In this document: positions 1 to 64,000 of the stretch, piece after piece | How the letters are laid out: the number at the start of each line of letters is the position of its first letter | How positions within the stretch are numbered: position 1 is the stretch's first letter | Source: an archaeon | GTDB lineage: Archaea > Aenigmatarchaeota > Aenigmatarchaeia > PWEA01 > JAGHBM01 | DNA length: 64,000 bases | Assembly: GCA_020355185.1 (NCBI GenBank) | Contig: CP070662.1 | Location: 350,357 to 414,356, forward strand | Reading direction: 5' to 3' | Translations under genes and position numbers: made by a program | The notes under the pieces: generated by a model | The model's database searches: none | What the model was told of the DNA's origin: nothing | The model's input: the letters and a program-made list of their open reading frames with translations, nothing else

Positions 1-713
1 CAGCCGCTCACGATACGGCTGACATAGGAGACATGAGGGCTTTTCAGGACGGAGATCTGGTGAAGCTGGACATCGGGGTGCAGGTGGACGGATACATAGC
101 AGACTCCGCCCTCACGATTTCCCTTAATTCCGGCAAGGAAGAGCTTTACAAAACCGCGCAAAAAGCTCTTGGGAGAGCCCTTAAGCTAATGAGACCCGGC
201 ACACCGGTTCCGGTAGTTTCCCAAACAATAGAAGAGACTATAAGAAATGCCGGGTTCAATCCAATAATAAACCTGACCGGCCACGGGCTTGACAGATACA
301 GGCTTCATTCCAGGATAGAATTCCCGAACGTAAGGACAGACGTAAACTATGTGCTAAAGGAAGGGGACGTATTCGCTCTGGAGCCTTTCGTCACAGACGG
401 TTCCGGGAAGGTAACAGAAACTGAAAAGGTCCTTATTTACATGTTCATCTCCGACAGGCCTACCAGATTTCCGGAAAGCAGAAAGATACTGGAAATGGCT
501 TCGGACATGTTCCACGGCCTGCCCTTCACCAAAAGGTGGATAAACCAAAGACTTAAAATTTCCCCCCTAAAACTGAATCTGGTCTTAAGACAACTGGAAC
601 AGAACAATTCCCTTTACGCCTACCCGGCTCTCAGGGAAATAAAAAACGGGTCAGTTGCCCAGGCCGAGCACACCGTAATAGTTGGGGACAAACCCAGGAT
701 AACCACGGCTTAA
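1..713 (+). CDS. map: Methionine aminopeptidase, type 2; 5' end cut by window edge
   Basis: Track ORF 33..713. The same frame stays open back to nt 3 ([10 protein letters not shown] before the first Met). Pita-bread metal-ligand blocks present: [39 protein letters not shown]. Confidence 0.85.
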
Positions 714-3004
714 CCGACGTAGCTGATATCTCTTTTTTCTGCTACCCTCTTCTTGAGGTCAACTTCCCTGTAATATTTCTTCATATCCTCTGATACGGAA
801 GGTTTTATCTCCTTCAGGGCCTGTTTGAAGTGTTTCATGGTCACCTTTTTGCTCTTTATATTTTCTCTCAGGGCATTGAGCGCAGCTTCCCTGACAACTG
901 CTTCTATGTCGGCGCCGCTGTACCCCTGTATCTCCTTAGCAAGTTTTTTAAGGTCCACCTTTTCGAGGGGCATGTTTTTGGTGTGTATCTTGAATATCTT
1001 CAGCCTGCTTTCCTCATCAGGCTCCGTTATAAGTATCTGTTTGTCAAACCTTCCGGGTCTCAACAGGGCAGGTTCCACAATATCCGGTCTGTTGGTGGCT
1101 GCCAGTACCACCACGTCATGTAGCTCCTCCAGGCCGCTCATCTCGCTCAGAAGCTGGGAGACGACTCTTTCCCCCACGCGGCTGTCAGACGAGGACACTG
1201 ACCTGCTGGGAGCCAGAGATTCTATCTCGTCAAAGAATATTATGGTCGGGGAAACCTGTTTGGCCTTGCGGAATATTTCCCTTACCATCTTCTCGGATTC
1301 TCCGACCCACTTGCTCAAGAGTTCCGGTCCCTTGACGGAGATGAAGTTTGACTCGCTTTCGTTGGCTACGGCTCTTGCCATGAGAGTCTTTCCGCATCCT
1401 GGCGGCCCGTAAAGTAGTATCCCCTTGGGCGGATTGATTCCCATGTTTTTGAATGAATCTGGATACTTCAGAGGCCATTCCACTGATTCCTTTAACCTTT
1501 TTTTCACGTTTTCCAGACCACCGACATCATTCCATGTGGCTTTAGGGATTTCTATCATGACTTCCCTCATTGCCGAAGGCTGAACCATTCTCATTGCGTA
1601 ATCAAAATCCTTTTTCTTTACCCTAAGTTTGCCTATCAGTTCTTCCGGCAGGGGCTTGTTCTCCTCCAGGCCGGACATCTCTGGCTGTACTCTCCTCAGA
1701 ACATGCATGGCCGCCTCCTTGGCCAGCGCCTCCAGGTCCGCTCCCACGAAGCCGTAAGTTCTGTCGGCAATCTGGGTCAGGTCCACATCCTTGGAAAGAG
1801 GCATGTGCCTGGTATGTATCTCGAGTATCTCCTTTCTTCCTTTTTTGTTGGGGACGCCCATCTCCACTTCACGGTCAAATCTTCCCGGTCTTCTCAGGGC
1901 GGGGTCCAAGGCGTTAACCCGGTTTGTTGCGGCTATGACAATAACCTTTCCCCTGCTTTCCATGCCATCCATGAGGGTCAGGAGCTGTGAAACAACCCTT
2001 CTCTCAACTTCCCCCGTGACTTCCTCCCTCTTGGGCGCTATAGCGTCCAGTTCGTCTATGAAAATTATGGCAGGCGCATTCTGCTCCGCCTCCTTGAAAA
2101 CCTTCCTAAGGTTCTCCTCTGACTGGCCGTAGAACTTGCTCATAATCTCCGGTCCCGCCAGTGATATGAAATGCGCCCCCGCTTCGTTTGCCACAGCCTT
2201 GGCCAGAAGGGTCTTACCGGTTCCCGGCGGTCCGTACATAAGGACCCCTGTCGGAGGGGCTATACCCAGTCTCTCAAAGAGCTCCGGGTGCTTGAGTGGA
2301 AGCTCTATCATCTCCCTGACTTTCTTTATCTCCTCGTGCAGCCCTCCGATGTCCTCGTAAGTAACAGTCGGTATTCTGGATTCCTCTATTTTTTCCACGG
2401 CATGCTCCTTCATCTGTATCTCGGTGGTCTCGCTTATCCTGGCTACGCCCTCCGGGCTTACCTTGCTCACCACCATCTTTATCTCCGTGCCAAAACTTCC
2501 GAAAGAGCCGGGACCCATTATGTCTATGTTTATCCCGAACTGCTTGAAAAGGTCTTCAAATGGATCGGTCGGCGTTCTTCTGTTTATGACTGATGACGGG
2601 ACAATTATATCCCCCTTGCTGACGGGTCTCATCAGAAGCTTCTGCTTAAGAATCCCGGGATTCATGAAAACTCTTATTCCTTTCTGGGCGGGTGCCAGTA
2701 CCACGGACTTGGCCTCCTTAATCTCGGCTTTCCTTATCTTGACCAGTTCCCCCAGGCTGGTGCCGGCATTCTTCCTTACCAGCCCGTCCATCCTTATGAT
2801 GTCCAGTCCTATGTCATCTGGGTACGGCCTGACTGCTATTGCTCCGGTTAGCCGGTTACCTTCTATCTCTACGACATCACCCTCCCTCAAACCCAGACTT
2901 TTCATTATCTTCGAGTCCAGGCGAGCGATGCCTTTCCCATATTCATCCCTGCTGGTCAGTTCCCCGACCTTTAATTTCACATCCTTATCTTTCTTTAAAA
3001 TCAT
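710..3004 (-). CDS. cdc48: Cdc48/VCP-like AAA+ ATPase (two AAA modules)
   Basis: 764-aa ORF. N-domain, then D1 Walker A GPPGTGKT / Walker B IIFIDELD, then D2 Walker A GPPGCGKT / Walker B IIFFDEIE. Conserved second-region-of-homology blocks [16 protein letters not shown] and [19 protein letters not shown]. Confidence 0.95.
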
Positions 3005-3012
3005 TAAACCAC

Positions 3013-3402
3013 CTACCTTATTTTTATTTCCTTGCCTTTAAGACTTTCTTTCTCCAATTTTTCATACTCATCCGGGGCCAGTAAAACCCGGAAAAAGTCG
3101 TAATCTATCTTGTCCTCCCACTCCCTCATATATTTCAAAATTCTTTCCATTTCCTTGAGGGCCACTATGAAAACTGAGCTGTCAACCTTTATGTGCGGAA
3201 CCTCGTTCAGCAGACCCTCCCTGTGATACCTGTACTCGGATTCCTCTTTCCTTATAATCTGCGTCCACCCATAAAGGCCACGGAAGAACTTGTTCCTCTC
3301 GTAATTTGACTCAAACTTATCCGAGTGGGTATCAAAACTGATCAAGACGGCCACCTTGCCGTCTTTACCTTCCTTTATTTTTATTTTCACCGCACACACC
3401 AA
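3013..3402 (-). CDS. Hypothetical protein (129 aa)
   Basis: Clean ORF 8 nt downstream of cdc48 on the same strand, with codon usage like its neighbours. No motif I can name with confidence (weak Cas2/VapD-like beta-alpha-beta feel, not claimed). Confidence 0.5.
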
Positions 3403-3592
3403 TCAGGCCCACACACCGGGAGGGCTTCAACAAACTATTTAGTGTTTATTTAAACTAAAAAGTATATAAAGATATCGGTCTCCGGGTAGTGGTGCGTTGA
3501 CGTTGGATAAGTTGTTTTTTCTTCCGAGCGGTGCAAATTGATTTAAGATTTAAATACTTTTCGTTACCTAATTTTAGTAACGAGGTGAATAT

Positions 3593-3928
3593 ATGTTCAA
3601 ACTTCCAAAATATGTAGAAAAAACAATAACCAGTCCGACAGCAAAGTCTGGAAACTATGGATTACTTTCGGAGAACCAATGGAGGGACTTAGCAAACCAT
3701 ATATATAATGATGAAAAGGAGCTGAACAGACGGGGTAAAACATATCTTCCTAGAGGAAATATGAACGCACATAGAAAACATGGTAAAAAGAGCGTTCTTG
3801 ACGGATTGCTTTATGATGCAGTAGTCATGCATGGTGGAATTACTTTTTTCGGAGATTTCATTCCAAACCATGAGGAAGTGGGTTTTCTCTTTAAAGCAAA
3901 TGAAATGGGAGTAAAAATTGCAAGATGA
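3593..3928 (+). CDS. Hypothetical protein (111 aa), AT-rich gene
   Basis: ATG preceded by GAGGTGA Shine-Dalgarno-like sequence and a TTTAAATA box. No recognisable domain. Confidence 0.4.
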   Translation: MFKLPKYVEKTITSPTAKSGNYGLLSENQWRDLANHIYNDEKELNRRGKTYLPRGNMNAHRKHGKKSVLDGLLYDAVVMHGGITFFGDFIPNHEEVGFLFKANEMGVKIAR

Positions 3929-3989
3929 CGAATCTTCCATTCCATTCGAATAATAAGTTAATTCAAAAACCTATCTCGGATGAAAATTC

Positions 3990-4778
3990 TTATATAAATA
4001 GGGTCAGCACGGCCAGAATCCCAAGAAAGATGCAGAACCAGCCGAAGTTAATTTTCCCCGCGATTTTCATGAGTGCCTTGATGGTGGCCAGGCCGAACAG
4101 GAAGGAAAAGGCCACAGCAACAGCCGAGTATAAATCAAAACTTATTTTACCGAGCAAGGCTATCCCAATTTCCGCTACCAAGATAACGGGAATGCTCATA
4201 AGGAAGCTCAGGCGGAGCGCATCCCTAGCCTCGTATCTATCCAAGAGAAGGAAAGACGTCGTAAGGCCCGAACGGCTGAGACCCGGAAGCACCGAAAAGG
4301 CCTGGACCACTCCGACCAGAATGGCATCACGGATTCCCGGCCTTTTTTTCAGAGAAACGGCTTTCCTGGAAAATCCCTGGAGAATACCCGTGAAGATCAG
4401 GAGTAAGCCTATGAAGGCCATGGCACGGTTTCCTGAAAATTCCATCATATTAAGTCCCAAAAGAAGCAGGGGAGCCCCGATAATTGCCGTGGCCAGGGTT
4501 GATACCAGAAGAAAAGAAGTCAGGCCGTTATAGCCTTCCATGCCTTTCACTTTGTAGGCAGGGAGGTTACTGATAATTTTTCCAATATCCTCGCGGAAAT
4601 AAACCAGGGCCGCGATAAGGGTGCCGGCATGGAGCCATATGGAAAGGAAAATAGCCTCGGAAAGGCCTTTGCCGAAAAAGCTGACCATGATAATAGAGGA
4701 TATGCCCTCGCTGCTTAGTGGCAGCCATTCTGTTATCCCCTGGGCAATTCCCAGCAACACTGGCTCAAAAAGGCTCAT
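3990..4778 (-). CDS. uppP: Undecaprenyl-diphosphatase (BacA/UppP family)
   Basis: Polytopic membrane ORF with UppP signatures GIAQGITEWLPLSSEG and PGLSRSGLT. Confidence 0.9.
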   Translation of the reverse strand: MSLFEPVLLGIAQGITEWLPLSSEGISSIIMVSFFGKGLSEAIFLSIWLHAGTLIAALVYFREDIGKIISNLPAYKVKGMEGYNGLTSFLLVSTLATAIIGAPLLLLGLNMMEFSGNRAMAFIGLLLIFTGILQGFSRKAVSLKKRPGIRDAILVGVVQAFSVLPGLSRSGLTTSFLLLDRYEARDALRLSFLMSIPVILVAEIGIALLGKISFDLYSAVAVAFSFLFGLATIKALMKIAGKINFGWFCIFLGILAVLTLFI

Positions 4779-5038
4779 GCGATTTTCACTATCCCCAGAT
4801 ATATCACAATCCCGGTGAGAAACAGGTTCATTATAATAAGCGCCATTATTGATATGCTGTAAATCCTTTCCTTCTTTTTAAGCTTAAGAATAAGCTCATA
4901 TTTTCTTTTGGAATCTTTAGTCAGTTCATCCTCTCCCAAGGAGCTTATCTTTCCCGTGTGCTCAAAATCGGAGATCGGTTCCAGTTTTTCCAGGTCTACA
5001 TCTCCGATTTCCCCAAAATTCTTCTTCTTGAACAGCAT
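4775..5038 (-). CDS. Small single-pass membrane protein (87 aa)
   Basis: 4-nt overlap with the uppP start. C-terminal hydrophobic helix ISIMALIIMNLFLTGIVIYLGIV. Confidence 0.45.
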   Translation of the reverse strand: MLFKKKNFGEIGDVDLEKLEPISDFEHTGKISSLGEDELTKDSKRKYELILKLKKKERIYSISIMALIIMNLFLTGIVIYLGIVKIA

Positions 5039-5117
5039 AATTATATTTTGGTTATATATTATAAATTTTTTGAAAACCTACTTAAGGTTGAAAATACAAT
5101 AAAATTTGGGATTTTAA

Positions 5118-5807
5118 GTGATTAACAAAAGGCTTTCTTTCGGAAAGAAACCCCTTGACGAGCTTCTGGGCGGGGGGATAGAGCATAAGTCCCTTACCAA
5201 TCTTTACGGGCCACCGGGTTGCGGGAAGACAAACATAGCTCTTCTGGCCTCTGTCTCAGCAGTGAATAACGGAAAAAGGGTCATATTCATAGATACAGAA
5301 GGCGGGTTCAGCCCGGAAAGACTTTCCCAGATTTCCAAGAATTTTGAAAAGTTCTCAAGAAACATAATCCTTGTGGAGCCCAAAACCTTTGAGGAGCAGG
5401 ACAAGGCAATAAAGGACCTGGAAAAGGTTGTTGACGGGAAGACGGGACTCGTGGTTTTGGATTCCCTGGTGAACCTTTACAGGCTGGAGCTTGATGACGA
5501 GAATTTTCAGAGGGTGAACAGAAGGCTTTCAGGCCAGCTTGCTCTACTTTCCAGAATATCCAGGGAGAAGGACATACCGATCCTGATAACCAACCATATT
5601 TATTCGGACAACAACGGCACCCAGCCCGTTTCCCGGGACATAACCAAATACTGGTCCAAGTGCTTGGTCGAGCTATTGAAACTGGAGAGAGGCAGGAGGA
5701 TCGCCATTTTACGTAAACACAGGTCCATGCCGGAAGGTAAGGAAGTCTGTTTTCATATAACCCAGGATGGAATTGCCCAGGCCGAGAAGAAGTTCAAACT
5801 GTTCTAA
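5118..5807 (+). CDS. radB: DNA repair and recombination protein RadB
   Basis: 229 aa, GTG start. RecA-superfamily core without the RadA N-domain. Walker [22 protein letters not shown], Walker B LVVLDS. Confidence 0.9.
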   Translation: MINKRLSFGKKPLDELLGGGIEHKSLTNLYGPPGCGKTNIALLASVSAVNNGKRVIFIDTEGGFSPERLSQISKNFEKFSRNIILVEPKTFEEQDKAIKDLEKVVDGKTGLVVLDSLVNLYRLELDDENFQRVNRRLSGQLALLSRISREKDIPILITNHIYSDNNGTQPVSRDITKYWSKCLVELLKLERGRRIAILRKHRSMPEGKEVCFHITQDGIAQAEKKFKLF

Positions 5808-5920
5808 TCTAGCGGGATTTTTACATAATCCTTATCCTTCGAGTTTTCGTGTATTCTTCTGGCCACTTCAAGCGTGGTAAGCGGTTTATAGGGCTTCTTC
5901 TTATCTTCATATTCAATCAT
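5804..5920 (-). CDS. Possible 38-aa ORF translationally coupled to the pyrD-like gene
   Basis: ATGA stop/start overlap with the pyrD-like stop, and GGAGGTG 6 nt upstream of the ATG. Product MIEYEDKKKPYKPLTTLEVARRIHENSKDKDYVKIPLD. Below the track size cut-off and not recognised. Confidence 0.3.
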   Translation of the reverse strand: MIEYEDKKKPYKPLTTLEVARRIHENSKDKDYVKIPLD

Positions 5921-6768
5921 TCCCACACCTCCTTACCTTGTTTTTCAAAATAATCATCAAGAATATGATTAAATCCGGCTTTGGTTTCATTAACAAAATC
6001 CTTTTTTGTCGGATAACGGTTTATTCCCGAGCCCAGTTGAATGGCATTTGCCCCGGCTTTCAAAAACTCTGCTACATCATTTCTGTCCACGATTCCGCCG
6101 CAGCCAAAAATAAACTTGTTCGTGAATCCTCTAGTCCTGTAGACTTGTCCGATCGCCAGAGGTTTTATTGCGGACCCGGAAAGACCGCCCAGTCTGTTTG
6201 AAAGTCCGAATTTTTTCCCCAGAACCATGGCCTTGCCCACAGAGTTAATTATAGTATAGAAATCTGCACTTTCCGAAGCTCTAATACAACTTTTGAGCAT
6301 TTTGTCAGTAGGATAATATGGCATCTTCAGACCGAAGGGTTTTTCACAATATTCTTTTCCAGCTTTACAAAGTTCTCCGAGTAGCTTGAAATCATACCCC
6401 ACGGAGCTACCCAGACCCTCAGCATGAGGACAGGATATATTGAATTCAAGGGCGTCTGCATACTTGCCCAGAAAGGTTATCATTTTCTGCAGTTCCTTTT
6501 TGTCCGAGGCAGCAAAGGAAGCTATGACGAATATATCAGGGTGCTTGATCTTGATTTCCTTTACAAAAAGTGCCACCTTCTTGTATCCAGGATTAGGGAG
6601 GCCCATTGCCTGCACCACGCCTTCATTAAATACGGCCGCATTTGGATAGTCATAGCCTTTTCTAGGTTTGTAAGTCGCGGTCTTAACAATCAACGCCTTT
6701 AAGCCCGCATCTAACCAACCTTCAAGTGAGTCAACAGTGGAAGAAAAAACACCCGAAGCATTAGTCAT
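5917..6768 (-). CDS. pyrD: Dihydroorotate dehydrogenase-family TIM-barrel flavoprotein (class 1-like)
   Basis: NISCPHAEGLG active-site-like block, GGLSGSAIKPLA, GCGGI..D..EF..AGA..QLGS FMN-binding tail. Confidence 0.7.
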   Translation of the reverse strand: MTNASGVFSSTVDSLEGWLDAGLKALIVKTATYKPRKGYDYPNAAVFNEGVVQAMGLPNPGYKKVALFVKEIKIKHPDIFVIASFAASDKKELQKMITFLGKYADALEFNISCPHAEGLGSSVGYDFKLLGELCKAGKEYCEKPFGLKMPYYPTDKMLKSCIRASESADFYTIINSVGKAMVLGKKFGLSNRLGGLSGSAIKPLAIGQVYRTRGFTNKFIFGCGGIVDRNDVAEFLKAGANAIQLGSGINRYPTKKDFVNETKAGFNHILDDYFEKQGKEVWE

Positions 6769-6874
6769 TTTTGGTAGCGTAAGAACCCGACTATATCTTT
6801 GCGCAAACAGGATATAAAAATTTCTATACAGGAGAACAAAAATTTATATTCAGAAAAAACAAAATAAATACAAG

Positions 6875-8950
6875 CTATTTGGTTTTTATTTGTTTTTTCC
6901 TTGGTTTTTTGTTCCAGTCAGCCTTGCTGGGGCACTTGGGGTCTATGCACATCGTATATGGTCGCCGTCCCTTTCTTATGACCTTTATCACGGGCAGCCC
7001 GCACTCCTTGCATTTCCCCGAATGTTCTATTTTACCGGACTGAGGCAGTGGAAAAGATTCCCTACAGCCTTCCTTGTAGCCCTCGCATCCCACGAACCTT
7101 TTTTTGGATGCCCTTGATATTATGATTCGGAGATTGTGCCCGCACTTGGGGCATTCCCCCAGCACGTAAGCATCGTTTCTGGTTTTTATGAGAGCTTCCT
7201 GAAGCTCCTCTCCTATCTTCAGTTCATTTTCCTTGAAATTCCCCAGAATCTTGGAAAGGGTTTTTATAGCCCTTTCTATAATCTTTTCCTTTTTACACAA
7301 ACCCTTCTCAACCTCATCCATGTCCTCCTCAAATTCCTTTGTAAGTTCTTCCGAAAGCATTTCCGGGCAGTACTTTTCCAGGGTATCCACCACGGCGAAT
7401 CCCAGTTCCGTGACCTCTATCTGGTTTCCCCTTACATAACCCCTCTCGTAGAGGGTATGTATTATGTGGGCACGGGTGGCCTTGGTTCCGAGGTTAAGCT
7501 TTTCCAGCTCCTTCAGGAGCGAGGCCTGGTTGTACCTGTTGGGTGGCTGCGTTTCCTTTTCCAGCAGCACAACTTTCAAGACATCCAGAACGTCACCTTT
7601 CTTCATGGGTGGAAGCAGCTGCTCCTCGTAATTTACGTATTTCTCATAAAACTCAATCCAGTTCTTTTCAAGTGTCCTCTTACCCTTCGCCACAAAAAGC
7701 TCCGAGTTTATGTCAAAAACAACATCAATTGTCTCCCTTACCGCAGGCTCACCGAAAACCGCCAGAAACCTCCTCACAATCATGTCATAAAGCTTCTTTT
7801 CCCACTTGTTCATCTTTTTCGGGGTCTCTCCGGTGGGAAAGATAGAAGGATGTGCCGGGTCGTCCTTCTTGCCTTCATTGGGTTTTAACTTGCCTTTCAA
7901 GACCTTTTCTGCCAGTTCCCTGTAAGCTTTTTGCTGGCCTATTTTCTGGACTATATTTTTAAGTCCCAGTCTTGCCGGCAGTTTCTGGGAAGACGTTCGC
8001 GGATAGGAGATGAGACCGGAATCATAAAGGCTCTGGGCGACCTCTAGGGTCTGCTTAGGATTGAAACCGAATGAGGAATGGGCCTCCGTCTGCAGGGCCG
8101 TCAGGTCAAAGGGATGCGGCGGATTGTGCTTGTACTTTTTCTTGCTGATATCAGAAACAACGGCCTTTCCGCCCTCGCACCTTTTCTTTATTTCCTCGGC
8201 CAGACCCTTTTCCCAGAACTTGCCTTCCTTGTGTTTGGCCAGGATTTTCTCCTCTGCCTTGAGTTCGGCCTCCAGCTCCCAGAAAGGCTTGGGAACGAAC
8301 TTCCTTATCTCCTTTTCACGTCTGGCTACTATTTTCAGGGCAGGTCCCTGAATTCTTCCTGTGCTAAGAATCTTGAAGTAGTTGGAAGCCTTTTTTATGG
8401 CCAGCGTCAGCGCACGGGACGTGTTTATACCATAAAGCCAGTCCAGCTTGTGACGAACTATACCGGCCTCTATCTGCGGAAAATCAAGCTTGGGAGAGGC
8501 TTTCCGGTAGGATTCTCTCAGTTCCACCGCGGTTAAGGTGGAAAACTTCATCCTCTTTGCATTTTCCGTCCCGCATACAAAGCGCAGTATGTTGTAGCCG
8601 ATAACGGAACCTTCCGAGTCGTAGTCCGTGGCCACTATAAAATCATCCGCCTCCCCGCTCAGTTTCTTGAAGTTGTAGAGGTAGGCCTTGGAGAATGCGG
8701 AATTTTTGCTTACCTCGTAGCTCGGAACCCATTCCGTCTCGAAAACAGGGTAGGTCCACTTCCCGTCGCCCTTCTGCTTAAGGTTGTAAAGGTGGCCCAC
8801 CGCTGGAACCACGAGAACTCTCTTCCCGTCTACCATTATCTCAAACCATACTGCCTTGCCTCTCTTTCCCTTTTCAAGGTGGCCGTCTGAAAGTGCGGAA
8901 GCTATTCTCTCTGCAGCCTTTGGCTTCTCTGATATTATGAGGGTAGTCAT
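6875..8950 (-). CDS. topA: DNA topoisomerase, type IA
   Basis: Toprim start TLIISEKP and DYDSEGS, active-site Tyr block ISYPRTSS, and C-terminal Cys4 zinc ribbons (CPKCGH..., CKECG...). Confidence 0.9.
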   Translation of the reverse strand: MTTLIISEKPKAAERIASALSDGHLEKGKRGKAVWFEIMVDGKRVLVVPAVGHLYNLKQKGDGKWTYPVFETEWVPSYEVSKNSAFSKAYLYNFKKLSGEADDFIVATDYDSEGSVIGYNILRFVCGTENAKRMKFSTLTAVELRESYRKASPKLDFPQIEAGIVRHKLDWLYGINTSRALTLAIKKASNYFKILSTGRIQGPALKIVARREKEIRKFVPKPFWELEAELKAEEKILAKHKEGKFWEKGLAEEIKKRCEGGKAVVSDISKKKYKHNPPHPFDLTALQTEAHSSFGFNPKQTLEVAQSLYDSGLISYPRTSSQKLPARLGLKNIVQKIGQQKAYRELAEKVLKGKLKPNEGKKDDPAHPSIFPTGETPKKMNKWEKKLYDMIVRRFLAVFGEPAVRETIDVVFDINSELFVAKGKRTLEKNWIEFYEKYVNYEEQLLPPMKKGDVLDVLKVVLLEKETQPPNRYNQASLLKELEKLNLGTKATRAHIIHTLYERGYVRGNQIEVTELGFAVVDTLEKYCPEMLSEELTKEFEEDMDEVEKGLCKKEKIIERAIKTLSKILGNFKENELKIGEELQEALIKTRNDAYVLGECPKCGHNLRIIISRASKKRFVGCEGYKEGCRESFPLPQSGKIEHSGKCKECGLPVIKVIRKGRRPYTMCIDPKCPSKADWNKKPRKKQIKTK

Positions 8951-9005
8951 TTGCCCAACCTTTCAAAACGGTATTAATAGAAAAAGGGTTAACTAATTTA
9001 AAAGT

Positions 9006-10277
9006 TTACTTGAATTTAATCACTTTTTTGCCGTTCATGTACGGTTGCAGCGCCTCCGGCACGAGAACGGAGCCGTCTTTCTGCTGGAACTGTTCTAGAA
9101 TGGCTATCATTGTGCGTGACGTGGCAAGAGCCGTATTGTTCAGTATGTGAACGTAGCCAGCGGGCGGCCGCCCCTCTTTTTCCCTGAACTTGATGCCAAG
9201 GCGTCTTGCCTGGTAGTCCGTGCAGTTGGAGTTGGAACCAACCTCCCTGAACTTTCCGTCAGCCATCCAGGCTTCCACATCATAAGTTTTGGCCTGCTTC
9301 TTTCCCAATTTACCGCTGCAAACGTTAACAACCCTGTAATGAAGGCCCAGTTTTTGGTAAAGCTCTTCGCAGTTTTTCTGCAGTTCCTCAAAAAATTCCC
9401 ATGATTCGTTTGGCAGACAAACTATGATTTGTTCAACTTTGTTAAACTGGTGCATCCTGAAGAGGCCTTTAGCATACTTGCCGTGTGTTCCCACCTCCCT
9501 TCTGAAACAGGAAGAAACGCCAACCAGTTTTACTGGTAATTCGCTTTTGTTCAGGGTTTTATCCAGAAACATTCCACCAAGAGGATACTCAGCCGTTGGT
9601 ATCAAATAGAGTTCTTCACCATCAATCTTGTAGCTAGCTTCCCCAAGTTCTGTCGGGTCCCCTATCATTGCCTCGTAAACTCTTTTGTTAACCAAATAAG
9701 GTGGTTCAACGAGTTTGTAGCCCTTCTTGACAAGAAAGTCTACAGCAAACCTCAGAAGGGCCAAATCCAGAAGTACCATATCATCTTTTAGGTACGTGAA
9801 AAGACTGCCCGAAGCCCTCGCACCGGCTTCAAAGTCTATACCTTTCCTCCCAACTTCCAGGTGGCTCTTTCCCTTGAACTCGGGAGGCTTGCCCCATTTA
9901 CCGATTTCAACGTTATCCTTTTCTTCCTTACCTTCAGGCACAGAATCGTGGATAAGATTCGGTATCTTCAGTAGCAGAAGGTCGCATTCCTTCCTGAGCT
10001 TGTCAATCTTTTCGTTGTTTTTCTTTATCTTGGCCGGTATCCCCGAGACTTCTTTCATTTCCTTTTTCGCGTCCTTCTTTCCGGCCTTAAGCTCCCCGAT
10101 TTTCCTGCTGAGGACGTTCCTCTTGTGCTGGAGTTCCTGATTTTTCGTTTTCAGCTTTCTCCATTCCCCGTCCTTTTTCAGGACTTCATCAAGCATCTTC
10201 ACGTAATCTTTATCCCTTCTCTTCAGGTTTTCCTTAACCCTTTCTGTTTTGTTCCTTATCAGGTTTATATCAAGCAT
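9006..10277 (-). CDS. serS: Seryl-tRNA synthetase
   Basis: N-terminal coiled-coil arm plus class II core (FRREVG, GLFRMHQFNKVE, GSNSNCTDYQARRL). Confidence 0.95.
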   Translation of the reverse strand: MLDINLIRNKTERVKENLKRRDKDYVKMLDEVLKKDGEWRKLKTKNQELQHKRNVLSRKIGELKAGKKDAKKEMKEVSGIPAKIKKNNEKIDKLRKECDLLLLKIPNLIHDSVPEGKEEKDNVEIGKWGKPPEFKGKSHLEVGRKGIDFEAGARASGSLFTYLKDDMVLLDLALLRFAVDFLVKKGYKLVEPPYLVNKRVYEAMIGDPTELGEASYKIDGEELYLIPTAEYPLGGMFLDKTLNKSELPVKLVGVSSCFRREVGTHGKYAKGLFRMHQFNKVEQIIVCLPNESWEFFEELQKNCEELYQKLGLHYRVVNVCSGKLGKKQAKTYDVEAWMADGKFREVGSNSNCTDYQARRLGIKFREKEGRPPAGYVHILNNTALATSRTMIAILEQFQQKDGSVLVPEALQPYMNGKKVIKFK

Positions 10278-10281
10278 TTTT

Positions 10282-11355
10282 TCACCTGGTAATTTTCAAA
10301 TGTTTTACCGTATTATAGAGTTCACCCGCCTTTTTGTTCTTTTCAAAGTATTCCCTAGCAGGTTTTATGAGTTTATTTAGCTCAACTATCACCATTTTTT
10401 TCAAGTCTAAAGGATGAAGATTTCCCTTTCTGTATATTTTCTCAAGTTCGTCGTAACTTTGTATTTCCAAGTTTCCTCCAAACTTTTCAGGCCTTTCTAT
10501 TGTTACAGAATCCTTTTCTTTGAATATTATATATTTACAATATTCTAGAAGCGGATTTCCTTCAATAACTTTTTCCGGACAGTAAGCTTTGTTTATTTTT
10601 CTCTGTAACTCTTCAAATGACTCATGCATGTATATGCAAGTCTCGGGCTTTGATTTGGACATTTTCGATGACATTAGCGCTTCTTCTTTCGTTGCACCGG
10701 ATTTCATTCCCTGTAATCCCAATAAGATATGATGGTGCACAGCCACAGGTTTTTTCCATTTCAATTTTTCTGCAACATCCCTTGCAAGCATATGTGCTCT
10801 TCTCTGGTCCATGCCCAATTGACAAATGTCTATTTTCATGTCAAATATGTCTGTAACCTGCATTGAAGGATAGAATAACTGGGCAGTATTTATTATATCC
10901 CCTTCCTGTCTGCCCATAATAGTCAGGCATCTTTTAGTCCTGCTTAAGGTAGTTTCTTTTGCTATTCTGAGTGTTTTATCCCAATAATCCAGCTTGTCCA
11001 TTATATCCTTTGCCCATATAATCTCTACTTTATCTGTATCTATTCCACAGGCTTTCCAGACTTCTATGAAATATTTTCCAGCTGTTCTTATTTTCTCCAA
11101 ATCTCCGTCTAGCTTGTTGTTTATAAAGCCAAAATAATCTGCCAAATAAAGTTTAAACTTGATACCAGCCTTTAACATGTTTTTAAGATTTGTGGCTCTA
11201 AGAAGACCGAAATGAATCGGAGCTACTCCACTTGGTTCAAATCCATCGTAAGCTACTGGATGGTTTTTGGTTTCAAAGGTCTGTCTAAGTTCGTCCTCCG
11301 TGATAATTTCCTCTGCAAAATCTTTTATCAAATTCACTTTTGTCTCCAAGTCCAT
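10282..11355 (-). CDS. tyrS: Tyrosyl-tRNA synthetase, archaeal type
   Basis: YDGFEPSG..HFG in the HIGH region and a KMSKS loop (KMSKSKP). C-terminal EGNPLLEYCKYI...RPEKFGGNLEIQSYDELE matches my recollection of M. jannaschii TyrRS. Confidence 0.9.
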   Translation of the reverse strand: MDLETKVNLIKDFAEEIITEDELRQTFETKNHPVAYDGFEPSGVAPIHFGLLRATNLKNMLKAGIKFKLYLADYFGFINNKLDGDLEKIRTAGKYFIEVWKACGIDTDKVEIIWAKDIMDKLDYWDKTLRIAKETTLSRTKRCLTIMGRQEGDIINTAQLFYPSMQVTDIFDMKIDICQLGMDQRRAHMLARDVAEKLKWKKPVAVHHHILLGLQGMKSGATKEEALMSSKMSKSKPETCIYMHESFEELQRKINKAYCPEKVIEGNPLLEYCKYIIFKEKDSVTIERPEKFGGNLEIQSYDELEKIYRKGNLHPLDLKKMVIVELNKLIKPAREYFEKNKKAGELYNTVKHLKITR

Positions 11356-11446
11356 GAAAGCACCGTTATTTAGTTTTAATTCTTATTATTTATATTTCAT
11401 TAAAACAGATTTTAAAGATATAACAAGTAAGTACAAAGGAGATGGC

Positions 11447-12724
11447 ATGAATCTAAAATTTCTTGGAGGTGCCGGAGAGGTCGGAAGGTCAGGCGTGCTT
11501 CTGGACACGGGAAGGGAAAAAATACTGATGGATTACGGCATAAAAATTGTCAGCCAGGCCGAGGGCCCGCTCAACGCGCCCCAGATACCCATGAAGGTCA
11601 AGCTGGCACTTGACGCCATGTTGCTTTCCCATGCGCACTTGGATCATTCCGGTTTCGTTCCTAACCTTTACAACAGGGGTTACCGCGGCCCCACCTATTC
11701 CACTGCCACCACCTTCGACCTGGCGCGGATTCTGCTGAACGACAGCATAAAGCTGGCGGATCTCAGGAACCAGGAGAAATACTTCTTCAAGAAGGATCTG
11801 AAAGTCATGGAAAAGAACGAGTACAGGATAACATACGGCCAGCAGTTTGACGTGGGAAGAACTCTGGTGGGGATCTACGATGCAGGTCACATACCGGGCT
11901 CCGTGACTTTCCACCTAAACACGGGTGAAAAGAATCTGATTTATTCCGGTGACATAAAGACCAAGGACACAGAACTTCTGAAAGGCCTTGAGCCAGTTCG
12001 CGACGAAACCGATGTCCTGATAATGGAGTCCACCTATGCGGAAAGGGAACACCCTGACAGGGAGGCCCAGGAGAGGAGGCTGGCAGAAGTCATCAGGGAA
12101 ACCCTTGAGACGGGGGGAACAGCAATGGTTCCCTGTTTTGCGGTCGGAAGAGCCCAGGAAGTGCTCCTGATTCTTGAAAAGTTCGGCCTAAACAGGTATC
12201 CGATATATCTTGACGGCATGGCGGTTGATGCGACCAAGATAATCATGAAGTACCCGGAGCTGATAAAGCAGCCCAAACGTCTGGAGAAGATATACAGTCA
12301 GATTACGAAGGTTTACAACAACGGCCAGAGAAACAAGCTGGTAAACCAGCCATGCATAATAGTCACCACCTCAGGAATGCTGAACGGCGGGCCCATAGCA
12401 CATTATCTGGAAAAGCTTTATGACAGGGAGAACTGTTCCCTGACCCTCACGGGCTACCAGGTCGAGGGTTCGGCCGGCCATACACTTATCAACACAGGGA
12501 AATACGTTACAGAGGATAAAAACCTGGGAGTAAAATGCAGGCTAAGTTTCATTGACCTGAGCGCCCACTCAGGAAGAAAAGAGCTTTTCGAATACGTAAA
12601 AATGGTGGACCCCCAGAAAGTTTTCGTTATCCACGGGGACTCCTGCGGAAAATTCGCTGGAGAACTCAGGGAGAAAGGATATGACGCCTACGCCCCGAAA
12701 ATCGGGGAAGTCTGTGATGTGTAG
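11447..12724 (+). CDS. Beta-CASP / metallo-beta-lactamase RNase (aCPSF2-like, no KH domains)
   Basis: Track ORF 11267..12724, but the first 60 codons overlap tyrS antisense. ATG at 11447 gives MNLKFLGGAGEVGRSG. HAHLDHSG motif, then beta-CASP motifs and a terminal HGD. Confidence 0.85.
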   Translation: MNLKFLGGAGEVGRSGVLLDTGREKILMDYGIKIVSQAEGPLNAPQIPMKVKLALDAMLLSHAHLDHSGFVPNLYNRGYRGPTYSTATTFDLARILLNDSIKLADLRNQEKYFFKKDLKVMEKNEYRITYGQQFDVGRTLVGIYDAGHIPGSVTFHLNTGEKNLIYSGDIKTKDTELLKGLEPVRDETDVLIMESTYAEREHPDREAQERRLAEVIRETLETGGTAMVPCFAVGRAQEVLLILEKFGLNRYPIYLDGMAVDATKIIMKYPELIKQPKRLEKIYSQITKVYNNGQRNKLVNQPCIIVTTSGMLNGGPIAHYLEKLYDRENCSLTLTGYQVEGSAGHTLINTGKYVTEDKNLGVKCRLSFIDLSAHSGRKELFEYVKMVDPQKVFVIHGDSCGKFAGELREKGYDAYAPKIGEVCDV

Positions 12725-12727
12725 ATT

Positions 12728-13738
12728 ATGATTGACGTGGATGGCTCCTATCTGGAAGGCGGCGGCCAGATTCTCAGAACTTCACTTGCCCTGTCCGCAG
12801 TCACCGGCAATCCGTGCAGAATTTTCAATATCAGGAAAGGCAGGCCCAAACCCGGCCTGAAGCCGCAGCATCAAAAGGCCGTAGAGACCGTTGCCCGCAT
12901 TTGCAACGCCCAAGTGAAGGGCAACAGAATAGGTTCTGTGAAAGTTGAATTCATTCCCGGAAGTATAACGGGCGGCAAGTTTGACGTGGATATAGGCACG
13001 GCCGGTTCCATTACTCTCCTTCTCCATGCTTTGATACCCCCCCTTCTCCACGCAAACCAGGACTCGGAAATAAATTTAACCGGCGGCACGAATGTCCTCT
13101 GGAGTCCCACCACGGATTTCTTCCGTCACGTATTCTGCAGCTTCATAGACAGGATGGGGGTAAACATCCGCATGGACGTAAGAAAGCACGGTTTTTATCC
13201 CAGGGGCGGCGGGAAGGTCAGACTTAGAATACAACCCAACACCAAATTAAAGACCTTAAGTCTGACCAGAAGAGGGAGAATGGAGAGGATAGATATATGG
13301 TCGATATCCTCCAAGGACCTCAAGGAAAAAAGAGTGGCTGAGAGACAGCTTGAAGCCTTCAGGGAGGTTCTCAGGGTAAAGGGTCACGAGCACTTGGTAT
13401 ATGTGGACGCACTTTCCACAGGAACCTCAGTTCACGCCCATGCCCATTACAGCAATACGAAGCTTGGCGCCGATTTTCTGGGTGAGAGGGGCAAACCGGC
13501 CGAAAAAATAGGAAGGGAATGTGCCCTGCTTCTAAAGGGGCAGATGGACAGCGGGGCCTGCCTGGACAAATGGATGGCCGACCAGATTCTTCCTTACATG
13601 GCCCTGGCCGGAGGAGACAGGATTTATGTGGCAGAGGTAACGGACCACTGCAGGTCCAACATGTGGGTCATTGAAAAGTTTCTGCCCGTGAAATTCACCA
13701 CAGAAGAAAACATAATATCCTGCAAGAAAATAAAATAA
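12728..13738 (+). CDS. rtcA: RNA 3'-terminal phosphate cyclase
   Basis: GSYLEGGGQILRTSLALSAVTG, NIRKGRPKPGLKPQH, and catalytic His context SVHAHAHY. Lies 3 nt after the beta-CASP stop. Confidence 0.9.
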   Translation: MIDVDGSYLEGGGQILRTSLALSAVTGNPCRIFNIRKGRPKPGLKPQHQKAVETVARICNAQVKGNRIGSVKVEFIPGSITGGKFDVDIGTAGSITLLLHALIPPLLHANQDSEINLTGGTNVLWSPTTDFFRHVFCSFIDRMGVNIRMDVRKHGFYPRGGGKVRLRIQPNTKLKTLSLTRRGRMERIDIWSISSKDLKEKRVAERQLEAFREVLRVKGHEHLVYVDALSTGTSVHAHAHYSNTKLGADFLGERGKPAEKIGRECALLLKGQMDSGACLDKWMADQILPYMALAGGDRIYVAEVTDHCRSNMWVIEKFLPVKFTTEENIISCKKIK

Positions 13739-13745
13739 ACGGGGG

Positions 13746-14150
13746 TTAACTTATTTTAAGTTCTTTTCCTTTTTTCCTGCCTTTCTCTTTTTTGGGAAGC
13801 TCAACCATAAGAACCCCGTCTTTCATTTCAGCCTTTGTGGAGTCCTCTTCAACTTCAACCGGTAGGCTTATTTCCCGGTGGAAGTTTCCGTACCTTCTTT
13901 CCTGCCTGAAGTAGTTTTTCTTTTCCTCTCTTTCCTCCTCACTCTGTTCCCCTTCTATCACCAATCTGTTGTCAACTATCCTCAGAGAGACGTTCTGCTT
14001 GTCTATTCCCGGCATGTTAGCCTTTACTATGATACTTCCCTCGGTTTCAGAAAGGTCTACGGGTATACCGGACCTTATGTTGTCGAACTCTTCCCAGGGA
14101 TTCCAGTTTTCGTCTTCCCAAAAGAACCTGAACGGCCTCCTTCTTCTCAA
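13746..14150 (-). CDS. Small heat-shock protein, Hsp20/alpha-crystallin family
   Basis: Alpha-crystallin domain: VDLSETEGSIIVKANMPG ... RYGNFHREISLP ... AEMKDGVLMVELPK. Confidence 0.85.
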   Translation of the reverse strand: MRRRRPFRFFWEDENWNPWEEFDNIRSGIPVDLSETEGSIIVKANMPGIDKQNVSLRIVDNRLVIEGEQSEEEREEKKNYFRQERRYGNFHREISLPVEVEEDSTKAEMKDGVLMVELPKKEKGRKKGKELKIS

Positions 14151-14198
14151 GTAATCACCCTTTTAGTTCTTTTAAACACTAAATAGCTTTTCAGATAT

Positions 14199-14417
14199 TT
14201 AAACCTTTCTAACAATCCTCTTTATCCTGTGCGTTGGTATTTTAGTCCCGTTTCCCAGAACAAGAAACCTGTTCTTGAATTTCACAACATCCTTTCCCCG
14301 GATTAGTTTTTCATCATTCGGGGCTCCCCTATGAAGTATAACAAACTCATAATTTTGTATCTGGCCGGTCCAGATAAGCTTGTTGATTTTTTCTACAAGT
14401 TCCGATTTCATAAGCAC
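14199..14417 (-). CDS. UPF0248/DUF504 (MJ1316-type) small protein
   Basis: 72 aa with the family pattern ...ILHRGAPNDEKLIRGKDV ... IPTHRIKRI. The stop abuts the upstream MBL gene. Confidence 0.7.
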   Translation of the reverse strand: MLMKSELVEKINKLIWTGQIQNYEFVILHRGAPNDEKLIRGKDVVKFKNRFLVLGNGTKIPTHRIKRIVRKV

Positions 14418-15068
14418 TCATATGCTGTCCAGGGCCTTCTTTATGGCATCCTTTGCATAGATGTTCCTTCTGGATGCTGGTGCCCCGTGGCCCGGCAGAA
14501 GTATTTCTATATCGCCCAGATTCTTTATCTTCTGGAGCGATTTTTTCAGGGAATTATCGTCCCCTCCCTCAAGGTCGGTTCTTCCCACCCCTTCTATAAA
14601 TAAGGTGTCACCGCTTATCAGAATCTTGTTGTCAGAGTCCCAGAGGCATATCCCTCCGGGTGTATGTCCTGCGGTGTGTATAACTTCAAAGGAATACTTG
14701 CCTGTTTTTATAATATCCCCTTCCTTGAGGGTTTTGTCCGCCTTGGGCGGCTCGTAGGGGATTTCATAAGTCTCGACCAGGGTCCCTTTACCGCTTTCCA
14801 GGGCTTCCCTGTCCCTTTCGTGTATCAGGACCCGGGCTCCGGTTATCCTTTTCCATTCCCTGGTTCCGCCGCAATGGTCAAAATGAGCGTGAGTAATTAC
14901 TATGGTCTTGATTTTTTTGGGGTCCAGTCCGTATTCCTCCATCTGGTCCAGGGTTTCCTTGATAAACATACCGCTGCCGCAGTCTATAAGCAATTCGTTG
15001 TTTATGCAGAACATGTTGGAATCAAATTCTGCTCCGTCTATCAGGAATATGCTGTCGTTTATCTTCAT
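14418..15068 (-). CDS. MBL-fold metallo-hydrolase (glyoxalase II-like)
   Basis: VITHAHFDHCGG, HTAGHTPG, GDTLF, LPGHG. Confidence 0.85.
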   Translation of the reverse strand: MKINDSIFLIDGAEFDSNMFCINNELLIDCGSGMFIKETLDQMEEYGLDPKKIKTIVITHAHFDHCGGTREWKRITGARVLIHERDREALESGKGTLVETYEIPYEPPKADKTLKEGDIIKTGKYSFEVIHTAGHTPGGICLWDSDNKILISGDTLFIEGVGRTDLEGGDDNSLKKSLQKIKNLGDIEILLPGHGAPASRRNIYAKDAIKKALDSI

Positions 15069-15138
15069 TCCTCCTCACCCTTCCAAATAAAAGAAGTACT
15101 TTCATTCTTAAAAAGGTTACAGCAAAAGCTTTTTAAAT

Positions 15139-16002
15139 TCATTTTAACTTTCTGTACATCTTTCTGTAGGCATCTAGGCCGGCCCTGACGACCTCTCTTA
15201 TCTCCTTTTCGTGGTTTTTAACCCCGGGTCTGACATCTTCCAGCTCCTTTACCACCTTTTTGCATTCCTTTTCCACAAGGTCGGGAATTCCGAAAGGTCG
15301 TTTCAGCTCCTTCAGGTACTTCGGCGATTTTAGCTTGAATGGTATCCACATATTATTGTAACCGATGTAAAGAATCATAGCCCTTGCCAGGTTAAGTCTC
15401 CCTACCTTTATCCGCTTACTTCCGGAAGCGGAAGCCAGTCTCTTATGCTCAAAAATCTCCTCTTCAAAACCGTTTTCTATGAGTATCGTGTCCACTATCA
15501 GATCCTTCATACAAAGTATGAAGAAAGTAACCAGCTTTACAAGATCATTGAGCACCTGTTCATAGTTCTCGCCTATTCTCTCCAGAGTCTTTATTATAAA
15601 AGGCCACTGTTTTTTCCCGACCTCAGATATCCTGGGTTCTATGCCCTCTGATTTTACTATGGTATGCATGAATTCATGGGCGATGAGTCCTGTTGCGTAA
15701 CCCCTGTTTTTTATATTCGGATCCTTCAAGTTAATCATTATCTTGACCTTGTTTCCTTCCTGGACGGAGAATGAAGATACGCTCTCGGAAAGCCAGTATT
15801 CCATCTTGTCATACCTCCTGCCGGAATACATTCTCTCGGGATTTGCGATGTCCAGAAAGGCCTCCTTTGGGTTCTCGGTGAAAAGAAAGGCGACTTCCCT
15901 GAATTTTGGGATCCCCAGTCTCTTTACAACTTCGTTTACCAGCGGATAAAGGTCCTTCTTGACAAAATTCCTGTTGCTATCGGTTTTCTTGACCAGCTTC
16001 AT
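15139..16002 (-). CDS. Hypothetical protein with HExxH motif (putative zinc metallopeptidase)
   Basis: 287 aa with GLIAHEFMHTIV and no other recognisable feature. ATGA overlap with the porA stop. Confidence 0.5.
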   Translation of the reverse strand: MKLVKKTDSNRNFVKKDLYPLVNEVVKRLGIPKFREVAFLFTENPKEAFLDIANPERMYSGRRYDKMEYWLSESVSSFSVQEGNKVKIMINLKDPNIKNRGYATGLIAHEFMHTIVKSEGIEPRISEVGKKQWPFIIKTLERIGENYEQVLNDLVKLVTFFILCMKDLIVDTILIENGFEEEIFEHKRLASASGSKRIKVGRLNLARAMILYIGYNNMWIPFKLKSPKYLKELKRPFGIPDLVEKECKKVVKELEDVRPGVKNHEKEIREVVRAGLDAYRKMYRKLK

Positions 16003-17176
16003 AACAACCAGTATCTCTTGGGTTTATTTTCAAGGGACATCTTTTCGTATATCTCTAGGAAATCCTTCAGTCCTGTATGTGTTCCGCCCAGGCTGACTAT
16101 GAAGTCGGAAACCAGGGCTTCGTTATCGTAAAGGGCGGCTTTTATTTCCGGGAACACTATGCCTCCGTAACCGGGGGCAACATTGTTGTCTATAACCGCG
16201 ACTTTTTTCACGTCTTCCAGGGCTTTTTTTATTTCCTCTTCCGGGAAAGGCCTGTAAGTTCTTAATCTCAGCAACCCGACCTTCTCTCCCCTTTCCCTGA
16301 GTCTGTTTACGGTTTCCTTAACGGTGGTGGATATGGCCCCGGTGCTGACAAAAGCGAACTTGGCGTCATTCATTCTGTACTCTTCCAAAAGGCCGTAATT
16401 TCTTCCAAACTTTTTTCCAAATTCCTTCCCGACTTCCTCTATCTTCTTTTTGGAATTAAGCTGTGCTTTATGATGCTGTGCCCTGAACTCCATGTAATTC
16501 CTGCCCATGGCACCCACCCCCTGGCACATGGGTTCCTTCGGGTCCAGGACGACTTTTGGTCTGTATTTTGGCAGGAACTTGGCCACCTCAAACCTGTCCG
16601 GTATCTCCACCGGTTCCCTCGTAAAGGAGTGTATGAATCCTTCCATGTTTACCAGGGCCGGAAGCAAAACGTCTTCATTCTCGCATATTTTGTAAGCCTG
16701 GATAATGGTATCCAGGACTTCTTGGTTGTTCTGGGAAAAAAATATGAGCCATCCAGCATCCCTCATGGCCAGAATATCGTTTTCATCCGTCCACAAGGTT
16801 ATCGGTGCCGACAAACCCCGCGAGACATTAACCATCACAATCGGCAGTCTCATTCCTGCGGCCACATACATAACCTCGTGCATATACAGCGTTCCCTGAG
16901 AACTGGACGCCGTGAAAGTCCTTACTCCAGATGCCTGGGATCCTATGCACGCTGACATGACCGAGTGTTCCCCTTCAACATCCACGAATTCCCCCCTCCA
17001 TTCCCCGTCTACCTTCCACTTGGCCAGCTTTTCTATCAGCTCGGTTTCCTCATCTAGTTAGATTAACCAACTAAATTTTGAGGTGTAATCGGAAAGTTTG
17101 GTACAACTTTCACATCACAGAGACGAACTGCCCAAGCCGCGGCGGTATTACCGTCCATTAACGTCTTTTTGGTCAT
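15999..17176 (-). pseudogene. porA: Pyruvate:ferredoxin oxidoreductase alpha subunit; reading frame interrupted near codon 38
   Basis: 5' piece 17176..17066 encodes MTKKTLMDGNTAAAWAVRLCDVKVVPNFPITPQNLVG then TAA. The rest (open from 17057; track ORF 15999..16985) continues in another frame: LDEETELIEKLAKW...VDVEGEHSVMSACIGSQASGVRTFTASSSQG. Together they give a full-length PorA. Confidence 0.8.
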
Positions 17177-17225
17177 GTTTTAACAATAGTTAATTTTAAA
17201 TATATAAAACCATAAAAGACATTAT

Positions 17226-18530
17226 ATGTCACAACATATATTTCTAAATTCTAACTGGAAAGAGATAGTTGATAAGTTTAATATACCAGAAGAGTTCGTA
17301 TTACCTACGGAGAGATATTTTAAATCACATGAAAAAAATAAGCCTAATTTAAGAAAAAAATTTTTCAAAAAAGCTTTAAACGCCAAAGCTATTAGAAAAT
17401 TGGATTCTTTTAGTCTATCCCCCCAGACTAAATTTAATGTGAAATATAACTATGTTAAGTTAAAGAAAAATGAAGGTTTCATAAGATGGGATAAATTAAC
17501 TCAAAGAGAAAGAAAAGAAGAAAAAATTTATGCAGCTAAAAACTGGAGAACGGACTTGATTGAAAAACCCAAACTAAATGTAAATTTACATACTCCAGAA
17601 GGGATTAGAATTAGAATGCATATAAGAGGAGATGGTGGCATAGATAAAAATGCCAGAGTTTTTTATTTTAATAACGAAAGAAATCTTCTTGAAGAGTTTA
17701 TAAAAGATGCAATTTCTTTGTTTGGGAAATGTAGATATTCCATAGTAGACGACAGAAAAAAAGTTTACCTATCAAAAACGGTATCAAGAATTTTTACAGA
17801 TAACTTAGGCTACAGGTTAGGTAGAGAAATAGCACACGATATAGGTATAGACAAAGATATAATAAATGCAAAAAGAGAACTAAAGTCACATGCTATTAGA
17901 AGTTATTTTGACGACGAGGCAAGATTTCATTCAAATTCAATAGAAGTTGTAAGATCAAAAGATATGAGTTACATAGATAGAAATAAATTGAAGAAAATCA
18001 TCAGTAATCCAAGGAAATACTATCATTTTGCCCCTAAAGTATTATTGGATTTAAGGGAAATGTTGAAAGATTTTCAAATAAAAACTTCTTTGCCTTATTT
18101 TTACAAAGGAGACTTGCTAGTAACAGTAGATCCGTATAATAATCTTAGATTATCGGTTGGTTGGAGGTTTAGGATAACATCAGAAGAGAACATTAAAAAA
18201 TACCAACAAGAGATTGGTTTCAACCACAACAAAAAAAGAAAGTTAATAGAAGATTATTTAAAGAATATAAAAGTACATAAATCTGAAAGAAATAAAGCTT
18301 GGGAACTAGCTTTGATCAAATGCAAAGAATTGGAAAAGAAAGAAAAGCCAATATCAATTAAAAATCTTTCTTTTGTTTCAGAAAGGAGTGAAAAGCAGAC
18401 AAGAAGATGGATAAAGACCTTAGAGAAGAAAAATTTAATAGAACTTGCCAAAGGAAGAGACGTTAAACAAGGCTTAGATGGAAGATTTGTTGGCGGTTCC
18501 GAATATTTTGAATACAAACTAAAGAAATAA
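17226..18530 (+). CDS. Free-standing double-motif LAGLIDADG homing-endonuclease-like protein with C-terminal wHTH-like tail (likely mobile)
   Basis: 434 aa. LAGLIDADG-type motifs IRMHIRGDGGI and IRSYFDDEARF about 90 aa apart. Markedly AT-rich and Lys/Asn-rich compared with flanking genes. Confidence 0.75.
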   Translation: MSQHIFLNSNWKEIVDKFNIPEEFVLPTERYFKSHEKNKPNLRKKFFKKALNAKAIRKLDSFSLSPQTKFNVKYNYVKLKKNEGFIRWDKLTQRERKEEKIYAAKNWRTDLIEKPKLNVNLHTPEGIRIRMHIRGDGGIDKNARVFYFNNERNLLEEFIKDAISLFGKCRYSIVDDRKKVYLSKTVSRIFTDNLGYRLGREIAHDIGIDKDIINAKRELKSHAIRSYFDDEARFHSNSIEVVRSKDMSYIDRNKLKKIISNPRKYYHFAPKVLLDLREMLKDFQIKTSLPYFYKGDLLVTVDPYNNLRLSVGWRFRITSEENIKKYQQEIGFNHNKKRKLIEDYLKNIKVHKSERNKAWELALIKCKELEKKEKPISIKNLSFVSERSEKQTRRWIKTLEKKNLIELAKGRDVKQGLDGRFVGGSEYFEYKLKK

Positions 18531-18533
18531 GTT

Positions 18534-18677
18534 TCATTTGTTTTTCACCTTCTCCTCTTTCTCAAGAACCACGGGTCCCCTGTAGCCGCAGTCATTGCAC
18601 CTGTAAATTATTCCCAGATTGCCTCCAAGCCAGAGGTAAATGTTTTTACTTTTGCACTTTGGGCAAATCTTTGCCAT
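18534..18677 (-). CDS. Possible 47-aa zinc-ribbon protein
   Basis: MAKICPKCKSKNIYLWLGGNLGIIYRCNDCGYRGPVVLEKEEKVKNK has two CxxC pairs. Its start overlaps the last 32 nt of porD in another frame. Below the track size cut-off. Confidence 0.5.
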   Translation of the reverse strand: MAKICPKCKSKNIYLWLGGNLGIIYRCNDCGYRGPVVLEKEEKVKNK

Positions 18678-18963
18678 GCAAATCCCTCTCCATCTCTATT
18701 GCCTTTACTAGGCAGTTTACCGCGCAGATGCCGCAGCCCTTGCATATTTCATAATCAAATTCCGGTCTACCATCTTTGTCCAGCCCCACTGCGTTCTCCG
18801 GGCAGAGTTGCCAGCAGAGTCTGCACTTTATGCACTTTTCGTTACGCACGGGCTTGAAGATTCTCCAGGTCCCGGTGTTAAGTCTCTTTGCTTCTGAGGC
18901 CCTTATGACCGGAATGCCTTCTGCCCCCCTGTACTTTATCTGGTGCTCCTCAATCATTTTCAC
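18646..18963 (-). CDS. porD: Pyruvate:ferredoxin oxidoreductase delta subunit (2x[4Fe-4S] ferredoxin)
   Basis: CIKCRLCWQLCPENA and CKGCGICAVNC cluster motifs. 4-nt overlap with porG. Confidence 0.9.
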   Translation of the reverse strand: MKMIEEHQIKYRGAEGIPVIRASEAKRLNTGTWRIFKPVRNEKCIKCRLCWQLCPENAVGLDKDGRPEFDYEICKGCGICAVNCLVKAIEMERDLHGKDLPKVQK

Positions 18964-19577
18964 AACCTCATTTTGCTGTAGCAGACCTTCACGGCCCGGT
19001 TGTTTTTCTCCACCAGCTCTCCCTTGCCCTCCTCTTCCAGTTCCTTCTTAACGGCCTTTTCAAGCGTCTCCGGCGGAATCTTCCCGAAAATCTTGGCAAA
19101 GGCCCCGAGTATTGCTGTGTTTGGTATTGGAAGCCCTATTGTGTCCAGCGCCACCTTGGTAGCGTCTATGGTGTAAACCTTCTGCTTTGTTGAGGAAAAA
19201 CGTCCCGGGTATTTGTTGGTGTTAATAAGGACTTTACCGTCTTCAGAAAGGCCCCTGACCACCTCCTCCAGTTCCAGGGTGTCATCTATGCAAACCACGA
19301 AGCCGGGATCGAAAATATACCCCCTTTCCAGTATCTCCTTCCTGTCCATTCTGACAAAGGAAGTCAAAGGAGCCCCCCGTCTCTCAGCCCCGTAGACAGC
19401 GAAGCTCTGTACCTGGTATCCGGAAAGAAAAGCTGCCCTGGCCAGTATATGCGCGGCCAGCTTTATTCCCTGACCACCCCTCCCGTGAAACCTTATCTTA
19501 TACACTTCTCCTGCCCCCACGATAGTTTCCGGGATAGTTACGGCCTTGCTGCTGTCCGCGGGGCTGCCGTTCTCCAT
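18960..19577 (-). CDS. porG: Pyruvate:ferredoxin oxidoreductase gamma subunit
   Basis: IRFHGRGGQGIKLAAHILARAA and GAERRGAP signatures. The true start may lie downstream of 19577 because of an 80-nt overlap with the upstream gene. Confidence 0.9.
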   Translation of the reverse strand: MENGSPADSSKAVTIPETIVGAGEVYKIRFHGRGGQGIKLAAHILARAAFLSGYQVQSFAVYGAERRGAPLTSFVRMDRKEILERGYIFDPGFVVCIDDTLELEEVVRGLSEDGKVLINTNKYPGRFSSTKQKVYTIDATKVALDTIGLPIPNTAILGAFAKIFGKIPPETLEKAVKKELEEEGKGELVEKNNRAVKVCYSKMRL

Positions 19578-20055
19578 ACTGCCTCCCGGGGTATCCCCTG
19601 CTACTGATTATCGCCTCCCGGATCAATTTTTCAAGCCTTTCGGGATGGCTTATTGAATTTAACCAGAAGTGGGCTTCTCCCGTGTCTATTTCTATGCTCC
19701 CGATTTTCAGAACCCTTTCATACCACTGCTGACTGGAGGAAATCTTTTCCACCATCTGGTAGGGTATGTACTCGATTTTTTTATTTATCAGCCCATCTTC
19801 TTTCACCACCCGGCTTTCGGTTATGCTGTATTTTGTCAGGATTCTTTTGAACTCGCTCGACAGAATCAGGATTGCACCAATCGCCGCAATGAAAATAGAA
19901 ACGTAAAGGTAGAAATCGGAGAGAAATGTTATAAACTGCTTCAGGATTCCTGAAAAGGTGATTCCCCCAAGCGCAAGGAACAAGACGCCGAAAACGTAAT
20001 GGAAAAGAAAAGATTTTCTTGACTTCCTCCCTTTCCAGTAAGTCTTTTCATCCAT
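19498..20055 (-). CDS. Membrane protein with bacterial-type PH domain (bPH_2/YdbT-like)
   Basis: Two N-terminal TM helices followed by ...YSITESRVVKEDGLINKKIEYIPYQMVEKISSSQQWYERVLKIGSIEIDT. Confidence 0.7.
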   Translation of the reverse strand: MDEKTYWKGRKSRKSFLFHYVFGVLFLALGGITFSGILKQFITFLSDFYLYVSIFIAAIGAILILSSEFKRILTKYSITESRVVKEDGLINKKIEYIPYQMVEKISSSQQWYERVLKIGSIEIDTGEAHFWLNSISHPERLEKLIREAIISSRGYPGRQYGERQPRGQQQGRNYPGNYRGGRRSV

Positions 20056-20675
20056 CAGCTCATCCTCACATCCGCTGCCCAGACCCCCTTCTCGGAACAG
20101 ATCAGAGGATTTATGTCCAGTTCCCTTATTTTTTCGTTTACCATGAGCCTGGAAACCCTGAGCAGTGCTTCAACCAGTCCATCCGTATCATAGGTCCTGC
20201 CCCTGTAGCCCTCGAGTATTCTGTAAATTTTCGTTTCCCGTACCATGTCCCGGGCGTCTTTTTTTGTTATAGGACAGACCCTGAAGTTGACGTCCTTGAG
20301 AACCTCCACGAAAATGCCGCCGGTACCGAAGCTAACACAAGGACCGAACTGGGAGTCACGTATTCCCCCGGCAATAGTTTCTATACCTTCAACCTGTTTT
20401 TGGACAAGAACTCCCTCCGCTCCCTTTATCCTCATAATTTTCCTGAAAAACTTTTCCACTCTCCCCCTTACCACACCGATGAAGACTCCTCCGGACTCCG
20501 TCTTGTGGGAAATAACGGAGGAAGAAACCTTCATAACAACGGGATATCCTATTTTATCCGCGAATTTCAGGGCTTCCCGAGAACTTTTAACGATTTTCTG
20601 GCATGGGAGAGGAATGCCATATTTTCTCATCATTTTTTCGGCATCTTCAGGGGATTTCATGATTAGTATTCGCAA
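20055..20675 (-). CDS. ADP-forming acetyl-CoA synthetase beta-subunit-like ATP-grasp protein
   Basis: 206 aa: ...LKFADKIGYPVVMKVSS..ISHKTESGGV ... ELDINPL. This is the ATP-grasp_5 pattern and fits the adjacent POR genes. Confidence 0.8.
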   Translation of the reverse strand: MRILIMKSPEDAEKMMRKYGIPLPCQKIVKSSREALKFADKIGYPVVMKVSSSVISHKTESGGVFIGVVRGRVEKFFRKIMRIKGAEGVLVQKQVEGIETIAGGIRDSQFGPCVSFGTGGIFVEVLKDVNFRVCPITKKDARDMVRETKIYRILEGYRGRTYDTDGLVEALLRVSRLMVNEKIRELDINPLICSEKGVWAADVRMS

Positions 20676-20691
20676 TTCTTATATAATAAAC

Positions 20692-21567
20692 TTAATCCTG
20701 TGCAAGGGATCCGTACTTGAGAATGCCGTCCTCTTGCCAAAAGGACAGGCCCTGTAAAAACTTTTCATTAAGTAAGCCCAAGCAGGCTCCGTCCAGCCTG
20801 TTTCTTTGGCCTATTCCCAATCTTTCGTTATACCTCCTTTTGACAAAAACTCTTGTCAGGTTCTCATCACATTCTATGAATTTTTTTCTTGGGCGGGGAA
20901 AAAGTGGATAGATTTTTTCCTCGCTCTTTCTGGCAGCCTCATAAAGAGCAAACCCGTGTTTACATACAAAATGCGGGGGATTCACATACTTGAAAGATGT
21001 GAATCTGTTGAAAAGGTTCCCTTCACAAGTGCAGCTGCAGTTATAGGATAGCCAGTCAGCAAAAAAATTTTTACCATCCTTCTGAATAACGTTCTCAAAT
21101 ACGGTGTAACTATAATTTTTTAAACTAGATTTTACCTTCCCGGAAATAACTTTCTGGTCGTGGTCGTGATAAAGTTTGGCTTTTATCTCATTCCTTTGAG
21201 ATACATAGAGTTTTAACCCGTCAAAAAGACTGGAAAAGGGAACGACTATGGTGGTATTGCTTCTTTTGTTGCGCCACGAATAACCCCTCTTGTGGGAATC
21301 TGCAGTAAGATTCTTGAATTCTTTTGGGAAATATCTCCAGGGGGAGTCCACTTTTCTGGGGATTTTAAGTTCAGGCCCCCTTTTCATGAATTTTCTCGGG
21401 CTCTCGGAAAGAAAATCACAGCCTTTAATTATTATGTATTCATCCTCTCCAAGATTCTCCACTTCTTCCGAGACATTCCTTATGCTTGGAGATTCAAGTT
21501 CTATTGATTCGAATCCTCTATCCTTATAGTAACTTATGCCCGGATAATCTTCCCATCTCAAGTGCAT
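20692..21567 (-). CDS. Hypothetical protein with SWIM-type zinc finger
   Basis: CSCTCEGNLFNRFTSFKYVNPPHFVCKH fits CxCx(n)CxH. Confidence 0.55.
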   Translation of the reverse strand: MHLRWEDYPGISYYKDRGFESIELESPSIRNVSEEVENLGEDEYIIIKGCDFLSESPRKFMKRGPELKIPRKVDSPWRYFPKEFKNLTADSHKRGYSWRNKRSNTTIVVPFSSLFDGLKLYVSQRNEIKAKLYHDHDQKVISGKVKSSLKNYSYTVFENVIQKDGKNFFADWLSYNCSCTCEGNLFNRFTSFKYVNPPHFVCKHGFALYEAARKSEEKIYPLFPRPRKKFIECDENLTRVFVKRRYNERLGIGQRNRLDGACLGLLNEKFLQGLSFWQEDGILKYGSLAQD

Positions 21568-21677
21568 GATATTATTAGAAAGGGAAAAGGATAAATCAAT
21601 AACCTCTTGTGAATAGTTTAAAAACTATCCTTCAGAATAACGTTTTCAGAAAGTCGACTGTCTGGAGATTAACTCTT

Positions 21678-21965
21678 TCATTCCTCTGCTTCTTCTTCCG
21701 GTTCCTTAATCGCGGGCGGAGTTATATGCTTGACTATAACTATGTCATCAACCGATTGCACCATCTGGTAGGGTACGATGACTCCTCTCTTCCCCCCAAC
21801 AATTTCCGACAAGTAAGATCCTCTGGCAGCCTCTATGACTAGAGACCTTACCCTGAATTTCTTCAGGTTTACCTTAACATCTCCAACCTTTCCGCAATAG
21901 GTTCCCTTAGTTGTAAAAACGTCCTTTCCAAACATTTCAGAAAGATTTTTCACGTTTATTGGCAT
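21678..21965 (-). CDS. PRC-barrel domain protein
   Basis: 95 aa: ...GKDVFTTKGTYCGKVGDVKVNLKKFRVRSLVIE...VPYQMVQSVDDIVIV, with an acidic tail. Confidence 0.75.
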   Translation of the reverse strand: MPINVKNLSEMFGKDVFTTKGTYCGKVGDVKVNLKKFRVRSLVIEAARGSYLSEIVGGKRGVIVPYQMVQSVDDIVIVKHITPPAIKEPEEEAEE

Positions 21966-21998
21966 GCTCTACCCCCCTTATCAATAAATATTTTCCTT

Positions 21999-22010
21999 AA
22001 TATTTATAAA
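21999..22010 (+). promoter_or_regulatory. TATA-box-like element upstream of tRNA-Ser
   Basis: AATATTTATAAA about 28 nt upstream of the tRNA 5' end. Confidence 0.4.
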
Positions 22011-22037
22011 TCCCACAACTATTTAAAGGTTAAATGA

Positions 22038-22283
22038 GCTGGGGTGGCCGAGCGGTTTAAGGGCACAATTGCACCCATAAACGCGCAAAATGCCCGACCA
22101 GAGGCGCTAGCCTGCTAAGCTAGTGGGGCATGTCCCCGCGAGGGTTCAAAAACAAAACCTTTCTTAGAAAGAAAGTTTTGTATTTTGCGACAAAGTCGCA
22201 ATACTTGGAACTTCAGTTCCAAGATTCAAAGAATTGCAATTCCTTCGGATTTGCCTTTCGTGAGAGTCCCTCCCCCAGCGCCA
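22038..22283 (+). tRNA. tRNA-Ser(GCU), class II, two putative introns, CCA encoded
   Basis: Acceptor GCUGGGG (22038-44) / CCCCAGC (22273-79). D arm GCC-GAGCGGUUUAAG-GGC. Anticodon arm CUAGC-CUGCUAA-GCUAG with anticodon at 22114-16. Long variable arm GGGG-CAUGU-CCCC. T stem GAGGG (22140-44) / CCCUC (22268-72). Interruptions: ~22065-22105 (41 nt, D-stem/pos 26 region; boundary ambiguous because GGC is repeated) and 22151-22266 (116 nt, T loop UUCAAA|U, pos 59/60). Confidence 0.8.
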
Positions 22284-22340
22284 TTATGCTTTTAATATAA
22301 AAGCCTTGATATACAAAGTCAAATAGCGCTCTAGTGCCAT

Positions 22341-22481
22341 GGGCTGGTAGTCTAGTGGTTATAGACCGACACGTTTTCGTGTCTCGATCAAGACGCTGCC
22401 CTTACAAGGCAGAGGTCGGGAGTTCGACAGACTGACGTGCATTTCATGCGCGTCTTTGCGACGTTCTCCCCCGGCCCACCA
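22341..22481 (+). tRNA. tRNA-Val(UAC), two putative introns, CCA encoded
   Basis: Acceptor GGGCUGG / CCGGCCC. D arm GUCU-AGUGGUUAU-AGAC. Anticodon arm CUGCC-CUUACAA-GGCAG with anticodon at 22403-05. Variable AGGUC. T stem GGGAG / CUCCC. Interruptions: ~22367-22394 (28 nt after the D stem; AGAC repeated at both ends) and ~22428-22463 (36 nt in the T loop). Both fold into hairpins. Confidence 0.85.
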
Positions 22482-22483
22482 TC

Positions 22484-23119
22484 TTAAAACTCTCTAATAG
22501 TTAAGAAATTTCGAATTTTGTTAGACTTCCTTTCTAAAATAAGGTTCGGTAAAACATATTTTTTAATAAATTCCGCATTTTTAGAAGAAATATAAAATTC
22601 CAGTTCATACCAAGTTCCATATATTTTTCGGTTACCAATTTTACTAACTCTACTTCTTTTTGTTATTAAAGTTGAGCATTTTAAACGTTCTTTTATGGAA
22701 ATTGACAAATCTTTTGGAAATTTACCACTTGATATACGAATGGTACATTGGGGGTATTTGGGTCTTTTTATCCTCACGTCTCCGTCACCATCTATAATTC
22801 CTGCAAGATAAGAACCAAATAGCTTATCATTCTCACAAAAAATTTTAGGTGGCATTGGAGGGTCTGAAAAATATATTTTATTTTTCTCAAACATTGGAAT
22901 AAGTTTAGTTATTCCTATTTTACAGGACCAAACATCTTTTTTATTTCTCTTGAAAATACTAGATTTACTATTGAAAATCTCTTTGGAGATAGTCTGAAAT
23001 CGTTTAATTAGAATGAAATCTATAGATTCAATTTCAATTAAAAATGAGCTTTTATTTCTTTTCATCCATCCATCTGCTTGGGATAGACCAGTCCAATACG
23101 CCAATTTTTTCAATTTCAT
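22484..23119 (-). CDS. Free-standing double-motif LAGLIDADG homing-endonuclease-like protein (likely mobile)
   Basis: 211 aa. Motifs YWTGLSQADGWM and LAGIIDGDGDV about 105 aa apart. Very AT-rich. The stop codon lies 2 nt from the 3' CCA of tRNA-Val. Confidence 0.8.
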   Translation of the reverse strand: MKLKKLAYWTGLSQADGWMKRNKSSFLIEIESIDFILIKRFQTISKEIFNSKSSIFKRNKKDVWSCKIGITKLIPMFEKNKIYFSDPPMPPKIFCENDKLFGSYLAGIIDGDGDVRIKRPKYPQCTIRISSGKFPKDLSISIKERLKCSTLITKRSRVSKIGNRKIYGTWYELEFYISSKNAEFIKKYVLPNLILERKSNKIRNFLTIREF

Positions 23120-23198
23120 AATTAATTATTTATTGAAACACCTATATTTTATTTTAGCGAAGCGACCTCAAAGAGGGAAAATAAATATATAAGTGTTG

Positions 23199-23208
23199 AA
23201 ATATAAAG
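23199..23208 (+). promoter_or_regulatory. TATA-box-like element upstream of tRNA-Glu
   Basis: AAATATAAAG 22-31 nt upstream of the tRNA 5' end. Confidence 0.4.
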
Positions 23209-23229
23209 AACTCAAACGTGAAAAAATTG

Positions 23230-23423
23230 GCTCCCGTAGTCTAGCCCGGCCAAGGATGTCGATGCCGGAAATGGCAACATAGGCCTTTCGATTTACCTCG
23301 AAAGATTTGAAAACTCCTTCGGAGTTTTGTGAAAGAAGATAGCCGAAGACCCGGGAAGTTTTGGATTTTTTCCATAATTCGGGAATTCAAATTTTGGGAA
23401 TGAGATTCCCGGCGGGAGCACCA
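23230..23423 (+). tRNA. tRNA-Glu(UUC), four putative interruptions, CCA encoded
   Basis: Acceptor GCUCCCG (23230-36) / CGGGAGC (23413-19). D arm GUCU-AGCCCGGCCAA-GGAU. Anticodon stem UC+GGC (23259-60, 23282-84) pairs with GCCGA (23342-46). Loop CUUUCGA with anticodon at 23287-89. Variable AGAC. T stem CCGGG (23351-55) / CCCGG (23408-12). T loop UUCAAA+U. The remaining 116 nt fall in four blocks: 23261-81, 23292-341, 23356-85, 23392-406. Confidence 0.75.
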
Positions 23424-23476
23424 CTACTTTTAACTTTTTTAAACTCTCAAACTCAAGAAATAGTTAAGGTGATAAC

Positions 23477-23851
23477 ATGGTCAAGAAAAAGGTTACTAGG
23501 AAAAAGACGGTCAAGAAAAAAATTGCCGGGAAGGGGGTTGCAAAGAAAGCGAATAAAGAACCCACCTGGGACGAGATCGGAAAGCTTGTCGGGAAAAAAA
23601 TTGAAATGGCTTCAAAAGAGGGCAAATTTAACTGCAAACACTGGGACAGGCACAATATCAAATATACGGTAAAAGAGAAGATCCAATGCGGCGGAACCGG
23701 AGGATGCTTTTATTTCCTGGGGTTCATCGGCTCACTTGTATATTACGTGACTACAGCTCCAAGCCTTTGGGATGCTTTTTTGGGATTCTTCAAGGCGATT
23801 TTTTGGCCGGCTTTCCTTGTCTATGGAGTGCTACATTTTATAGGAGTGTAA
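23477..23851 (+). CDS. Hypothetical membrane protein with Lys-rich N-terminus
   Basis: 124 aa. Basic N-terminal 30 aa, then two C-terminal hydrophobic helices (FYFLGFIGSLVYYV, IFWPAFLVYGVLHFIGV). Confidence 0.55.
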   Translation: MVKKKVTRKKTVKKKIAGKGVAKKANKEPTWDEIGKLVGKKIEMASKEGKFNCKHWDRHNIKYTVKEKIQCGGTGGCFYFLGFIGSLVYYVTTAPSLWDAFLGFFKAIFWPAFLVYGVLHFIGV

Positions 23852-23932
23852 TGGTCTAAAGACTGAGCAAAGGATAATTATTTCCGGGTGGCAAAAGCAT
23901 ATTATTTAAAAGTTAACCGGCTAATATTGGTT

Positions 23933-24818
23933 ATGCAAATTGTAGGCAAAACCAACTTGCCTTTACCTGTTTTTAAGAAGGGTAAGGTAAGGGACACGTA
24001 TGAAGTCGATAGCAATCTTCTTATCATAACCACGGACCGCATTTCAGCCTTTGATTACGTTCTTTCCAATCTCATACCATACAAGGGTGTGTGTATAAAC
24101 AATATATCCAATTTCTGGTCCGACTATCTTGGGGACGTGGTTCCGAATCACTTGATTCACACGGATATCGGCGATTTTCCGCAGGAATTGCAAAAATACG
24201 AGATTTTGGGGGGGGAGAAGCGTAATAGCAAGGAAAGCGAAAGTCTTCCCTATAGAGTGCATAGTTCGTGGTTACATCTTTGGTTCGGCATGGAAATCCT
24301 ACAAAAAAGACCAGACCGTATGCGGCATAAAGTTTCCCCCGGGCATGAAAGAGTCGGAAAAGTTTGACGAACCTCTTTTCACCCCATCCACAAAAGCACC
24401 GGAGGGAGAGCATGACGAGAATATTTCCTTTGACAGGATGAAAGGGATAATAGGCCCGGATTACGCTGAAAAGCTCAGGGATCTGACCCTGGAACTTTAC
24501 GAGAAGGCCACAAAATTTGCCGAAAAGAAAGGTATTATAATCGCTGATACCAAGTTCGAGTTCGGAAAAATTGGTGACCAGGTTGTAATGGTTGACGAGG
24601 TTCTGACTCCGGATTCTTCAAGATTCTGGCCCCTCGACAAATACAAACCGGGTCACTCACAGCCAAGCTTCGACAAGCAATACGTAAGGGACTACCTTAC
24701 AGGCAAGGGATGGGACAAGGAGTCCGACCCGCCAGAACTTCCGACATACGTGATTTTGGAAACAACAAACAAGTACAAGGAAGTCCACGAGAGAATTACG
24801 GGAAGGAAACTGGACTGA
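23933..24818 (+). pseudogene. purC: SAICAR synthetase (PurC) split by a 1-nt frameshift in a G8 run
   Basis: Track ORFs 23888..24367 and 24345..24818. N-part: KGKVRDTYEVD..LLIITTDRISAFD. After GGGGGGGG at 24208-24215 the next frame reads RSVIARKAKVFPIECIVRGYIFGSAWKSY...LFTPSTKA...IIIADTKFEFG. Removing one G restores ...YEILGGRSVIARK... Confidence 0.85.
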
Positions 24819-24970
24819 TTCCTAAAGCCCCGAAAACAAGAGTTTTAGACCTTCTAGTATATAAATCTTATTAAAAATAGCCCGAAACCTTTATATTTGA
24901 TGGTTTCATAATATCAATAAAGAAGGCTTATAGAGGCCTTTTAAAGACGTTTCAAGGAGGTGTGTAAAGA

Positions 24971-25138
24971 ATGGCATTGATAGTGAAGAATGCAATAAAA
25001 GACCTTGTAAAAGGAAAAGCAAACGTAAGTGCTGATTTCTATAGTGCTTTGGACGCTGAAGTCAATTCAATGGTAAGCAAGGCGTTGAGCAGAGCAAAGG
25101 CAAACAACAGAAAAACAATTCAGGCAAGAGACCTTTAA
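24971..25138 (+). CDS. Possible 55-aa histone-fold-like protein
   Basis: GGAGGTG 9 nt upstream of the ATG. Product MALIVKNAIKDLVKGKANVSADFYSALDAEVNSMVSKALSRAKANNRKTIQARDL. The ...A..NNRKTIQARDL tail resembles the archaeal histone C-terminal helix (GRKTI...D). Below the track size cut-off. Confidence 0.5.
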   Translation: MALIVKNAIKDLVKGKANVSADFYSALDAEVNSMVSKALSRAKANNRKTIQARDL

Positions 25139-25197
25139 ACGGTCTCAAGCCCCCTTCTTTTTATTGAATTTAAACTTTAGAATCCAATTATTATCAG

Positions 25198-25617
25198 GTG
25201 AAAATAATGGGTGACTTGGTAAAAAAAATGACAAATTCCTTTGTTGTTTCGAATCTTGCTGGCTCTGTTGTCTTTGGTCTGGAATATTTCAGACTGCATA
25301 ATGAGCTTGACAAAACATTTCAAAACAGTCTGAAAAAAGGAATAAGATTTATAGAAGGAATGGAAAAGGGACTCGAATATCCCAAGAGAGAGAAATGGAG
25401 CGAAGAAGGGAGCAGATGGTACAATATAGTAGAACCCATCAAAGATGGTTTGAATCTTGAAAAACTGAAAGAATACAAAACTATACTCAAATCCGTTTTA
25501 AAGGGTAAAGATATACCGGAAGACAAGATAAAAGAAATGCAAAAATACTTTGATGTAATAGCCGACTATTACCAAGGCAACGCTTTTGAAATAAACGAAT
25601 TTTTAAAAGATTTTTAA
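25198..25617 (+). CDS. Hypothetical protein (139 aa)
   Basis: Clean ORF (GTG at 25198 or ATG at 25207). Helical and Lys/Glu-rich, with no recognisable motif. Confidence 0.5.
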   Translation: MKIMGDLVKKMTNSFVVSNLAGSVVFGLEYFRLHNELDKTFQNSLKKGIRFIEGMEKGLEYPKREKWSEEGSRWYNIVEPIKDGLNLEKLKEYKTILKSVLKGKDIPEDKIKEMQKYFDVIADYYQGNAFEINEFLKDF

Positions 25618-25627
25618 AGGAATTTTT

Positions 25628-26329
25628 ATGACGGAACTCCTTCACATGAAAGACTGCTATCTCCGGGATTTCAGGGCCAAAGTTGTCAGGACCGGAGAAA
25701 ACTTCGTTGTCTTGGACAGGACTGCTTTCTACCCCGAGGGTGGTGGCCAGGAAAGCGATACAGGATATCTGGAATGGAACGGCCAGAAGTCCGTTGTGAC
25801 CAGGGCGGAGAAGAAAGGGGAAATCGTGCACAGGGTTGACAAAGTCCCGCCCCTTGGAACCGAGGTGACGGGACACCTGGACTGGGACCAGCGTTATGCC
25901 AGAATGAGGATGCACACGGCCCAGCACTTGGTCTCTCTGATGACAATGAACCTTTTTGGCGTGACCACGGTAGGGAACCAGATTCACGGAGACAAATCAA
26001 GGATTGATTTCCATCCCGCCGATTTCTCGGAGAAGGACCTGAAGAGGATAGAGGAAGAGTCAAACAGGATTATAGAAAGGGGTCTGGAAGTTAAGATTTA
26101 CGAACTCCCAAGGGAGGAGGCCCTGGAGAAGGTGGACCGGAGGAGGTGCGACCTAAGCAGGCTGCCCGCTTCCGTACAAAAACTGAGAATTGTGGAAATA
26201 GACTCTCTCGATTTTTGCCCCTGCGCTGGAACCCATGTTAAAAACCTTAAAGAGCTGGGAAGGATAAGAATTCTGGAAAAGATTAATAAAGGCAAGGACA
26301 AACAAAGAATAGTATACACATTGGTTTGA
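25628..26329 (+). CDS. alaX: Alanyl-tRNA editing protein AlaX (AlaX-M type)
   Basis: Zinc/editing motifs MHTAQHL and CAGTHV. N-terminal beta-barrel FYPEGGGQ. Confidence 0.9.
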   Translation: MTELLHMKDCYLRDFRAKVVRTGENFVVLDRTAFYPEGGGQESDTGYLEWNGQKSVVTRAEKKGEIVHRVDKVPPLGTEVTGHLDWDQRYARMRMHTAQHLVSLMTMNLFGVTTVGNQIHGDKSRIDFHPADFSEKDLKRIEEESNRIIERGLEVKIYELPREEALEKVDRRRCDLSRLPASVQKLRIVEIDSLDFCPCAGTHVKNLKELGRIRILEKINKGKDKQRIVYTLV

Positions 26330-26351
26330 ATTGAATAAAGCGGGGGTACCC

Positions 26352-26385
26352 AAGAAAGCTTTTTAGAAAAAAGCTTTAGCAAAAA
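26352..26385 (+). repeat. 34-nt direct repeat, copy 1 (inside tRNA-Leu D-loop interruption)
   Basis: AAGAAAGCTTTTTAGAAAAAAGCTTTAGCAAAAA is identical to 26437-26470 and contains its own inverted repeat AAAGCTTTTT/AAAAAGCTTT. Confidence 0.85.
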
Positions 26386-26436
26386 ACTAAAAGGCTTTGG
26401 GAATGGCCAAACCTACGGGCTATAGGGGCAGGACTT

Positions 26437-26470
26437 AAGAAAGCTTTTTAGAAAAAAGCTTTAGCAAAAA
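26437..26470 (+). repeat. 34-nt direct repeat, copy 2 (inside tRNA-Leu anticodon-loop interruption)
   Basis: Identical to 26352-26385. In both copies the first AAG is the last exon triplet (CCCAAG| and CUUAAG|). Confidence 0.85.
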
Positions 26471-26601
26471 CTTAATCTGTGAGAAATCCTGTGAACGTAG
26501 GTTCTTCGTGAGTTCGAACCGGCCGACGCGCACGAGGTGTGCGTCCGTGCGAAGCACGCAAGGCGGAAGACTGCCGAGAAGATCTCATCCCCCGCACCAA
26601 A

Positions 26602-26629
26602 GGCCTTTTCTTTTTTCAAAAAGAAAGGC
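26602..26629 (+). terminator. Hairpin plus T-run downstream of tRNA-Leu
   Basis: GGCCTTTTCTTTTTT CAAAAAGAAAGGC is an imperfect inverted repeat with a pyrimidine/T tract, which is a typical archaeal termination signal. Confidence 0.35.
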
Positions 26630-26714
26630 ACTTGTGGAAAAGAAAAAGAATATAGACAAGTTGTGCGCCCGCACCAAACATGAAAACTGTGTCCGCACCA
26701 CTTTCGGTGAAAAA

Positions 26715-27692
26715 ATGAGAATCAAGATTGAGGAAATCAGGCAGTTATGTGCTGACGTTTGCCTGAAGCTCGGGTTGACTAAAGAGAATGCCGAAATTGT
26801 TGTGGACGAGTATTTATACGGGGAGTTGACGGGCAAAAAATCTCATGGTTTCTCTTCCTTCGTGGGTTTTGCAGTCAAAAAAATAAAAAGCAGGAAGGGA
26901 GACTGGAAGATTGTAAAAGAAGATGAAGCGTATGCACTGATTGACGGGAACGGTAATCTTGGCCAGCTGGTTGGAAAGTTTGCCATGGAATTAGCCGTAA
27001 AAAAAGCCAGGAAAACAGGGATAGCTCTCGTAGGAATGAATGGTATGGAATCCTATCTGATGCCCGGTTATTACGCAAAAATGGCTTCTGACAAGGGTAT
27101 GATAGGATTTGTTATAGATAATGCTAAATCAAGAGTCGCACCCTTTGGTGGAACTGAACCGCGGTTGGGGGCCAACCCAATAGGTCTGGCGATACCAACC
27201 AAAGACGTATCATTTGTTCTTGATATGGCAACATCCATGAGAGCCATGGGTGAAGTGAGGTTATGCAAAAAATTAGGTAAGCTGTTGCCCGGGGGGATGG
27301 CCCTGGACGGTGAGGGAAATCCGACAACAAACCCGGATGAGGTCAAAGCTCTTCGGTCATTCGGAGGTTACAAGGGCTACGGATTGTGTCTGGCCATAGA
27401 AATTCTTGCAGGTTCTTTCATAAGGGCCAAAATGGGGAGCAAAATCCGGAGCGGCCTGGACAGGGGTTACCTTTTTTTGGCCATAAATCCCGAGATTTTT
27501 GTTGACTTGGATACTTTCAAGAAAGAAATTTCTGATTTAATACAAGAAATTAAATCATGCAAAAAGGAAGAAGGAGTGGAAGAGATTTTGATTCCGGGAG
27601 AGATGGCACAAAGGAACATGGAAGAAAACCTGAAGAGGGGTTATCTGGAAATTGATGACAAAATAGTTGGGGAAATTAAAGGACTTTTGTGA
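26715..27692 (+). CDS. Ldh_2-family dehydrogenase (malate / L-sulfolactate dehydrogenase-like)
   Basis: Track ORF 26508..27692, but its first 69 codons run through tRNA-Leu. ATG at 26715 gives MRIKIEEIRQL. Motifs: GELTGKKSHGFSSF, APFGG.EPRLG.NP, GGYKGYGL. Confidence 0.8.
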   Translation: MRIKIEEIRQLCADVCLKLGLTKENAEIVVDEYLYGELTGKKSHGFSSFVGFAVKKIKSRKGDWKIVKEDEAYALIDGNGNLGQLVGKFAMELAVKKARKTGIALVGMNGMESYLMPGYYAKMASDKGMIGFVIDNAKSRVAPFGGTEPRLGANPIGLAIPTKDVSFVLDMATSMRAMGEVRLCKKLGKLLPGGMALDGEGNPTTNPDEVKALRSFGGYKGYGLCLAIEILAGSFIRAKMGSKIRSGLDRGYLFLAINPEIFVDLDTFKKEISDLIQEIKSCKKEEGVEEILIPGEMAQRNMEENLKRGYLEIDDKIVGEIKGLL

Positions 27693-27696
27693 TAAC

Positions 27697-28239
27697 ATGG
27701 ATACAATTGAGTGCATAAAAACAAGGAGGTCCAGAAGGAAGTTTCTGGACAAGAAAGTTACGGATGAAATTCTGGAAAAGATATTGGATTCTGCCCGTTA
27801 CGCACCTTTTGGAGGGCCTCCAATCAAGGATTGCCAGGTATGGGATTTTGTTGTCATAAAGGACAAAGAAACAATTAAGGAACTGGTTTTGGGGTATGAG
27901 GACAGGGACTTTTTACTGAAGGTACCGGTTGTTATAGCCTGCTGTGCGGACAAAACAAAAGACCAGGACTACAAGGAATGGACCATAACAACAAGCCTTG
28001 CCATTGAAAACATCCTTTTGGCAGCAAATTCTTTGGGTCTGGGGGCCTGCTTTTTGACGACCTTCACCAAACATGAAGAGCACAGTGAAGACAGAGAAAA
28101 AATGATAAAAATCTTGGGGCTTCCGGATAATATAGAGTTAATAGGGATGATTGCTTTGGGTTATACAGACCCTTCAGAGATTTTGGAGAATAAGGAACTT
28201 AGGGACCTTGAGGAGATGACTCATTATGACAGGTGGTAA
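27697..28239 (+). CDS. Nitroreductase-family protein
   Basis: ATG 5 nt after the upstream stop. CIKTRRSRRKF and ...LAAANSLGLGACF... Confidence 0.8.
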   Translation: MDTIECIKTRRSRRKFLDKKVTDEILEKILDSARYAPFGGPPIKDCQVWDFVVIKDKETIKELVLGYEDRDFLLKVPVVIACCADKTKDQDYKEWTITTSLAIENILLAANSLGLGACFLTTFTKHEEHSEDREKMIKILGLPDNIELIGMIALGYTDPSEILENKELRDLEEMTHYDRW

Positions 28240-28786
28240 CAAAGTAGTTGCGGTTGTGGGCATGCCGGGTTGCGGCAAGAGCGAGGTCGTGCGGTGCTTC
28301 GAGGAGGCAGGTTTCTCCAGGGTTTATTTCGGTGACGTGGTTTTTGACAGAATGAAGGAGGAAGGCCTGGAGATAAACGAAAGGAACGAGCAGATGACCC
28401 GTGAGAAGCTGCGGGCCGAGCACGGGATGGGAGTTGTTGCGAAGCGAAGCCTTCCCAAAATTGAGTCTTTTCTGGAAAAGGGCAACGTGGTGGTGGAGAG
28501 CATGTATTCCTGGGAGGAATATCTGATTCTTAAAGAGAAATATGGCGAGAGCTTCAAGGTTGTTGCCGTTTATTCCTCGCCCGGAACCAGGTACGAAAGG
28601 CTTGGCACGCGGAATGTGAGGCCTCTCAATCCGGATGATGCCAGAAGTCGTGACTATACCCAGCTTGCCAACATAAACACCGGGGGTCCCATAGTCATGG
28701 CCGACTTTACCCTGGTCAACGAGGGTTCACTTGAAGAACTGCGGGAACGGACAAAAGCTTTTATTAAGACCATGACTACAGAATAG
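28226..28786 (+). CDS. P-loop nucleotide kinase, UPF0200 / dephospho-CoA-kinase-like
   Basis: VVAVVGMPGCGKSEV P-loop, with the archaeal UPF0200-like layout (...GDVVFDRMKEEGLE...EKLRAEHGMGVVAK...). Confidence 0.7.
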   Translation: MTGGNKVVAVVGMPGCGKSEVVRCFEEAGFSRVYFGDVVFDRMKEEGLEINERNEQMTREKLRAEHGMGVVAKRSLPKIESFLEKGNVVVESMYSWEEYLILKEKYGESFKVVAVYSSPGTRYERLGTRNVRPLNPDDARSRDYTQLANINTGGPIVMADFTLVNEGSLEELRERTKAFIKTMTTE

Positions 28787-28787
28787 T

Positions 28788-29885
28788 ATGCACGTTTCTC
28801 ACCAGCAATGCTTTCACTGCAAGAAGGAATATGCCGCCTCCCGGACTCTTTTCTGGTGCCCTGATTGCGGCGGTTCACTTGCGGTTCATTACAAAATAGG
28901 GGAAATAAGGGAGAAACTGGACAGAAAGTTCCGGAAGGCGAAGCCTTCCCACTGGAAGTACTGGATGTTTTATCCGATACCGAAGAGAAAAATCGTGACC
29001 ATGGGTGAGGGGGGAACCCCGATTGTAAAGGACAGGAAAAAGGATGACTGGTTCTTCAAGATAGAGGGGGAGAATCCCACCGGCAGCTTCAAGGACAGGG
29101 GTTCCACGGTCGAGATATCCCATGCGCGTCATCTTGGTGTGAAGAGAGTTGTTTGCGCCTCAACCGGGAACATGGGCGCCTCCGTTTCCGCTTATTCAGC
29201 AAGAGCAGGAATAAAGACCACAATATACGTTCCAAGGGGGTCCACCATAATAAAGAAGGAGCAGATAAAGGATTACGGTGCAAGGATAGTCAGGGTAAAC
29301 GGGGATTACACGGATGCCCTGGAAAAGACACAGAAACTGTGGGAAAAGAGAGGAATTTACTTGACCGGGGATTACTTGTACAGGCAGGAGGGGCAGAAAT
29401 CTGTCATATTTGAGGCAATAGACCAGATGGGTTGCACGCCCAAGTACGTTGTCCTTCCGGTGGGCATGGGAAACCTGTGCTATGCGACGTACAAGGGACT
29501 CAGGGAAATGAAAATGGTCGGTCTCATAAACAGGATGCCCAGGATCGTAGCAGTGCAATCTTATCACTGTTCAACCGTTGCCGAGGCTTTTCTTAAAGGT
29601 GGGCGTATACCGGAAGTGGACGATCCGGAAACCATAGCCTCCGCAATCTGCTGCGGAAGGCCGAACTACGGGGAGGAAGCCCTTCATGCACTCAGGGACA
29701 CGAGAGGCAAGGCAGCAACCGTGACCGACAAGGAGATTCTGGAGGCCAGGGACGAGCTGGCAGAGCAGGGAATTTTCGCGGAGGCATCTGGCGCGGCCAG
29801 TTACGCCGGGGCAAAAAAACTTAGGTTAAGGGGGAAGGTTCTGATGGTGGTGACCGGCCACGGACTGAAGGACGTTATAACTTGA
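28788..29885 (+). CDS. thrC: Threonine synthase
   Basis: N-terminal Cys4 ribbon (CFHCKK...CPDCGG), PLP-lysine block NPTGSFKDRG, and GNMGAS. Confidence 0.9.
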   Translation: MHVSHQQCFHCKKEYAASRTLFWCPDCGGSLAVHYKIGEIREKLDRKFRKAKPSHWKYWMFYPIPKRKIVTMGEGGTPIVKDRKKDDWFFKIEGENPTGSFKDRGSTVEISHARHLGVKRVVCASTGNMGASVSAYSARAGIKTTIYVPRGSTIIKKEQIKDYGARIVRVNGDYTDALEKTQKLWEKRGIYLTGDYLYRQEGQKSVIFEAIDQMGCTPKYVVLPVGMGNLCYATYKGLREMKMVGLINRMPRIVAVQSYHCSTVAEAFLKGGRIPEVDDPETIASAICCGRPNYGEEALHALRDTRGKAATVTDKEILEARDELAEQGIFAEASGAASYAGAKKLRLRGKVLMVVTGHGLKDVIT

Positions 29886-29918
29886 AAACATTTTAAATAA
29901 GCTTTACAAAATTAAATC

Positions 29919-30902
29919 ATGGATTTGAAGAAGCAGATAAAGGAGCAGAGCAGAAAACTGGAAAAACTGAAAAATGAAATCCAGAAAGGTATAATAGGCC
30001 AGGAATACGAAATAGATTCTGTCATAAAATGTCTGATGTGCAACGGTCACGTTCTTCTGGAGGGGGTTCCCGGCCTGGCAAAAACCCTCCTGGTAATGCT
30101 TCTCGCAAGGGCGGTTTCCGGCACGGTTTTTAAGAGAATACAGTTTACCCCAGATCTCCTTCCCTCTGACATAACAGGCACCACCATGTACCTAGAGGAA
30201 AAGGGAACTTTCACCGCGCAGAAAGGACCGATATTCGCGAACTTCGTTCTCGCGGACGAGATAAACAGGACAACCCCCAAGGTCCAGAGTGCCATGCTCC
30301 AGGCCATGCAGGAAAGACAGGTAACCATAGGCAAGGAAACCTTTGACCTGCCGAAACCCTTCATAGTTCTGGCAACAGAGAACCCGCTTGAGCAGGCAGG
30401 CACTTATCCTCTGGCCGTGGCCCAGACGGACCGTTTTTTGTTTAAGGTTTTCGTTAATTATCCCAGCGAGGACGAAGAGCTCAGGATTATAGATATCAAT
30501 TCCGTTGTAAAGGATCTGGAGGAATACAAGATAAAAGAGGTCATGGGGCCCCAGGACATAGAAGCGGTCCAGAACATAGTGAAAAAGATAAAGATAACGG
30601 AAAACGTGAAGGAATACATCCTCAACATAGTTGAGTCCACGAGGGTTCCGGAAAAATATGGGCTGGAGTTTCACAAGCTGATAGATTACGGCGGAAGCCC
30701 CAGGGCCACAATTTATCTGGCACTGGCAGGAAAGGCCAATGCAATGATGGAAGGCAGGGATTACGTGACACCTGACGACGTAAGGAAGATTGCGCCGAAT
30801 GTCCTCAGGCACAGAATCATCCTGAATTATGAGGGTAAGGCAAGAAACATATCCACAGATGAAATAATCAAGGACATAATAGAGAAGGTTCCGGTGATTT
30901 AG
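29919..30902 (+). CDS. MoxR-family AAA+ ATPase, copy 1
   Basis: GHVLLEGVPGLAKT Walker A, LADEINRTTPKVQSAMLQAMQE Walker B/sensor, GGSPRATI. Confidence 0.9.
   Translation: MDLKKQIKEQSRKLEKLKNEIQKGIIGQEYEIDSVIKCLMCNGHVLLEGVPGLAKTLLVMLLARAVSGTVFKRIQFTPDLLPSDITGTTMYLEEKGTFTAQKGPIFANFVLADEINRTTPKVQSAMLQAMQERQVTIGKETFDLPKPFIVLATENPLEQAGTYPLAVAQTDRFLFKVFVNYPSEDEELRIIDINSVVKDLEEYKIKEVMGPQDIEAVQNIVKKIKITENVKEYILNIVESTRVPEKYGLEFHKLIDYGGSPRATIYLALAGKANAMMEGRDYVTPDDVRKIAPNVLRHRIILNYEGKARNISTDEIIKDIIEKVPVI
30134..30169 (+). repeat. 36-nt stretch identical between the two MoxR copies (other copy at 31121-31156)
   Basis: GAGAATACAGTTTACCCCAGATCTCCTTCCCTCTGA occurs in both genes. A second identical patch of 39 nt lies at 30279-30317 and 31263-31301. 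Confidence 0.85.
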
Positions 30903-31886
30903 TTGGAAAACCTGAAGAAAATGGTGGGCATTTACAGCAAAAAGGTGAATGAAATAAAGGCCCAGATAAAGAAGTGCGTCTTCGGTCAGGATGAGGCAAT
31001 TTCCTCTGTCATAAAATGCCTGATGTGCAACGGTCATGCTCTTCTTGAGGGCGTCCCGGGGACGGCCAAGACCCTGACCATACTGGTGCTTTACAGAACG
31101 ATCAAGGATGCGGTCTACCAGAGAATACAGTTTACCCCAGATCTCCTTCCCTCTGATATAGTGGGAACCCTTATTTACAGAAAAGGCAAGGGATTCGAGG
31201 TGCAGAAAGGTCCTGTTTTCGGGAACATAATCGTGGCCGACGAGATAAACAGGGCCCCCTCAAAGGTCCAGAGTGCCATGCTCCAGGCCATGCAGGAAAG
31301 AGAGGTATCCATAGGAAGGGAGACTCATCCCCTGCCGAAGCCTTTCATGGTGCTTGCAACCCAGAACCCGCTTGAGACCAAGGGCGTTTATCCGCTTCCC
31401 GAGGCCCAGATAGACCGTTTTCTTTTTAAGATAAACGTTGGTTACCCCGACAGGGAAAGCGAGAAAAGGGTCGTTGAGCAGAACAATGAAGTCATGTCCA
31501 TGGAGGAATACGACATAAAAGGGGTGGTTTCAAAAAAGGACATACTGGACATCCAGAAACTCGTGCCTCAGGTAAAATGCTCACAGGAAATCAAAAGATA
31601 CGTGGTGAAGCTGGTCTTTGCCACAAGATACCCGGACAAATACGGCCTGGAGTTCGGAAAGTACGTAAAGTGGGGCGCCTCACCGCGGGCATCAATATTC
31701 CTTACCCTGGCAGGAAAGGCCAATGCAATGATGGAAGGCAGGGACTACGTGACCCCGGATGACATAAGAAGAATATCACACAACGTTCTGCGTCACAGGA
31801 TGATTCTGAATTACGAGGGAAAGGCAGAGGGAATAAAAAAGGATGACGTGGTTAACGAGGTTATAGAGAAGGTCCCGGTGGTCTAG
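30903..31886 (+). CDS. MoxR-family AAA+ ATPase, copy 2 (tandem paralog)
   Basis: TTG start directly after the TAG of copy 1. GHALLEGVPGTAKT and VADEINRAPSKVQSAMLQAMQE. Also 327 aa. Confidence 0.9.
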   Translation: MENLKKMVGIYSKKVNEIKAQIKKCVFGQDEAISSVIKCLMCNGHALLEGVPGTAKTLTILVLYRTIKDAVYQRIQFTPDLLPSDIVGTLIYRKGKGFEVQKGPVFGNIIVADEINRAPSKVQSAMLQAMQEREVSIGRETHPLPKPFMVLATQNPLETKGVYPLPEAQIDRFLFKINVGYPDRESEKRVVEQNNEVMSMEEYDIKGVVSKKDILDIQKLVPQVKCSQEIKRYVVKLVFATRYPDKYGLEFGKYVKWGASPRASIFLTLAGKANAMMEGRDYVTPDDIRRISHNVLRHRMILNYEGKAEGIKKDDVVNEVIEKVPVV

Positions 31887-32837
31887 TTGGAAAGCCACGA
31901 GGAAAAATTAAAAAAGGTTATGGAAGGCTTGAAGAAAGGTGCGAAAGAAGCCACTTCCATAATGGACATGAAAGAACTGATGTATGAAGTGGACTCCAAG
32001 GTAAAGAGGCTCAGCGACGTATTCTCTTTCCTCCTTACGTACCAGATACTTTTCAGGGGTACGGGTCTGGAATTCGCTCAACTGAAGGAGTACGTGCCGG
32101 GCGAGGATGATGCCACTAGGATAGACTGGAAGGCAAGCCTCAGGACAGGAAAGGTTTTCATAAAACAATACGAGGAAGAGAGGGACCTGGACATAATCGT
32201 GCTTCTGGATGTTTCTTCTTCCATGGAATTCGGAACCCAGAACAGGATAAAAAGGGAATTCGCGGGTATAATTGCCGGATCTATAATAAGTGCAGGCATA
32301 CAGATAGGCGATAATGTTGGGTTTTGCATGTATTCCGAGGAGGTAAAAAAATTTCTGGAGCCGTCTAACGACGAAACACAGTACTACAGAAGTCTTGAAC
32401 TGATAGTTGACAAGAGAAATTACGGAGGCAAGGCCGACCTGGATAAGGCCCTGAGATTCATTCTAAACAACGTGAAGGAAAACACCATACTTTTTCTGAT
32501 CTCTGATTTTATAACCCCCGGAAAGGAGTGGGAGGAAAGCCTGAAGATGGTTTCCAACAAACTGAACGACGTAATGGGTATCATGGTCAGGGATCTGAGA
32601 GACGAGTTTTTGCCGGATGGCACGGGCAACTTCAGGTTCAGGGACCCCTATTCCGACAGGAGCATTATAGTAAACCTGGACAAGGCCAAGGAACATTACG
32701 AAAAAATGGCCAGAGAGCAGTACGAATACGTGAAGTCCAATTTCAGAAGAAGCAATGTGGGCTTCGTAAAGGTTTTCACCCACGAGCCTTTCATAAAGGC
32801 CCTGATTCGGGAGCTTACCATCCGGAGGGTCATCTAA
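31887..32837 (+). CDS. DUF58 (vWA-like) protein, MoxR partner
   Basis: TTG start directly after the TAG of MoxR copy 2. ...ATRIDWKASLRTGKVFIKQYEEERDLDIIVLLDVSSSM... Confidence 0.8.
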   Translation: MESHEEKLKKVMEGLKKGAKEATSIMDMKELMYEVDSKVKRLSDVFSFLLTYQILFRGTGLEFAQLKEYVPGEDDATRIDWKASLRTGKVFIKQYEEERDLDIIVLLDVSSSMEFGTQNRIKREFAGIIAGSIISAGIQIGDNVGFCMYSEEVKKFLEPSNDETQYYRSLELIVDKRNYGGKADLDKALRFILNNVKENTILFLISDFITPGKEWEESLKMVSNKLNDVMGIMVRDLRDEFLPDGTGNFRFRDPYSDRSIIVNLDKAKEHYEKMAREQYEYVKSNFRRSNVGFVKVFTHEPFIKALIRELTIRRVI

Positions 32838-32867
32838 TTTTTTATATAACCGGAACTTAATTAAATC

Positions 32868-33848
32868 ATGAGAAGAACACCCCTGTTAGTATTCATCCTT
32901 CTCTTGTTGCCTTCCCTTTCCATGGCCCAGAGCAGCATGGAATTGCATGAAGGCGAAATGGATCTGAGGATATCACTGGAAACGGGATATATAAATCCTC
33001 TGGAATCGGAACCGGAGCTGTTTCTTTGCAGGCAGGAATGCAGGCATCTGGAAATAAGTTCTTTCAGCTACTCCGCGGGCAGCATGGATTTCTTTGTCCT
33101 GCCCGAGGTGTCCGGAGATTATAACCTGAAGATTTTTATGACGGTCAACGGGGAGGAAGTTGTTTATGAAAAGGAAATAAGCATTTCCAGAGAATACACA
33201 AAAAGCGAGACCCAAGAAAAGAACCAGGACGTGACGGCCAATATAATGAGAAATGCAGCCAGCCCCGTAGTTGGTCTGGGTTTACTGGCTTCCGTATTAC
33301 TCCTTTTTCTTTTCAAAACGGAGGGGTTTGGCCTCAAAAAAAGTCTTTTGCCCATGCCTAAGAATGGATTAAAGATTCTGACAGTCTTTCTCGTTTCTTT
33401 CCTGTTTCTGTCCTCGTTCACCCACGAGTTGTTCCACATATTCCTGGCCGGCATGTTCAGCTGTCCGGCTGTCCTGGAATCCTTTATACCGGTGTTCACC
33501 CCGACTTCAGTTTCACTTCAGGCCTGCCGGATAACATCGGTGCAGAGCATCCTGATTCTGGCCGCGGGTGTCGTGGGAAACTTGGTCTTGGGCGGAATTT
33601 TCTGCATTCTGGCCAGGCTGAAGAAAAAGAGTTTTTTGTCCGTAATTTCCCTGGCCCTCTTTTCATCGTCCTTTTTGTACCTTTTTTACACCACCGGCGA
33701 CATTCACAGTATAATGAGCATACTTAATATAGGCATAAGCCAGATTTATCTTGACGCGACCGGGATAGCTCTAATTCTGGTCACCTTTATTGTTTTTCTG
33801 AGAACTCAGAACAGGGGCACGTATCCCAGGTACCAGAGGAATATGTAA
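32868..33848 (+). CDS. Polytopic membrane protein with signal peptide and HExxH in a TM helix (putative intramembrane metalloprotease)
   Basis: Signal peptide LLVFILLLLPSLSMAQS, an extracytoplasmic domain of about 120 aa, then 5-6 TM helices with FTHELFHIFLAG and AAGVVGNLVLGG. Confidence 0.5.
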   Translation: MRRTPLLVFILLLLPSLSMAQSSMELHEGEMDLRISLETGYINPLESEPELFLCRQECRHLEISSFSYSAGSMDFFVLPEVSGDYNLKIFMTVNGEEVVYEKEISISREYTKSETQEKNQDVTANIMRNAASPVVGLGLLASVLLLFLFKTEGFGLKKSLLPMPKNGLKILTVFLVSFLFLSSFTHELFHIFLAGMFSCPAVLESFIPVFTPTSVSLQACRITSVQSILILAAGVVGNLVLGGIFCILARLKKKSFLSVISLALFSSSFLYLFYTTGDIHSIMSILNIGISQIYLDATGIALILVTFIVFLRTQNRGTYPRYQRNM

Positions 33849-36013
33849 ATCAGGAGGATTAGAGTGGCTAGGGATACCAGTGGATACATTATTCCCACGT
33901 ACTTGCCTCTCCTCCTGAGGATTATCAGTGAAAACAGCAGTATCAGGAATATGACGGTCAAGAGTGGTATGAGCGGTATGCCTCCCGGAAGAAGTGCCGA
34001 GGGGGCGGCGACATTTATCTTTATCCTGGCAAATGCATAGGCGTCCTCAATGGATTCTATTATAAGCATTGCATTGCAGCTCTTGGGGCCTGTCTTTGTT
34101 TTTACCTTTAAATTCAGGTTGCCTTCCTCTTCCAGATCCAGTACCATTTTCGGCGAACTGAAGTTGACAATGCAGTCTTCCGCGTTTTCCAGCTTGGCCT
34201 TAACCCCGGACAGGGGTTTCTTTCCTATATTCTTCACCAGTATGGGTATCTCCCCCTCGGAATCCGAATCAAGGATAATCTCTGCGGGACTCTCCACTAT
34301 CTTTATCTTGGCCAGAAACCTCCCGGGCAGGACCTCAAACCAGAAGTAAGTCATGTCCAGTATGTCCCCGTCACCGTCTATTGCCTGTACCGGAATTGCG
34401 TATACAGCAGGCTCCACCATGTACGTGGGTTGTATGAAAAGTGTCCTGTTAAGTTTTTGCCTCGGTGCTATGATGTCAACAACAGCAGACCCCGCTATCC
34501 AGTTCTCGCCCACTATAGGCACCAGGGTTATGTCACGGACCGTTCTTCCTCCAAGATTTTCCACTATAAATTCAACGGGGGTAAGCTGTTCCTGCATCCC
34601 TGTGACCTCTGGTTCAACCGGGTATATGTTTATTTCTATTTCCCCCGGCGCAGGGGTTGGTGTTGGTTTTGGACTTGGAGTGGGGCTAGGTTCCGGATAA
34701 GGTTCGGGAGAGGGCTGTTCCTCCTCCCCTCCCCTCCTCCTTACAAGTTCCAAGTCATCAACTATCTCCAGACTGCCGTTGCACTGTATGTAATCATCAC
34801 ATTCCAGCACCTCTGCCGTGTAGTTAACCTCGCAAATGGAAATAATATATCTGTCGGTGCAGCTGGTAAAGGTCTCGGAAAATGTTACATTAGTCCCGCT
34901 GGAGGTAAGTTGCGTAACGGTCAAATTACCCAGTTCATTGCTTATAATTCCTCCGTACCATTTTGTTGAATAGGCACATTCATTTGGGGTCAGGGTGGTG
35001 TCGTTGCTTAAGCAGGCATAACAGTATTCCGTGCAGTCATTCATCCGGAAGGTGTATGCATTGAACATGTCACCTGTGGCATTTACCATTCCGTGGTGGG
35101 TGGGATAGCTTGTATTCTGGCCCGAAACGTTAACAGAGGAGGTACCCGTCGTATTTGACTGATGTTCCATGGCATATGCATTGAAACAGGTTCTCCTGTA
35201 ATGATACCAGCATTCAGTTTCATTTATTCCGTCTTCGTCCTCGTCCTCAAGTTCGGTACAGCTGGCCGTTTGGTTGTATCCCGGCCAGGGATATGTAACA
35301 TCTTGGCTGTGAGATACCTTGCCTTTGAAATCAGTTATACCGTGCCAGTAATACGTACCGATTGCCGTGTCATTTTTTGTTGTCCACAGGCCGTAGTGCA
35401 AATCATCTTCCCCGAGTTTTAGTAAAATTGTGCTGTCAATAACAGGACCCCAGACCCGGTTCCCGTTCTGATAATCCAGATACATCTCACTGGTCTCGTT
35501 TATGTCGATATTACCCACATTCTCATTTACCTGTATGAAGAACACGGTCTGTTCCCTTACCACCTCTTCAGGGACGAAATAGAAACTGAAAATAGAGCCG
35601 CAACTTGGTGAAACCTCCAGGGAGATTGTCAACTGGTCTATTACAAGTATAGAGAAGTTGTATTCACCCGAGATTACGTAGCTTCCTGTGGAGTCGTTAA
35701 CGAATATACGATAGCGGTACAGACTTGGAAGGTCTGTTGAAAAGTCCAGTTCGTATTCTCCGCTCAGGCCGTATGCACCGCTGGTGTTGACCATCTCAAA
35801 AGTCTTGTTCATTGGGAATGTGAAATCGACCAGAACCTTGTCTATATCCCCGTCCGTATCAGTAACGTTGGCGGTTAGGGTCACATTATATCCCTGGAGC
35901 TGCGGGTCAGGATAGTCCGTAACGCCATTTATCACCGGGTCAGCGGCACCTGCAAGAGGCAGGAATACAGAAAAGGCTAAAAATGCCAGTACAAACGGGG
36001 GTGCTCTTTTCAT
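33806..36013 (-). CDS. Secreted, C-terminally anchored multi-domain surface protein (735 aa)
   Basis: Signal peptide ...FLPLAGAADP. N-terminal Ig-like module also repeated in the 4285-aa protein. Cys-rich central part, a Pro/Thr/Ser linker, two CARDB-like modules (IVENLGGRTV, LVKNIGKKPL) and C-terminal TM helices. Confidence 0.7.
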   Translation of the reverse strand: MKRAPPFVLAFLAFSVFLPLAGAADPVINGVTDYPDPQLQGYNVTLTANVTDTDGDIDKVLVDFTFPMNKTFEMVNTSGAYGLSGEYELDFSTDLPSLYRYRIFVNDSTGSYVISGEYNFSILVIDQLTISLEVSPSCGSIFSFYFVPEEVVREQTVFFIQVNENVGNIDINETSEMYLDYQNGNRVWGPVIDSTILLKLGEDDLHYGLWTTKNDTAIGTYYWHGITDFKGKVSHSQDVTYPWPGYNQTASCTELEDEDEDGINETECWYHYRRTCFNAYAMEHQSNTTGTSSVNVSGQNTSYPTHHGMVNATGDMFNAYTFRMNDCTEYCYACLSNDTTLTPNECAYSTKWYGGIISNELGNLTVTQLTSSGTNVTFSETFTSCTDRYIISICEVNYTAEVLECDDYIQCNGSLEIVDDLELVRRRGGEEEQPSPEPYPEPSPTPSPKPTPTPAPGEIEINIYPVEPEVTGMQEQLTPVEFIVENLGGRTVRDITLVPIVGENWIAGSAVVDIIAPRQKLNRTLFIQPTYMVEPAVYAIPVQAIDGDGDILDMTYFWFEVLPGRFLAKIKIVESPAEIILDSDSEGEIPILVKNIGKKPLSGVKAKLENAEDCIVNFSSPKMVLDLEEEGNLNLKVKTKTGPKSCNAMLIIESIEDAYAFARIKINVAAPSALLPGGIPLIPLLTVIFLILLFSLIILRRRGKYVGIMYPLVSLATLILLIYIFLWYLGYVPLF

Positions 36014-36014
36014 T

Positions 36015-36776
36015 CTATCTCCTTAACTTTCTGTATGCAAGATAAATCAAGACAAAAATCACAATTATGATTATCAGATACAACAGTGAATCGGATTCCT
36101 CCTCCTCGCCCAGGGAGAAAAACCCGGTGGGAAGGCGGCCTCTTTCTTGGCTTTCCTCCTCCTCTTTTTCTCTCACCCCGATGTTCCAAGTCCCGCCGGT
36201 GCCCGTACCCGATTTGTTGGACTCTATCTCCTGGTAATACTGCTCCAGAGTCTCCTCGTATTCCTCCTGGGTTTCGGCATTAACGTTTCCGGGTATGGTT
36301 ATGGAATAGGCATATTCTCGGGCCTGGGATATCTTTTCCCTGGTACCGCCGGGTCCCCCTTCTTCCGAGGTGGCCGTGGCTATTATCTTTACAACGTGAT
36401 AGTTTCTGGAAATCTCGCTTATGTTGTCCGGGATTTTAAGCGTTACGTAAACAGGAACAGCCTTTGCGTAGTTATCACCAAGAACAACCCATTCCTCCTC
36501 TCCCATCGGGTTAATTACGCTTTTCCAGTTCTCAAGAATGAAATATCTCGGGTTTATGCTTGTCCTTATCTCCCTGCTGCCTTCTTTCCCCATCTCCACG
36601 ACAAGAGGGGTATTTCCGTTGTTGAAGAAGGAGAGCTTGAATTCTCTTGCCTCCCCGGGTATCATGGTGACCCTCTGGTTGTGGCCCACGGAACCGAAGC
36701 TCATCTGGTCTCCACAGGCGGTACCGGCAAACAAGAGAATTAAAACAACCAAAATGCCCAAATACGATTTTTTCAT
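36015..36776 (-). CDS. Secreted beta-sandwich protein with acidic linker and C-terminal TM anchor (253 aa)
   Basis: Signal peptide, MIPGEAREFKLSFFNNGNTPLVV strand signature, Glu-rich spacer, and TM + YRKLRR tail. The stop lies 1 nt before the next start. Confidence 0.6.
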   Translation of the reverse strand: MKKSYLGILVVLILLFAGTACGDQMSFGSVGHNQRVTMIPGEAREFKLSFFNNGNTPLVVEMGKEGSREIRTSINPRYFILENWKSVINPMGEEEWVVLGDNYAKAVPVYVTLKIPDNISEISRNYHVVKIIATATSEEGGPGGTREKISQAREYAYSITIPGNVNAETQEEYEETLEQYYQEIESNKSGTGTGGTWNIGVREKEEEESQERGRLPTGFFSLGEEEESDSLLYLIIIIVIFVLIYLAYRKLRR

Positions 36777-36808
36777 GTTATAACCTTCGCTTTTATGTAA
36801 TTTATATT

Positions 36809-39800
36809 TTACCAGGAGGCGTTTGCCATTATAGTTACAGTGCCCGCGTACGACCCCGTATACACTGGCGGGGTGTCCAGCCAGAAGTAAACCGAATGGG
36901 TTATTCCTGAATCGGCAGGCTCAATTATAGCTTCATAAGTATGGTTCATCCTGGCGGAAACACCGTAACCGGCGCATGCCCTGCACCAGCTTATGTTGGA
37001 AACTTCTATGGGCGTGGAAGTCCCCGCCATGTCCGTGCCTTTTATGTAAAGCCCCTGTGCATCATTCGAGTTCTTGTCCAGTCCGATCTGATAAGGATTG
37101 CCCGGCGCCGCTATCCCCTGAATATCCGGGTCTCTGTCTCCCCAGTCAATTTCGTCAGTGGATACATTCAGCACCAGGACCAAACCTATCCTTATCAGAG
37201 AGTTGGTTGTGTCGTTAGACGGGTTATAAAAGATAACATCTATGTTATAGTATTCATCAAGAGAGCCCGTGGAATTAACCTTCCATATAAAAGTGTAATT
37301 TTCGTCTTGGTCCAAGTTACAACTCTGGGGGTTTAGGTCAAATGTGTAAAATGGAACATCTCCCGGTGTTGTTGAAACATCTGTGTTGGGCTCAGTTCCA
37401 CTTGAATTATATCTTACTTTTCCATAAAGAGTCCCGCATCTCGATTCCTTGCATATTACAGTTGCATTTACGGTAAAGTTTTTGTATCGCGGGGTTATTG
37501 TGTTGTCCGGCGGTTCATTTAAAAACACAATCAATTTTCCTTCGGGCAGAGTTATGTTAACAGTTGTATTGTCTTCGTAACTCTCAGAAGCGTTATAATA
37601 CAAGGTGGAATTATCGGTAATGTTACACTTCGGATAGTAAACCCCATCTTCATACCAAGTTGTATCCCAGCTTCCGATTGCATGGCCCGTAGAGTTTGTA
37701 AAGTTGCTACCAAGACTTACACTATGAGTCGAGTTTTCCACATAAAAATTAACCAAATAGTCCTGTATACCCACACTGGTGTTTGAGTTTTCCACCAGAC
37801 AAGTTAAAGGAACAATTTCACCCTGAGTATAATTATCTCCGCTATCCGGCGAAATCCAGTCTACCTTGCTCCATCCCCGGACAAAGATTGTAATGCTATC
37901 CTCTCCGGAATCATAATATTGTTTTGTAACGCTTATCGTTACAAGTTCCGGTCCTACAGAGTGGCCTGACGGAACAATCCAGGTTGTATTTTCGCCAGAA
38001 GCTATATAATCTGTTGTATTTGTCCAGTTGGCCTGGTCCGGCGTGACAGCAATGTCATTTTCATCCTTGGTCGTTGAGTTCAGCCATGTCAAACTCTCAA
38101 CCTGATAAATTGATTCGTTCGCAGGATAACCCATACTTATATTTAATATACCAATGAGAGTAACAGACCCGGAGGCGTCATCGTCTGCGGCAGTGGTGTT
38201 ATAGTATGCGGACGGTTTGTTGTTTATGAGGCACCTCAAAGTTTTTGGTCCCACCGTCTCGGTTTGCGCATCCCAGTTCACTGTGGCGTAACCGGTCGAG
38301 TTCGTGTTATCCGAGTTTATGTAATCCCAGTCATCATCGTAAAAATCAACCTGATAATTTTCTATTCCGTACAAGCCGTCCTTATCAATAACCCTGCACG
38401 TGAGTGGAACCGTACCTCTGTAAGTGCTTCCCGAAGGTCCAGTCCATTCCACTTTACTTCTGCCCCAGACATCAAAAGTTTTGTATCCCAAGGAATCGTT
38501 CCAGTTCGGCGGAACAACTTGGTCGGATGCATTAATTTTCGTCACATGCACACCAACAATCCAAGAAGAGTTTGTATTAATGGTGTGATTAGTCCAGTTA
38601 TCGCCACCGATAGTTTCTGTCGCGTATCCTACTATTTGGGATGACGTGTCGTTAAACATGGTGTAAGAGTTTCCGATAGACTCGTTCCACTGTGCATAAA
38701 TCAGTAAGGCGTCGCCCTTCCAGACAACCGTATCATTTATTCCGTAAGTAATGGCAAAGGGTGGGGTTATGTCTTCCCCGGGCTCTTTGGTGGTTAAAGT
38801 CTCTGTTTTGTTGTTGTTCGAAGAGGCATTATACATGATGGCAGCATAATCGGTGATGTTGCAAACCAGCGTATCGGTTCCGTTACTGTAATCTATGTAT
38901 TTCCAGACAGCCCAGCCACTCGAGTTTGTTTGATTTGCACCCAAAATATTCGTGGAATTGTAGAAGCTGATGTTATAACCGGAAATAGCGCTTCCATTCA
39001 AATCAGTAACCCTACAACTAAACAAAGTCGAACTCCCTTCATAAATTATGTTCGGGTTCAGGTCACTGTCACTGACCTCGGACCAACCCCAGACTTCCGT
39101 TGTGTTTATCTGGGTCATGTTTTCGTTGCTCGATGAGTCGTTTGCATAAATTCTCCATCCGAGTATACCCGGGGTCATGCTCATTGGAATGGTTAATTCA
39201 AATTCGGCCCAATTTTCTATAACAATGGCATCTGCCAGCGAACTGTTTTGCCAAGTTCCTGTTTCGTTTGTTGACAGCCAGGCATAATCTAATGCCTCGT
39301 TATCATCCCAATAGGACTTATAGAGAATAGCGTCTCCCTTATGTACTACAGAAACGTTCTGGCTTACTTGCGAGTATTTGGGAGGTTCCGTCTCTATCGT
39401 TCTTAATGTTTTTATTTCGTAGTAGTCTGATGTGACGTTGTAATAAAGCGTGGAATTTTCAGTAATGTTACATGTAATGTTTTCATACCCCAAACTGTTA
39501 TCAACAAAGGTAAAACGTGCCCAGCCTGTCTGGTTTGTATTATTTGTGCCCAACTGATTTGTCGAGTTGTAGAAAACAACATTGTAACCACCAACGCCGC
39601 TTGTATTGTCAGAGACCACCCTACAATACACTGTTAAAGGATTTCCCTGGACAACAGTTGACGGGTCAAGATAGCTGCTGGGGATGCTTGACCAGCCCCA
39701 AACCTCAAAATTAAGGTGGTATAAGGTATTATTCCAGTTACCATTCAAGTCACTTGAATAAATTTTTAGGGAGTGAACCCCCAGCAACCAAGATACATTC

Positions 39801-42800
39801 GTATAAAGAGTGCGATTAGTCCAGTTACCCGTGTATGGGGGCGAAATGGTGTGGTTAAACAAGCTGAAGGCAGTATCGTTGTATTCGGTTTTTGAGTCAT
39901 TGATTTCTTCATTCCATCTTGCGTATGCGGCCAGAGAGTCCCCTCTGTTTACAATATAATCTGTCAAACCGTATATCTCATTGTAAAGCTTGGGTGGTAA
40001 TCCTTCCGTAGGTATTAAGTTATACGTGGAATAGTCTTCTTCAGTCCAAAAAGTATCGTTTATTAAAAAGTGAACGAGTTTTTTTCCAGAACCCGTGGTG
40101 ATATTGAATATGTAATAGAAAGTTACATTATTGTTAACCTGCACCAACATATTTCCTTGGGAGGTATTCCATTCAATTTTTCCGGGGGACCAGTTACCTC
40201 CAGTATAGTTTAACGTCGAGTTTTCGTACCATATATCATGCGTATGGTTTATATTCCAACTTGAGTCCAGATTTTCATGGAATATTACATCAGAAGATGT
40301 TATTGTCCAGTTTGACTCGCTGGTGTCATTAACCCAGGCAACTATTTCTGCCCTATAAACATTACCTGTGTATAAGTCAAATGTAGTATTCAAACCAGAG
40401 CCAACGGGATCTGATGTATTAGTATGTTTATCAGAGGCATCAGTTACATCAAATATCCTTATTTCTTGAATTTGAACCAAAGATAACGGCTCTGTTATAG
40501 AGAATTGATAGTAACCAAGTATATCCGAGTCGTCGTCATTTTTTAAAATGTTTCCGCTCGGGTCTGCCAGATAACCCAAAACCCTGTAAGTTCCTGCAGG
40601 CTCCAAGTCAGTATTCCATGCGCTCGGATTCCATAAAGTGTCTAGTGCCAGAGAAGCGCCTGCAGAAATGTTGTGGGATTCGTTGTTTAAAACGATTCCG
40701 CCGGAGACATCTTGCCAGCCGCCCCCGACATATCTCTGGACTTTCATAGTCAGATATCCTTTAATATCCTTATTTCCGGTGTTCTTAATTGCGGACCTGA
40801 TATAAGCAATTTTTAATTCCGGTTGGTTTGTTCCCTGGCTTCCATCAATTTCAAAGTAGGCGTTTTCACCGCTTTCATTGATTAAATATGCCACCAAATC
40901 TTTATCGGCCATGTATGATTCGTTAACACTCACCAGTACATCTATAGTTTTATTTCCGGCTGTGGATGCGCTGAAATTCCCTATGGGATTTGATTCGGAA
41001 CATTCACTCGGTTGGCCGTCATCATAAATCGTGTTTACTGGAGTGGAGGAGTTATAGGTCCCGTTTGTATGATAAACCAAGCCTGTAGCCGATGCAGAGG
41101 CTGTAACTGAAACAGTTAAATTCGCAGATAGAATTTTTGCTCCGTCCGGAATTTCACTCAGGTTGAATTTCAGATAATACCGCTGCTTTACTGTAGTGTA
41201 AGTAATATTCAATGCGGCATAATCTATAGCAAGTAAGCTGTCGTCGCCCAGATAAGTTATCTCATATCTGGCTTTAATTTCATTGGAAGAATCGTTAACA
41301 AAGTCCGACATTTTTCCGTATGCGTCCCAGCTGCCATTTACTTCATAACCCCAGTCACTTGTGCTCAAATCCCCTATATCAACCCAAGACCCGGATGAAT
41401 AATTGTAAACTTCAACGTCTTGGAAACCCACCGGCACACCCTCCGGGGAGTCCCCGTCACAGGATGGTCCTCCTCCATTGGAGCCATCATGACAGTATAC
41501 CAGTTCGAAGTTCAGTCTGGTTATGTGATTTTCATCTATCCCCAGAGAAGTTATGTTAAAGGTCAATTCACCGTAAGCGTTGGGGCTTCCGCCCTGTGAA
41601 CCGTACCACCAGTAGGAGCCGTCATCTGATTGCGTGTCTGTATAGTCCCCGCCGCTGGCATCATAAATTCCTGTTATTTGGTCATCATCCGCCAAATCCA
41701 ACGAGGTGTCGTTCTTGTATCCGATTCCAGCCGTGCCCGGATCATCTATTCTGGTTCCGTTGAACATGGCAACCACATCATAACTAGCGTTTTTCGTTGT
41801 TTCTTGGTCAATGTAACTTGTTAAATTAACATACTCCAAGGGACCATAAGAATCATCAATTGTTTTGACATTCAGAGTGGCATTGGAGCTTATGTTGAAA
41901 TAGTAAACAGAACTTTGGTTTGTTTTTCCAGCAGTGTCCTGCGCCCAAACATAATAGGAGTATTGCCCGTTTTTCCAAGTACCTGAAAAGTTGTATTCAT
42001 ATACGTCTTGCGTGTAGTTGGTCATGTCATACGCAGTATAACTTTCTTCAGGAGGTTTTACATATACCCTTACGATATTTACACCATCCCAGTCAGTTAC
42101 ATTTGCCGAGATGGTTACGTTTTGTCCATAACCCTGCGAATCGGGTGAATTTACAACATCCTTTATGAAAGGTTTGTCGTGAACAGTTATGTTTGTCGTG
42201 TTCCAAGATGGATTCGTATAAATAGAACTTTTACCGTCATAAGAAACATTAATTTGATGGTTTCCCAAAGTTTCACTTGATGAAAGCTGATAATCTACTG
42301 TTGCCAGGCCGCCGGAATCAGTAAGGTCCCAACCAATAAAGTAACCAGTGGTTGTATCGTTAAATGTTATGTTTTGATTTGGTATTTCGGTACCGTTATC
42401 ATATTTCAAATAGGCACTTACTCTAACGGTTTCCCCCCCAACCGGATCGGAATTGTTAACTGAAGGGTTTATAGTTGTATTTGCGTAGACAGTTATTGTA
42501 ACAATATCCCAGTCTGTATAACCTTCCTGGCACGAAGTATCAAGTCTAACTTCTTGCGGACCCAGCTGGGAACTTATTACCAAACCCGCTGTTATGTTGT
42601 TCCAAAAAATGTTTCCAGGGGCAAGAGTTTCATTATTTTCGTTTAAATTACCAGAGGAGTTGGTCCAACCGCTTGGTAACGTCCAGTTAAGCCATAAATC
42701 ATTTACAGTTATCACTATTGTATTATTCACATAACCTCTTAAGTCGCCGGATCCGCCCCTGGTTACGATAGTGGGATATTCGCTAATTTCAGTAGACAGT

Positions 42801-45800
42801 CCGGGTATTCTTAACATTAATATTTTATCCTCCTGCTCCCCCCAGCTATGGTATTCCCCTCCCGGATTTGTATAATTAATAGTTGCGTTGATATGGTAAT
42901 CTCCGGCCGGTGTTGAGTTAGTTGATATATTAAAGGTGGCATTTTTCCAGCCGCCTCCGGTTATAGTACCAAGATTACAGTAGTTCTGGTTTGTTTGCCC
43001 TGCCAGAGTACAGTTACATGTAAAACCAAGGCCCTGAGGACAGTTTACCGTGACATTAACACTTGTTAAATTTTTAGACCAGGGATTCGCTACAGTAAAG
43101 TTATACAGAGACGACTTGTTCTGGTATATTTTTTCTGGGGTCATATTTGAAGAAAAGCCATCGGGCACATGGTGAATTGTAAAGTTAATAGAACTGTTTT
43201 GTGTCGTATTACCGCTGTCAGAACCCATAGTTACATTCCAGAAGAAATTATAATTTCCTGAGGTTGCATCCAAAGGAATAGGATAACCATACGTTTGGTT
43301 ATCAAATTTTTTCTCGCAGGCTTCGTCTGCATCGAGGTTCCCGCAATATTGGGTTTCATCGGGTCCCCAATCAACCATACTACTCAAATGGTCAAGAACA
43401 TTCAAGGTTATGCTTGCATTGACTGAAGTAGTGTTTCTGTTGGTTACGGTAACATTTATCCAGGCAATATTATCTCCTGTTTCATATTCTTCCACATCGA
43501 AGTTGTATTCATTTTCATGTGTCAAATTAGTTAACTCCATGTAAGCAGATATTATTGTGAAATTATAGGTTGCGACAAGGTCTGAACCAGAATAATCCTT
43601 TAAGGCATTGCCATTTAAATCAACTAAAGCAGCATAAATCCTGTAAGTTCCCGCAGGCTCAAGGGTAGTGTTCCAGCCCCCTCCCGCTTCCCACAGCGTG
43701 TCTAAATATTTCTTTTGGCCGGCATCAGTGCTTTGTATTCCATCTGACTGGTCCATTACTGGGAATCCGGTGTTTTCCCAACCAGAGCCGGTCCAGTGCT
43801 GGACTCTCATAATTATGTAGTACTTCATATCCACAGAACCCGTATTAACAACCTTTGATATTCTGTCGTAAGATTCATTTGAACCCAAGGTAACTGATAC
43901 AGGGTTTTCAACCTTCTTCCATTCGTTTCTTACAGGCACGTAATTACTACCATTCAGGGTTACGTAGTATGCTTCATAGGTATAAATCCCGGATATGGTG
44001 CTATCCTGCATGTTGAAAGGCACCCATGCCATGCCCCAAAGTCCGCCAGTTCCACCCAAATTGGTTATAGCCCAGTTGGTGTTGTTTGGGGTGTAGCTTG
44101 AATTTAACAAGAAATACCCGAAAGTTTGACCATAGCTTCCATCTAGGTGCATGACACCCCAGGTCTCATTCCAGTCTGTGTGTTGTTGTGCAAGTTCGGT
44201 GCCAAGCAGAGGTTCTGTAACTGCTCCGCTGGGGGTAATGTAACTAAAGTTGTCTTGAACCGGGTTTATATCCCACGATGGCATTCTTTCATGCGGCCAG
44301 TCGGGCCAGGAAGTTTCTGTAAAAGATGTGGAGAAATTGGAGGTATAATTTGCCTCAATCCTTGAAATCTCGTAATCCGGTGTGTAATAAATCCTCCACA
44401 CATAGGTGTACTCTGACCCGCTTATTACACCAGGATAGGCAGGATTTGCAACGCCGGGCGCCTTCATCGTTATTTTATGCATCAAAGGTCCAACGACGTC
44501 GAAAACAACAGATGAGGCGTTACCCGCATCGGAATAGTTTGTTGCATCAGAATGCTGTGTTATAAAGCCGCAGTCCGCCTCACCCGAGAAAGTGCACCCC
44601 CCAAAGACATCTCCAGCGTTACTCCAGAAGTGGAACATGCCAGGGGACAAATCCCAGTCATCATAGGCTATGATAGATTGCGCCGAATACAAGTCAAAAT
44701 AAACCAAGGGCTGATTGCTTCCCGAATAAGTTCCATTTATCTGAATCGTATCACCGGTTCCATAAGAAGTGCCAATTGAAAATCCGGTTCCCCTGTCAAC
44801 CACTGACGGGTCGTTTAAACCGGTATAGCTTGGCTTGCTTGCCTGTGAATTGTTGTAGTAAATGTAATACGTGGAGGTTGAACCTTCGCTTACATTAGAT
44901 AAAAAGACCACATTGGCCCCGACACAATAACCAGATGAATATTTTTCATCATAAACCTGCGAAGAGATTTCATCAATTTTTCCGGAAGTTACCCTTATCT
45001 CTTTTGTACAGTTGACAACTTTACCCTGGGCAAATGTAACGTAAGTGTCTATTGGCCAGAAAGTTCTGTCACCAACTCCGGGTTCTGTTACGTTCACCTG
45101 TTTTCTTGATTCCCATGAGGAATTCCACCATTCATCCGATTTGTAGTAAACTGTTATGTTTACATATTCGTTGGGACCGTAAGAATCGTTTTCAGTGGAA
45201 ACATCAATAGTGGCGTTTACAGTAACATTAAAAGTGTTAACATCGGAAAAGTACCCGGCACCGCTACTATCATTGGCCCAGATTCTGTAGCTATATCCAC
45301 TCCACTGCCAGGTGTCAGAAAAATTGTATTGCCATGTATCTGCAGAAATATTAACCATGGTGAAATTATACGAGGCGCTATCAGGATACGTAATTTCTAC
45401 AAGAGCGGTATCAACATCGCCTCCCGTTATGTCACCGGATATGGTCACATTATAACCATAACCCACCGGATCAGGAGTGTCTGTTATATCAGAGAAAACA
45501 AAAAGTGTTAGTTCAAAGTAATCGACGTTTTCTATATAACTGCTATCATCGTTCTGCAAGACATTCCCTTCATCATCTGTAAGAGCAGCGTAAACCCTGT
45601 ACCATCCCGTCTCTTGACCATATGTACTCCATGGTTCAGCGTTCCAAATAGAACCCACATCCAGATATTCGCCAGCAGAGATGTTTCTTAAAGTTGACGT
45701 ATTGGTGTCATCGATTATTATTTCAACGACATTCCAAGAACCCGAATTGTTTGTTTGAATTTCCATCAACAAATAACCGGAAATATCTGTCGGGCCATTA

Positions 45801-48800
45801 TTGAATAAAGAGGATCCGTTATATGCTGTAACCCAGATATCAGTCCAGTTTATTTCATCGATATTGGAGGAGTCGTTATAATCAAAATTCACCCCTCTTA
45901 TTCTCAAGTCCCTGTTTCCAGCAGTTTCCCAAGCACTCAAGACAGAAGAGTTGGTTGTGGAAAGACTAAAATTACCGGTTGAGTTTACACTGAAGTTTCC
46001 TATTTCTATCCATCCGCCACCATCTGTTGTTGCCATTTCCAGTTGTAAGTCGGGGTTGCCATTTCCGTTATTAGAAGAACCCGAGTTGTTGTAAAAAGAA
46101 ACATTAACAGTCACCGTTAATTTTGTCAAATCCTCCATATTTCCTGACAAAACATCATTGTAAGTCGTGTAGGATGTGTTTGCTTCTCTATCCACATCCT
46201 CTAAGGCAGAGTAAGATATGTTTATATCATCAAACCCCCTGCCATCATTTGTGCACGGAAAATTATCATGCTGCATGAATTTTACCGCGAAAGATCCGTT
46301 AACCTCGGAACAAAAGTCCGGGTCAGCTGAAATGTTATGTTCATGGTATCCCCAACTTCCCTCGTCTGTTGTGAGCGCTTCAAGTCTGTACCAATAACTT
46401 CCGTTACAGGTGAAGAACACACCGTCACCGCAGGCACTGTTGCCTGAACAGCCTGACTGGTAGTCTCCGTAATGGTCTCCTAATTGATGGGATTCTTCTC
46501 CTGTTTCTATATGATAAAAGCTAAGAATTATGTTACTTGCTCCTGAGAAATCATAAGTAGTCTTAATTACATTAGTCTCGTACTGGTTACTAGAAGTGAC
46601 ATCCATCCAAAGATAATAAAGTCCTGAATTTGGCGAAGTACAGGCAGATAACTGGACATCTGTTGAGTTATAAGTTCCCGGATTTCCTATCACAGTCCAA
46701 TTGCCCGTAATACCACCGCTTTCAAAACCATCAAAAAATTCTGCAGGAAAAGTTCCCGGTGTTTGAGCCTTTTTCTGTATTTCCCCAGACTCCCGGTCAT
46801 CAGAAGTTAGGTCTTTGCCGAGTGTCAAGTTTACGTATTGGTTCAATCCGTACGAATCTTCAATTGCAAATACCGTTATCAATGCGCTGCCATTTACATA
46901 GAAATATGGGTCGTATTCTTGGATGTTCCCGTAAGTATCGTTAGCCCATATCGAATAATAATAGCTTCCGGTTTGCCAGGGTGTATAGTTATATTCATAG
47001 ATATCTTGCGTATAGTTGGTCATTTCTCGCCATTCCAAGGTGTCGTCGGGTAGCGTTATATTCACAAAAACCCTATCCACGTTTGAGTTATCAGTTACAT
47101 TTGCCGAGATGGTAACGATTCTTCCGAGCCCGCTTGTTTCAGGACTCGCATCAACATCAGCTATAACCGGTTTGGTTGCATCCGCGCTCATTATCATTAA
47201 ATGACTTTCGCTCGAGTTCGTATAATTCTGATTCCCAGCAAAATAACCTGTTACGTTGAACATATCATCAGGACTAAAACTACTTGTGTTTGTAAAGTTT
47301 GTCAGGGGAGTAAATCCTGGGGAGTTGGAAACGTTTTCTGTTATCCCAGTAAAGTTTGTCCAGATTTCAACATCAACACCTGAAATATTCAAGGCTGCTG
47401 TTATGTTGGCGATTTGTCCCACTTCATAAACCACGTCTCCGTCCGTTCCGTTCAAGAGCAAATTAATTTCCGTGGGAGCTTTCTGGACGGTGAAAGACTG
47501 TATCGCCATGGTATCGTTCCAGTCATCTAACGTATCATTTGCCCAATAGTTCCATCCGACCGTTTTTCCTCCAGGAAGTTCTGAACTCGGGATACTGCAG
47601 TAATAAATGTTGCTTTGATTATCGCAAATTGGGTCAGTTGTCGTGTAGTTAGTCCATGTCCCGGTGTAGTTGCTCCTGAAAATAACCGTTCCCAAGCCGA
47701 CAGCATCGTTCCACGTGGAATTGCACTGCACGTCATTCCCGTAAACCGGGTTTCCCGCGGGGTTCTGTTGCACATCTGAATAGTTAGGCGGCGTGGTATC
47801 AACGCTAAAGTATCTGGTATCGGAATTGTTCATGTTACCTTTTGTGTCATTGCAGTAGAAAACCACGTAATTTGAACCGTCTGATATGCCTGAAAGATTG
47901 AGGTAAAAGTGCATGGTTGAATCATTGCTCATCGTCTGGTTTGCACCATCGTTCAGGGAAACGCCACACCAGTCACCGGTTTCGTCCAGAGTAACATTTG
48001 ACCATACCCAGTTCTGCTGATAAACTTGGTTCAGGGGGGACTCTATGGTGATTACCGGAGGATTATCATATGTTACATTCATGTAAGGCCTCAGGGAAGT
48101 GTCAACACCATATTCCTTTGAATACAAACGGTCTTCAGCGGAACTTGCAGTTTCCGGTGTCCTAATAACTATGGAAACGTTATTGTCTCCGTTTTCATAT
48201 TCCGACCTTACCGTATTGGTAACGTTCCAGCAGACCCAACCAACCGCGGTAGTTGCCTGCGTATCTTCTGATGTGAGATTACACTCAGCAGAATTATCGA
48301 ACCCAGGATCACATGGCTGATCGTTCCAAATTATTCCGCCTTCAGTCCATGTGTGGTTGTAAACATGATGCGCAGAAGCCTGGGCCGTGGCACCATTTTG
48401 ATACAAGTAAAGACAAAGCAGTGATTCGCTAATACCAACCTTGTTTGGTATCGAACTAATATTGAACTTGATGTAAGTTCTGTAGGCCCTGTCAGTTCTG
48501 TCCCTTATTCTGACATTGCTGTCATCACCATAATTCGTGGTTGCAGAGTTGCTTCTTACATGAGTGTCATCAAGGTTCTCCGAATCAGGAGCCTGCAGCT
48601 GCACTGTCGGGTCCAGAACGATATCAGAACCGGTGAAGTTGCTTATCCTTATATCTGCCGTATTTTCGTCTATCTGCTTGGTTTCAACCAAGATACCGGA
48701 GGTTGTGCAGTGGTCTTCCTCGTCGCACGTTAGGTTGTACAGGTCGGAGAAATCTATTTCCAATTCTCCGATTAGCAGGGTATCGTTATCCAGAACAGTT

Positions 48801-49666
48801 ATGCCCGACCCGGAGCTTATTGTAAGTCCAACGTATTCCAGACCCTGAACATTTGTAAACAAGTGAGACCACTTGTAATAACCGGATCCCTCTTTTATTT
48901 CAGTTTTAAAATTCATTGAGCTCGGAATCCCCTGTTCAAACCCTCCCATAACCACATAAGGTTCCAGGTTTGCGGTTTTGCCGTTCCATTCCAGTTCCAG
49001 ATTTTGTGAGGAGGCGTTGTAGGCAAAACCGACCAGTTCATTGAAGGGTCTGTAAATTCCTTCAGAATCTTCCATATTCATTTTTCCGGAGTAAAGACTC
49101 CTCGTGCAGCCATCACCGTTACAATTCTCTGTCCAGGTAGAACCGTACGTTGTTTTTGAAAAACCTGTTTCAGTTTTCGATTTAACAGTTACAGTTGGTT
49201 CAATCCAAGAAGTGGTGGTGGAGACAGAGGAAACCGTTTTTTGCATGTCCCCAATTTCAAATTCTTTTGTAACGCATTCTTTACCGGACCTGAGTATGAC
49301 CGTATAAAAACCATTTTCAAATTTAGGCAGGAATAACTTGTAAGAGCCAGACGAATCTGTTGATGTGGTCCTTTCAAATATTTCATTCTGAGAAGAATCC
49401 AAAACTGTCAGAGAGAAAGGCGTGTTTGAAGGTCCTGATATATCAAAACTTATTGATTCCTGATAAATTTCTGCATCAACAAAGAAAACTTCTGAAGATT
49501 GCGTCAAAGAACTGATGACAGGAAATAAAACAAAGGCCAAAACCATTACAAAGGCCGTGTTATAGGGATTTCTGGCGAATACGGAACCCTTCTTCAAACC
49601 GTTTTTTATTTTCAACGCAATCATATCAATCACAGTATTTTCTTGCATCCTCATCCGTTGTTCCAA
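36809..49666 (-). CDS. Giant secreted surface protein (4285 aa), multi-domain adhesin-like
   Basis: Uninterrupted 12.9-kb ORF. N-terminal signal anchor (AFVMVLAFVLFPVISSL). CarboxypepD_reg-like module. DNRLRE/CBM96-like modules (...NVRIRDRTDRAYRTYIKFNISSIP...LCLYLY; ...QRYYLKFNLSEIPDGAKILSANLTV). Many repeated Ig-like modules. Very rich in N, T, S, Y, W and in NxS/T sequons. The TTG at 49666 overlaps the upstream ORF, and the ATG at 49624 is an alternative start. Confidence 0.85.
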   Translation of the reverse strand: MEQRMRMQENTVIDMIALKIKNGLKKGSVFARNPYNTAFVMVLAFVLFPVISSLTQSSEVFFVDAEIYQESISFDISGPSNTPFSLTVLDSSQNEIFERTTSTDSSGSYKLFLPKFENGFYTVILRSGKECVTKEFEIGDMQKTVSSVSTTTSWIEPTVTVKSKTETGFSKTTYGSTWTENCNGDGCTRSLYSGKMNMEDSEGIYRPFNELVGFAYNASSQNLELEWNGKTANLEPYVVMGGFEQGIPSSMNFKTEIKEGSGYYKWSHLFTNVQGLEYVGLTISSGSGITVLDNDTLLIGELEIDFSDLYNLTCDEEDHCTTSGILVETKQIDENTADIRISNFTGSDIVLDPTVQLQAPDSENLDDTHVRSNSATTNYGDDSNVRIRDRTDRAYRTYIKFNISSIPNKVGISESLLCLYLYQNGATAQASAHHVYNHTWTEGGIIWNDQPCDPGFDNSAECNLTSEDTQATTAVGWVCWNVTNTVRSEYENGDNNVSIVIRTPETASSAEDRLYSKEYGVDTSLRPYMNVTYDNPPVITIESPLNQVYQQNWVWSNVTLDETGDWCGVSLNDGANQTMSNDSTMHFYLNLSGISDGSNYVVFYCNDTKGNMNNSDTRYFSVDTTPPNYSDVQQNPAGNPVYGNDVQCNSTWNDAVGLGTVIFRSNYTGTWTNYTTTDPICDNQSNIYYCSIPSSELPGGKTVGWNYWANDTLDDWNDTMAIQSFTVQKAPTEINLLLNGTDGDVVYEVGQIANITAALNISGVDVEIWTNFTGITENVSNSPGFTPLTNFTNTSSFSPDDMFNVTGYFAGNQNYTNSSESHLMIMSADATKPVIADVDASPETSGLGRIVTISANVTDNSNVDRVFVNITLPDDTLEWREMTNYTQDIYEYNYTPWQTGSYYYSIWANDTYGNIQEYDPYFYVNGSALITVFAIEDSYGLNQYVNLTLGKDLTSDDRESGEIQKKAQTPGTFPAEFFDGFESGGITGNWTVIGNPGTYNSTDVQLSACTSPNSGLYYLWMDVTSSNQYETNVIKTTYDFSGASNIILSFYHIETGEESHQLGDHYGDYQSGCSGNSACGDGVFFTCNGSYWYRLEALTTDEGSWGYHEHNISADPDFCSEVNGSFAVKFMQHDNFPCTNDGRGFDDINISYSALEDVDREANTSYTTYNDVLSGNMEDLTKLTVTVNVSFYNNSGSSNNGNGNPDLQLEMATTDGGGWIEIGNFSVNSTGNFSLSTTNSSVLSAWETAGNRDLRIRGVNFDYNDSSNIDEINWTDIWVTAYNGSSLFNNGPTDISGYLLMEIQTNNSGSWNVVEIIIDDTNTSTLRNISAGEYLDVGSIWNAEPWSTYGQETGWYRVYAALTDDEGNVLQNDDSSYIENVDYFELTLFVFSDITDTPDPVGYGYNVTISGDITGGDVDTALVEITYPDSASYNFTMVNISADTWQYNFSDTWQWSGYSYRIWANDSSGAGYFSDVNTFNVTVNATIDVSTENDSYGPNEYVNITVYYKSDEWWNSSWESRKQVNVTEPGVGDRTFWPIDTYVTFAQGKVVNCTKEIRVTSGKIDEISSQVYDEKYSSGYCVGANVVFLSNVSEGSTSTYYIYYNNSQASKPSYTGLNDPSVVDRGTGFSIGTSYGTGDTIQINGTYSGSNQPLVYFDLYSAQSIIAYDDWDLSPGMFHFWSNAGDVFGGCTFSGEADCGFITQHSDATNYSDAGNASSVVFDVVGPLMHKITMKAPGVANPAYPGVISGSEYTYVWRIYYTPDYEISRIEANYTSNFSTSFTETSWPDWPHERMPSWDINPVQDNFSYITPSGAVTEPLLGTELAQQHTDWNETWGVMHLDGSYGQTFGYFLLNSSYTPNNTNWAITNLGGTGGLWGMAWVPFNMQDSTISGIYTYEAYYVTLNGSNYVPVRNEWKKVENPVSVTLGSNESYDRISKVVNTGSVDMKYYIIMRVQHWTGSGWENTGFPVMDQSDGIQSTDAGQKKYLDTLWEAGGGWNTTLEPAGTYRIYAALVDLNGNALKDYSGSDLVATYNFTIISAYMELTNLTHENEYNFDVEEYETGDNIAWINVTVTNRNTTSVNASITLNVLDHLSSMVDWGPDETQYCGNLDADEACEKKFDNQTYGYPIPLDATSGNYNFFWNVTMGSDSGNTTQNSSINFTIHHVPDGFSSNMTPEKIYQNKSSLYNFTVANPWSKNLTSVNVTVNCPQGLGFTCNCTLAGQTNQNYCNLGTITGGGWKNATFNISTNSTPAGDYHINATINYTNPGGEYHSWGEQEDKILMLRIPGLSTEISEYPTIVTRGGSGDLRGYVNNTIVITVNDLWLNWTLPSGWTNSSGNLNENNETLAPGNIFWNNITAGLVISSQLGPQEVRLDTSCQEGYTDWDIVTITVYANTTINPSVNNSDPVGGETVRVSAYLKYDNGTEIPNQNITFNDTTTGYFIGWDLTDSGGLATVDYQLSSSETLGNHQINVSYDGKSSIYTNPSWNTTNITVHDKPFIKDVVNSPDSQGYGQNVTISANVTDWDGVNIVRVYVKPPEESYTAYDMTNYTQDVYEYNFSGTWKNGQYSYYVWAQDTAGKTNQSSVYYFNISSNATLNVKTIDDSYGPLEYVNLTSYIDQETTKNASYDVVAMFNGTRIDDPGTAGIGYKNDTSLDLADDDQITGIYDASGGDYTDTQSDDGSYWWYGSQGGSPNAYGELTFNITSLGIDENHITRLNFELVYCHDGSNGGGPSCDGDSPEGVPVGFQDVEVYNYSSGSWVDIGDLSTSDWGYEVNGSWDAYGKMSDFVNDSSNEIKARYEITYLGDDSLLAIDYAALNITYTTVKQRYYLKFNLSEIPDGAKILSANLTVSVTASASATGLVYHTNGTYNSSTPVNTIYDDGQPSECSESNPIGNFSASTAGNKTIDVLVSVNESYMADKDLVAYLINESGENAYFEIDGSQGTNQPELKIAYIRSAIKNTGNKDIKGYLTMKVQRYVGGGWQDVSGGIVLNNESHNISAGASLALDTLWNPSAWNTDLEPAGTYRVLGYLADPSGNILKNDDDSDILGYYQFSITEPLSLVQIQEIRIFDVTDASDKHTNTSDPVGSGLNTTFDLYTGNVYRAEIVAWVNDTSESNWTITSSDVIFHENLDSSWNINHTHDIWYENSTLNYTGGNWSPGKIEWNTSQGNMLVQVNNNVTFYYIFNITTGSGKKLVHFLINDTFWTEEDYSTYNLIPTEGLPPKLYNEIYGLTDYIVNRGDSLAAYARWNEEINDSKTEYNDTAFSLFNHTISPPYTGNWTNRTLYTNVSWLLGVHSLKIYSSDLNGNWNNTLYHLNFEVWGWSSIPSSYLDPSTVVQGNPLTVYCRVVSDNTSGVGGYNVVFYNSTNQLGTNNTNQTGWARFTFVDNSLGYENITCNITENSTLYYNVTSDYYEIKTLRTIETEPPKYSQVSQNVSVVHKGDAILYKSYWDDNEALDYAWLSTNETGTWQNSSLADAIVIENWAEFELTIPMSMTPGILGWRIYANDSSSNENMTQINTTEVWGWSEVSDSDLNPNIIYEGSSTLFSCRVTDLNGSAISGYNISFYNSTNILGANQTNSSGWAVWKYIDYSNGTDTLVCNITDYAAIMYNASSNNNKTETLTTKEPGEDITPPFAITYGINDTVVWKGDALLIYAQWNESIGNSYTMFNDTSSQIVGYATETIGGDNWTNHTINTNSSWIVGVHVTKINASDQVVPPNWNDSLGYKTFDVWGRSKVEWTGPSGSTYRGTVPLTCRVIDKDGLYGIENYQVDFYDDDWDYINSDNTNSTGYATVNWDAQTETVGPKTLRCLINNKPSAYYNTTAADDDASGSVTLIGILNISMGYPANESIYQVESLTWLNSTTKDENDIAVTPDQANWTNTTDYIASGENTTWIVPSGHSVGPELVTISVTKQYYDSGEDSITIFVRGWSKVDWISPDSGDNYTQGEIVPLTCLVENSNTSVGIQDYLVNFYVENSTHSVSLGSNFTNSTGHAIGSWDTTWYEDGVYYPKCNITDNSTLYYNASESYEDNTTVNITLPEGKLIVFLNEPPDNTITPRYKNFTVNATVICKESRCGTLYGKVRYNSSGTEPNTDVSTTPGDVPFYTFDLNPQSCNLDQDENYTFIWKVNSTGSLDEYYNIDVIFYNPSNDTTNSLIRIGLVLVLNVSTDEIDWGDRDPDIQGIAAPGNPYQIGLDKNSNDAQGLYIKGTDMAGTSTPIEVSNISWCRACAGYGVSARMNHTYEAIIEPADSGITHSVYFWLDTPPVYTGSYAGTVTIMANASW
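37550..40010 (-). repeat. Four tandem ~200-aa two-domain units inside the 4285-aa protein
   Basis: Each unit ends its first domain with V(W/R)G(W/R)S (VWGWSSIPSS, VWGWSEVSDS, VWGRSKVEWT, VRGWSKVDWI). An Ig-like domain follows with ...C(R/L)V.D/E...GY.V.FY...N.TG.A... and CNIT(E/D)..., spaced about 600 nt apart. Confidence 0.7.
48030..49160 (-). repeat. Conserved N-terminal module of the 4285-aa protein (paralogous to 53860-54985)
   Basis: About 375 aa collinear with the 1771-aa protein. DNA includes identical runs, for example AGGTTCCAGGTTTGCGGTTTTGCCGTTCCATTCCAGTTCCAGATTTT and GAGGAGGCGTTGTAGGCAAAACCGACCAGTTCATTGAAGGGTCTGTAAATTCCTTC in both copies. Confidence 0.85.
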
Positions 49667-50114
49667 TACATACGAAATATTCCAGGCTCGGTGAATACTC
49701 TCCCCTTTGCGTGCTTACGGCGAGCTGCCACTTTCCTACCTTCACCGCCCTTACCGAAACACCATCGTTCCCATTTTTGTATTCAAGTTCCCCTTCCAGA
49801 TGTTCCAATCCCTTTGGCAGTTCCAGTCTAACGCCTTCTATTTCCGGATTAATTTTCCATTCGATAACAGACTCTTCACCAATGGACATGATAAACCCAT
49901 TTCCCGTTTTTTCAACATGCCTTATATCAAATACAGCGTCTACCTCCGGTTCCATCAAAATAATTCCCAAAGCCGCCCCCATAATTCCAACTGCAATGAT
50001 TATTATCATGATTTGGTATGGTCGGGACGATTTAGGTTGGGTATTAGATCTGGGGGGAACCAGAAACGACTCTACAAACTCCCCGACCACATGTGTATAA
50101 ACCATTTTTACCAT
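49626..50114 (-). CDS. Single-pass membrane protein (162 aa) wedged between the two giant genes
   Basis: TM helix YQIMIIIIAVGIMGAALGIILM followed by a ~110-aa beta-rich ectodomain. Overlaps the 1771-aa stop by 7 nt and the annotated 4285-aa start by 41 nt. Confidence 0.6.
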   Translation of the reverse strand: MVKMVYTHVVGEFVESFLVPPRSNTQPKSSRPYQIMIIIIAVGIMGAALGIILMEPEVDAVFDIRHVEKTGNGFIMSIGEESVIEWKINPEIEGVRLELPKGLEHLEGELEYKNGNDGVSVRAVKVGKWQLAVSTQRGEYSPSLEYFVCIGTTDEDARKYCD

Positions 50115-53100
50115 GTTGCATTCGCCATTATAGTCATCGTGCCCACGTAATTCTGGGCCATTTTACCGTAAGGAACATTCAACCAGTAGTAGGTTGTCTT
50201 GTTCTGCCCCGATGGAACATTCTGGTCCATCAGAGAGTAGGAATATTCCATAGCTGAACCGGTGGAGGGATTGTTCTCAAAACTCCAGGAGATGTTGCCG
50301 GGTCCTATATCGTAGTTGGCCCAGGCTTCCCCCACCATATCAGTTGCCTTTATCCAAAGATAATCCAGGTCATTGCTGTTGGGATCCACGGAGATGTTGT
50401 AGTATTCGTCGGAGTTGTTCAGGGCGGGCCGTTCTGCCTCTCCAGGATCCAGTACCCCAAAACTTACGGTGTCAAAAGTCAGGCTCATGACCAGAACTTT
50501 GCCTATCTCCACTGTGCTGTTTTCGGTGTGGTTGCTTATCTGTGACGTTTCAAAGTAGGCCCCAATTTCGTAAAAATCTCCAAGAGTTCCGGTGGAATTA
50601 ACGCTCCACACCATTGTGGCGTTTTCATCCTGTCCTAAATTTTGCTGTTGCGGGTTGCTATCAAAGGTGTAGAACGGCGTTCCACTGTTTTCAGGTATAT
50701 CCGTATCCGGCTCATTTCCACTTGAGTTGTATCGGACATAGCCCTTAACAAGTCCGCAATTTCCCTTTAAACATATAACAGTAGCATTTATGGTGAAATT
50801 CCTGTACTGAGGAACTATGGTGTTATCCGGAGGAGTATTCAGTGTTACGTTCAGCAGGGCTTTTTGTCCGCCTCCGTATGCGTCAAATTCCGTAACGTTG
50901 AACCAGATGTGTGTAGAATTTTCCTGCATGTTGTAGTCTGAGGTTTCGTTAACCTCCCAAGAAGAACAGTTTGATGTCTTATAGTCCCAATTCGTGCAGT
51001 GAGCAATGTGGGAGACGTTAACTCCGGCCTTCGGTATACAGAGTGTCGCGTAGTCATAATTAACATTGAGTTCTTTCTGTGCATAAACAGGTGTAACGTT
51101 GCTTATTCCCTGAGGAAAAGTTCCCGTGTAGGTTTCCACTATCTGGGAAGTTATGTTCAGATTATCGGATATATTCACATTCTTCAGGTAAGTCTCCTGG
51201 AATCCAGAGGAAAGTTCGGTCCTGAGAGATATGTCATAAAGTTCGTATGCATCCACGTCAGTGGAAATGTTTCCCTGCCCTTCTGTAATAAGACTTCCGG
51301 TAGAATTATATAACCTTATATTGGTATTGCTGCTGGGACCGAGAGTAGTATTGACTGTTATGTTAAGTTCCGCCAAAACTTCATAAGAAAGTTCATCGGA
51401 AACCACATTGTTGTTGCGGGTATCATTTGCATAAATTTTCCATGCAATTACTTTGCCCAAACAGGAATCAGGCACGGTTCTGGTTACGTTGGACCAGGCG
51501 CCTGTCGGTTCTCCGGCCCAAGCCATCGAGCTTTCATTCTGGAAGCCCGCATCGCAGCCGGCTCCTGTCGCATTCCATGATAGCTTGTAAGTGTCAAGCC
51601 CCTTATCATCGCTCCAGTAAACAGAATGTTTGATTGTCGTGCCCTTGTAAATATCAGTAACGTTTATCTGTTCATCCGAAGGCGCGGGCGGATAATCCAA
51701 AATACCCAAAGGTTTTGTGACGTTTGAATCATATGTTGAATCACCCCAGTATACGTTGGCTACTCTGCCACCGGAACTCGTCACGTCCGCATACACCTTC
51801 ACCATAAGCCTCTGATTTTTGCTTATATTGAAGGAAGAGCCTGACCATATGGAAGGATATGAGTCCAAGTCAATCACGTCTGCCGTGTTGCCTGCGTTCT
51901 GGGTAACAGCTGTGCATCCGGTTCCGTCATTTTCACAGACTAGTATATCGTAATCAATATGAAATGTAATTGGTCCGCTTGTCCCTGTTCTTTGTCCCCA
52001 AAAAACAAAATCCCAGTTACCCGAGAGTATTTCCTGTGCAGGTAACTGGTTGGTTACAAACGTTGCAAGCCTATACCTTTGCACGGCGGCGCCCACGGTT
52101 GAGTTGCTGGTGCCAGAGGCAGTGTTGGTGCCGTTTAACCTGTAGAAGTTTCCGCCTGTAAGCACGGTGGTGTCATTTCTGAAGTAAAGGTTTTCAATCG
52201 GTTCACTGACCTCCATTATCCAGCTCTCCTCATCGGTTGTGTAATTTTCATCTCCTGTCCAGTTGGCTTTCACCAGATATTTTCCGTAATTAATGTTGCT
52301 GGTATTCGTTGTATTTGACAGTGGGTCAGGGCCCTCGTCAATTAACTCTAAAGGTCCGCTGAAGTTTGCATAGAGATAAAGATATTTCCCGGATACATTA
52401 AGTGTTGTCTTCAATTCCACAATTTGACCTTTAATATATTTTTTATTCCCTCTAGTCCCGTTAAGCAAAAGGGTCTGTTCCGTAGGACCCTTGGTTATGT
52501 TAAGTAACCGCGTAACAGAACCGCTGGTATAGTTTTCACCCCCGCTTGTATTGTACAGGTAAGAGTAAAGGTTTACCCCCAACCGCTTTAAATCACTTAC
52601 GGGAGAACCTAGAGAGATAGGCGTATCGTTCCTGTAAAGACTGAAAGTCAGGTCCTGAATAGCATCAGACCAAGCTGTCACGTTTGATACAACAGGATAA
52701 GTCAGGTCCTGGTTCTCTTCACTGCCGTTTATGGCCAGATGCAAATGTGAAGAAGGGTCTCTCTTTCCTACAGTCAGATAAAAAGTCTGACCAGTGAAAT
52801 TGCTGGTATAGTTCACATTCCCCGTAATGTTGACCTTGTAGGCGTACCCAGAAGGCTTCGCGCCCAAGACCAGGCTTTGACCGTTCTCCCCGGTTACGTC
52901 AGCACCGTCCCTGTAAAGGTGAACTGTTCCGGAACCAGTGTAAAGTGCGGCCCCGGTGGCGTTCGTCGCCTCCTCATACACAACGCTCATGTTCTGGTTG
53001 AGAAACTCTCCCGAGGAGTTCCTGAAGTAAAGCTCCACAGGATTGCTCTGGTTCTGCTGTATTGTAACGACCGCTGTAACACCGGTTAAGTTAGCAGTCC

Positions 53101-55423
53101 AGTTGGCACCACCCGTAGAATTGAAGCGATAAGTATAGGAACCGGCGGCAAGCAAGGCAGTCTCTTCATACGGAGAAGAGTTTGTAATCAGGCTGTCATT
53201 TCTCCAGAGCTCATAAGTCACATCGGAATCCCCGCCATCGCTTTCAGTGCCGGTAACACCGCTTTCATGAGGGTAGGTCCATGTTCCCCCGCCCGAGATT
53301 TGCAGGTCCAAGATACCCTTGTTCACATTTCTGTACTGGTTCAAAAGAGAATAAGAAGTGTAGTTCTCCGTTTCTGCTATAGCGCACGTGTAGTTGTAAA
53401 CAGCTGCACCCAAAATCACCGATGATTCATTTATCGGGCTGGTTGTACCCTGTGCAACCTGGGAATCGTTCCTGTACAGAGTCAAAGTGGAGGTGGAATC
53501 TCCTGCCAGCCTTTCACAGCCTGTTTGTGTTGATGAAGGATAAACAACAGTCGTCAGGGGACCCACCGATATAGAAGGTGTGGCCTTGTTGACTGAGTAA
53601 ACGGTCTGGGGAAAAGAATCGTTCATCTGCCCGCCGGTGCTGTTGGCATACCACTTGTAGACGTATGTCCCGGCAGCCAGGCTTCCAACATCAAAATAAT
53701 ATTCCCTCTGGTTACCTGATATGGTCCTGTAGGTTGTAACAGTATCATTTTGCATAGAGCCGGTAAAGTTATTCTCCAACCATGTCTGGTCTATTCCGCT
53801 TTCATCGTCCCAGGTAAGGTTGAACTGGTAAGACTGGCTTGGTGAATAGTTTGAACCGGAAACCGGGGAGACAGTCTCCCCCGAATAAGTTGGAGGCTTG
53901 CTGTAAGTTATGTTCATGTAAGGCCTCAGGGATGTGGTTGCATATTCCTTTGAGTATAAATCATCCTGGCTTTCGCTCCCCGTCTCAGGAGTCACTAACA
54001 CAACAGACACGTTCCCGTCCCCGCTTTCATATTCCGACCTTACCGTATTGGTAACGTTCCAGCAGAGCCAGCCCGTTCCCGTTGTGGTCTGAACATCCTC
54101 GGCAGTAAGGTTACATTCAAGCGAGTTATCGAGCCCTGTACCACATGGCTGATCGTTCCAAGTTATTCCAAGTTCCGTCCACGTGTGGTTGTAAACATGA
54201 TGCGCGTAACTCTGGCTTGTGCTACCGTCAATGTAAAGGTAAAGACAGAGGAGCGCCTTGTCAATATTTTTTCCCGAAGGAACCGAGCTTATGTTGAATT
54301 TGATATAGGTTCTGTATATCTTGTTTGTCCTGTCCCTTATGGTTACATAATCGTCAGTCCCGTAATTGTCACCGCTCTTGTCGCTTCTGACATTCGTGTC
54401 ATCTAGGTTCTCCGAGCCAGGAGCCTGCAGCTGCACTGTCGGATCCAGAACAACTTCAGCCCCTGTGAAGTTGCTTATCCTTATATCTGCAGTATTTTCG
54501 TTTATCTGCTTGGTTTCAACCAAGATACCGGAGGTTGTGCAGTTCCCGAGCCCGTCGCAGGTCTTGTTATACAAATCAGAGAAATCTATTTCCAATTCTC
54601 CGATTAGCAGGGTATCGTTATCCAGAACGACTACCCCGGAACCCGAACTAATGGTCAGTCCAAACGATTCCAGGCCGGGGGCATTTGTAAACAAGTGAGA
54701 CCACTTGTAATAACCCGGGCCTTCCTCTATCTCAGTCCTGAAATTCATGACCGCAGGAACTTCCTGTTCAAACCCGCCTATAACCGCATAAGGTTCCAGG
54801 TTTGCGGTTTTGCCGTTCCATTCCAGTTCCAGATTTTTTGAGGAGGCGTTGTAGGCAAAACCGACCAGTTCATTGAAGGGTCTGTAAATTCCTTCGGAAT
54901 CTTCCATGTTCATTTTTCCGGAGTAAAGACTCCTCGTGCAGGTATCCTTGCAACTCTCCGTCCACGTGGGACCGTAATCAAAATTTGAAATTTCCGCCTC
55001 TTGCATAGGACTTGAAATTAATGGTGCGGCGGGTGCGTAGACAGGTTGGGCGTCTTCGGAAACAGATTCAGAAGAATCTTTTACCGCACCCACCGCAAAT
55101 TCTTTTGACCTGACAGTCTGACCGGAACTGATTATAGCTACGTAATCCCCGTTTTCCAGTGGCAGGGAAAGAAAATAAGAGCCCAACGAGTCCGTGGAGC
55201 TTGCTCTTGAAAAAACTTCCCGACCTGTCTGGTCAATTACAGTCAGGGAGAACGGAGTTTTGGGAGGACCAGAAACGAGTATTGATATTGATTCTCCGTA
55301 GGAGTCTTTAGTTTCCAATACCCATTCTTCAGCAGAAAAAACAAAACCAGAAAAAAGGAAAACAGAGATTAATGTGGCTATAAATATACCTTTAAGTCGT
55401 TTATTCCCCCACACGACACCCAA
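50108..55423 (-). CDS. Large secreted surface protein (1771 aa), paralog of the 4285-aa protein at both termini
   Basis: TTG start about 30 nt downstream of a TATA box. Signal anchor IFIATLISVFLFSGFVFSA. Same N-terminal ~520 aa architecture and same C-terminal ~245-aa module ending ...YVGTMTIMANATW (compare ...YAGTVTIMANASW). Confidence 0.85.
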   Translation of the reverse strand: MGVVWGNKRLKGIFIATLISVFLFSGFVFSAEEWVLETKDSYGESISILVSGPPKTPFSLTVIDQTGREVFSRASSTDSLGSYFLSLPLENGDYVAIISSGQTVRSKEFAVGAVKDSSESVSEDAQPVYAPAAPLISSPMQEAEISNFDYGPTWTESCKDTCTRSLYSGKMNMEDSEGIYRPFNELVGFAYNASSKNLELEWNGKTANLEPYAVIGGFEQEVPAVMNFRTEIEEGPGYYKWSHLFTNAPGLESFGLTISSGSGVVVLDNDTLLIGELEIDFSDLYNKTCDGLGNCTTSGILVETKQINENTADIRISNFTGAEVVLDPTVQLQAPGSENLDDTNVRSDKSGDNYGTDDYVTIRDRTNKIYRTYIKFNISSVPSGKNIDKALLCLYLYIDGSTSQSYAHHVYNHTWTELGITWNDQPCGTGLDNSLECNLTAEDVQTTTGTGWLCWNVTNTVRSEYESGDGNVSVVLVTPETGSESQDDLYSKEYATTSLRPYMNITYSKPPTYSGETVSPVSGSNYSPSQSYQFNLTWDDESGIDQTWLENNFTGSMQNDTVTTYRTISGNQREYYFDVGSLAAGTYVYKWYANSTGGQMNDSFPQTVYSVNKATPSISVGPLTTVVYPSSTQTGCERLAGDSTSTLTLYRNDSQVAQGTTSPINESSVILGAAVYNYTCAIAETENYTSYSLLNQYRNVNKGILDLQISGGGTWTYPHESGVTGTESDGGDSDVTYELWRNDSLITNSSPYEETALLAAGSYTYRFNSTGGANWTANLTGVTAVVTIQQNQSNPVELYFRNSSGEFLNQNMSVVYEEATNATGAALYTGSGTVHLYRDGADVTGENGQSLVLGAKPSGYAYKVNITGNVNYTSNFTGQTFYLTVGKRDPSSHLHLAINGSEENQDLTYPVVSNVTAWSDAIQDLTFSLYRNDTPISLGSPVSDLKRLGVNLYSYLYNTSGGENYTSGSVTRLLNITKGPTEQTLLLNGTRGNKKYIKGQIVELKTTLNVSGKYLYLYANFSGPLELIDEGPDPLSNTTNTSNINYGKYLVKANWTGDENYTTDEESWIMEVSEPIENLYFRNDTTVLTGGNFYRLNGTNTASGTSNSTVGAAVQRYRLATFVTNQLPAQEILSGNWDFVFWGQRTGTSGPITFHIDYDILVCENDGTGCTAVTQNAGNTADVIDLDSYPSIWSGSSFNISKNQRLMVKVYADVTSSGGRVANVYWGDSTYDSNVTKPLGILDYPPAPSDEQINVTDIYKGTTIKHSVYWSDDKGLDTYKLSWNATGAGCDAGFQNESSMAWAGEPTGAWSNVTRTVPDSCLGKVIAWKIYANDTRNNNVVSDELSYEVLAELNITVNTTLGPSSNTNIRLYNSTGSLITEGQGNISTDVDAYELYDISLRTELSSGFQETYLKNVNISDNLNITSQIVETYTGTFPQGISNVTPVYAQKELNVNYDYATLCIPKAGVNVSHIAHCTNWDYKTSNCSSWEVNETSDYNMQENSTHIWFNVTEFDAYGGGQKALLNVTLNTPPDNTIVPQYRNFTINATVICLKGNCGLVKGYVRYNSSGNEPDTDIPENSGTPFYTFDSNPQQQNLGQDENATMVWSVNSTGTLGDFYEIGAYFETSQISNHTENSTVEIGKVLVMSLTFDTVSFGVLDPGEAERPALNNSDEYYNISVDPNSNDLDYLWIKATDMVGEAWANYDIGPGNISWSFENNPSTGSAMEYSYSLMDQNVPSGQNKTTYYWLNVPYGKMAQNYVGTMTIMANATW
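53860..54985 (-). repeat. Conserved N-terminal module of the 1771-aa protein (paralogous to 48030-49160)
   Basis: See the 48030-49160 entry. Protein blocks such as YSGKMNMEDSEGIYRPFNELVGFAYNASS.NLELEWNGKTANLEPY are identical. Confidence 0.85.
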
Positions 55424-55448
55424 CCTATCTTAATATATCAATATAGTG

Positions 55449-55459
55449 ATATATAAATC
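55449..55459 (-). promoter_or_regulatory. TATA box for the 1771-aa gene
   Basis: Minus-strand GATTTATATAT 26-36 nt upstream of the TTG start, implying a near-leaderless transcript. Confidence 0.45.
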
Positions 55460-55480
55460 TTATCTCAAACCAGAACCAGC

Positions 55481-55723
55481 CTACTTGAAGAATTTGCCGA
55501 TGGTTCTCTGTTCAACCCACCAAACCAGCCTTCTCTTGCTCTTGATCATTTCCTCCCTGTTCTTAACCATGTTTTTCAGTTGCAGGTCCTTCAGGTGGAC
55601 ATTGGCGGTGGACCAGGATATATTCAGTTTTTTTGCTATCTCATAAGTTGAAAGAGGTTCGGGACTTTCCCGGAGTAATTTGAGAATTTCTTCGTCCATC
55701 TCAGAAAGTCTGGGGGCGCCCAT
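55481..55723 (-). CDS. Small winged-helix DNA-binding protein (80 aa)
   Basis: DEEILKLLRESPEPLSTYEIAKKLNISWSTANVHLKDLQLKNMV is a typical HTH plus wing. It is the only non-secreted product in the island. Confidence 0.7.
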   Translation of the reverse strand: MGAPRLSEMDEEILKLLRESPEPLSTYEIAKKLNISWSTANVHLKDLQLKNMVKNREEMIKSKRRLVWWVEQRTIGKFFK

Positions 55724-55743
55724 ATTTATAATTTGTATATATT

Positions 55744-55755
55744 AATATATAAATG
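55744..55755 (-). promoter_or_regulatory. TATA box for the wHTH gene
   Basis: Minus-strand ACATTTATATATTA. The same 14-mer recurs at ~56842-56855. Confidence 0.45.
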
Positions 55756-55835
55756 TATTGACATATATTCCCGAGGCAGAAACCCCTCTAATTATAATGA
55801 TAAATAAAGAAAAAGAAGGAAAGGTAAACTTTCCC

Positions 55836-56768
55836 TTAAGCGTCGCTTGCTATCACAAAGAGTTCTCCGGAGCCAAGCGCACCTTCCTTTACACCATAAG
55901 ACAGGTGTATTGTTATGTTGGCTACTGTCGAGTTGCCCGGATACAGTGTCCCTGAATAGAAACTCTCCACAAACGTGCCCGAACCAGGCAGGTCCGTGTT
56001 CCAGTGCGACCATCTCACCCTGTCCAAAGTGGTGTTATCTACAGCTATGGTATAATTCAGTCCTCCTCCCTGATTTCCTATTATTATGTCCGCGTAGCAC
56101 CATCCGTCACCCGAGTCCGTTAGACTTCCGTATCTGAATGCTGAGGCCGGATTGGCTGTCAGATCGTTGACACCTGCCCCAGAAAAGTCTACTGTTCCTG
56201 TTGTCGTCTGTGTATGCGCAACGTCGCCTATATAAAAGTCGTTGCTGACGCAAGTGTCTCCTGTCTTGTCGAACATCCAGAACCATTCTTGTGAGGCGTT
56301 TCTGAATCTTCCGTAAGCCCACTTGGTTGAGTTGGGCGGTGAGTTTCCGTCCGGATCCTTAAGATAGATAAGGCTCCTTGTCTCGTTGAACTCAAGCCTG
56401 TCGACAGCATAATAATTTCCTGTTTCCCTTGCTATCCAAAGGAAGTTTGAAGATTCGTAGTTTGATGCTGTGCCCGTACCATAGGGGTTGCTTGTCGGCT
56501 GGGAGACATTGAACCAGAGTGTCGTTATGTTTACCGAACCTATGTTCTCTATCTGCGCCTGTTTTACAGCTCCTGTGGCTCCCGGGTCTATCGCCTCTCC
56601 CCCTTCCCAGGTGAAGGAAGCCGGAGTCAGGTCGATCATCATGCTCGAGCCTACCGTCACGTTAATCTCCGATGATTGTTCGTCTTCTGTTGCCGGTGCA
56701 AACTGTGTGAAGGCCAGAATCAAGGTGCAGATTGCTATAGAAACCAATAACTCTTTACCGTATTTCAT
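55836..56768 (-). CDS. Secreted ~310-aa protein, paralog family member 1
   Basis: Track ORF extends to 56777 (GTG). ATG at 56768 follows GGAGG and gives MKYGKELLVSIAICTLILAFTQFAPA. Shares QIENIGS, WFNV, YGRFRN.S.EWFW, AHTQT, WCYA and PGNSTVA blocks with 57870..58865 and 59000..59956. Confidence 0.7.
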   Translation of the reverse strand: MKYGKELLVSIAICTLILAFTQFAPATEDEQSSEINVTVGSSMMIDLTPASFTWEGGEAIDPGATGAVKQAQIENIGSVNITTLWFNVSQPTSNPYGTGTASNYESSNFLWIARETGNYYAVDRLEFNETRSLIYLKDPDGNSPPNSTKWAYGRFRNASQEWFWMFDKTGDTCVSNDFYIGDVAHTQTTTGTVDFSGAGVNDLTANPASAFRYGSLTDSGDGWCYADIIIGNQGGGLNYTIAVDNTTLDRVRWSHWNTDLPGSGTFVESFYSGTLYPGNSTVANITIHLSYGVKEGALGSGELFVIASDA

Positions 56769-56841
56769 TCTACACACCCTCCTTTTAGTTCTCCCATTCA
56801 GAAAATGGGGATGTTTGAGCTATTGATAATAAGTATGTGGT

Positions 56842-56853
56842 AATATATAAATG
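56842..56853 (-). promoter_or_regulatory. TATA box upstream of paralog 1
   Basis: Minus-strand ACATTTATATATTA about 75-85 nt upstream of the ATG. Confidence 0.4.
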
Positions 56854-56947
56854 TAACGATATATCGAGATAACTTTAAATATAAGCTCTCCCAAAAAATT
56901 TAATTGGTGGGGAACAAAGTGTCATCCTTTCCTCTAATTCTTAATTA

Positions 56948-56962
56948 GAGGGTGTTCCAACC
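56948..56962 (-). promoter_or_regulatory. Conserved GGAACACCCTC element (copy 1 of 3), next to a 9-bp perfect hairpin
   Basis: Plus-strand GAGGGTGTTCCAACC. The adjacent CCTCTAATT-AAG-AATTAGAGG inverted repeat lies just downstream of the 56981..57826 stop. Confidence 0.3.
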
Positions 56963-56980
56963 CCCCACCTTTATTTTTTA

Positions 56981-57826
56981 TCAAGTCAGAATTATTGTGT
57001 AGTTAACAAGCCAGCTGTCATAGTGGTATGAACGCATCCCCTTGTAATAGATTGCACTGACGTTTAACCTGAAATTGTATTTCTCCTGGGGGTACTCCTC
57101 ATAAGGCTTGGGTTTCGGGCTGTAAAACCTGAAACCAACCGATTTTGCCATCACGTATCCCTCTATGCCTTCAATTTGTATGTATTTTTCATCCGGAGGA
57201 TGCTTTTCCGGCTCCGCCATTTTCAATTCCGAGGGTTCGACCTTTACATTCATATCTACAGGATCCCTGTCCATGGGATTGTACCTTTGTACCATTGGTT
57301 CCATCTCCACCCTGAAAGAAGGCCTTTCCAGAATATCCACCTTGACGTAGTAAGTTGTATTTCCGTTTATGTTGTAGAAGTACAGAGCCTCGCCGAACTC
57401 GCTCCCTTTCCTGACCTTTAACTCCTCTCTGTTCTGTTTTATCCCCAGCGGAATAACTATGTCCTGGTTTAATATTTCCTGTACCATGCAGACGGTTTCC
57501 CTTGTCTCCGGGTCAACCCAGAGGGTCATGCTCTTGTTTTCCTTCACATCGGTGTACTGGAATTTCCAGTAGCCCTGTTTCTCGAAGCCGTCTCCGCAGT
57601 CCTGCCTTATTTCTTCAATTTCTTTTTCTATCACGCCTTCTGATATGAAATAACCCTGTACCTTTGCCCTCGGGTAAGCCTGCAGGAATTTCTGGGCCAT
57701 AGGATTCTGGTCTATGACCTCCAGAACGTTTTCCATACCCTCCCTTTCCTCTGTCTGGAAACCCGATAAAAGGAGAAATAATATTATTACAATCAAAACC
57801 AGATTTGAGATCAAAAGCTTGTTCAT
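56981..57826 (-). CDS. N-terminally anchored protein with PepSY-like and beta-sandwich regions (281 aa)
   Basis: Signal anchor LLISNLVLIVIILFLLLSGF. ...YWKFQYTDVKENKSMTLWVDPETRETVCMV resembles PepSY. Confidence 0.55.
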   Translation of the reverse strand: MNKLLISNLVLIVIILFLLLSGFQTEEREGMENVLEVIDQNPMAQKFLQAYPRAKVQGYFISEGVIEKEIEEIRQDCGDGFEKQGYWKFQYTDVKENKSMTLWVDPETRETVCMVQEILNQDIVIPLGIKQNREELKVRKGSEFGEALYFYNINGNTTYYVKVDILERPSFRVEMEPMVQRYNPMDRDPVDMNVKVEPSELKMAEPEKHPPDEKYIQIEGIEGYVMAKSVGFRFYSPKPKPYEEYPQEKYNFRLNVSAIYYKGMRSYHYDSWLVNYTIILT

Positions 57827-57869
57827 AACTATAATTAATCAAAATAAAAATAAAAAAGAGTAAGGGATT

Positions 57870-58865
57870 TTATGCTCCTTCTTCGCTTCTGACGAATACG
57901 GTTAGTATACCCTGTGAAACGACACCTTTTGCCACTCCGTACGGCAGGTAAATCTTAAGGTCGGCCACCGTTGAGTTTCCCGGGAAGGTGTTCATTTCAG
58001 AGAATATCTCGTTGTGGAATGTCTCGTCCCCGTATCCGAAGTCAGAGCCACCCGGAAACTGTATGTTCCAGTGAGACCACCTTACCTGGGTCCCGTTCAT
58101 GTTCACTGCTATGGTGTAGTTCCTTCCGCCTATGTTTATGTTCGCGTAACACCAGTCAGTGCTTCCGGCCTGTGTAAGGGTTCCTGACCTGCAGTCTCCC
58201 GCGGGTGCGTCTGTCAGCGAGTTCGGGCATGTGCTTGAAAAGTCTATCGTACCTGACTGTGCCTGGGTGTGCGGGTCGTCTCCAACATAGAAGTTCGCAC
58301 CATTGCAGTCGTCCGGCGTGGCTTCTCTTGAATCCGTGAACCAGAAGTACTCGTATGAAGTGTTCCTGAACCTTCCGTAGTGATACTTGGTCTCGTTTGG
58401 TGGTATGTTTCCGTCAGGGTCTGTAAGGTAAATCAGCCTCCTTGACTCGTTGAACTCAAGCCTGTCCACCGCGAAATAAACTGGATCAGAACTGTCGCCA
58501 GTGTAGTTTTCCCTTGATATCCAAAGGAAGTTTGCTGCATCATATTCTGTCGGGTCACCTGTTGCGAAAGGCCTGTCCGCCGGTTGAGTGACATTGAACC
58601 AGACCTTTGAGAAGTTGGTTGATCCTATGTTCTCTATCTGAAGCTGCTGTCTCGCTGTATCCTTCCCGGGGTCAACTCCAACCCATGAGAACTCTGCGGG
58701 GTTCATGTCAACCAGTGTCAATGTGGAAACATTAACGTCTATTGTCATGGTATCTGTCACGTTTATTGCTGAAACCTTTGGTGCGAATCCAACGAAGAAG
58801 GATCCTGCCACTAGTATGCTTACGGCTAAAATCCCTAAACTAATTCCTAATACTGAATATTTCAT
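57870..58865 (-). CDS. Secreted ~330-aa protein, paralog family member 2
   Basis: MKYSVLGISLGILAVSILVAGSFFVGFAPKVSA signal peptide, with the same conserved blocks as member 1. Confidence 0.7.
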   Translation of the reverse strand: MKYSVLGISLGILAVSILVAGSFFVGFAPKVSAINVTDTMTIDVNVSTLTLVDMNPAEFSWVGVDPGKDTARQQLQIENIGSTNFSKVWFNVTQPADRPFATGDPTEYDAANFLWISRENYTGDSSDPVYFAVDRLEFNESRRLIYLTDPDGNIPPNETKYHYGRFRNTSYEYFWFTDSREATPDDCNGANFYVGDDPHTQAQSGTIDFSSTCPNSLTDAPAGDCRSGTLTQAGSTDWCYANINIGGRNYTIAVNMNGTQVRWSHWNIQFPGGSDFGYGDETFHNEIFSEMNTFPGNSTVADLKIYLPYGVAKGVVSQGILTVFVRSEEGA

Positions 58866-58878
58866 TATTTCTTCACCT

Positions 58879-58894
58879 GAGGGTGTTCCTAACC
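58879..58894 (-). promoter_or_regulatory. Conserved GGAACACCCTC element (copy 2), in the 5' UTR of paralog 2
   Basis: Plus-strand GAGGGTGTTCCTAACC, 14-29 nt upstream of the ATG. In the mRNA, CACC...GGUG could pair across the Shine-Dalgarno AGGUGA. Confidence 0.3.
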
Positions 58895-58999
58895 TTTTTT
58901 AGGATGCGGGTATATTTAAAGATTTCGCTTATAAAATCAACTTTTTCTTGTTTAAACTCATTTAGTTAAGAGAAAAAAAGGAGGGTTTATGCTGGTTTA

Positions 59000-59956
59000 T
59001 TATGCTGTCGCGCTTACTATAACAGTTATCGTTCCTGTTATTTCCGGATTGCTTGAGTCGTAAACAACACCGTACGGAACCAGAGGCATTACTCTTGCGT
59101 AACCCGATCCACCCGGCATTATCGCGTCTTGCGTCGTGGAGTTAATGAAGAACTCGGCGTTGGAACAAGAGTCTGCTCCGGGCGCATCCATGTTGTATTT
59201 GTAGAACATTGCCTTGCTTGCATCATGGTACATGGCCACGCACACCGGCATAACTCCACCGAAGTTTATGTTTCCGTAACCCCAGTCTCCTGCGTAGGGT
59301 GCGGACGTCACCATTGTAAGGTCAACCTGGTTTGCAGCACTCTGAAGGTCTGCTCCTGTCTCTGTCTGGGTGTGTGCCACAGTTGAATAATAGAACCTGC
59401 CTTGAGTGTAATTACTTGCACCGTTCAAGTCAACCTGCCAGAACCATTCCCTGGAGCCGTTCCTGAACCTGCCGTAAGGCGTGTCAGGCGGGGTGGTGCC
59501 GTCAAAGCCTCTCAGATAAATGATTTCATCGCTTTCATTATATTCCACCCTGTTGGGAAAGTAGTATGTCTGTCCGGGAGTGTTGTTTGATATGACTATA
59601 AAGTTGCCTGCGTCGTACTTTGACACGTTACCTGTCCCGAAAGGCCTCTCGGAAGGATAACTGTTGTTGAACCAGACATAAGTCAGGTTAATGGAACCCA
59701 TGTTCTCTATCTGTATTTTTTTGTAGGTACCATTTGAACCAGGGTCTATCGGGGTAGTCCAGTTCAGGTCATCAGGTGCTATGTTGACTATGCATTTCTC
59801 GCTTATGTTCACCAGCACATTCAGTGTGTCGGATGCGTTTATATCAGCTGCTGTCACATCGCTAATGTTAATCCCCAGCGTAAGGGTAAATATCAAAAGG
59901 GTCAGGATACCCAAAACTAGACCGGGAATTATGTTATTATTCATATTCATTTTCAC
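59000..59956 (-). CDS. Secreted ~315-aa protein, paralog family member 3 (most divergent)
   Basis: GTG at 59956, with ATG alternatives at 59950 and 59944. Signal peptide ...LTLGINISDVTA. Motifs: QIENMGSINLTYVWFNN, PFGTG, YGRFRNGSREWFW, AHTQTETG. Confidence 0.7.
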   Translation of the reverse strand: MKMNMNNNIIPGLVLGILTLLIFTLTLGINISDVTAADINASDTLNVLVNISEKCIVNIAPDDLNWTTPIDPGSNGTYKKIQIENMGSINLTYVWFNNSYPSERPFGTGNVSKYDAGNFIVISNNTPGQTYYFPNRVEYNESDEIIYLRGFDGTTPPDTPYGRFRNGSREWFWQVDLNGASNYTQGRFYYSTVAHTQTETGADLQSAANQVDLTMVTSAPYAGDWGYGNINFGGVMPVCVAMYHDASKAMFYKYNMDAPGADSCSNAEFFINSTTQDAIMPGGSGYARVMPLVPYGVVYDSSNPEITGTITVIVSATA

Positions 59957-59960
59957 ACCT

Positions 59961-59976
59961 AGGGGGATGTTCCTAA
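59961..59976 (-). promoter_or_regulatory. Conserved GGAACA(U)CCC element (copy 3), in the 5' UTR of paralog 3
   Basis: Plus-strand AGGGGGATGTTCCTAA immediately upstream of the start region. Confidence 0.3.
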
Positions 59977-60020
59977 AGAATTGTTGGTATATTGTTATAT
60001 TTAAAGTTTTCTATATGGGG

Positions 60021-60821
60021 TTATTTCCTTTTTCTTGAGAACGCATAAATATTGGCCATAGAAGACAGAATAAGCAGAATCAGCACGACAATAAAAATGC
60101 TGTAGCCGTTTTCGTCCCAGAAATATTTCTCCTCTCTGAGCTTGAAACTTATCTTCTCTGACGAGTATCTCCCGTCAAGGCTTACTGCCTGCAGGTCCAC
60201 TTTTTCCTCCATCCAGACGGACGGCTCGTAATCCAGGACCAGCTTCGCCCCTTCCCCCGCTTCCAGATTTTCCAGCCTTTTGCTGCTGAATATCCAACCG
60301 GCCGGGTAGTTGGTTGGAATTACTATCAGGTCTTCCACGTCCGTATCCGAATCAAGCATGACTTCAATCTTTTTTCCCGGCAGGTTCCTGGCTTCTATAC
60401 CAATGGTCTCTTCGGAACGTGGAACCGATTCCACAGAGAAGTTGAAGGCTTCGCTTTTTATGGCATCATGACAGTGATGTATTACAAGCACGGTTGAATA
60501 GTTTCCCTTTTCTTCCGGCAACCAGTATGCTTCGAAATGTCTGCTCACTCCGACGGGCATCTCTCTCTCATCCGACCAGACTGTTTCATATTTTCCGCCC
60601 CCTTTCCCAATTCGGTATTCCATCCTGCTGCGGCAACTTACGGATTCACTGTTGTACCACTGGATAACAAATCTCTGCACCGAGTCAACATTTTTTTCCA
60701 GTTCAAAGTATTCGATTTGGCCCCCAATTTTATCCCTGACTCTTACGTTTATTTCAACTGCCAAGACAGATGGTGAGACCAGAAGTATGCAAAGCATTAT
60801 GCAAAAAATCCTTCTCATCAT
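60021..60821 (-). CDS. Secreted beta-sandwich protein with C-terminal TM anchor (266 aa)
   Basis: Signal peptide CIMLCILLVSPSVLA and a C-terminal TM + SRKRK tail. 4-nt overlap with the upstream gene. Confidence 0.6.
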   Translation of the reverse strand: MMRRIFCIMLCILLVSPSVLAVEINVRVRDKIGGQIEYFELEKNVDSVQRFVIQWYNSESVSCRSRMEYRIGKGGGKYETVWSDEREMPVGVSRHFEAYWLPEEKGNYSTVLVIHHCHDAIKSEAFNFSVESVPRSEETIGIEARNLPGKKIEVMLDSDTDVEDLIVIPTNYPAGWIFSSKRLENLEAGEGAKLVLDYEPSVWMEEKVDLQAVSLDGRYSSEKISFKLREEKYFWDENGYSIFIVVLILLILSSMANIYAFSRKRK

Positions 60822-61330
60822 ATTATCCCGATGATTTTTTCAGCAAGAAAATTTTTGGGTATGGTATTTCTTATCATAAGGGTTCCAGTAAAATTCCCGG
60901 TTTCTGTTCCGTTGAAAGTGATTTTTATAGACCTCTTCTCACTTTTCAGATAAATTTTTTCCGGCATTTTCATGTAGGGAGTTATGTCACCTTCGGAGCG
61001 AAGCTCGACCCTAGCCATCCCATCTGACCCCATGTCAATCGTTTTTGTTATGGAGGACTTTCTTGGTATGACACCAAAATTGAGCTCATATTTTTGTCCT
61101 GCCACCCCGACAGGTATGGTATCATTCTCAACTTCAATTACCTCACTCTTCATGGGATAGTACCACAGCTCTTCCCTGAACATGAAGTTTTCCGAGACTT
61201 CCATGGTGCGTTTATCAACTTTTTTTATTTCAAAGTTATGGTACAACAAAAGAAAAGACACAGAGACTATCATTATTAGAGCAAGTACCAATGTTGCAAC
61301 TATTACTATTGCAATGTTTATTTTCTTCAT
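60818..61330 (-). CDS. N-terminally anchored beta-sandwich protein (170 aa)
   Basis: Signal anchor IAIVIVATLVLALIMIVSVSFLLL. The start abuts the upstream stop. Confidence 0.6.
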   Translation of the reverse strand: MKKINIAIVIVATLVLALIMIVSVSFLLLYHNFEIKKVDKRTMEVSENFMFREELWYYPMKSEVIEVENDTIPVGVAGQKYELNFGVIPRKSSITKTIDMGSDGMARVELRSEGDITPYMKMPEKIYLKSEKRSIKITFNGTETGNFTGTLMIRNTIPKNFLAEKIIGII

Positions 61331-62299
61331 CTATCTTCTTCTCCAGTAAATGTATAACAGGATTAGTCCTATTATAAGAATTACTATCCACCAGGGGAAC
61401 TCTTCTGCTCTGACTTCCATCCTTGCAGTCACACCGGCCCTGGGTATAGTTACCATGGTCTCTTTTGTGACTTTTCCGGTAAGGTAGTCCACGGTTGCCT
61501 CAATTTTTATGTTCTTCTGTTCGTTGGTATCCAGGTCTCTCCAGAAAACCTTAAGGATGCCGGTGTTCTTTGGCGGGACCATGACGTATCCTCCGTCATA
61601 AGTACCCACGTAATATCCGGTCTCATTATAAACTTTAAGGGATGAAACTCTGGCGCTCATGGTAACCGTGCCCGAGTTCCTGAAGAGCACATCAACCGCG
61701 GCCCTGTCGCCGTTTCTTGAACCCGCGACCCCTTCTATCACGCCCTCCCTTTTGGCAACGCCGGGTATCTTGAATATGAAAAAAGGTCTGGTTATTCCTA
61801 TTGTCGAGACCCCGGTTCCGGATCCGCCGGAGGAAAGTTTGGGCTTCAAAACAACCTCATATGTGTGGTACCCTGGTTCAGCATCCGGAGGAACGTCCAT
61901 TATTATGGTCACCTTTTCGTTCGCGTTAACTATACTTCCGTCAGGAAACCTTACAGAGAAGCTTTCCCTGTTTGAGACCACTACCTTTTCCCTGAGGAAG
62001 CTTAGCCATTCCGACATATCCTCCTCCGATGCCTCGGCGGGTATAAATGTATAGCGGCCTGTCACGTTGTGGTCGAACATGGACCTCCTGCTCTCTATGA
62101 AATCCAGGCTCGTCACGAGGTCGTTCCTAGAGTTGGTCACAAGGTAAAAATCAACTGCGTACTCCCTGCCCGGTTCAAGCTCTCCTATTTGCATTACCCC
62201 GGGTGCCGCTCCAAGCGAAACCCCTCTCGCCTGCGCCAGGGTTAAGAGAAAAACCAACAAAAGGGACAGCAGAAACGGTGTTTTTTTAGCCAATCTCAA
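61331..62299 (-). CDS. Secreted two-domain beta-sandwich protein with C-terminal TM anchor (322 aa)
   Basis: TTG start 5 nt after GGAGGGG. Signal peptide LLSLLLVFLLTLAQA. Two Ig-like halves (ELEPGREYAVDFYLV..., AVDVLFRNSGTVTM...). TM + WRRR tail. Confidence 0.65.
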   Translation of the reverse strand: MRLAKKTPFLLSLLLVFLLTLAQARGVSLGAAPGVMQIGELEPGREYAVDFYLVTNSRNDLVTSLDFIESRRSMFDHNVTGRYTFIPAEASEEDMSEWLSFLREKVVVSNRESFSVRFPDGSIVNANEKVTIIMDVPPDAEPGYHTYEVVLKPKLSSGGSGTGVSTIGITRPFFIFKIPGVAKREGVIEGVAGSRNGDRAAVDVLFRNSGTVTMSARVSSLKVYNETGYYVGTYDGGYVMVPPKNTGILKVFWRDLDTNEQKNIKIEATVDYLTGKVTKETMVTIPRAGVTARMEVRAEEFPWWIVILIIGLILLYIYWRRR

Positions 62300-62333
62300 A
62301 ACCCCTCCTTTAAAAGGAAAATTTTTTATATGG

Positions 62334-62345
62334 ATATATAAATAT
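62334..62345 (-). promoter_or_regulatory. TATA box for the island's first gene (divergent promoter region)
   Basis: Minus-strand ATTTATATATCC 35-46 nt upstream of the TTG at 62299. Confidence 0.4.
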
Positions 62346-62347
62346 AC

Positions 62348-62357
62348 TTATATATTA
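62348..62357 (+). promoter_or_regulatory. TATA box for minD-like gene
   Basis: TTATATATTA about 30 nt upstream of the ATG at 62386. Confidence 0.35.
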
Positions 62358-62385
62358 AGATATTAATAATTTAATTGGGGGTCCG

Positions 62386-63150
62386 ATGAGAAAGGTAATT
62401 AGTGTGGTTTCTGGTAAAGGTGGGGTTGGTAAAACCGCCACCACTTCCAACCTTGCTCTTGCTCTGCAGGAGCTGGGTGAAAAGGTAATAGCCATAGACT
62501 GCGACATAGCCGGTTCCAACCTGGCTCTTCATCTGGATTTGCATCCCAATCCTGAGAGGAGTCTTCAGAGCGCTCTGGAGGGTAGAAAAAATGCCATTGA
62601 AGCCATAACTCTTCACAGTACCGGGCTTATGGTCATGCCCTCCTCGCATACCATAAAAGACGAAAACATAGACCGCAGGAAGTTCAAGAAGATACTAAAC
62701 CGCCTGGACGGGATAGTTCTTATAGACGCCCCGCCGGGACTCAACGAGAATCTCCACACTATAATAGACCTTTCTGACGAGGTAATAGTTGTAACCAACC
62801 CCGAGATTCCGGCAGTCGCGGATGCCATAAAAATCGTGGAGATAGTAAAGGAAAAGAAAGGGGGTACGGAAAACTGCTGGTGCGTACTGGCAAAGGTAGA
62901 TGAAATAAAAAAACAGCTCAACGAGGGGGAGATCGAGATGGCCCTTGAGTTGCCCATCATTTCCAGAATACCTTACGACAGAGAGCTGAAAAAAAGCATA
63001 TTCGACAGAGTTCCGGTTGTCAGGCACAGTCCTTACTCCAGTTCTGCCATAGAGTACAGGAAACTTGCTGCATGGCTCACTAACCAGAGTTTCGAACCGC
63101 CAAGATACGCCACCGTAATGAGATTTTTGGGAAAGTTAAGGGGAAGGTAG
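62386..63150 (+). CDS. minD: MinD/ParA-family ATPase, archaeal MinD type
   Basis: Deviant Walker A SGKGGVGKT, Walker B VLIDAPPG, and ...VVTNPEIPAVADA... Confidence 0.9.
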   Translation: MRKVISVVSGKGGVGKTATTSNLALALQELGEKVIAIDCDIAGSNLALHLDLHPNPERSLQSALEGRKNAIEAITLHSTGLMVMPSSHTIKDENIDRRKFKKILNRLDGIVLIDAPPGLNENLHTIIDLSDEVIVVTNPEIPAVADAIKIVEIVKEKKGGTENCWCVLAKVDEIKKQLNEGEIEMALELPIISRIPYDRELKKSIFDRVPVVRHSPYSSSAIEYRKLAAWLTNQSFEPPRYATVMRFLGKLRGR

Positions 63151-63151
63151 G

Positions 63152-64000
63152 ATGAAGTTCAAACTTTTGGCCATGACGTTATTCTTATTTGTATTGATGT
63201 CCGGAAGTGCCCTGGCCATAGACGTGACAGAGCTTACGCTGGAAGAAGAACGTTACATCGGAGACTCCTCCTTTCAGGCATCCTTCAAATGCGAGGGCGA
63301 GGAAAGTCCCGGAGCCAGGATAAACATAACCAAGGGAAGCTGGTGGTACTCCCCCTCGGACATCACCAAGACCAACATGGGAGATAATGTTACCCTGGTG
63401 CAGTACAACATAGACCCGGACGATCTGGACGGGACGGGAAATTATATTTTTAACGCAGTCTGCATGGGAAATGATACAGACCAGTCTTCCAGGAGTTTCG
63501 ACATATATGATTTTGAACTGGAAATACTTTCCCCAACATCCACCCTGGAACTGGTCCAGGGAGACTACCTGACCACGGTTTTCAACTTCAAAAAAATAAT
63601 AGGCTCCAGCAAGTACGACGTGGACGGGGCCAGGTTCAACATGATAGTTTCCAGGGAGGGACAGGAGCTCGTTCTTGCAAACAGCCAGACGCCGAACAAG
63701 GTCAGCGGCAACCTGGAAATGAAGACAATAATATCATACATACCAAGCGAAAAGTTCTACGGCCTTAACAATCTTATAGTGGAGTACAGCACCAGATCGG
63801 AGATCAGAGACTCGGTCAGCGATGTTATAAAGCTTAACAAGGCCTTTGAACTCTCATTTGAGGACCCCACTCCCCTGCAAATGAGCGGTGGAGGAAGTCT
63901 GGACGTACCTGTGTTTGTCAGTTCCCCCAGGCTCGGTACCGAGGATTTGTATGAACTTGAGTTTGACGTGGAAATAGACGGTTCACACGAGACAATAACC
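63152..64000 (+). CDS. Secreted protein, 3' end beyond window
   Basis: ATG 1 nt after the minD stop. Signal peptide MKFKLLAMTLFLFVLMSGSALA. The frame is open to the last base of the window. Not in the track because no stop is reached. Confidence 0.65.
   Translation, partial: MKFKLLAMTLFLFVLMSGSALAIDVTELTLEEERYIGDSSFQASFKCEGEESPGARINITKGSWWYSPSDITKTNMGDNVTLVQYNIDPDDLDGTGNYIFNAVCMGNDTDQSSRSFDIYDFELEILSPTSTLELVQGDYLTTVFNFKKIIGSSKYDVDGARFNMIVSREGQELVLANSQTPNKVSGNLEMKTIISYIPSEKFYGLNNLIVEYSTRSEIRDSVSDVIKLNKAFELSFEDPTPLQMSGGGSLDVPVFVSSPRLGTEDLYELEFDVEIDGSHETIT

Follow-up and report, generated by a model that had tools for sequence, protein, structure and literature searches.

A widely conserved gene cluster of DPANN archaea and Altiarchaeota encoding a candidate membrane-anchored surface adhesion complex

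Results

A cluster of exported beta-sandwich proteins

Within a 64,000-nucleotide stretch of archaeal DNA (hereafter, the window), a sequence-only reading had described 13 consecutive minus-strand ORFs between positions 33806 and 62299. The coordinates and lengths of all 13 hold (g1 to g13), and the cluster makes up ~4% of the DNA of this tiny genome.

61331..62299, minus strand: g1, anchored two-domain PapD/WxLIP-like protein (signal peptide, two beta-sandwiches, conserved FPWW, TM helix, WRRR tail)
60818..61330, minus strand: g2, N-terminally anchored single beta-sandwich protein (TM at residues 6-24)
60021..60821, minus strand: g3, signal peptide, beta-sandwiches, C-terminal TM helix and SRKRK tail
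59000..59956, minus strand: g4, secreted sequon-rich subunit paralogue of an orphan family (34-36% identity with g5 and g7; sequon density 4.1 per 100 aa)
57870..58865, minus strand: g5, secreted sequon-rich subunit paralogue (P0024, JSV92_02620; 47% identical to g7)
56981..57826, minus strand: g6, N-terminally anchored protein, a lineage-specific insertion
55836..56777, minus strand: g7, secreted sequon-rich subunit, the paralogue chosen for modelling
55481..55723, minus strand: g8, 80-aa winged-helix regulator, conserved beside subunit genes
50108..55423, minus strand: g9, 1771-aa secreted giant adhesin with a CBM96 module (4.6 sequons per 100 aa), without anchor
50111..50530, minus strand: conserved ~130-aa C-terminal module of g9, ending ...YxGTxTIxANA[ST]W-COOH, a proposed docking domain
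49626..50114, minus strand: g10, small N-terminally anchored protein between both giants, lineage-specific
36809..49666, minus strand: g11, anchorless secreted giant adhesin, at most 4285 aa long, carrying CBM96 and Ig-like repeats (sequon density 5.2 per 100 aa)
36812-37231, minus strand: g11 copy of the ~130-aa C-terminal module
36015..36776, minus strand: g12, with one domain, a paralogue of g1 domain 1, then an acidic linker, TM helix and YRKLRR tail
33806..36013, minus strand: g13, 735-aa anchored protein with an N-terminal Ig-like module, Pro/Thr-rich linker, NEW3/CARDB-like sandwiches and two C-terminal TM helices
62334-62343 (g1), 56843-56852 (g7), 55745-55754 (g8) and 55449-55458 (g9), minus strand: identical ATTTATATAT TATA-like boxes upstream of each gene (element span 55449..62343)

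The gene junctions are as tight as had been reported, with a 0-nt gap at 61331/61330, a 1-nt gap at 36015/36013, and overlaps of 4 nt at 60821/60818, 7 nt at 50114/50108 and 41 nt at 49666/49626. A single operon is nonetheless contradicted by the TATA-like boxes and T-runs, which delimit at least six transcription units. A variant box, CTTTAAATATA, is found in the intergenic sequences at g4 and g5, and g4 has its own TATA-like box and T-run terminator. The 10-mer pattern occurs 7 times in the window against 1.15 occurrences expected, a count reached in 0 of 100 shuffles. The GC content of the region (0.41-0.48) is not distinct from that of the rest of the window (0.38-0.50), no tRNA genes were found within the window, and these two checks gave no sign of a mobile island at the cluster.

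A hydropathy scan bore out the earlier description of these proteins as exported or anchored: an N-terminal hydrophobic segment is present in every product bar the 80-aa winged-helix protein, and C-terminal TM helices are present in g1, g3, g12 and g13. The sole hydrophobic segment of both giants is N-terminal, and the subunits, which are likewise secreted, lack an anchor as well. At their N-termini the subunits look like Sec substrates, with VSA, VTA or APA after a short hydrophobic stretch, and there was no PilB/PilC-type match among the scanned cluster proteins, so that a type IV pilus, whose hallmarks had already been noted as absent, was rejected.

The density of N-glycosylation sequons in subunits and giants is 13-20 times that of the window's cytosolic proteins: there are 3.2-4.1 per 100 aa in the subunits and 4.6-5.2 in the giants, as compared with 0.6-0.8 in the anchors g1, g3 and g12 and 0.24 in the cytosolic controls. 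This gradient would fit an exposed distal layer above a buried, membrane-proximal one.

The anchored proteins share related domains

An AlphaFold 2 model of g1 (pLDDT 88, pTM 0.72) was compared with known structures using Foldseek. The best global match in the PDB was the Enterococcus faecium WxLIP 9i1y (E 1.6e-8, TM 0.42/0.48), and 9i25_C, annotated as ‘WxLIP bound to long WxL’, matched with a TMt of 0.51 (E ~2e-8). The chaperones of chaperone-usher systems, CsuC (6fqa), YadV, CupB2 and DraB, also matched (E 1e-6 to 1e-7). By E-value, however, the fold is matched equally well by many generic PapD/MSP-like two-domain proteins, which counts against a specific relationship to the WxL system. At the sequence level there is no link to WxL or WxLIP either, with WxLIP_PGBD matching 1 of 25 g1 orthologues (E 0.02) and a profile search of PDB sequences returning no WxL/WxLIP link; none of the g1 homologues (n=54) carries a precomputed Pfam domain.

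Several of the other anchored proteins are related to g1. The N-terminal domain of g3 is homologous to g1 domain 2 (hhalign A8 vs A4: probability 94%, E 1.2e-7), and g12 is homologous to g1 domain 1 (A8 vs g12: probability 80%, E 1.4e-5, 161 columns). Since g12 lies just downstream of the giant g11, in a giant-then-g12 pairing that recurs in relatives, we propose it as the giant anchor. g2, which has faint matches to DUF1573, Cep192_D4 and choice-of-anchor D, is always partnered by g1 and g3, and was syntenic in 24 subunit-seeded loci and 15/19 g1-seeded loci. The N-terminal Ig-like module of g13 is common to g11, with 37% identity to the g11 repeats. CARDB/NEW3-type beta-sandwiches, as recognised by the earlier reading, were seen in orthologues of g3 (CARDB in 6/23, best E 0.0021) and g13 (NPCBM_assoc in 8 of 19 sequences, comprising 15 g13 and 4 g12 family members; best E 5.5e-8). 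The PepSY-like module of the earlier reading was sub-threshold in g6 (E = 0.062). Only L001/L004 and L005, the closest relatives, were found to carry g6 and g10.

An orphan subunit family and two giant adhesins

The three ~320-aa subunits g4, g5 and g7 are paralogues, as had been suggested, at 34-47% mutual identity, and represent an orphan family. The AlphaFold 2 model of g7 is all-beta (pLDDT 92.4, pTM 0.83), and had no match at E <= 1e-3 in Foldseek searches of the PDB and BFVD; a sequence search of the PDB with g7 also found none, and there was no consistent Pfam family among 54 family members scanned. A TasA-like fibre was rejected (8aur matched the g7 model at only E 0.17, TM 0.21 in Foldseek), as was the identification of the gene set with hami. 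The mature subunit, of ~280 aa and 16 strands, begins with a conserved alternating strand, TIxVxV...TxVDxNP. In the g7 monomer model, DSSP leaves residues 24-47 without a strand, and residues 21-40 have a mean pLDDT of ~70.

CBM96, already seen by eye, is significant in both giants (g9, 1.4e-23; g11, 2.3e-25), and g11 has weak matches to Big_1, Big_3_5 and Big_13. CarboxypepD_reg, by contrast with the initial assignment, had no match at E <= 0.1 in the window's own proteins, and was found only in relatives. g9 and g11 share ~620-700 N-terminal residues at 54-58% identity and ~250 C-terminal residues at 47%; because the g9 alignment starts at g11 residue 27, the TTG start of g11 is probably placed too far upstream. 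The ~130-aa C-terminal module recurs in conserved form in 9 giants, drawn from several lineages (alignment A6). It bears a weak likeness to the subunit N-terminus (hhalign E 0.0035, probability 9%), which makes homology between them only suggestive.

One alternative is a fibre built by donor-strand complementation, the archaeal equivalent of chaperone-usher pili, threads or tafi, with the subunits polymerising via the conserved strand at their N-terminus. In this scheme the giants would serve as tip adhesins, whose pilin-like C-terminal module takes up the first donor strand; g1, g2 and g3 would act as membrane-tethered chaperones of the PapD-like type or as a platform for assembly, with g12 or g13 at the base. 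The chaperone matches of g1, the N-terminal strand motif of the subunits and the absence of an assigned strand there in the monomer model, and a separate promoter and terminator for each subunit gene are all consistent with such a fibre, as is the way the giants end, in the conserved module and its final pilin-like YxGTxTI strand, an arrangement shared with two-domain chaperone-usher adhesins. In addition, small regulators and Ig-like membrane proteins of a similar kind accompany the known archaeal strand-donation filaments (PMC11821415, PMC9715654). Nevertheless, we regard this fibre as unlikely: the subunit fold is unlike that of any solved pilin, TasA, thread or cannula subunit and, in size and strand number, far exceeds typical strand-exchange pilins; the cluster has neither an usher nor a dedicated signal peptidase; and the top TM-score match of g1 is WxLIP, an anchor and not a soluble chaperone.

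Conserved neighbours and distribution across lineages

Conserved genes lie directly outside the 13 ORFs on both flanks, and the boundaries 33806-62299 are therefore too narrow.

62386..63150, plus strand: archaeal MinD/ParA-type ATPase, divergent from g1
63152..64000, plus strand: 5' part of a further secreted protein, starting one base past the MinD-type gene and running off the window
32868..33848, plus strand: x326, putative zinc metalloprotease of the intramembrane type, a polytopic membrane protein with invariant HExxH and GD motifs
31887..32837, plus strand: DUF58 (VWA-like) protein (DUF58 1.2e-40), no TM segment found, present in 29/71 loci
29919-30902 and 30903-31886, plus strand: two tandem MoxR-type AAA+ ATPases (AAA_3 6e-59 and 1.1e-55)

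The MinD-type ATPase matches TIGR01969 minD_arch at 2.7e-50 (171 bits, below the cut-off of 201.75), and the secreted protein that follows it shares 60% identity over 284 aa with an 841-aa protein encoded beside the L001 MinD-type gene. In x326, residues H186, E187, H190 and D278 show no variation across 10 orthologues, which have weak matches to DUF3267, Peptidase_M50 and M50B (best E 1.9e-4); in relatives, its gene is convergent with g13. The earlier statement that no enzyme or secretion ATPase is recognisable thus stands within 33806-62299, but fails beyond it, where the conserved MinD-type, MoxR, DUF58 and putative metalloprotease genes are found. The winged-helix call on g8 was confirmed (HTH_24, 2.7e-8); this protein resembles Sta1/Lrs14-type regulators (1e-6) and occurs in 36/71 loci.

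The 13-gene set is no accident, as its parts are syntenic in relatives: conserved gene order was found in ~150 loci of DPANN archaea and Altiarchaeota. Subunit-seeded loci, at 68 places in species-representative genomes, show the parts to be shared by Aenigmatarchaeota, Nanohaloarchaeota, Woesearchaeota, Micrarchaeota and Altiarchaeota. A g1-seeded metagenome scan, independent of this set, yielded 19 loci with at least 4 kb on both sides, in which we found a MinD-type gene (18/19, adjoining the g1-g3 triad), a subunit gene (17/19), g3 (16/19), g2 (15/19) and a giant (13/19).

The MoxR/DUF58 genes have a different distribution. The tandem MoxR pair is kept beside subunit genes in Altiarchaeota and DPANN, and MoxR/DUF58 lie directly downstream of subunit genes in 12/22 subunit-seeded loci, convergent with g13, g12 and the giant, across several phyla and arrangements. 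They are, however, missing from 18/19 g1-seeded loci and occur together with the triad in just 5/22 subunit-seeded loci. MoxR-DUF58-VWA operons are widespread and have many partners (PMC3893208, PMC5700661), so this part might be no more than a common envelope system of the Bat-like (MoxR/VWA) type which, in genomes this compact, happens to neighbour adhesin genes unrelated to it, with no single apparatus. The repeated association in the 12 loci speaks against this, and the argument touches the accessory module only, leaving a tightly linked core of giant and g12, subunit, g1-g2-g3 and MinD-type gene; we consider such a chance association very unlikely.

It also seems quite unlikely that the subunit paralogues are S-layer or outer-sheath proteins held by g1, g3 and g12 as membrane stalks, as SlaB holds SlaA, with the giants displayed separately as adhesins. 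The subunits are secreted without an anchor and have very many sequons, the 2-4 paralogues each have a TATA box and terminator, suggesting high expression, and neighbouring genes encode anchored partners, all as expected of an S-layer; in most DPANN lineages, moreover, S-layer genes are to our knowledge yet to be identified. But the family is small, at 343 representative clusters at 50% identity among 1.84e9 proteins, and many genomes have several separate loci with differing partner sets. Furthermore, the tight link to giants and a MinD-type positioning ATPase is no known S-layer feature, and no S-layer Pfam family was matched in scans of the cluster proteins and subunit family. Named cultivated DPANN species were in none of the recovered loci, which, in a scan by two peptide patterns, is weak evidence against an S-layer.

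Discussion

The reading that we prefer, and put forward tentatively, is that these genes encode a Sec-dependent, membrane-anchored surface adhesion complex of DPANN-type archaea and Altiarchaeota, built on a WxL/Csc-like plan from unrelated or unrecognisably diverged proteins. The exported or anchored structural products, sequon density and multi-phylum synteny fit, as indirect evidence, the earlier proposal of a dedicated cell-surface or adhesion apparatus. Its further claim that the set maps to no characterised archaeal surface structure can be qualified: bacteria have a close analogue in the WxL/WxLIP surface complexes of Gram-positive species, to which the structural match of g1 points.

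WxLIP, like g1, has a signal peptide, two Ig-like domains and a TM helix, at similar length; in WxL clusters, one WxLIP is accompanied by small secreted proteins of a single domain and by large proteins that carry this domain C-terminally; and AlphaFold2 predicts a WxLIP beta-hairpin inserted into the WxL domain (PMC10599100). Against a WxL relationship, no WxL domain was matched in scans of the cluster proteins or subunit family, and the g7 model had no match to the WxL chain of 9i25 at E <= 1e-3. In addition, the WxL domain binds peptidoglycan, whereas archaea of the present kind have none.

In such an adhesion complex, g1, g2, g3, g12 and g13 sit in the membrane, with their Ig/PapD-like domains presumably facing outwards. 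Subunits and giants would be exported via Sec, losing their signal peptides, and become heavily N-glycosylated. Being anchorless, they would be held by beta-strand docking onto the first domain of WxLIP-like anchors, a step suggested by fold match, paralogy and gene adjacency: g1 would hold the subunits, and g12 the giants, by way of their conserved ~130-aa C-terminal module. The giants' CBM96, Ig-like and, in relatives, LamG-type modules would then be presented outward to bind glycans or other cells. Judging by conserved neighbourhood, the MinD-type ATPase may set the membrane site of the complex, and the MoxR-DUF58-HExxH-protease-g13 module may aid its assembly or processing in many lineages; the 80-aa winged-helix protein may control the separate promoters.

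A function confined to host adhesion, as first envisaged, is too narrow, because the cluster is also present in Altiarchaeales MAGs; we know of no host-dependence in that lineage. The gene set, undescribed so far yet widely conserved, provides a concrete candidate for how such archaea may attach to surfaces or host cells.

The gene block and its transcription units

The 28.5-kb block comprises 13 consecutive minus-strand open reading frames, here called g1 to g13 in order of transcription, which run from 62299 down to 33806. In this respect the sequence-only reading was exactly right, down to the length of each frame and the junctions between them. Its claim that every product except an 80-aa winged-helix (wHTH) protein, g8, is exported or anchored was borne out by a hydropathy scan, which found an N-terminal hydrophobic segment in all the others and, as had also been said, a C-terminal transmembrane (TM) helix followed by basic residues in g1, g3, g12 and the 735-aa g13. 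The three ~320-aa secreted subunits that it took for paralogues (g4, g5 and g7) are 34-47% identical. As for domains, Pfam supports the winged helix in g8 and the proposed CBM96-like modules in both giant proteins, g9 and g11 (E values of about 1e-23 and 2e-25), and gives nothing significant in the other products of the window cluster. The PepSY-like module that had been suggested drew a Pfam score below threshold, and the CarboxypepD_reg-like module is absent from the window's own proteins.

The extent of the island has to be amended, since the limits first set for it, 33806-62299, are too narrow and conserved neighbours lie on both sides.

Conserved neighbours of g1-g13 (window positions)
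29919-31886, converging on g13: two tandem MoxR AAA+ ATPases
31887-32837, converging on g13: DUF58 protein
32868-33848, converging on g13: 326-aa polytopic membrane protein with an HExxH motif
62386-63150, plus strand, diverging from g1: archaeal MinD-type ATPase (TIGR01969, 2.7e-50)
63152-64000, plus strand: 5' part of a further secreted (signal-peptide) protein; only one base separates it from the MinD-type gene, and it leaves the window

Because the last of these genes leaves the window, the cluster extends beyond it. Its product shows 60% identity to the 841-aa protein that a relative encodes at this position (locus L001, 1124-3649); there the gene is convergent with a BatA/VWA gene. The 28.5-kb block makes up 3.4% of the 832,879-bp contig. 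The multi-part system as a whole takes, within the window, at least 34 kb of the 833 kb. The rest of the window consists of archaeal housekeeping genes, including those for Cdc48, a topoisomerase, SerRS and an Rtc cyclase. A mobile island was rejected, as neither a compositional shift nor a tRNA gene was found in the window, and Rfam identified no RNA family there. A free-standing reading frame on the minus strand (22484-23119), which resembles a homing endonuclease (LAGLIDADG_3, 3.7e-7), lies in an AT-richer stretch with a GC content of 0.38.

Judging by its putative promoters and terminators, the g1-g13 block is not a single operon. An identical ATTTATATAT box is found upstream of g1, g7, g8 and g9, the pattern having seven matches in the window against 1.15 expected; a variant box, CTTTAAATATA, is common to g4 and g5; and T-runs follow g4, g5 and g7. 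These separate boxes and T-runs imply at least six transcription units. Further TATA-like 10-mer copies are present at 17194-17209, as two overlapping 10-mers on opposite strands just upstream of a 434-aa reading frame (17226-18530) with no Pfam match, and at 32987-32996, as one antisense copy inside the HExxH gene.

A conserved core and an accessory module

The g7 family has 85 matches among 90%-identity clusters, and every source that is named belongs to DPANN or Altiarchaeota or is an unclassified archaeal MAG; g7 itself is identical to NCBI protein JSV92_02610 over 99% of its length. When 1.84 billion representatives were searched exhaustively with a profile, 343 clusters were found at E <= 1e-3. 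Among the 150 of these that were listed, nearly all are single-domain proteins of about 290-380 aa.

Comparison of gene order in relatives, which the sequence-only reading had suggested as a check, revealed that the same parts recur across archaeal phyla. We collected 68 loci from species-representative genomes of Aenigmatarchaeota, Nanohaloarchaeota, Woesearchaeota, Micrarchaeota, 'Nanobdellati' and Altiarchaeota, and labelled their reading frames using the window's proteins. The recurring order begins with a MinD-type gene and g1-g2-g3. Next come between two and four subunit paralogues accompanied by a small wHTH gene, then one or two MoxR genes, DUF58 and the membrane protein; convergent with these are g13, g12 and a giant. 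Among the 22 subunit-seeded loci flanked on each side by 4 kb or more, the g1-g2-g3 triad was found in 11, MoxR with DUF58 in 12, either in 18 and both in 5. An independent g1-seeded scan of metagenome contigs yielded 80 loci, 19 of which had enough flanking sequence. Here the MinD-type gene was present in 18/19, a subunit gene in 17/19, g3 in 16/19, g2 in 15/19 and a giant in 13/19 (often with a g12-like gene directly after it), and MoxR/DUF58 in only 1/19. These counts define a core of giant plus g12, subunit, and g1-g2-g3 with the MinD-type gene, together with an accessory module, found in a subset, of MoxR, DUF58, membrane protein and g13. Both g6 and g10 are confined to the window's closest relatives.

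Gene order varies by lineage. An Altiarchaeales genome, ex4484_96, has four subunit paralogues, two wHTH genes, two MoxR genes, DUF58 and a VWA gene, a series that converges on proteins of 1100, 298 and 3946 aa. In Nanohaloarchaeota (two loci), a giant and a 325-aa g12-like protein precede the subunits, and MoxR lies on the opposite strand. Several MAGs have two or three separate subunit loci.

Subunits with an orphan fold

The AlphaFold model of g7, built on a 54-sequence alignment, is all-beta (pLDDT 92.4, pTM 0.83). Foldseek comparison of this model with the PDB (best E 0.029) and with the viral structures of BFVD returned nothing at E <= 1e-3; sequence and profile searches of the PDB with the subunits were empty, and the 54 family members have no Pfam family in common. 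The subunits thus form an orphan family with, as far as the PDB and BFVD go, an orphan fold. Their N-termini end in Sec cleavage contexts of the VSA/VTA/APA type, and the mature N-terminus has a conserved alternating strand; in the monomer model of g7, DSSP assigns no strand to residues 24-47, and the mean pLDDT over residues 21-40 is ~70. One protein, P0167 (672 aa), carries a subunit domain at 376-671 after an unexplained N-terminal region of ~375 aa, and is possibly a natural fusion, from which the binding partner of the subunit might be read.

A faint Peptidase_M73 match of g5 (E 0.23) had raised the TasA/camelysin/AbpA group as a lead. Neither family nor fold search supported it: Peptidase_M73 matched 2 of the 54 family members, at E >= 0.16, and Foldseek placed the g7 model against the TasA fibre 8aur at E 0.17 (TMq 0.21). 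A match of one family member to Arch_flagellin (E 0.006) was judged to be noise. As the sequence-only reading had noted, hallmarks of type IV pili and archaella are absent, the cluster products including no class III signal peptides and no PilB/ArlI or PilC/ArlJ, and this identity was rejected.

Anchors resembling WxL-interacting proteins

The model of g1 (pLDDT 88, 41 homologues) shows a signal helix, two beta-sandwiches and a TM helix. Foldseek returned 461 PDB matches at E <= 1e-3, all of them PapD/MSP-like two-domain proteins. The best global fits were to two structures of the Enterococcus faecium WxL-interacting protein (WxLIP), 9i1y (E 1.6e-8, TM 0.42/0.48) and 9i25, described as 'bound to long WxL' (TMt 0.51); the chaperones CsuC, YadV, CupB2 and DraB of chaperone-usher systems were also among the matches. 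Profile comparisons identified g12 as a paralogue of the first domain of g1 (E 1.4e-5), and the first domain of g3 as a paralogue of the second domain of g1 (E 1.2e-7). Orthologues of g2 and g3 gave weak CARDB, DUF1573 and Cep192-type matches, NEW3 (NPCBM_assoc) was found in 8 of 19 scanned g13/g12 sequences, and g13 has an Ig-like module in common with the repeats of g11.

At the outer edge of its C-terminal TM helix (61331-61400, minus strand) g1 has an FPWW motif, followed by WRRR, and P302, W303 and W304 are conserved in at least 90% of the 41 homologues. The NCBIfam Loki-CTERM sorting domain matched this C-terminus at 19.0 bits (cut-off 19.9). This C-terminus may be a sorting signal, for which no matching enzyme was identified.

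Giant proteins

Both giants, g9 with 1771 aa and g11 with 4285 aa, have in common their N-terminal ~620-700 aa (54-58% identity) and C-terminal ~250 aa (47%), and by hydropathy lack a membrane anchor. At the C-terminus of each is a module of ~130 aa that recurs in conserved form across nine giants of different lineages and finishes ...YxGTxTIxANA[ST]W. A homologue search with this module found only eight short contig-end fragments. Its resemblance to the subunits is only suggestive: hhalign of the two profiles gave E 0.0035 at a probability of 9% over the N-terminal 62 columns only, and comparisons of single sequences reached E values of 0.05-0.12. The TTG start assigned to g11 lies within g10, an overlap of 41 nt (49626-49666); as g9 aligns only from residue 27 of g11 onwards, translation probably starts further downstream, at Met15. 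SPEARE-type nanohaloarchaeal giants, which carry a VirB4-like ATPase domain and have a different context, were rejected as an identity.

Neighbouring enzymes

The best family for the MinD-type ATPase is TIGR01969 (171 bits, E 2.7e-50), but the score lies below the cut-off of 201.75. The MoxR pair matches AAA_3 (6e-59 and 1.1e-55), and the next protein matches DUF58 (1.2e-40). In the 326-aa polytopic protein, the HExxH motif and a downstream GD are invariant in ten orthologues, among which weak matches were found to DUF3267 (3/10, best 0.027), M50 (2/10, 0.07) and M50B (1/10, 1.9e-4); the window protein itself matches none of these three models. On these motifs it is probably an intramembrane-type zinc protease.

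MoxR (AAA_3) followed by DUF58 and then membrane proteins is also the arrangement of the Bat-type loci of Bacteroides and Borrelia (PMC5700661), and a BatA/VWA gene stands at the equivalent place in the relatives L001 and L002 (the Altiarchaeales locus). The MoxR-DUF58 part could possibly be an independent Bat-like system. Unlike those loci, however, the window has a tandem MoxR pair, has the HExxH polytopic protein where BatA/BatB would be, and has its module converging on genes for a giant adhesin and for an anchored protein rich in Ig-like domains. The protein after DUF58 has no VWA match, no match to BatC, BatD or BatE was found in the window proteins scanned, and g13 and its orthologues do not match BatD. 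This alternative bears on the accessory module only.

A strand-docking proposal

The closest known plan to that of the archaeal cluster is the Gram-positive WxL/Csc cluster, which occurs in Lactobacillales and Bacillales and encodes small WxL, large WxL and WxLIP proteins (PMC10599100, PMC1534035). The small secreted proteins consist of a single WxL domain, the large ones have outward binding domains with the same domain placed C-terminally, and WxLIP, made up of a signal peptide, DUF916, DUF3324 and a TM helix, is suggested to retain the WxL domain through a beta-hairpin that enters this domain (PMC10599100). The two clusters share three classes of product. One comprises several small single-domain proteins that are secreted; another, very large secreted proteins that carry outward-facing binding domains and a conserved module at the C-terminus; the third is a protein of ~320-360 aa in which a signal peptide and two Ig-like domains are followed by a C-terminal TM helix and basic residues. 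WxLIP is matched by g1 in architecture, size and modelled fold (9i1y and 9i25 being the best global fits), and retention by beta-strand insertion is the proposed likeness in mechanism.

The differences are also clear. The archaeal hosts lack peptidoglycan, the WxL ligand; their cluster has the extra conserved g2, g3, MinD-type ATPase, MoxR, DUF58 and HExxH protein; and its subunits are ~280 aa and, as predicted from sequons, heavily glycosylated, compared with 160-190 aa for a WxL domain, which has two Trp-x-Leu motifs. WxLIP_PGBD (DUF916) matched one of 25 g1 orthologues (E 0.02) and not the window's g1, the g1 profile found no WxLIP among PDB sequences, and the WxL Pfam domain was found in none of the subunits, giants or 54 family members. 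The g7 model matched no solved WxL chain at E <= 1e-3, though 9i25 was in the library. Since sequence membership fails, the modelled subunit fold does not match the WxL chain and peptidoglycan is lacking, we suggest that the cluster works like a WxL complex and do not class it as one.

We base a docking proposal on the same three protein classes, the WxLIP-like g1 and the position of g12. The latter carries one copy of the WxLIP-like first domain; its gene lies just downstream of the one for g11, which has no anchor, and in relatives too a giant is followed by g12. In this scheme g1 and g12 would dock subunits and giants on the membrane by strand augmentation, g12 being the putative anchor of the giant. 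The MinD-type ATPase would serve in positioning, MoxR/DUF58 and the HExxH protein in assembly or processing, and g8 in regulation. Sequon density per 100 aa is 3.2-4.1 in the subunits, 4.6-5.2 in the giants and 2.9 in g13, and 0.6-0.8 in g1, g3 and g12 and 0.24 in cytosolic controls, a gradient that would fit a distal layer lying exposed above a proximal layer that is buried. The topology, the fold match, the paralogies, the gene adjacency and the sequon gradient are direct results of the analysis; the docking and its specificity, the glycosylation and the roles named here are inferred from them.

A less likely alternative is a real donor-strand fibre, with g1-g3 acting as tethered chaperones and the giants as tip adhesins; in its favour are the PapD-like matches of g1, the conserved N-terminal strand of the subunits and the position of the giants' module at the C-terminus. 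Chaperone-usher pili with two-domain adhesins of the FimH/PapG type resemble the cluster in the PapD-like fold of g1, in the C-terminal conserved module of the adhesins and in Sec-dependent export that needs no dedicated secretion ATPase. In contrast to those systems, the archaeal candidate 'chaperone' is membrane-anchored and the subunits match no pilin fold. No cluster product matches an usher or beta-barrel family, and most carrier lineages have a single membrane.

That the subunits are S-layer proteins would also fit their export, glycosylation potential and individual promoters; less in keeping with this reading are the small size of the family and its coupling to giants and to an ATPase of the MinD type. 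Archaeal strand-donation filaments, namely Sulfolobus threads (PMC9715654), AbpA/TasA-like bundling pili (PMC9245690), haloarchaeal tafi (PMC11821415) and cannulae (PMC12518558), likewise have Sec- or Tat-exported beta-rich glycoprotein subunits, clusters with small transcription regulators and Ig-like membrane proteins, and no type IV pilus machinery. The window cluster resembles none of them in sequence or fold, lacks a TafD/SipW-type signal peptidase and has much larger subunits, and the parts of those reports that we consulted mention neither giants nor a MinD-type ATPase. Hami, another surface structure of Altiarchaeota, are built from a Sec-exported, glycosylated, beta-sandwich-rich protein. 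The hamus subunit of Candidatus Altiarchaeum hamiconexum is, however, just one protein, of 97 kDa, whose N-terminus is S-layer-like and whose contig neighbours are unrelated genes (PMC4460559). This published description, with no ~320-aa family, anchors and giants beside the hamus gene, sets the two apart, and an identity with hami was rejected.

Taken together, the cluster is best called a putative strand-docking surface adhesion complex with an orphan subunit fold and unusual conserved partners, widespread in ultrasmall archaea; the finding is real, conserved and mechanistically suggestive.

Implications for ultrasmall archaea

In the searchable literature we found no description of this cluster, including for DPANN in combination with MoxR/DUF58, donor strands or giant surface proteins. 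A parallel discovery, made by structure work in the analogous ultrasmall bacteria, is that of new donor-strand pili in CPR bacteria (bioRxiv 10.64898/2026.03.03.709456).

DPANN and Altiarchaeota are mostly uncultured, their surface proteins are almost all annotated as 'hypothetical', and the molecular basis of their attachment to hosts, each other and surfaces is largely unknown. Here a block of hypothetical genes becomes a defined multi-part system that recurs across phyla: subunits with an orphan fold, putative docking anchors, giant adhesins and a MinD-type ATPase, with a MoxR/protease module as an optional addition. The subunit fold is confidently predicted and has no match in the PDB or BFVD, the WxL/WxLIP analogue points to exact pairwise interactions worth testing, and the cluster provides candidate markers for metaproteomics and for the assignment of cryo-ET density. 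A bolder reading, which we put forward as doubtful, is that the cluster encodes an unrecognised class of surface organelle in DPANN and Altiarchaeota, in which new-fold glycoprotein subunits would polymerise on WxLIP-like anchors and carry the giants, positioned by the MinD-type ATPase and matured by MoxR/DUF58 and the HExxH protease. If true, ultrasmall archaea would have in this organelle the attachment device long sought for them, and it would be either an independent archaeal invention or a very deep relative of the PapD/WxLIP docking principle.

Follow-up and report, generated by a model that had tools for sequence, protein, structure and literature searches.

Gene pair and domain organization

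The window analyzed here is a stretch of 64,000 nt from contig CP070662.1 (GCA_020355185.1; positions 350,357-414,356, forward strand) of a member of the Aenigmatarchaeota (DPANN), a tiny-genome archaeon of the symbiotic type. Feature positions are window positions throughout, and all features described lie on the minus strand. Two long open reading frames of 4285 and 1771 codons were found exactly where the original prediction had placed them. Gene A (36809-49666) encodes a giant secreted surface protein of 4285 aa with many N-glycosylation sequons, and gene B (50108-55423) encodes a secreted paralogue of 1771 aa. The likely true start of A is the ATG at 49648 (MQENTV...), which is conserved with the orthologue in genome G002; the likely start of B is the GTG at 55414, in agreement with the MWG... 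starts of the orthologues P0018 and P0019. The window is syntenic with two congeneric genomes, G001 and G002, and the counterparts of A and B are designated A' and B' in G001 and A'' and B'' in G002.

BLASTP comparison of A with B returned a single HSP at each end, bearing out the collinearity of the first ~520-545 aa and the last ~250 aa. The N-terminal HSP showed 54% identity over 700 aa, with strong similarity stopping near A545/B520, and the C-terminal HSP showed 47% identity over 250 aa, while the interiors had just a few weak Ig-like segments in common. A Pfam search of A and B detected CBM96 and Ig-like domains only. The proteins end in ...YAGTVTIMANASW and ...YVGTMTIMANATW, as had been noted, and both lack a hydrophobic stretch at the C-terminus. 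This architecture of conserved ends around a variable centre is confirmed and is seen again within the class, both at the syntenic loci of G001 and G002 and in a pair of 1809 and ~4113 aa in genome G040, whose members have the N-terminal 160 aa, the C-terminal module, and one internal piece in common.

Right behind the signal peptide lies a small β-sandwich, the leader domain, recognized by a leader profile in A (aa 57-144; 49235-49498) and in B (aa 30-118; 55070-55336). The leader region (A aa 27-165) shows 39% protein identity to B, with a dS of 1.5. A match of TIGR04183 to B aa 48-109 (26 bits, cut-off 23) brought up the T9SS type A sorting domain, a candidate rejected because the domain is N-terminal and the organism archaeal; the resemblance is one of fold only.

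The highly similar region is limited to the N-proximal module that follows, aa 166-535 in A (48062-49171) and aa 143-510 in B (53894-54997), with 76% amino acid and 78% nucleotide identity between the two copies. Its first part is an unnamed β domain that contains Cys residues, and its second part is a DNRLRE/CBM96 domain, which matched PF24517 with 89.8 and 83.9 bits (cut-off 26) and NF033679 with 91.4 and 90.5 bits (cut-off 34). In a Foldseek comparison, the AF2 model of the B module aligned with the chondroitin-sulfate-binding CBM 8WAB (TMt 0.80, rmsd 2.5 Å) and with the alginate-binding CBM96 7VBO (TMt 0.73). The DNRLRE/CBM96 half of the model had a pLDDT of about 90, and the first half was of moderate confidence (pLDDT 50-76). 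By profile and model, the shared module is a predicted glycan-binding module of the CBM96/DNRLRE type, contrary to the earlier assignment of docking to the conserved N-terminal end and of binding to the centre. Its C..C...LYSG motif is also kept in distant homologues; a metagenome scan with the module recovered relatives only at 42% and 30% identity and no close ones that could serve as an outgroup.

Three neighboring genes encode membrane-associated proteins. A 162-aa single-pass membrane protein (49626-50114), conserved in G001, G002, and G049, lies between the giants and overlaps both. Two further genes lie downstream of A. The product of the first (36015-36776), which is conserved downstream of genes for the C-terminal module, has 253 aa, a signal peptide, and a transmembrane anchor at its C-terminus. 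That of the second (33806-36013) has 735 aa and combines a signal peptide with a Pro/Thr linker and with transmembrane helices at the C-terminus. The second gene is likewise a conserved downstream neighbor: in 15 of the 15 cases with coordinates, its homologue follows a gene with a terminal C-module at a distance of 0.8-1.7 kb.

A family-wide C-terminal module

The C-terminal module comprises aa 4036-4285 of A (36812-37561), which belongs to an A-type clade, and aa 1515-1771 of B (50111-50881), which belongs to a B-type clade. The structure prediction proposed earlier for this module was carried out with AF2 for the B copy and gave two β-sandwich domains with a pLDDT of 94.2. The two copies have 47-49% amino acid identity and a third-codon-position identity of 0.2-0.45, that is, saturated, so that dS was not computable, and blastn found no DNA-level match between them. 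Given these values and those of the leader, describing the terminal modules as near-identical was an overstatement. In the C-module tree, A grouped with A' and P0029, and B grouped with B', B'', and P0168, in separate starred clades, and a clade uniting A and B was rejected (p-AU 1e-4), which argues that no conversion took place there. The shared tail is thus due to common ancestry of a family-wide domain and not to recent exchange. The same tree ruled out that B is a version of A with an internal deletion.

The module family is large, with 428 clusters at 50% identity, and was detected in 123 of the 301 genomes of the class (about 40% of the sampled Aenigmatarchaeia genomes). In all 140 of 140 full matches, the module ended no more than 12 residues from the C-terminus, in proteins ranging from 227 to 7373 aa. 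Its terminal N-x-S/T sequon is conserved and is a candidate glycosylation site. It is not covered by Pfam or NCBIfam, and a profile search yielded no significant PDB sequence match. Among the top 50 Foldseek hits, generic tandem Ig-like domains were found and no TasA; a TasA or archaeal bundling-pilin (AbpA-type, donor-strand) subunit was rejected, with no sequence or fold match. Our literature search found no account of this surface-protein family. A separate search for related loci with a single C-module protein gave one Aenigmatarchaeota MAG fragment only.

The original prediction had proposed docking of the conserved ends onto anchored proteins or a filament. For the C-module, docking onto the anchored neighbors or onto a fiber is plausible: the genes for the anchored 253-aa and 735-aa proteins are retained on the downstream side, and the module shows a weak likeness to neighboring secreted paralogues of ~320 aa. 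This likeness consists of an hhalign probability of 13% for sub-domain 2 and of weak collinear hmmsearch matches (E 5e-5 to 0.04 among 9 sequences), which we treat as a lead only. A profile of the ~320-aa paralogues gave nothing significant against PDB sequences.

Probable exchange of the N-proximal module

The DNA similarity claimed for 48030-49160 and 53860-54985 corresponds closely to the sole DNA-level HSP between A and B (48069-49147 and 53904-54976; 78.2% over 1088 nt). Long exact runs separated by a single substitution are indeed present, with lengths of 57 and 51 nt rather than 47 and 56 nt, parted by the substitution at 49006/54838; further exact runs measure 50, 42, 41, 34, and 33 nt. 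The two longest fall in a main conversion tract of 155 nt (48955-49109 in A, aligned with 54787-54941 in B), in which 152 of 155 nt are the same in both copies (98.1% identity, compared with 64.9% in the remaining module). A second group of high-identity tracts in A (48633-48796; B counterparts 54465-54628) includes nt 871-920 at 100% and nt 956-1034 at 97.5%, with a dS of 0.25 for aa 316-350. The patchiness postulated from inspection therefore goes beyond chance. The main tract (A aa 181-240) has a dS of 0.086, against values of 1.1-1.4 or saturation in the other parts of the module. When the comparison is confined to positions with the same, degenerate amino acid in A and B, up to 35 consecutive codons are identical (permutation p = 1.4e-4), and the 57-nt exact run has a p of about 1e-4.

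Phylogenetic analysis of the N-module placed A and B as sisters (support 96/94* in one tree and 85/99 in another), and a tree with A among the other A-type giants and B excluded was rejected (p-AU 0.006). The segments are thus incongruent, with A and B being sisters for the N-module and standing apart for the C-module, where each goes with its G001 orthologue and B also with that of G002. When the distribution of the module was examined, it was observed that A is collinear over nearly its full length, N-module included, with two full-length orthologues of another family, P0175 (4056 aa, family f12) and P0176 (4059 aa, an NCBI record), and that P0174 has the leader and N-module in common with A at 50% identity. 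The module is absent from B' and B'', the syntenic orthologues of B. Its presence in P0174-P0176 and absence from B' and B'' favor the direction from A to B. The congeneric orthologues A' and A'' also do not have it, which calls for a minimum of one additional replacement. As the exact module occurs in two sequences only, the tract boundaries and the direction rest on this presence/absence comparison. Outside the tracts, the dS of the module (about 1) is similar to the value of 1.5 for the leader, and dS by itself therefore cannot date the whole-module move after the duplication of A and B. Retention of the module in A and B with loss from B' and B'' is possible and less parsimonious; most likely, B acquired the N-module from A and later underwent gene conversion.

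The sister genomes provide a parallel case. In G001, the A'/B' pair has a 749-nt HSP at 91.5% identity that includes one run of 567 nt at 100%, with saturated dS on the flanks. The exchanged module there is DUF2341-associated, non-homologous to that of the window, and located in the same relative position. In G002, A'' carries the DUF2341-associated module and B'' does not; no shared N-proximal module was found in this pair (no match at E <= 1e-8), so the exchange is not universal. Taken together, the dS heterogeneity, the incongruent trees, and the G001 tract uphold the part of the original prediction that assigned gene conversion to the N-proximal module, and the rejected A+B clade removes the part that extended it to the C-module.

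Of the competing explanations, inheritance of both ends from the A/B ancestor, with the patches produced by strong purifying selection and codon bias, has in its favor that the patch sits where the protein sequence of the module is best conserved, that the C..C...LYSG motif persists in distant homologues, and that dS outside the patches is not clearly below that of the leader. We nevertheless consider it unlikely, since other blocks with 80-87% amino acid identity reach a third-position identity of just 0.53-0.77, compared with 0.93-1.0 in the patch; the permutation result for synonymous matches, the orthologues of B without the module, and the perfect 567-nt tract in a different module of G001 at the same position also speak against it. 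The conserved synonymous sites of the tract would likewise fit selection on the nucleotide sequence itself, such as an embedded RNA structure or a regulatory site. That the 155-nt tract folds no better than its shuffles (z = -0.85), that the syntenic G001 and G002 genes have no such module, and that the perfect tract of G001 is of unrelated sequence make this extremely unlikely.

An assembly artefact, with the identical stretches arising from cross-talk between paralogues while the metagenome was assembled or polished, has to be considered for a genome of the metagenome-assembly type. It appears very improbable, because the tracts are short (at most 155 nt), contain 3 differing sites, keep the reading frame of either gene, and lie inside a 1.1-kb region of graded similarity, and because the gene pair and its order recur in two independent congeneric assemblies. 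Equally hard to sustain is the full model of the original prediction, with both terminal modules as exchangeable cassettes homogenized by gene conversion: both ends are collinear, and the two tandem C-modules of genome G085 are 72% identical in DNA, but the C-modules of the window have no DNA similarity and saturated synonymous sites, and each groups with its orthologues elsewhere, to the exclusion of an A+B clade.

The reading that we hold to be probable combines old tandem paralogy, a tail shared by common ancestry, and an N-module that B obtained from A by recombination with later conversion; the locus is a mosaic adhesin-like gene pair in which module conversion is one-sided. A and B would be old members of an Aenigmatarchaeota family of giant surface proteins that are exported by Sec and heavily N-glycosylated. 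Proteins of this family would begin with a signal peptide and the small β-sandwich of the leader, continue with a variable series of Ig-like/CARDB/LamG/CBM domains, and close with the two-β-sandwich C-terminal module. The N-module would be ancestral in the long A-type gene, from which the short gene B would have taken it by non-reciprocal recombination after the split from the congeneric species, and later short conversions (155 nt at 98% and several tracts of 34-79 nt at 97.5-100%) would have kept parts identical. The C-module may retain the proteins at the cell surface via co-encoded membrane-anchored or secreted partners, and the lectin-like N-module may form the distal tip that touches glycans, for example those of a host cell, so that A and B would have the tip in common and differ in the length of the stalk.

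We tentatively entertain a broader reading, in which the position behind the leader is a recurrent swap site where the short paralogue takes over the glycan-binding tip of the giant, the tip acts as a host-range determinant, and the C-module is a family-wide dock onto co-encoded anchored partners. If true, two stalks of very unequal reach would carry one host-recognition tip; this tip would be species-specific (DNRLRE/CBM96 here, the DUF2341-associated module in the sister species), and the dock partners would be the 253-aa, 735-aa, and 162-aa proteins.

Comparison with known systems

The N-module resembles carbohydrate-binding domains described elsewhere, namely CBM96, represented by the alginate-binding CBM of Dp0100 (PDB 7VBO; PMC9971899), and the DNRLRE domain, present in Methanosarcina surface proteins (PMC2447325). 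Its profile scores lie far over the cut-offs, and its predicted fold superposes on 7VBO and 8WAB. Unlike in Dp0100, the domain of A and B is not joined to a polysaccharide lyase, and unlike known CBM96, it is preceded by the unnamed β domain of ~180 aa, which travels with it.

Secreted proteins can be sorted or anchored by way of C-terminal domains such as the T9SS CTD, SLH domains, and PGF-CTERM. The C-module is comparable to them in being β-rich and strictly C-terminal, with unrelated passengers of very varied length, and by this analogy may have a sorting or anchoring role. It matches none of them in sequence or in a specific fold, and differs in being an archaeal module of ~250 aa with two domains and no transmembrane segment. 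An unannotated C-terminal domain marks a large surface-protein family, with a conserved operon plan in which membrane-anchored partners adjoin the C-module genes.

For DPANN archaea, direct contact with other cells is essential, and, to our knowledge, the proteins that mediate it are almost unknown beyond a few cultured nanohaloarchaea. In these, the giant 'SPEARE' proteins SVXNc_0300 and BNXNv_0298, together with LamG-domain proteins, have been proposed to act in host-cell contact (PMC10266531). A and B are like these giants in their Sec signal peptide, their huge Ig-like and lectin-like ectodomain, the very small genomes that encode them, and the strong differences between related genomes. 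Unlike in the SPEARE proteins, Pfam detects neither a membrane anchor nor a VirB4/TraG-like ATPase domain in A or B; their C-termini are not hydrophobic, and they carry the conserved two-β-sandwich C-terminal module.

Bacteria offer familiar examples of gene conversion among paralogues that encode surface proteins or adhesins, as in babA/babB of Helicobacter pylori, the opa and pil loci of Neisseria, and tpr of Treponema. The pair described here shares with those systems the non-reciprocal transfer of segments between paralogues of one genome, the patchy identity that includes synonymous sites, and an exchanged part that is, by prediction in A and B, the ligand-binding portion. It differs in that A and B are tandem neighbors of giant size (1771 and 4285 aa) in an archaeon (DPANN); neither a silent cassette archive nor switch-site flanking repeats nor any sign of rapid phase or antigenic variation was found for A and B, and exchange seems to occur only now and then and in one direction, with the long gene as donor and the short gene as recipient. 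The process is thus encountered here in a new protein family, with a lectin-like tip module that appears to pass from one tandem paralogue to the other and to be replaced from species to species. These results provide candidate parts for host recognition and anchoring, and a testable picture of how surface proteins may diversify in tiny genomes.

The tandem giant genes and the extent of their similarity

The source genome is a single contig of 832,879 bp that carries the archaeal marker genes for CDC48, β-CASP aCPSF, and RNA cyclase. The genomes of its relatives are DPANN-sized (0.6-1.3 Mb), and among named relatives, the one nearest to the C-terminal module discussed below comes from a Candidatus Aenigmatarchaeota MAG. 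Gene A (36809-49666, minus strand, 4285 aa) and gene B (50108-55423, minus strand, 1771 aa) were recovered as open reading frames at exactly the originally predicted coordinates, and an ORF for a 162-aa single-pass membrane protein (49626-50114) overlaps each of them. A and B each have a signal-peptide-like N-terminal segment and extremely abundant N-x-S/T sequons, and neither has a hydrophobic C-terminal anchor. A TATA-like box (agatttatatat) lies ~25-35 nt upstream of the TTG/GTG start region of B (window 55414-55460). The database call for B (P0003, 1736 aa) begins 35 codons downstream, which would remove the signal peptide; the position of GTG 55414 is the start in the orthologues P0018 and P0019. 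Tandem MoxR-type AAA genes (30018-30921 and 31005-31906) share 69% DNA identity over 913 nt, a duplication also present in the congeneric genome G001. ARAGORN found no tRNA genes in window 1-64000.

BLASTP of A against B returned a collinear N-terminal match (54% over 700 aa) and a C-terminal match (47% over 250 aa), with only a few short Ig-like similarities between the centers. The predicted collinear ends were thus confirmed; the description of these ends as near-identical was overstated. In a codon alignment, the N-terminal 520 aa fell into three segments: the signal peptide with a small leader domain (A aa 27-165; 39% amino acid identity to B, dS 1.5), a Thr/Ser-rich linker, and the N-module (A aa 166-535, B aa 143-510; 76% identity). 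The C-module, comprising the last ~250 aa, was 47-49% identical, with third-position identity of 0.2-0.45, a dS that was not computable, and no blastn match between A and B. The single DNA-level match (78.2% over 1088 nt, 48069-49147 and 53904-54976) contained two exact runs, of 57 and 51 nt, with a single substitution between them, and further runs of 50, 42, 41, 34, and 33 nt. The identical runs of the original prediction are therefore real, their lengths lying near the 56 and 47 nt first given.

Identity tracts and the origin of the N-module

Within the N-module, dS (NG86) was 0.086 at A aa 181-240 and 0.25 at aa 316-350, and reached 1.08, 1.37, 1.10, and >4 in the remaining segments. The main tract spans 155 nt with three differences (A 48955-49109, B 54787-54941), and additional tracts of 34, 50, 79, and 42 nt were 97.5-100% identical, each compared between the two sequences A and B only; outside the tracts, the N-module was 64.9% identical. 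Where A and B have the same, degenerate amino acid, codons were identical in runs of up to 35 (permutation p = 1.4e-4); for the 57-nt run, p was ~1e-4. The predicted patchiness is thus real and beyond chance. Selection at the protein level was considered as the cause of the main tract; however, other N-module blocks with 80-87% amino acid identity had third-position identity of only 0.53-0.77, so conservation of the protein does not explain it. No unusual RNA fold was detected in the tract (z = -0.85).

The N-module was missing from the orthologues of both genes in the congeneric genomes G001 (A', B') and G002 (A'', B''). A was collinear almost end to end, N-module included, with two ~4056-aa proteins, which A 123-627, 623-1614, and 1937-4266 matched at 33-46%; at least one of these A-like proteins (P0175, encoded in G085) comes from another family. 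P0174 (Aenigmarchaeota, 3643 aa) shares the leader and the N-module with A, the latter at 50% identity. In N-module trees, A and B were sisters (96/94, starred, in one tree; 85/99 in another), with B on the longer branch, and a topology placing A among other A-type giants and excluding B was rejected (p-AU 0.006). A metagenome scan turned up no close outgroup for the module, its hits being 42% and 30% identical to it. In the simplest reading, the N-module would be an ancestral part of A-type giants that B of this lineage received as a copy from A, and later conversion events would have left the short high-identity tracts as their marks.

Both congeneric genomes were syntenic with the window. 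In each, the same small genes for secreted and anchored proteins precede, in this order, a B-type gene, a small transmembrane ORF, and an A-type gene, after which G001 continues with its 253-like, 735-like, and MoxR genes as in the window. Collinearity of B with B' and B'' covered the leader and the final 480-530 aa (56-60%); that of A with A' covered the final 1368 aa (45.5%). This synteny and collinearity indicate that the tandem pair predates the split of these species. The G001 pair has its own common N-proximal module, which adjoins a DUF2341 domain (Pfam) and showed no similarity to the window N-module. The G001 match covered 749 nt at 91.5% and held a 567-nt exact run (locus L041, 5528-6094 and 13361-13927); it begins at the equivalent place, directly after the leader and linker, with flanks at saturated divergence. 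In G002, A'' has a diverged G001-type module and B'' does not, which suggests that copying in G001 again ran from the A-type to the B-type gene. A'' and B'' had no common N-proximal module (no match at E <= 1e-8); exchange is thus frequent without being universal. In G040, a distant pair of 1809 and ~4113 aa has the N-terminal 160 aa, the C-module, and one internal piece in common, which indicates that a small and a giant tandem gene with common ends is a recurring plan.

Internal DNA repeats were also observed in the G001 A-type giant gene, which is divided over two contig ends: 802 nt at 85%, 554 nt at 87%, and 286 nt at 100% (coordinates L041 1092-1892 and 3147-3947; G001:C2, L043+L044, 15246-15531 and 17217-17502). 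Giants in G049, G085, and G093 have similar intragenic repeats.

The C-terminal module family

A full HMMER search with the last 257 aa of B retrieved 428 clusters (50% identity), of which 139 reached E <= 1e-30. The C-module ended within 12 residues of the C-terminus in all 140 full-length matches, in proteins of 227-7373 aa, and 124 of the 140 had an N-x-S/T sequon among their final residues. In the tails of A (36812-36823) and B (50111-50122), this sequon (NASW, NATW) stands 1-3 residues before the stop, an arrangement almost invariable across the family, and its Asn was invariant across a 33-sequence alignment; it may be a site of glycosylation or processing at the extreme C-terminus. When 301 genomes of the class were searched with a profile, 123 of them (71 of 151 genera) had the C-module, each with 1-7 matches, and the largest ORF measured 12,864 aa. 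This open frame, seen in one genome (G144:C1:99292-102381), ends in the C-module and includes a second, internal sub-domain 1. Pfam, NCBIfam, and PDB sequence searches did not cover the module, and a literature search found no description of the family. AlphaFold2 predicted two β-sandwich domains (pLDDT 94.2), for which Foldseek returned only generic tandem Ig-like matches.

The maximum-likelihood tree grouped A with A' and P0029 (99/95, starred), and B with P0168, B', and B'' in a separate starred clade; forcing A and B together cost 186 log-likelihood units (p-AU 1e-4). The C-module is therefore a domain common to the whole family, and the C-terminal half of the proposed conversion cassette was not upheld.

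Domains, partners, and comparison with known systems

A DNRLRE/CBM96 domain makes up the second half of the N-module (PF24517, 84-90 bits; NF033679, 91 bits); DNRLRE was first described from Methanosarcina surface proteins (PMC2447325). Its model (pLDDT ~90) superposes on the chondroitin-sulfate-binding CBM 8WAB (TMt 0.80) and on CBM96 7VBO (TMt 0.73), which binds alginate (PMC9971899). The first half, modeled with moderate confidence only, is an unnamed β domain; it has a conserved C..C...LYSG motif and stands beside DNRLRE in other DPANN proteins as well. The leader, a β-sandwich of ~85 aa, is confined to the nearest relatives; in B (aa 48-109, 55097-55282) it scored 26 bits (cut-off 23) on the bacterial T9SS sorting-tail model TIGR04183, a likeness in sequence profile only, the leader being N-terminal and archaeal.

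Each of the two proteins encoded downstream, of 253 and 735 aa, combines a signal peptide with C-terminal transmembrane helices. Proteins homologous to the 735-aa one over most or all of its length occurred in ~17 of 301 genomes. In 15 of 15 cases outside the window's own genome with both coordinate sets listed, they lay 0.8-1.7 kb downstream of a gene with a terminal C-module and were usually separated from it by a 253-like gene. Three ~320-aa secreted paralogues upstream (window 55836-59956), conserved one-to-one in G001 and G002, have weak, collinear similarity to sub-domain 2 of the C-module. In other genomes of the class, sub-domain 2 also exists by itself, as ORFs of 157-204 aa. From the domain, fold, and neighboring-gene data, we infer that the C-module would hold the giants at the surface via co-encoded partners, with the lectin-like N-module facing outward as the distal, ligand-binding tip. 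This partly reverses the original proposal that the ends dock and the variable middle binds.

In bacteria, gene conversion of segments between paralogous surface proteins is a classical process; for tandem giants of archaea, our literature search found no report that a tip module is copied from one to the other. DPANN archaea are known to have giant surface proteins that vary between lineages (PMC10266531); those described have membrane anchors and a VirB4-like domain, whereas A and B have neither.

Follow-up and report, generated by a model that had tools for sequence, protein, structure and literature searches.

The window analysed here is a 64,000-nucleotide stretch of an archaeal genome (GCA_020355185.1, CP070662.1:350357-414356). 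Three genes in it encode related secreted proteins, which we designated A, B, and C.

55836..56768, minus strand: paralog A, 310 aa from the ATG at 56768
57870..58865, minus strand: paralog B, 331 aa, the copy modelled with AF2
59000..59956, minus strand: paralog C, 318 aa, the most divergent copy

The mechanical ORF of paralog A began at GTG 56777, and ATG 56768 has GGAGG just upstream; for paralog C, an alternative start is ATG 59950, preceded by GGTG. Paralog B was identical to the NCBI MAG protein JSV92_02620. A first-pass annotation had described three collinear paralogs that are secreted and carry no membrane anchor, and both descriptions were borne out. In a three-way alignment of the minus-strand ORFs, identity to A was 52% for B and 36% for C, and the BLASTP E-values (3e-47 for A against C and 3e-44 for B against C) were far beyond chance. 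The family HMM scored A at 417 bits and C at 317 bits. Each protein had a single N-terminal signal-type hydrophobic segment and none at the C-terminus. The paralogy of A, B, and C and their signal-type N-termini are established.

Nearly all of the shared motif blocks quoted in that annotation were found (QIEN[IM]GS.N, WFN, R[LV]E[FY]NE, IYL..[PF]DG..PP, YGRFRN.S.E[WY]FW, HTQ, and W[CG]Y), with small deviations in every copy: A reads PYGTG and LSYGV, B reads PHTQA, and C reads YDAGNF. All three proteins are net acidic in composition and have 10 to 13 N-x-S/T sequons, 10 of them in A. Conserved polar and aromatic residues that are invariant or nearly so include Q76, E78, N79, E137, E140, R165, W175, and H199.

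The family of A, B, and C comprised 335 clusters at 50% identity, 61 close homologs, and 45 genome loci. Carriers were nearly all MAGs labelled as DPANN, a group of tiny symbiotic archaea, and with 45 species-level loci the family was present in a minority of DPANN genomes. There were 1 to 4 copies per locus, always adjoining the g322-g170-g266 anchor triad (below) and/or a winged-helix (wHTH) gene, and C-type copies in other loci tended to come first among the family genes after the triad. This copy number fits an earlier suggestion of major and minor subunits, roles that the paralogs may have. Pfam, NCBIfam, and PDB sequence searches gave no significant match, and by these comparisons the family is unannotated and has no name in Pfam or NCBIfam. 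A confident match to a lectin or enzyme family was looked for in the three databases and none turned up. Likewise, a PDB profile search with the family gave no match at E<=10, TasA included, no S-layer family was matched in Pfam or NCBIfam, and no WxL-domain match occurred in family members at E<=1. One natural fusion, P0138, joins Laminin_G_3 to a family domain.

The AF2 model of B (pLDDT 86.4, pTM 0.80) was all-beta with about 14 strands. As modelled, the family core is a beta-sandwich to which the N-terminal part contributes about 65 residues and the C-terminal part about 45; a conserved beta-rich insert of ~185 aa interrupts it. Residues 24-51 of B were coil in this monomer model (DSSP). 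Across 190 sequences, V or I occupies positions 42, 44, and 46 almost without exception (2.8-3.3 bits), with variable polar residues in between, the pattern of an amphipathic N-terminal strand after the cleavage site.

The proteins had been likened to TasA- and CARDB-type beta-sandwiches. When the B model was compared with the PDB by Foldseek, the best match was 8aur_A (prob 0.87), weak in its other values (E 4.6e-3, TM 0.24/0.32, rmsd 17 A); 8aur is a donor-strand-exchanged TasA fibre. FimA, the cannula protein CanA (rank 15), and CfaB were also in the top 50, from which AbpA, AbpX, and the thread were absent, as were PL7, GH16, and ConA-type catalytic jelly-rolls. There were weak matches to beta-sandwich domains of glycan-active enzymes as well (for example heparinase II and GH92). 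By hhalign, the family profile (190 sequences) matched a TasA profile (117 sequences) at 85.5% (P 5.7e-6) over 41 columns only, the mark for a TasA-superfamily relationship being above 90%. The two profiles aligned in the same order across the signal peptide and on to the GS hairpin ('...PG......QIENIGS' in the family, 'LKPGD...FQFENNGS' in TasA), including the stretch that the first-pass annotation had likened to TasA, and the C-terminal half of the family had no profile-profile alignment to TasA. The hairpin does not discriminate for TasA because PG...N.GS is also found in Ig/CARDB-type domains, including those of the neighbouring anchor proteins. HMM checks against Peptidase_M73/TasA, CARDB, and DUF1102 gave no significant match. 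Peptidase_M73 (PF12389) was matched by 6 of 107 family members (4 of 62 and 2 of 45; best E 0.056, not significant), with paralog B at 11.7 bits (E 0.23) against a gathering cutoff of 22.5 bits. None of the 107 matched CARDB (PF07705); the related NPCBM_assoc (PF10633) matched 9 of 45, where the best E-value, 0.0025, fell short of the curated level, and DUF11 matched 1 of 62. The TasA resemblance was retained for the hairpin and the best fold neighbour; it did not reach beyond 41 columns, weak TM-scores, and subthreshold HMM scores.

Downstream of the paralogs, two very large secreted proteins are encoded.

36809..49666, minus strand: giant secreted protein, 4285 aa, with CBM96, Big_1/Big_3-type Ig repeats, and 223 sequons
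36812..37219, minus strand: core-like C-terminal domain of the 4285-aa giant, aa 4150-4285 (177.7 bits with the giant C-domain HMM)
49626..50114, minus strand: 162-aa protein with one TM segment, between the giants
50108..55423, minus strand: giant secreted protein, 1771 aa, CBM96/DNRLRE (CBM96 E 1.4e-23), with 81 sequons
50111..50536, minus strand: core-like C-terminal domain of the 1771-aa giant, aa 1630-1771 (hhalign to the family core)

By profile comparison, the C-terminal ~140 aa of both giants are homologous to the family core, which is a new finding. The giants' C-domain matched the core at 96.3% by hhalign (P 1.8e-9, 117 columns), compared to P 0.25 for the reversed control, 0.039 for the best of 20 column shuffles, and 0.06 for the best of 30 other splices. 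In the giants, the module is at the C-terminus and has no insert, and the 1771-aa giant ends similarly to the 4285-aa giant, whose C-terminus is ...VYFWLDTPPVYTGSYAGTVTIMANASW. No WxL-domain match was found in the giants at E<=0.1. A homolog of the 162-aa protein comes after the giant in another locus (L006). Both the giants and the P0138 fusion retain the family's N-terminal strand internally, and this strand may therefore be no more than strand A, acting in cis within its own domain.

Five genes for membrane-anchored proteins flank the paralogs and giants.

61331..62299, minus strand: g322, with a signal peptide, two tandem beta-sandwich domains, a C-terminal TM segment, and an RRR tail
60818..61330, minus strand: g170, with an N-terminal TM anchor and an Ig domain of the ASH/PapD-like superfamily
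60021..60821, minus strand: g266, with a signal peptide, a CARDB-like beta-sandwich ectodomain, a C-terminal TM segment, and a basic tail
36015..36776, minus strand: p253, next to a giant, with a signal peptide, one beta-sandwich domain, and a C-terminal TM segment
33806..36013, minus strand: p735, with a signal peptide, a large CARDB-like-repeat ectodomain, and two C-terminal TM segments

Homologs of g322 were present in 21 loci, of g266 in 22, and of p735 in 14. The WxLIP partner proteins of WxL systems consist of DUF916 and DUF3324 Ig domains and a C-terminal TM helix, and the architecture of g322 is by analogy WxLIP-like; WxLIP_PGBD/HBD matched 2 of 19 members of its family (E>=0.02, not significant), and there was a weak Loki-CTERM match. 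Cep192_D4 was matched by 16 of 18 members of the g170 family (best 1.6e-7), HYDIN-like Ig, ASH, and PapD-like models also matched, and the PDB match was HYDIN 9ijj (E 5.3e-15). For g266, which g170 overlaps by 4 nt, CARDB was matched by 3 of 18 family members (E>=0.018), and 3idu and 2kl6 were matched in the PDB at E about 0.1. The anchors are also related among themselves: the N-terminal domain of g266 and domain 2 of g322 are homologs (hhalign 97.5%), p253 is paralogous to g322 domain 1 (hhalign 94%, 155 columns), and one domain of p735 is related to g266 (hhalign 82.9%). A trio of giant, ~264-aa protein, and ~740-aa protein was kept in five loci (L025, L028, L038, L042, and L043).

The small-paralog and giant classes share a conserved ~34-kb cluster, also a new finding, which in addition to membrane-anchored Ig-like proteins contains wHTH, MinD, and MoxR/DUF58 genes.

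58911..58920, minus strand: TATA-box-like TTTAAATATA, 46-55 nt upstream of the B start, read from sequence
59996..60005, minus strand: identical copy of TTTAAATATA, upstream of paralog C, read from sequence
58973..58979: oligo-T run after the C stop
55481..55723, minus strand: 80-aa winged-helix transcription factor (HTH_24 E 2.7e-8), directly downstream of A
62386..63150, plus strand: archaeal MinD-type ATPase (TIGR01969 E 2.7e-50), divergent from the anchor triad
29919..30902 and 30903..31886, plus strand: two MoxR AAA+ ATPases
31887..32837, plus strand: DUF58/VWA protein
32868..33848, plus strand: 7-TM protein

A homolog of the wHTH gene came after the family genes in 28 loci, MinD adjoined the triad in 17, and the MoxR/DUF58/7-TM module directly followed the family genes and wHTH in most other loci. 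The TTTAAATATA elements probably act as archaeal promoters, and their positions suggest separate transcription of each paralog. Since B and C have their own TATA-like boxes and the triad genes abut or overlap, an excess of subunits over anchors would be possible.

A, B, and C have a building-block domain in common with the giants, which makes it probable that these small proteins belong to a cell-surface fibre or coat. The reading that we tentatively prefer, possible but short of probable, is that A, B, and C are subunits of a strand-complemented, TasA-like surface fibre that carries the giants as adhesins. The paralogs would be Sec-secreted, N-glycosylated, anchorless subunits of a DPANN-archaeal surface assembly, joined head to tail by beta-strand complementation in the manner of the TasA superfamily. 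Each subunit would donate its conserved amphipathic strand after the signal-peptide cleavage site, with V/I at B 42, 44, and 46. Co-transcribed Ig-like anchors (g322, g170, and g266) would keep the fibre on the membrane, and the giant carbohydrate-binding proteins would be carried on it through the common core module. The resulting adhesive appendage could plausibly attach to host cells or biofilm, and the surface structure is possibly used for holding host cells. Paralogy, secretion signals, family distribution, synteny, the predicted all-beta fold, and the core homology with the giants are results of the analysis, whereas we infer that subunits donate strands and polymerise, what the anchors and giants do, and what the assembly is for.

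Members of the TasA superfamily form donor-strand-complemented biomatrix fibres (B. subtilis TasA; the archaeal AbpA, AbpX, CanA, Saci_0406 thread, and TafE), and a dedicated signal peptidase (SipW or SPase I) is frequent, not universal, at their loci. At published loci, genes for major and minor subunits occur together with those for tip proteins, a transcription factor, and a membrane anchor (PMC9245690; bioRxiv 10.64898/2026.01.04.697558). The A/B/C family is similar in its Sec signal, amphipathic N-terminal strand, collinear 'PG...x-F-x-N-x-GS' hairpin, acidic composition, multiple paralogs per locus, and a jelly-roll-like B model with a TasA fibre as its best, though weak, neighbour; its loci also encode large putative tip/adhesin proteins, a wHTH regulator, and beta-sandwich proteins anchored in the membrane. 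However, it differs in the non-significant PF12389 match, the short profile match, the weak TM-scores, the conserved insert that splits the core, the retention of the N-terminal strand inside fused giants, and the linkage to MinD and MoxR/DUF58/VWA. It also has no signal peptidase at its locus: Peptidase_S24/S26 matched none of the cluster proteins, and the NCBIfam SipW-type signal peptide model had no match at E<=0.1. The literature searched yielded no TasA-like system in DPANN archaea.

The main rival, which we consider somewhat unlikely, is a docked surface complex with no polymer, like that of the WxL/WxLIP (Csc) clusters of Gram-positive bacteria. The core would be a docking module that binds anchors one-to-one by strand insertion; the small proteins would pair with g322, g266, and g170, and the giants with p253 and p735. 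The insert of the small proteins would be a functional domain, for example for binding. In WxL clusters, AF2 predicts strand donation by the anchor (PMC10599100). The archaeal cluster matches their architecture by analogy, not homology: small domain-only proteins and very large ones share one C-terminal module, which in the latter lies behind binding domains (host-binding in WxL proteins), and g322 has the layout of the WxL partner protein, a tandem pair of Ig-like domains ahead of a C-terminal TM helix, for which joining by strand complementation is predicted. The giants' conserved operon has its own p253 (hhalign 94%) and p735 (83%), related to g322 and g266, so one-to-one docking fits the giants better than a fibre tip, and the retention of the N-terminal strand in fusions is likewise consistent with docking. 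In contrast, neither the family (E<=1) nor the giants (E<=0.1) showed similarity to the WxL domain with its dual W-x-L motifs, the WxLIP matches in 2 of 19 g322-family members were weak and not significant, the peptidoglycan to which WxL binds is missing in archaea, and this cluster has the extra anchors g170 (ASH domain) and g266 as well as the MinD and MoxR modules. The polymer is favoured somewhat by the separate promoters, by subunit copies numbering 1 to 4 for each single triad, and by the best fold match being to a fibre-form subunit.

Two further readings appear far less probable. The paralogs could be the outer lattice of a two-dimensional, S-layer-like coat with the TM-anchored Ig-like proteins as stalks, as SlaB is for SlaA; the secreted, acidic, sequon-rich, all-beta paralogs, their separate membrane-anchored partners, the promoter-like element of each paralog, and the retention of the cluster across several DPANN phyla are consistent with such a coat. 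We regard it as very unlikely, as the family occurs in a minority of DPANN genomes at 1 to 4 copies, the proteins are small among archaeal S-layer proteins and match no S-layer family, and a core in common with giant adhesins is not a trait of S-layers. An equally improbable reading is a secreted lectin or enzyme, in which the insert motifs R.E.NE, YGRFRN, EYFW, and HTQ would form a glycan-binding or catalytic jelly-roll site and the paralogs would differ in specificity. The large number of polar and aromatic residues that vary little or not at all, the weak heparinase II and GH92 fold matches, and CBM96 in the giants next door argue for it; the database searches, which gave no significant enzyme or lectin match, the lack of PL7, GH16, or ConA-type catalytic jelly-rolls in the Foldseek top 50, and a genomic context of structural surface proteins throughout argue against it.

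Chaperone-usher pili (FimA/FimH/FimC) were also considered. They share the idea of a two-part adhesin, in which a binding region precedes a pilin-like C-terminal module like that of the small subunits, and both the ASH/PapD-like superfamily Ig domain of g170 and the weak fold matches to FimA and CfaB recall them. The cluster differs from them in other respects: no usher and no PapD_N/PapD_C chaperone matched anywhere in the cluster, and g170 is a single Ig domain on a TM anchor, nearer to ciliary ASH/HYDIN-type domains than to pilus chaperones. These archaea also have no outer membrane.

The tentatively preferred fibre could be extended to a DPANN-wide, previously undescribed appendage, a donor-strand fibre with its root in the Ig triad, tipped or decorated with the giant carbohydrate-binding adhesins by way of the core module, positioned by MinD, and matured by MoxR/VWA proteins. 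We consider this extended version unlikely; if true, the appendage would serve episymbiotic DPANN archaea as their organelle for attaching to hosts.

Two more genes lie within or beside the cluster.

56981..57826, minus strand: lineage-specific 281-aa protein with an N-terminal TM anchor, between B and A
63152..64000, plus strand: N-terminal part of a secreted protein, its gene cut off by the end of the window, with a weak CarboxypepD_reg match

The 281-aa protein had same-position homologs in only 4 loci, and its only Pfam match was a weak one to PepSY (E 0.062). Homologs of the truncated protein were about 840 aa long, with an ectodomain, one C-terminal TM segment, and a basic cytoplasmic tail, an architecture seen in L001, L006, L011, L044, and L046.

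The first-pass annotation had described three collinear secreted paralogs, and the database comparisons bore this out. All three open reading frames were present on the minus strand (paralogs A, B, and C; 310, 331, and 318 aa); identity to A in a three-way alignment was 52% for B and 36% for C, and BLASTP gave E values of 3e-47 for A and C and 3e-44 for B and C. The motif blocks quoted in that annotation were found in A, B, and C with minor deviations. Likewise, its reading of a signal-type N-terminus without a membrane anchor agreed with the single hydrophobic segment of each protein, which is N-terminal in every case, with none at the C-terminus. Each protein has 10-13 N-x-S/T sequons, and the ratio of acidic to basic residues is approximately 2:1. 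The genes and their putative transcription signals were located as follows.

55836..56768, minus strand: paralog A; GTG 56777 is the mechanical ORF start, and ATG 56768 is preceded by GGAGG
56842..56851, minus strand: TTTATATATT, the less clear element of A
57870..58865, minus strand: paralog B; ORF confirmed
58911..58920, minus strand: TTTAAATATA box, about 50 nt upstream of the B start
58973..58979, minus strand: oligo-T run after the C stop
59000..59956, minus strand: paralog C; alternative start ATG 59950, with GGTG before the ATG
59996..60005, minus strand: identical copy of the TTTAAATATA box, about 50 nt upstream of the C start

A 281-aa TM-anchored protein is encoded between B and A (56981..57826, minus strand); a weak PepSY was its only Pfam match, and its homologs were limited to close relatives of the window (4 loci).

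No significant match was obtained for A, B, or C in Pfam and NCBIfam, and profiles of the family (A, B, C, and their homologs) returned nothing from PDB sequences even at E<=10. B is identical to JSV92_02620, annotated as hypothetical, in an NCBI MAG that bears the label 'archaeon' (833-kb contig). A word-indexed search found 61 homologs, none of them named or assigned a Pfam domain; searching exhaustively with the profile yielded 335 clusters (50% identity) at E<=1e-3 and 302 at E<=1e-10, and 45 loci were present in GTDB contigs (one genome per species). The family is real but rare. Nearly all loci were in MAGs labelled Aenigmatarchaeota, Altiarchaeota, Woesearchaeota, Nanohaloarchaeota, Micrarchaeota, or unclassified archaea, and two MAGs were labelled otherwise, as Methanosarcinales (comparison locus L036) and Methanobacteriota (L003/L031). 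The gene order of Methanosarcinales-labelled L036 is that of Nanohaloarchaeota-labelled L038 and unclassified L042; mis-binning or mislabelling of DPANN contigs probably accounts for L036 and L003/L031. Orthology of A, B, and C was clear only in the closest relatives of the window; copies elsewhere look like independent duplications. A relationship with the altiarchaeal hamus subunit was also weighed and set aside; the hamus gene described in the literature codes for a soluble protein of 97 kDa and has a different gene neighborhood (PMC4460559).

Adjoining the paralogs on the minus strand are two giant secreted proteins of 1771 aa (50108..55423) and 4285 aa (36809..49666), each carrying CBM96/DNRLRE (E 1e-23 to 2e-25) ahead of Big-type Ig repeats, and with 81 and 223 sequons. 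Their C-termini (...YYWLNVPYGKMAQNYVGTMTIMANATW) are similar to the paralog ends (...IYLPYGVAKGVVSQGILTVFV). We built a profile of the giant C-domain (approximately 142 aa) from the window and five loci, leaving family members out, and compared it by hhalign with a family core consisting of B residues 34-100 and 284-331, from which the insert (101-283) had been cut out. The two matched with 96.3% probability (P 1.8e-9) over 117 columns. As controls, the reversed profile gave P 0.25, the best of 20 column shuffles 0.039, and the best of 30 other same-length splices 0.06. The C-half of the core alone gave P 4.1e-8 and the N-half P 0.0016, whereas the comparison with the insert left in reached just 5.7-32%. 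In reciprocal HMM searches within the window, the family and the giant C-domain were mutual best non-self matches in collinear pieces. Convergence of jackhmmer from the giant C-domain to the family was not taken as proof because its path runs through one borderline first-round match (19.7 bits); we relied on the controlled hhalign comparison. Since the giant C-domain matches the core without its insert, these profiles resolve the ~320-aa proteins into a small beta-sandwich core and a conserved ~185-aa insert, which holds the motifs R.E.NE, YGRFRN, EYFW, HTQ, and WCY. By the same sequence comparisons the giants are adhesin-like arrays with a bare core at the end, and the predicted core common to small subunits and giant CBM96 proteins is a new finding. 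A homolog search with the C-terminal 200 aa of the giant found only 3 proteins, too few for a good alignment, and an AF2 model of the last 150 aa of the 1771-aa giant (5 giant-type and 32 family sequences) was unusable (pLDDT 39.5, pTM 0.25).

The AF2 model of B, from a 62-sequence alignment, was confident (pLDDT 86.4, pTM 0.80) and had approximately 14 strands, with residues 24-51 as coil. Foldseek found nothing at E<1e-3 for this model in the PDB. The top PDB match was 8aur_A, a TasA fibre with donor-strand exchange (E 4.6e-3, probability 0.87), although the superposition was poor (TM 0.24/0.32, rmsd 17 A). The best 50 matches included FimA/FimI, the Pyrodictium cannula subunit, and CfaB; the remaining ones were beta-sandwiches of a generic kind, for example spike NTD and adenovirus knob. 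The idea that R.E.NE, HTQ, and YGRF mark a PL7-type lyase was dropped, as the fold and HMM matches contained no lyase or ConA-like jelly-roll. In the viral library BFVD, nothing was found at E<1e-3; A0A127AW38 of Bacillus phage SP-15 (154 aa), which matched the B model with probability 0.95, TM 0.53 (normalized to target length), and E 0.041, could be a small protein of the TasA or pilin type.

The earlier suggestion of a TasA-like strand pair held in part. A profile of 117 proteins of PF12389 (Peptidase_M73/TasA), with the TasA query sequence checked against 8aur, was aligned by hhalign to a family profile of 190 sequences, giving 85.5% (P 5.7e-6) over 41 columns only. The aligned hairpin is '..P..(F/L).W.GV.PG......IQIENIGS.NI..IW' in the family and 'SVNLSNLKPGDKLTKDFQFENNGSLAIKEVL' in TasA, and under permissive settings the alignment runs collinearly back through the post-cleavage strand and signal peptide. 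The family C-terminal hairpin did not align with the TasA C-terminus, the family profile reached only 11.9% against a single TasA sequence, and global-mode hhalign was uninformative. The motif resemblance is thus real and statistically non-random at the sequence level, but this type of hairpin is also present in Ig/CARDB-like domains, including those of the neighboring anchor proteins. Assignment to TasA/Peptidase_M73 or CARDB by sequence failed: per-member Pfam scans gave sub-threshold matches to Peptidase_M73 in 6 of 107 (best E 0.056) and to NPCBM_assoc in 9 of 45 members (best E 0.0025). We do not class the family as a member of TasA; it may still act like one.

What follows the predicted cleavage site is, over the 190 sequences, a conserved amphipathic strand, with V/I at B positions 42, 44, and 46 (2.8-3.3 bits) alternating with variable polar residues and followed by T-x-(I/V)-D-(I/V)-x-P. 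DSSP left it unpaired in the B monomer model, and in conservation and model it looks like a donor strand. The strand is kept internally in the giants and in P0138, a 672-aa library protein, so it may instead be an in-cis edge strand. P0138 is naturally fused: a Laminin_G_3 (ConA-like) domain is joined to an entire family domain at the C-terminus.

Gene order was conserved across the 49 loci compared: a ~840-aa secreted protein with a C-terminal TM and basic tail, MinD, g266-g170-g322, 1-4 family genes, and a wHTH, followed by MoxR-MoxR-DUF58-VWA or, in the clade of the window, by the giants. The flanking genes of the window are these.

29919..33848, plus strand: two tandem MoxR AAA+ ATPases, a DUF58/VWA protein, and a 7-TM protein
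33806..36776, minus strand: p735 and p253, membrane-anchored beta-sandwich proteins paralogous to g266 and g322, respectively
60021..62299, minus strand: g322, g170, and g266, a TM-anchored Ig-like triad
62386..64000, plus strand: archaeal MinD-type ATPase, then the start of the ~840-aa secreted protein

Genes of the triad lie end to end or overlap. In g322, two beta-sandwich domains precede a C-terminal TM helix, and PDB sequence and profile searches with it returned nothing useful. g170 combines a TM anchor with an Ig domain of the ASH/PapD-like superfamily (Cep192_D4 in 16 of 18 members; HYDIN E 5e-15), and g266, which is CARDB-like, carries a TM at the C-terminus and matches g322 domain 2 through its N-domain (97.5%). 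Beside the giants, p253 matches g322 domain 1 (94%) and p735 has a g266-like domain (83%); the giants therefore have a second, dedicated anchor set. The trio of giant, ~264-aa, and ~740-aa proteins recurs in other loci and, together with the gene order, identifies approximately 34 kb of the window as a single surface-protein supra-cluster.

The family proteins are clearly subunits of a surface structure, and beta-sandwich joining between molecules, in some form, is likely. Our tentative reading is that the ~320-aa subunits would be joined by TasA-like strand complementation into a fibre, which would be rooted in the anchor triad and carry the giants through the shared core. We lean this way because the best fold match is a fibre-form subunit, the family N-terminus is collinear with that of TasA, the amphipathic strand is conserved, copy number varies, the subunit genes carry putative transcription signals of their own, with the anchors grouped in an operon, and the make-up of the locus agrees with that of published TasA-superfamily loci (PMC9245690; bioRxiv 10.64898/2026.01.04.697558). 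The main rival, a docked surface complex proposed by analogy, is somewhat less probable. Gram-positive WxL/WxLIP clusters encode a small protein consisting of the domain alone, a large protein with that domain at its C-terminus, and a two-Ig TM protein predicted to donate a strand (PMC10599100), an architecture that the present one matches. Two observations speak for this rival: g322-like and g266-like anchors belong to the giants themselves, and fusions keep the N-terminal strand. An S-layer-like coat is improbable, and so is a lectin or enzyme role. The cluster appears as a surface assembly in which beta-strand joining would link small subunits and giant adhesins, possibly a fibre and, with lower probability, a docked complex.

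DPANN archaea live attached to other cells, and their genomes are rich in unannotated surface proteins and giant proteins; to our knowledge, the molecular basis of this attachment is largely unknown. The literature searched contained no prior description linking DPANN with TasA, donor strands, MoxR, or this cluster. The unnamed family, the shared module, and the conserved anchors and ATPases offer a concrete, testable parts list for attachment. Should the subunits polymerize, donor-strand fibres of the TasA type would be extended to another major group of archaea, where their split core would be unusual; should they do no more than dock, the cluster would represent an archaeal equivalent of the WxL surface complexes of Gram-positive bacteria.

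The MoxR-MoxR-DUF58-7TM module of the window (29.9-33.8 kb) is convergent on p735-p253-giant. In approximately 30 other loci the MoxR/DUF58 module directly follows the family genes and wHTH, which suggests a functional link of the MoxR/VWA machinery to the surface cluster. Homologs of the ~840-aa protein have a single C-terminal TM and a cytoplasmic tail rich in Lys and Arg. The pair of MinD and the ~840-aa protein adjoins the triad in 17 loci and may position the apparatus.
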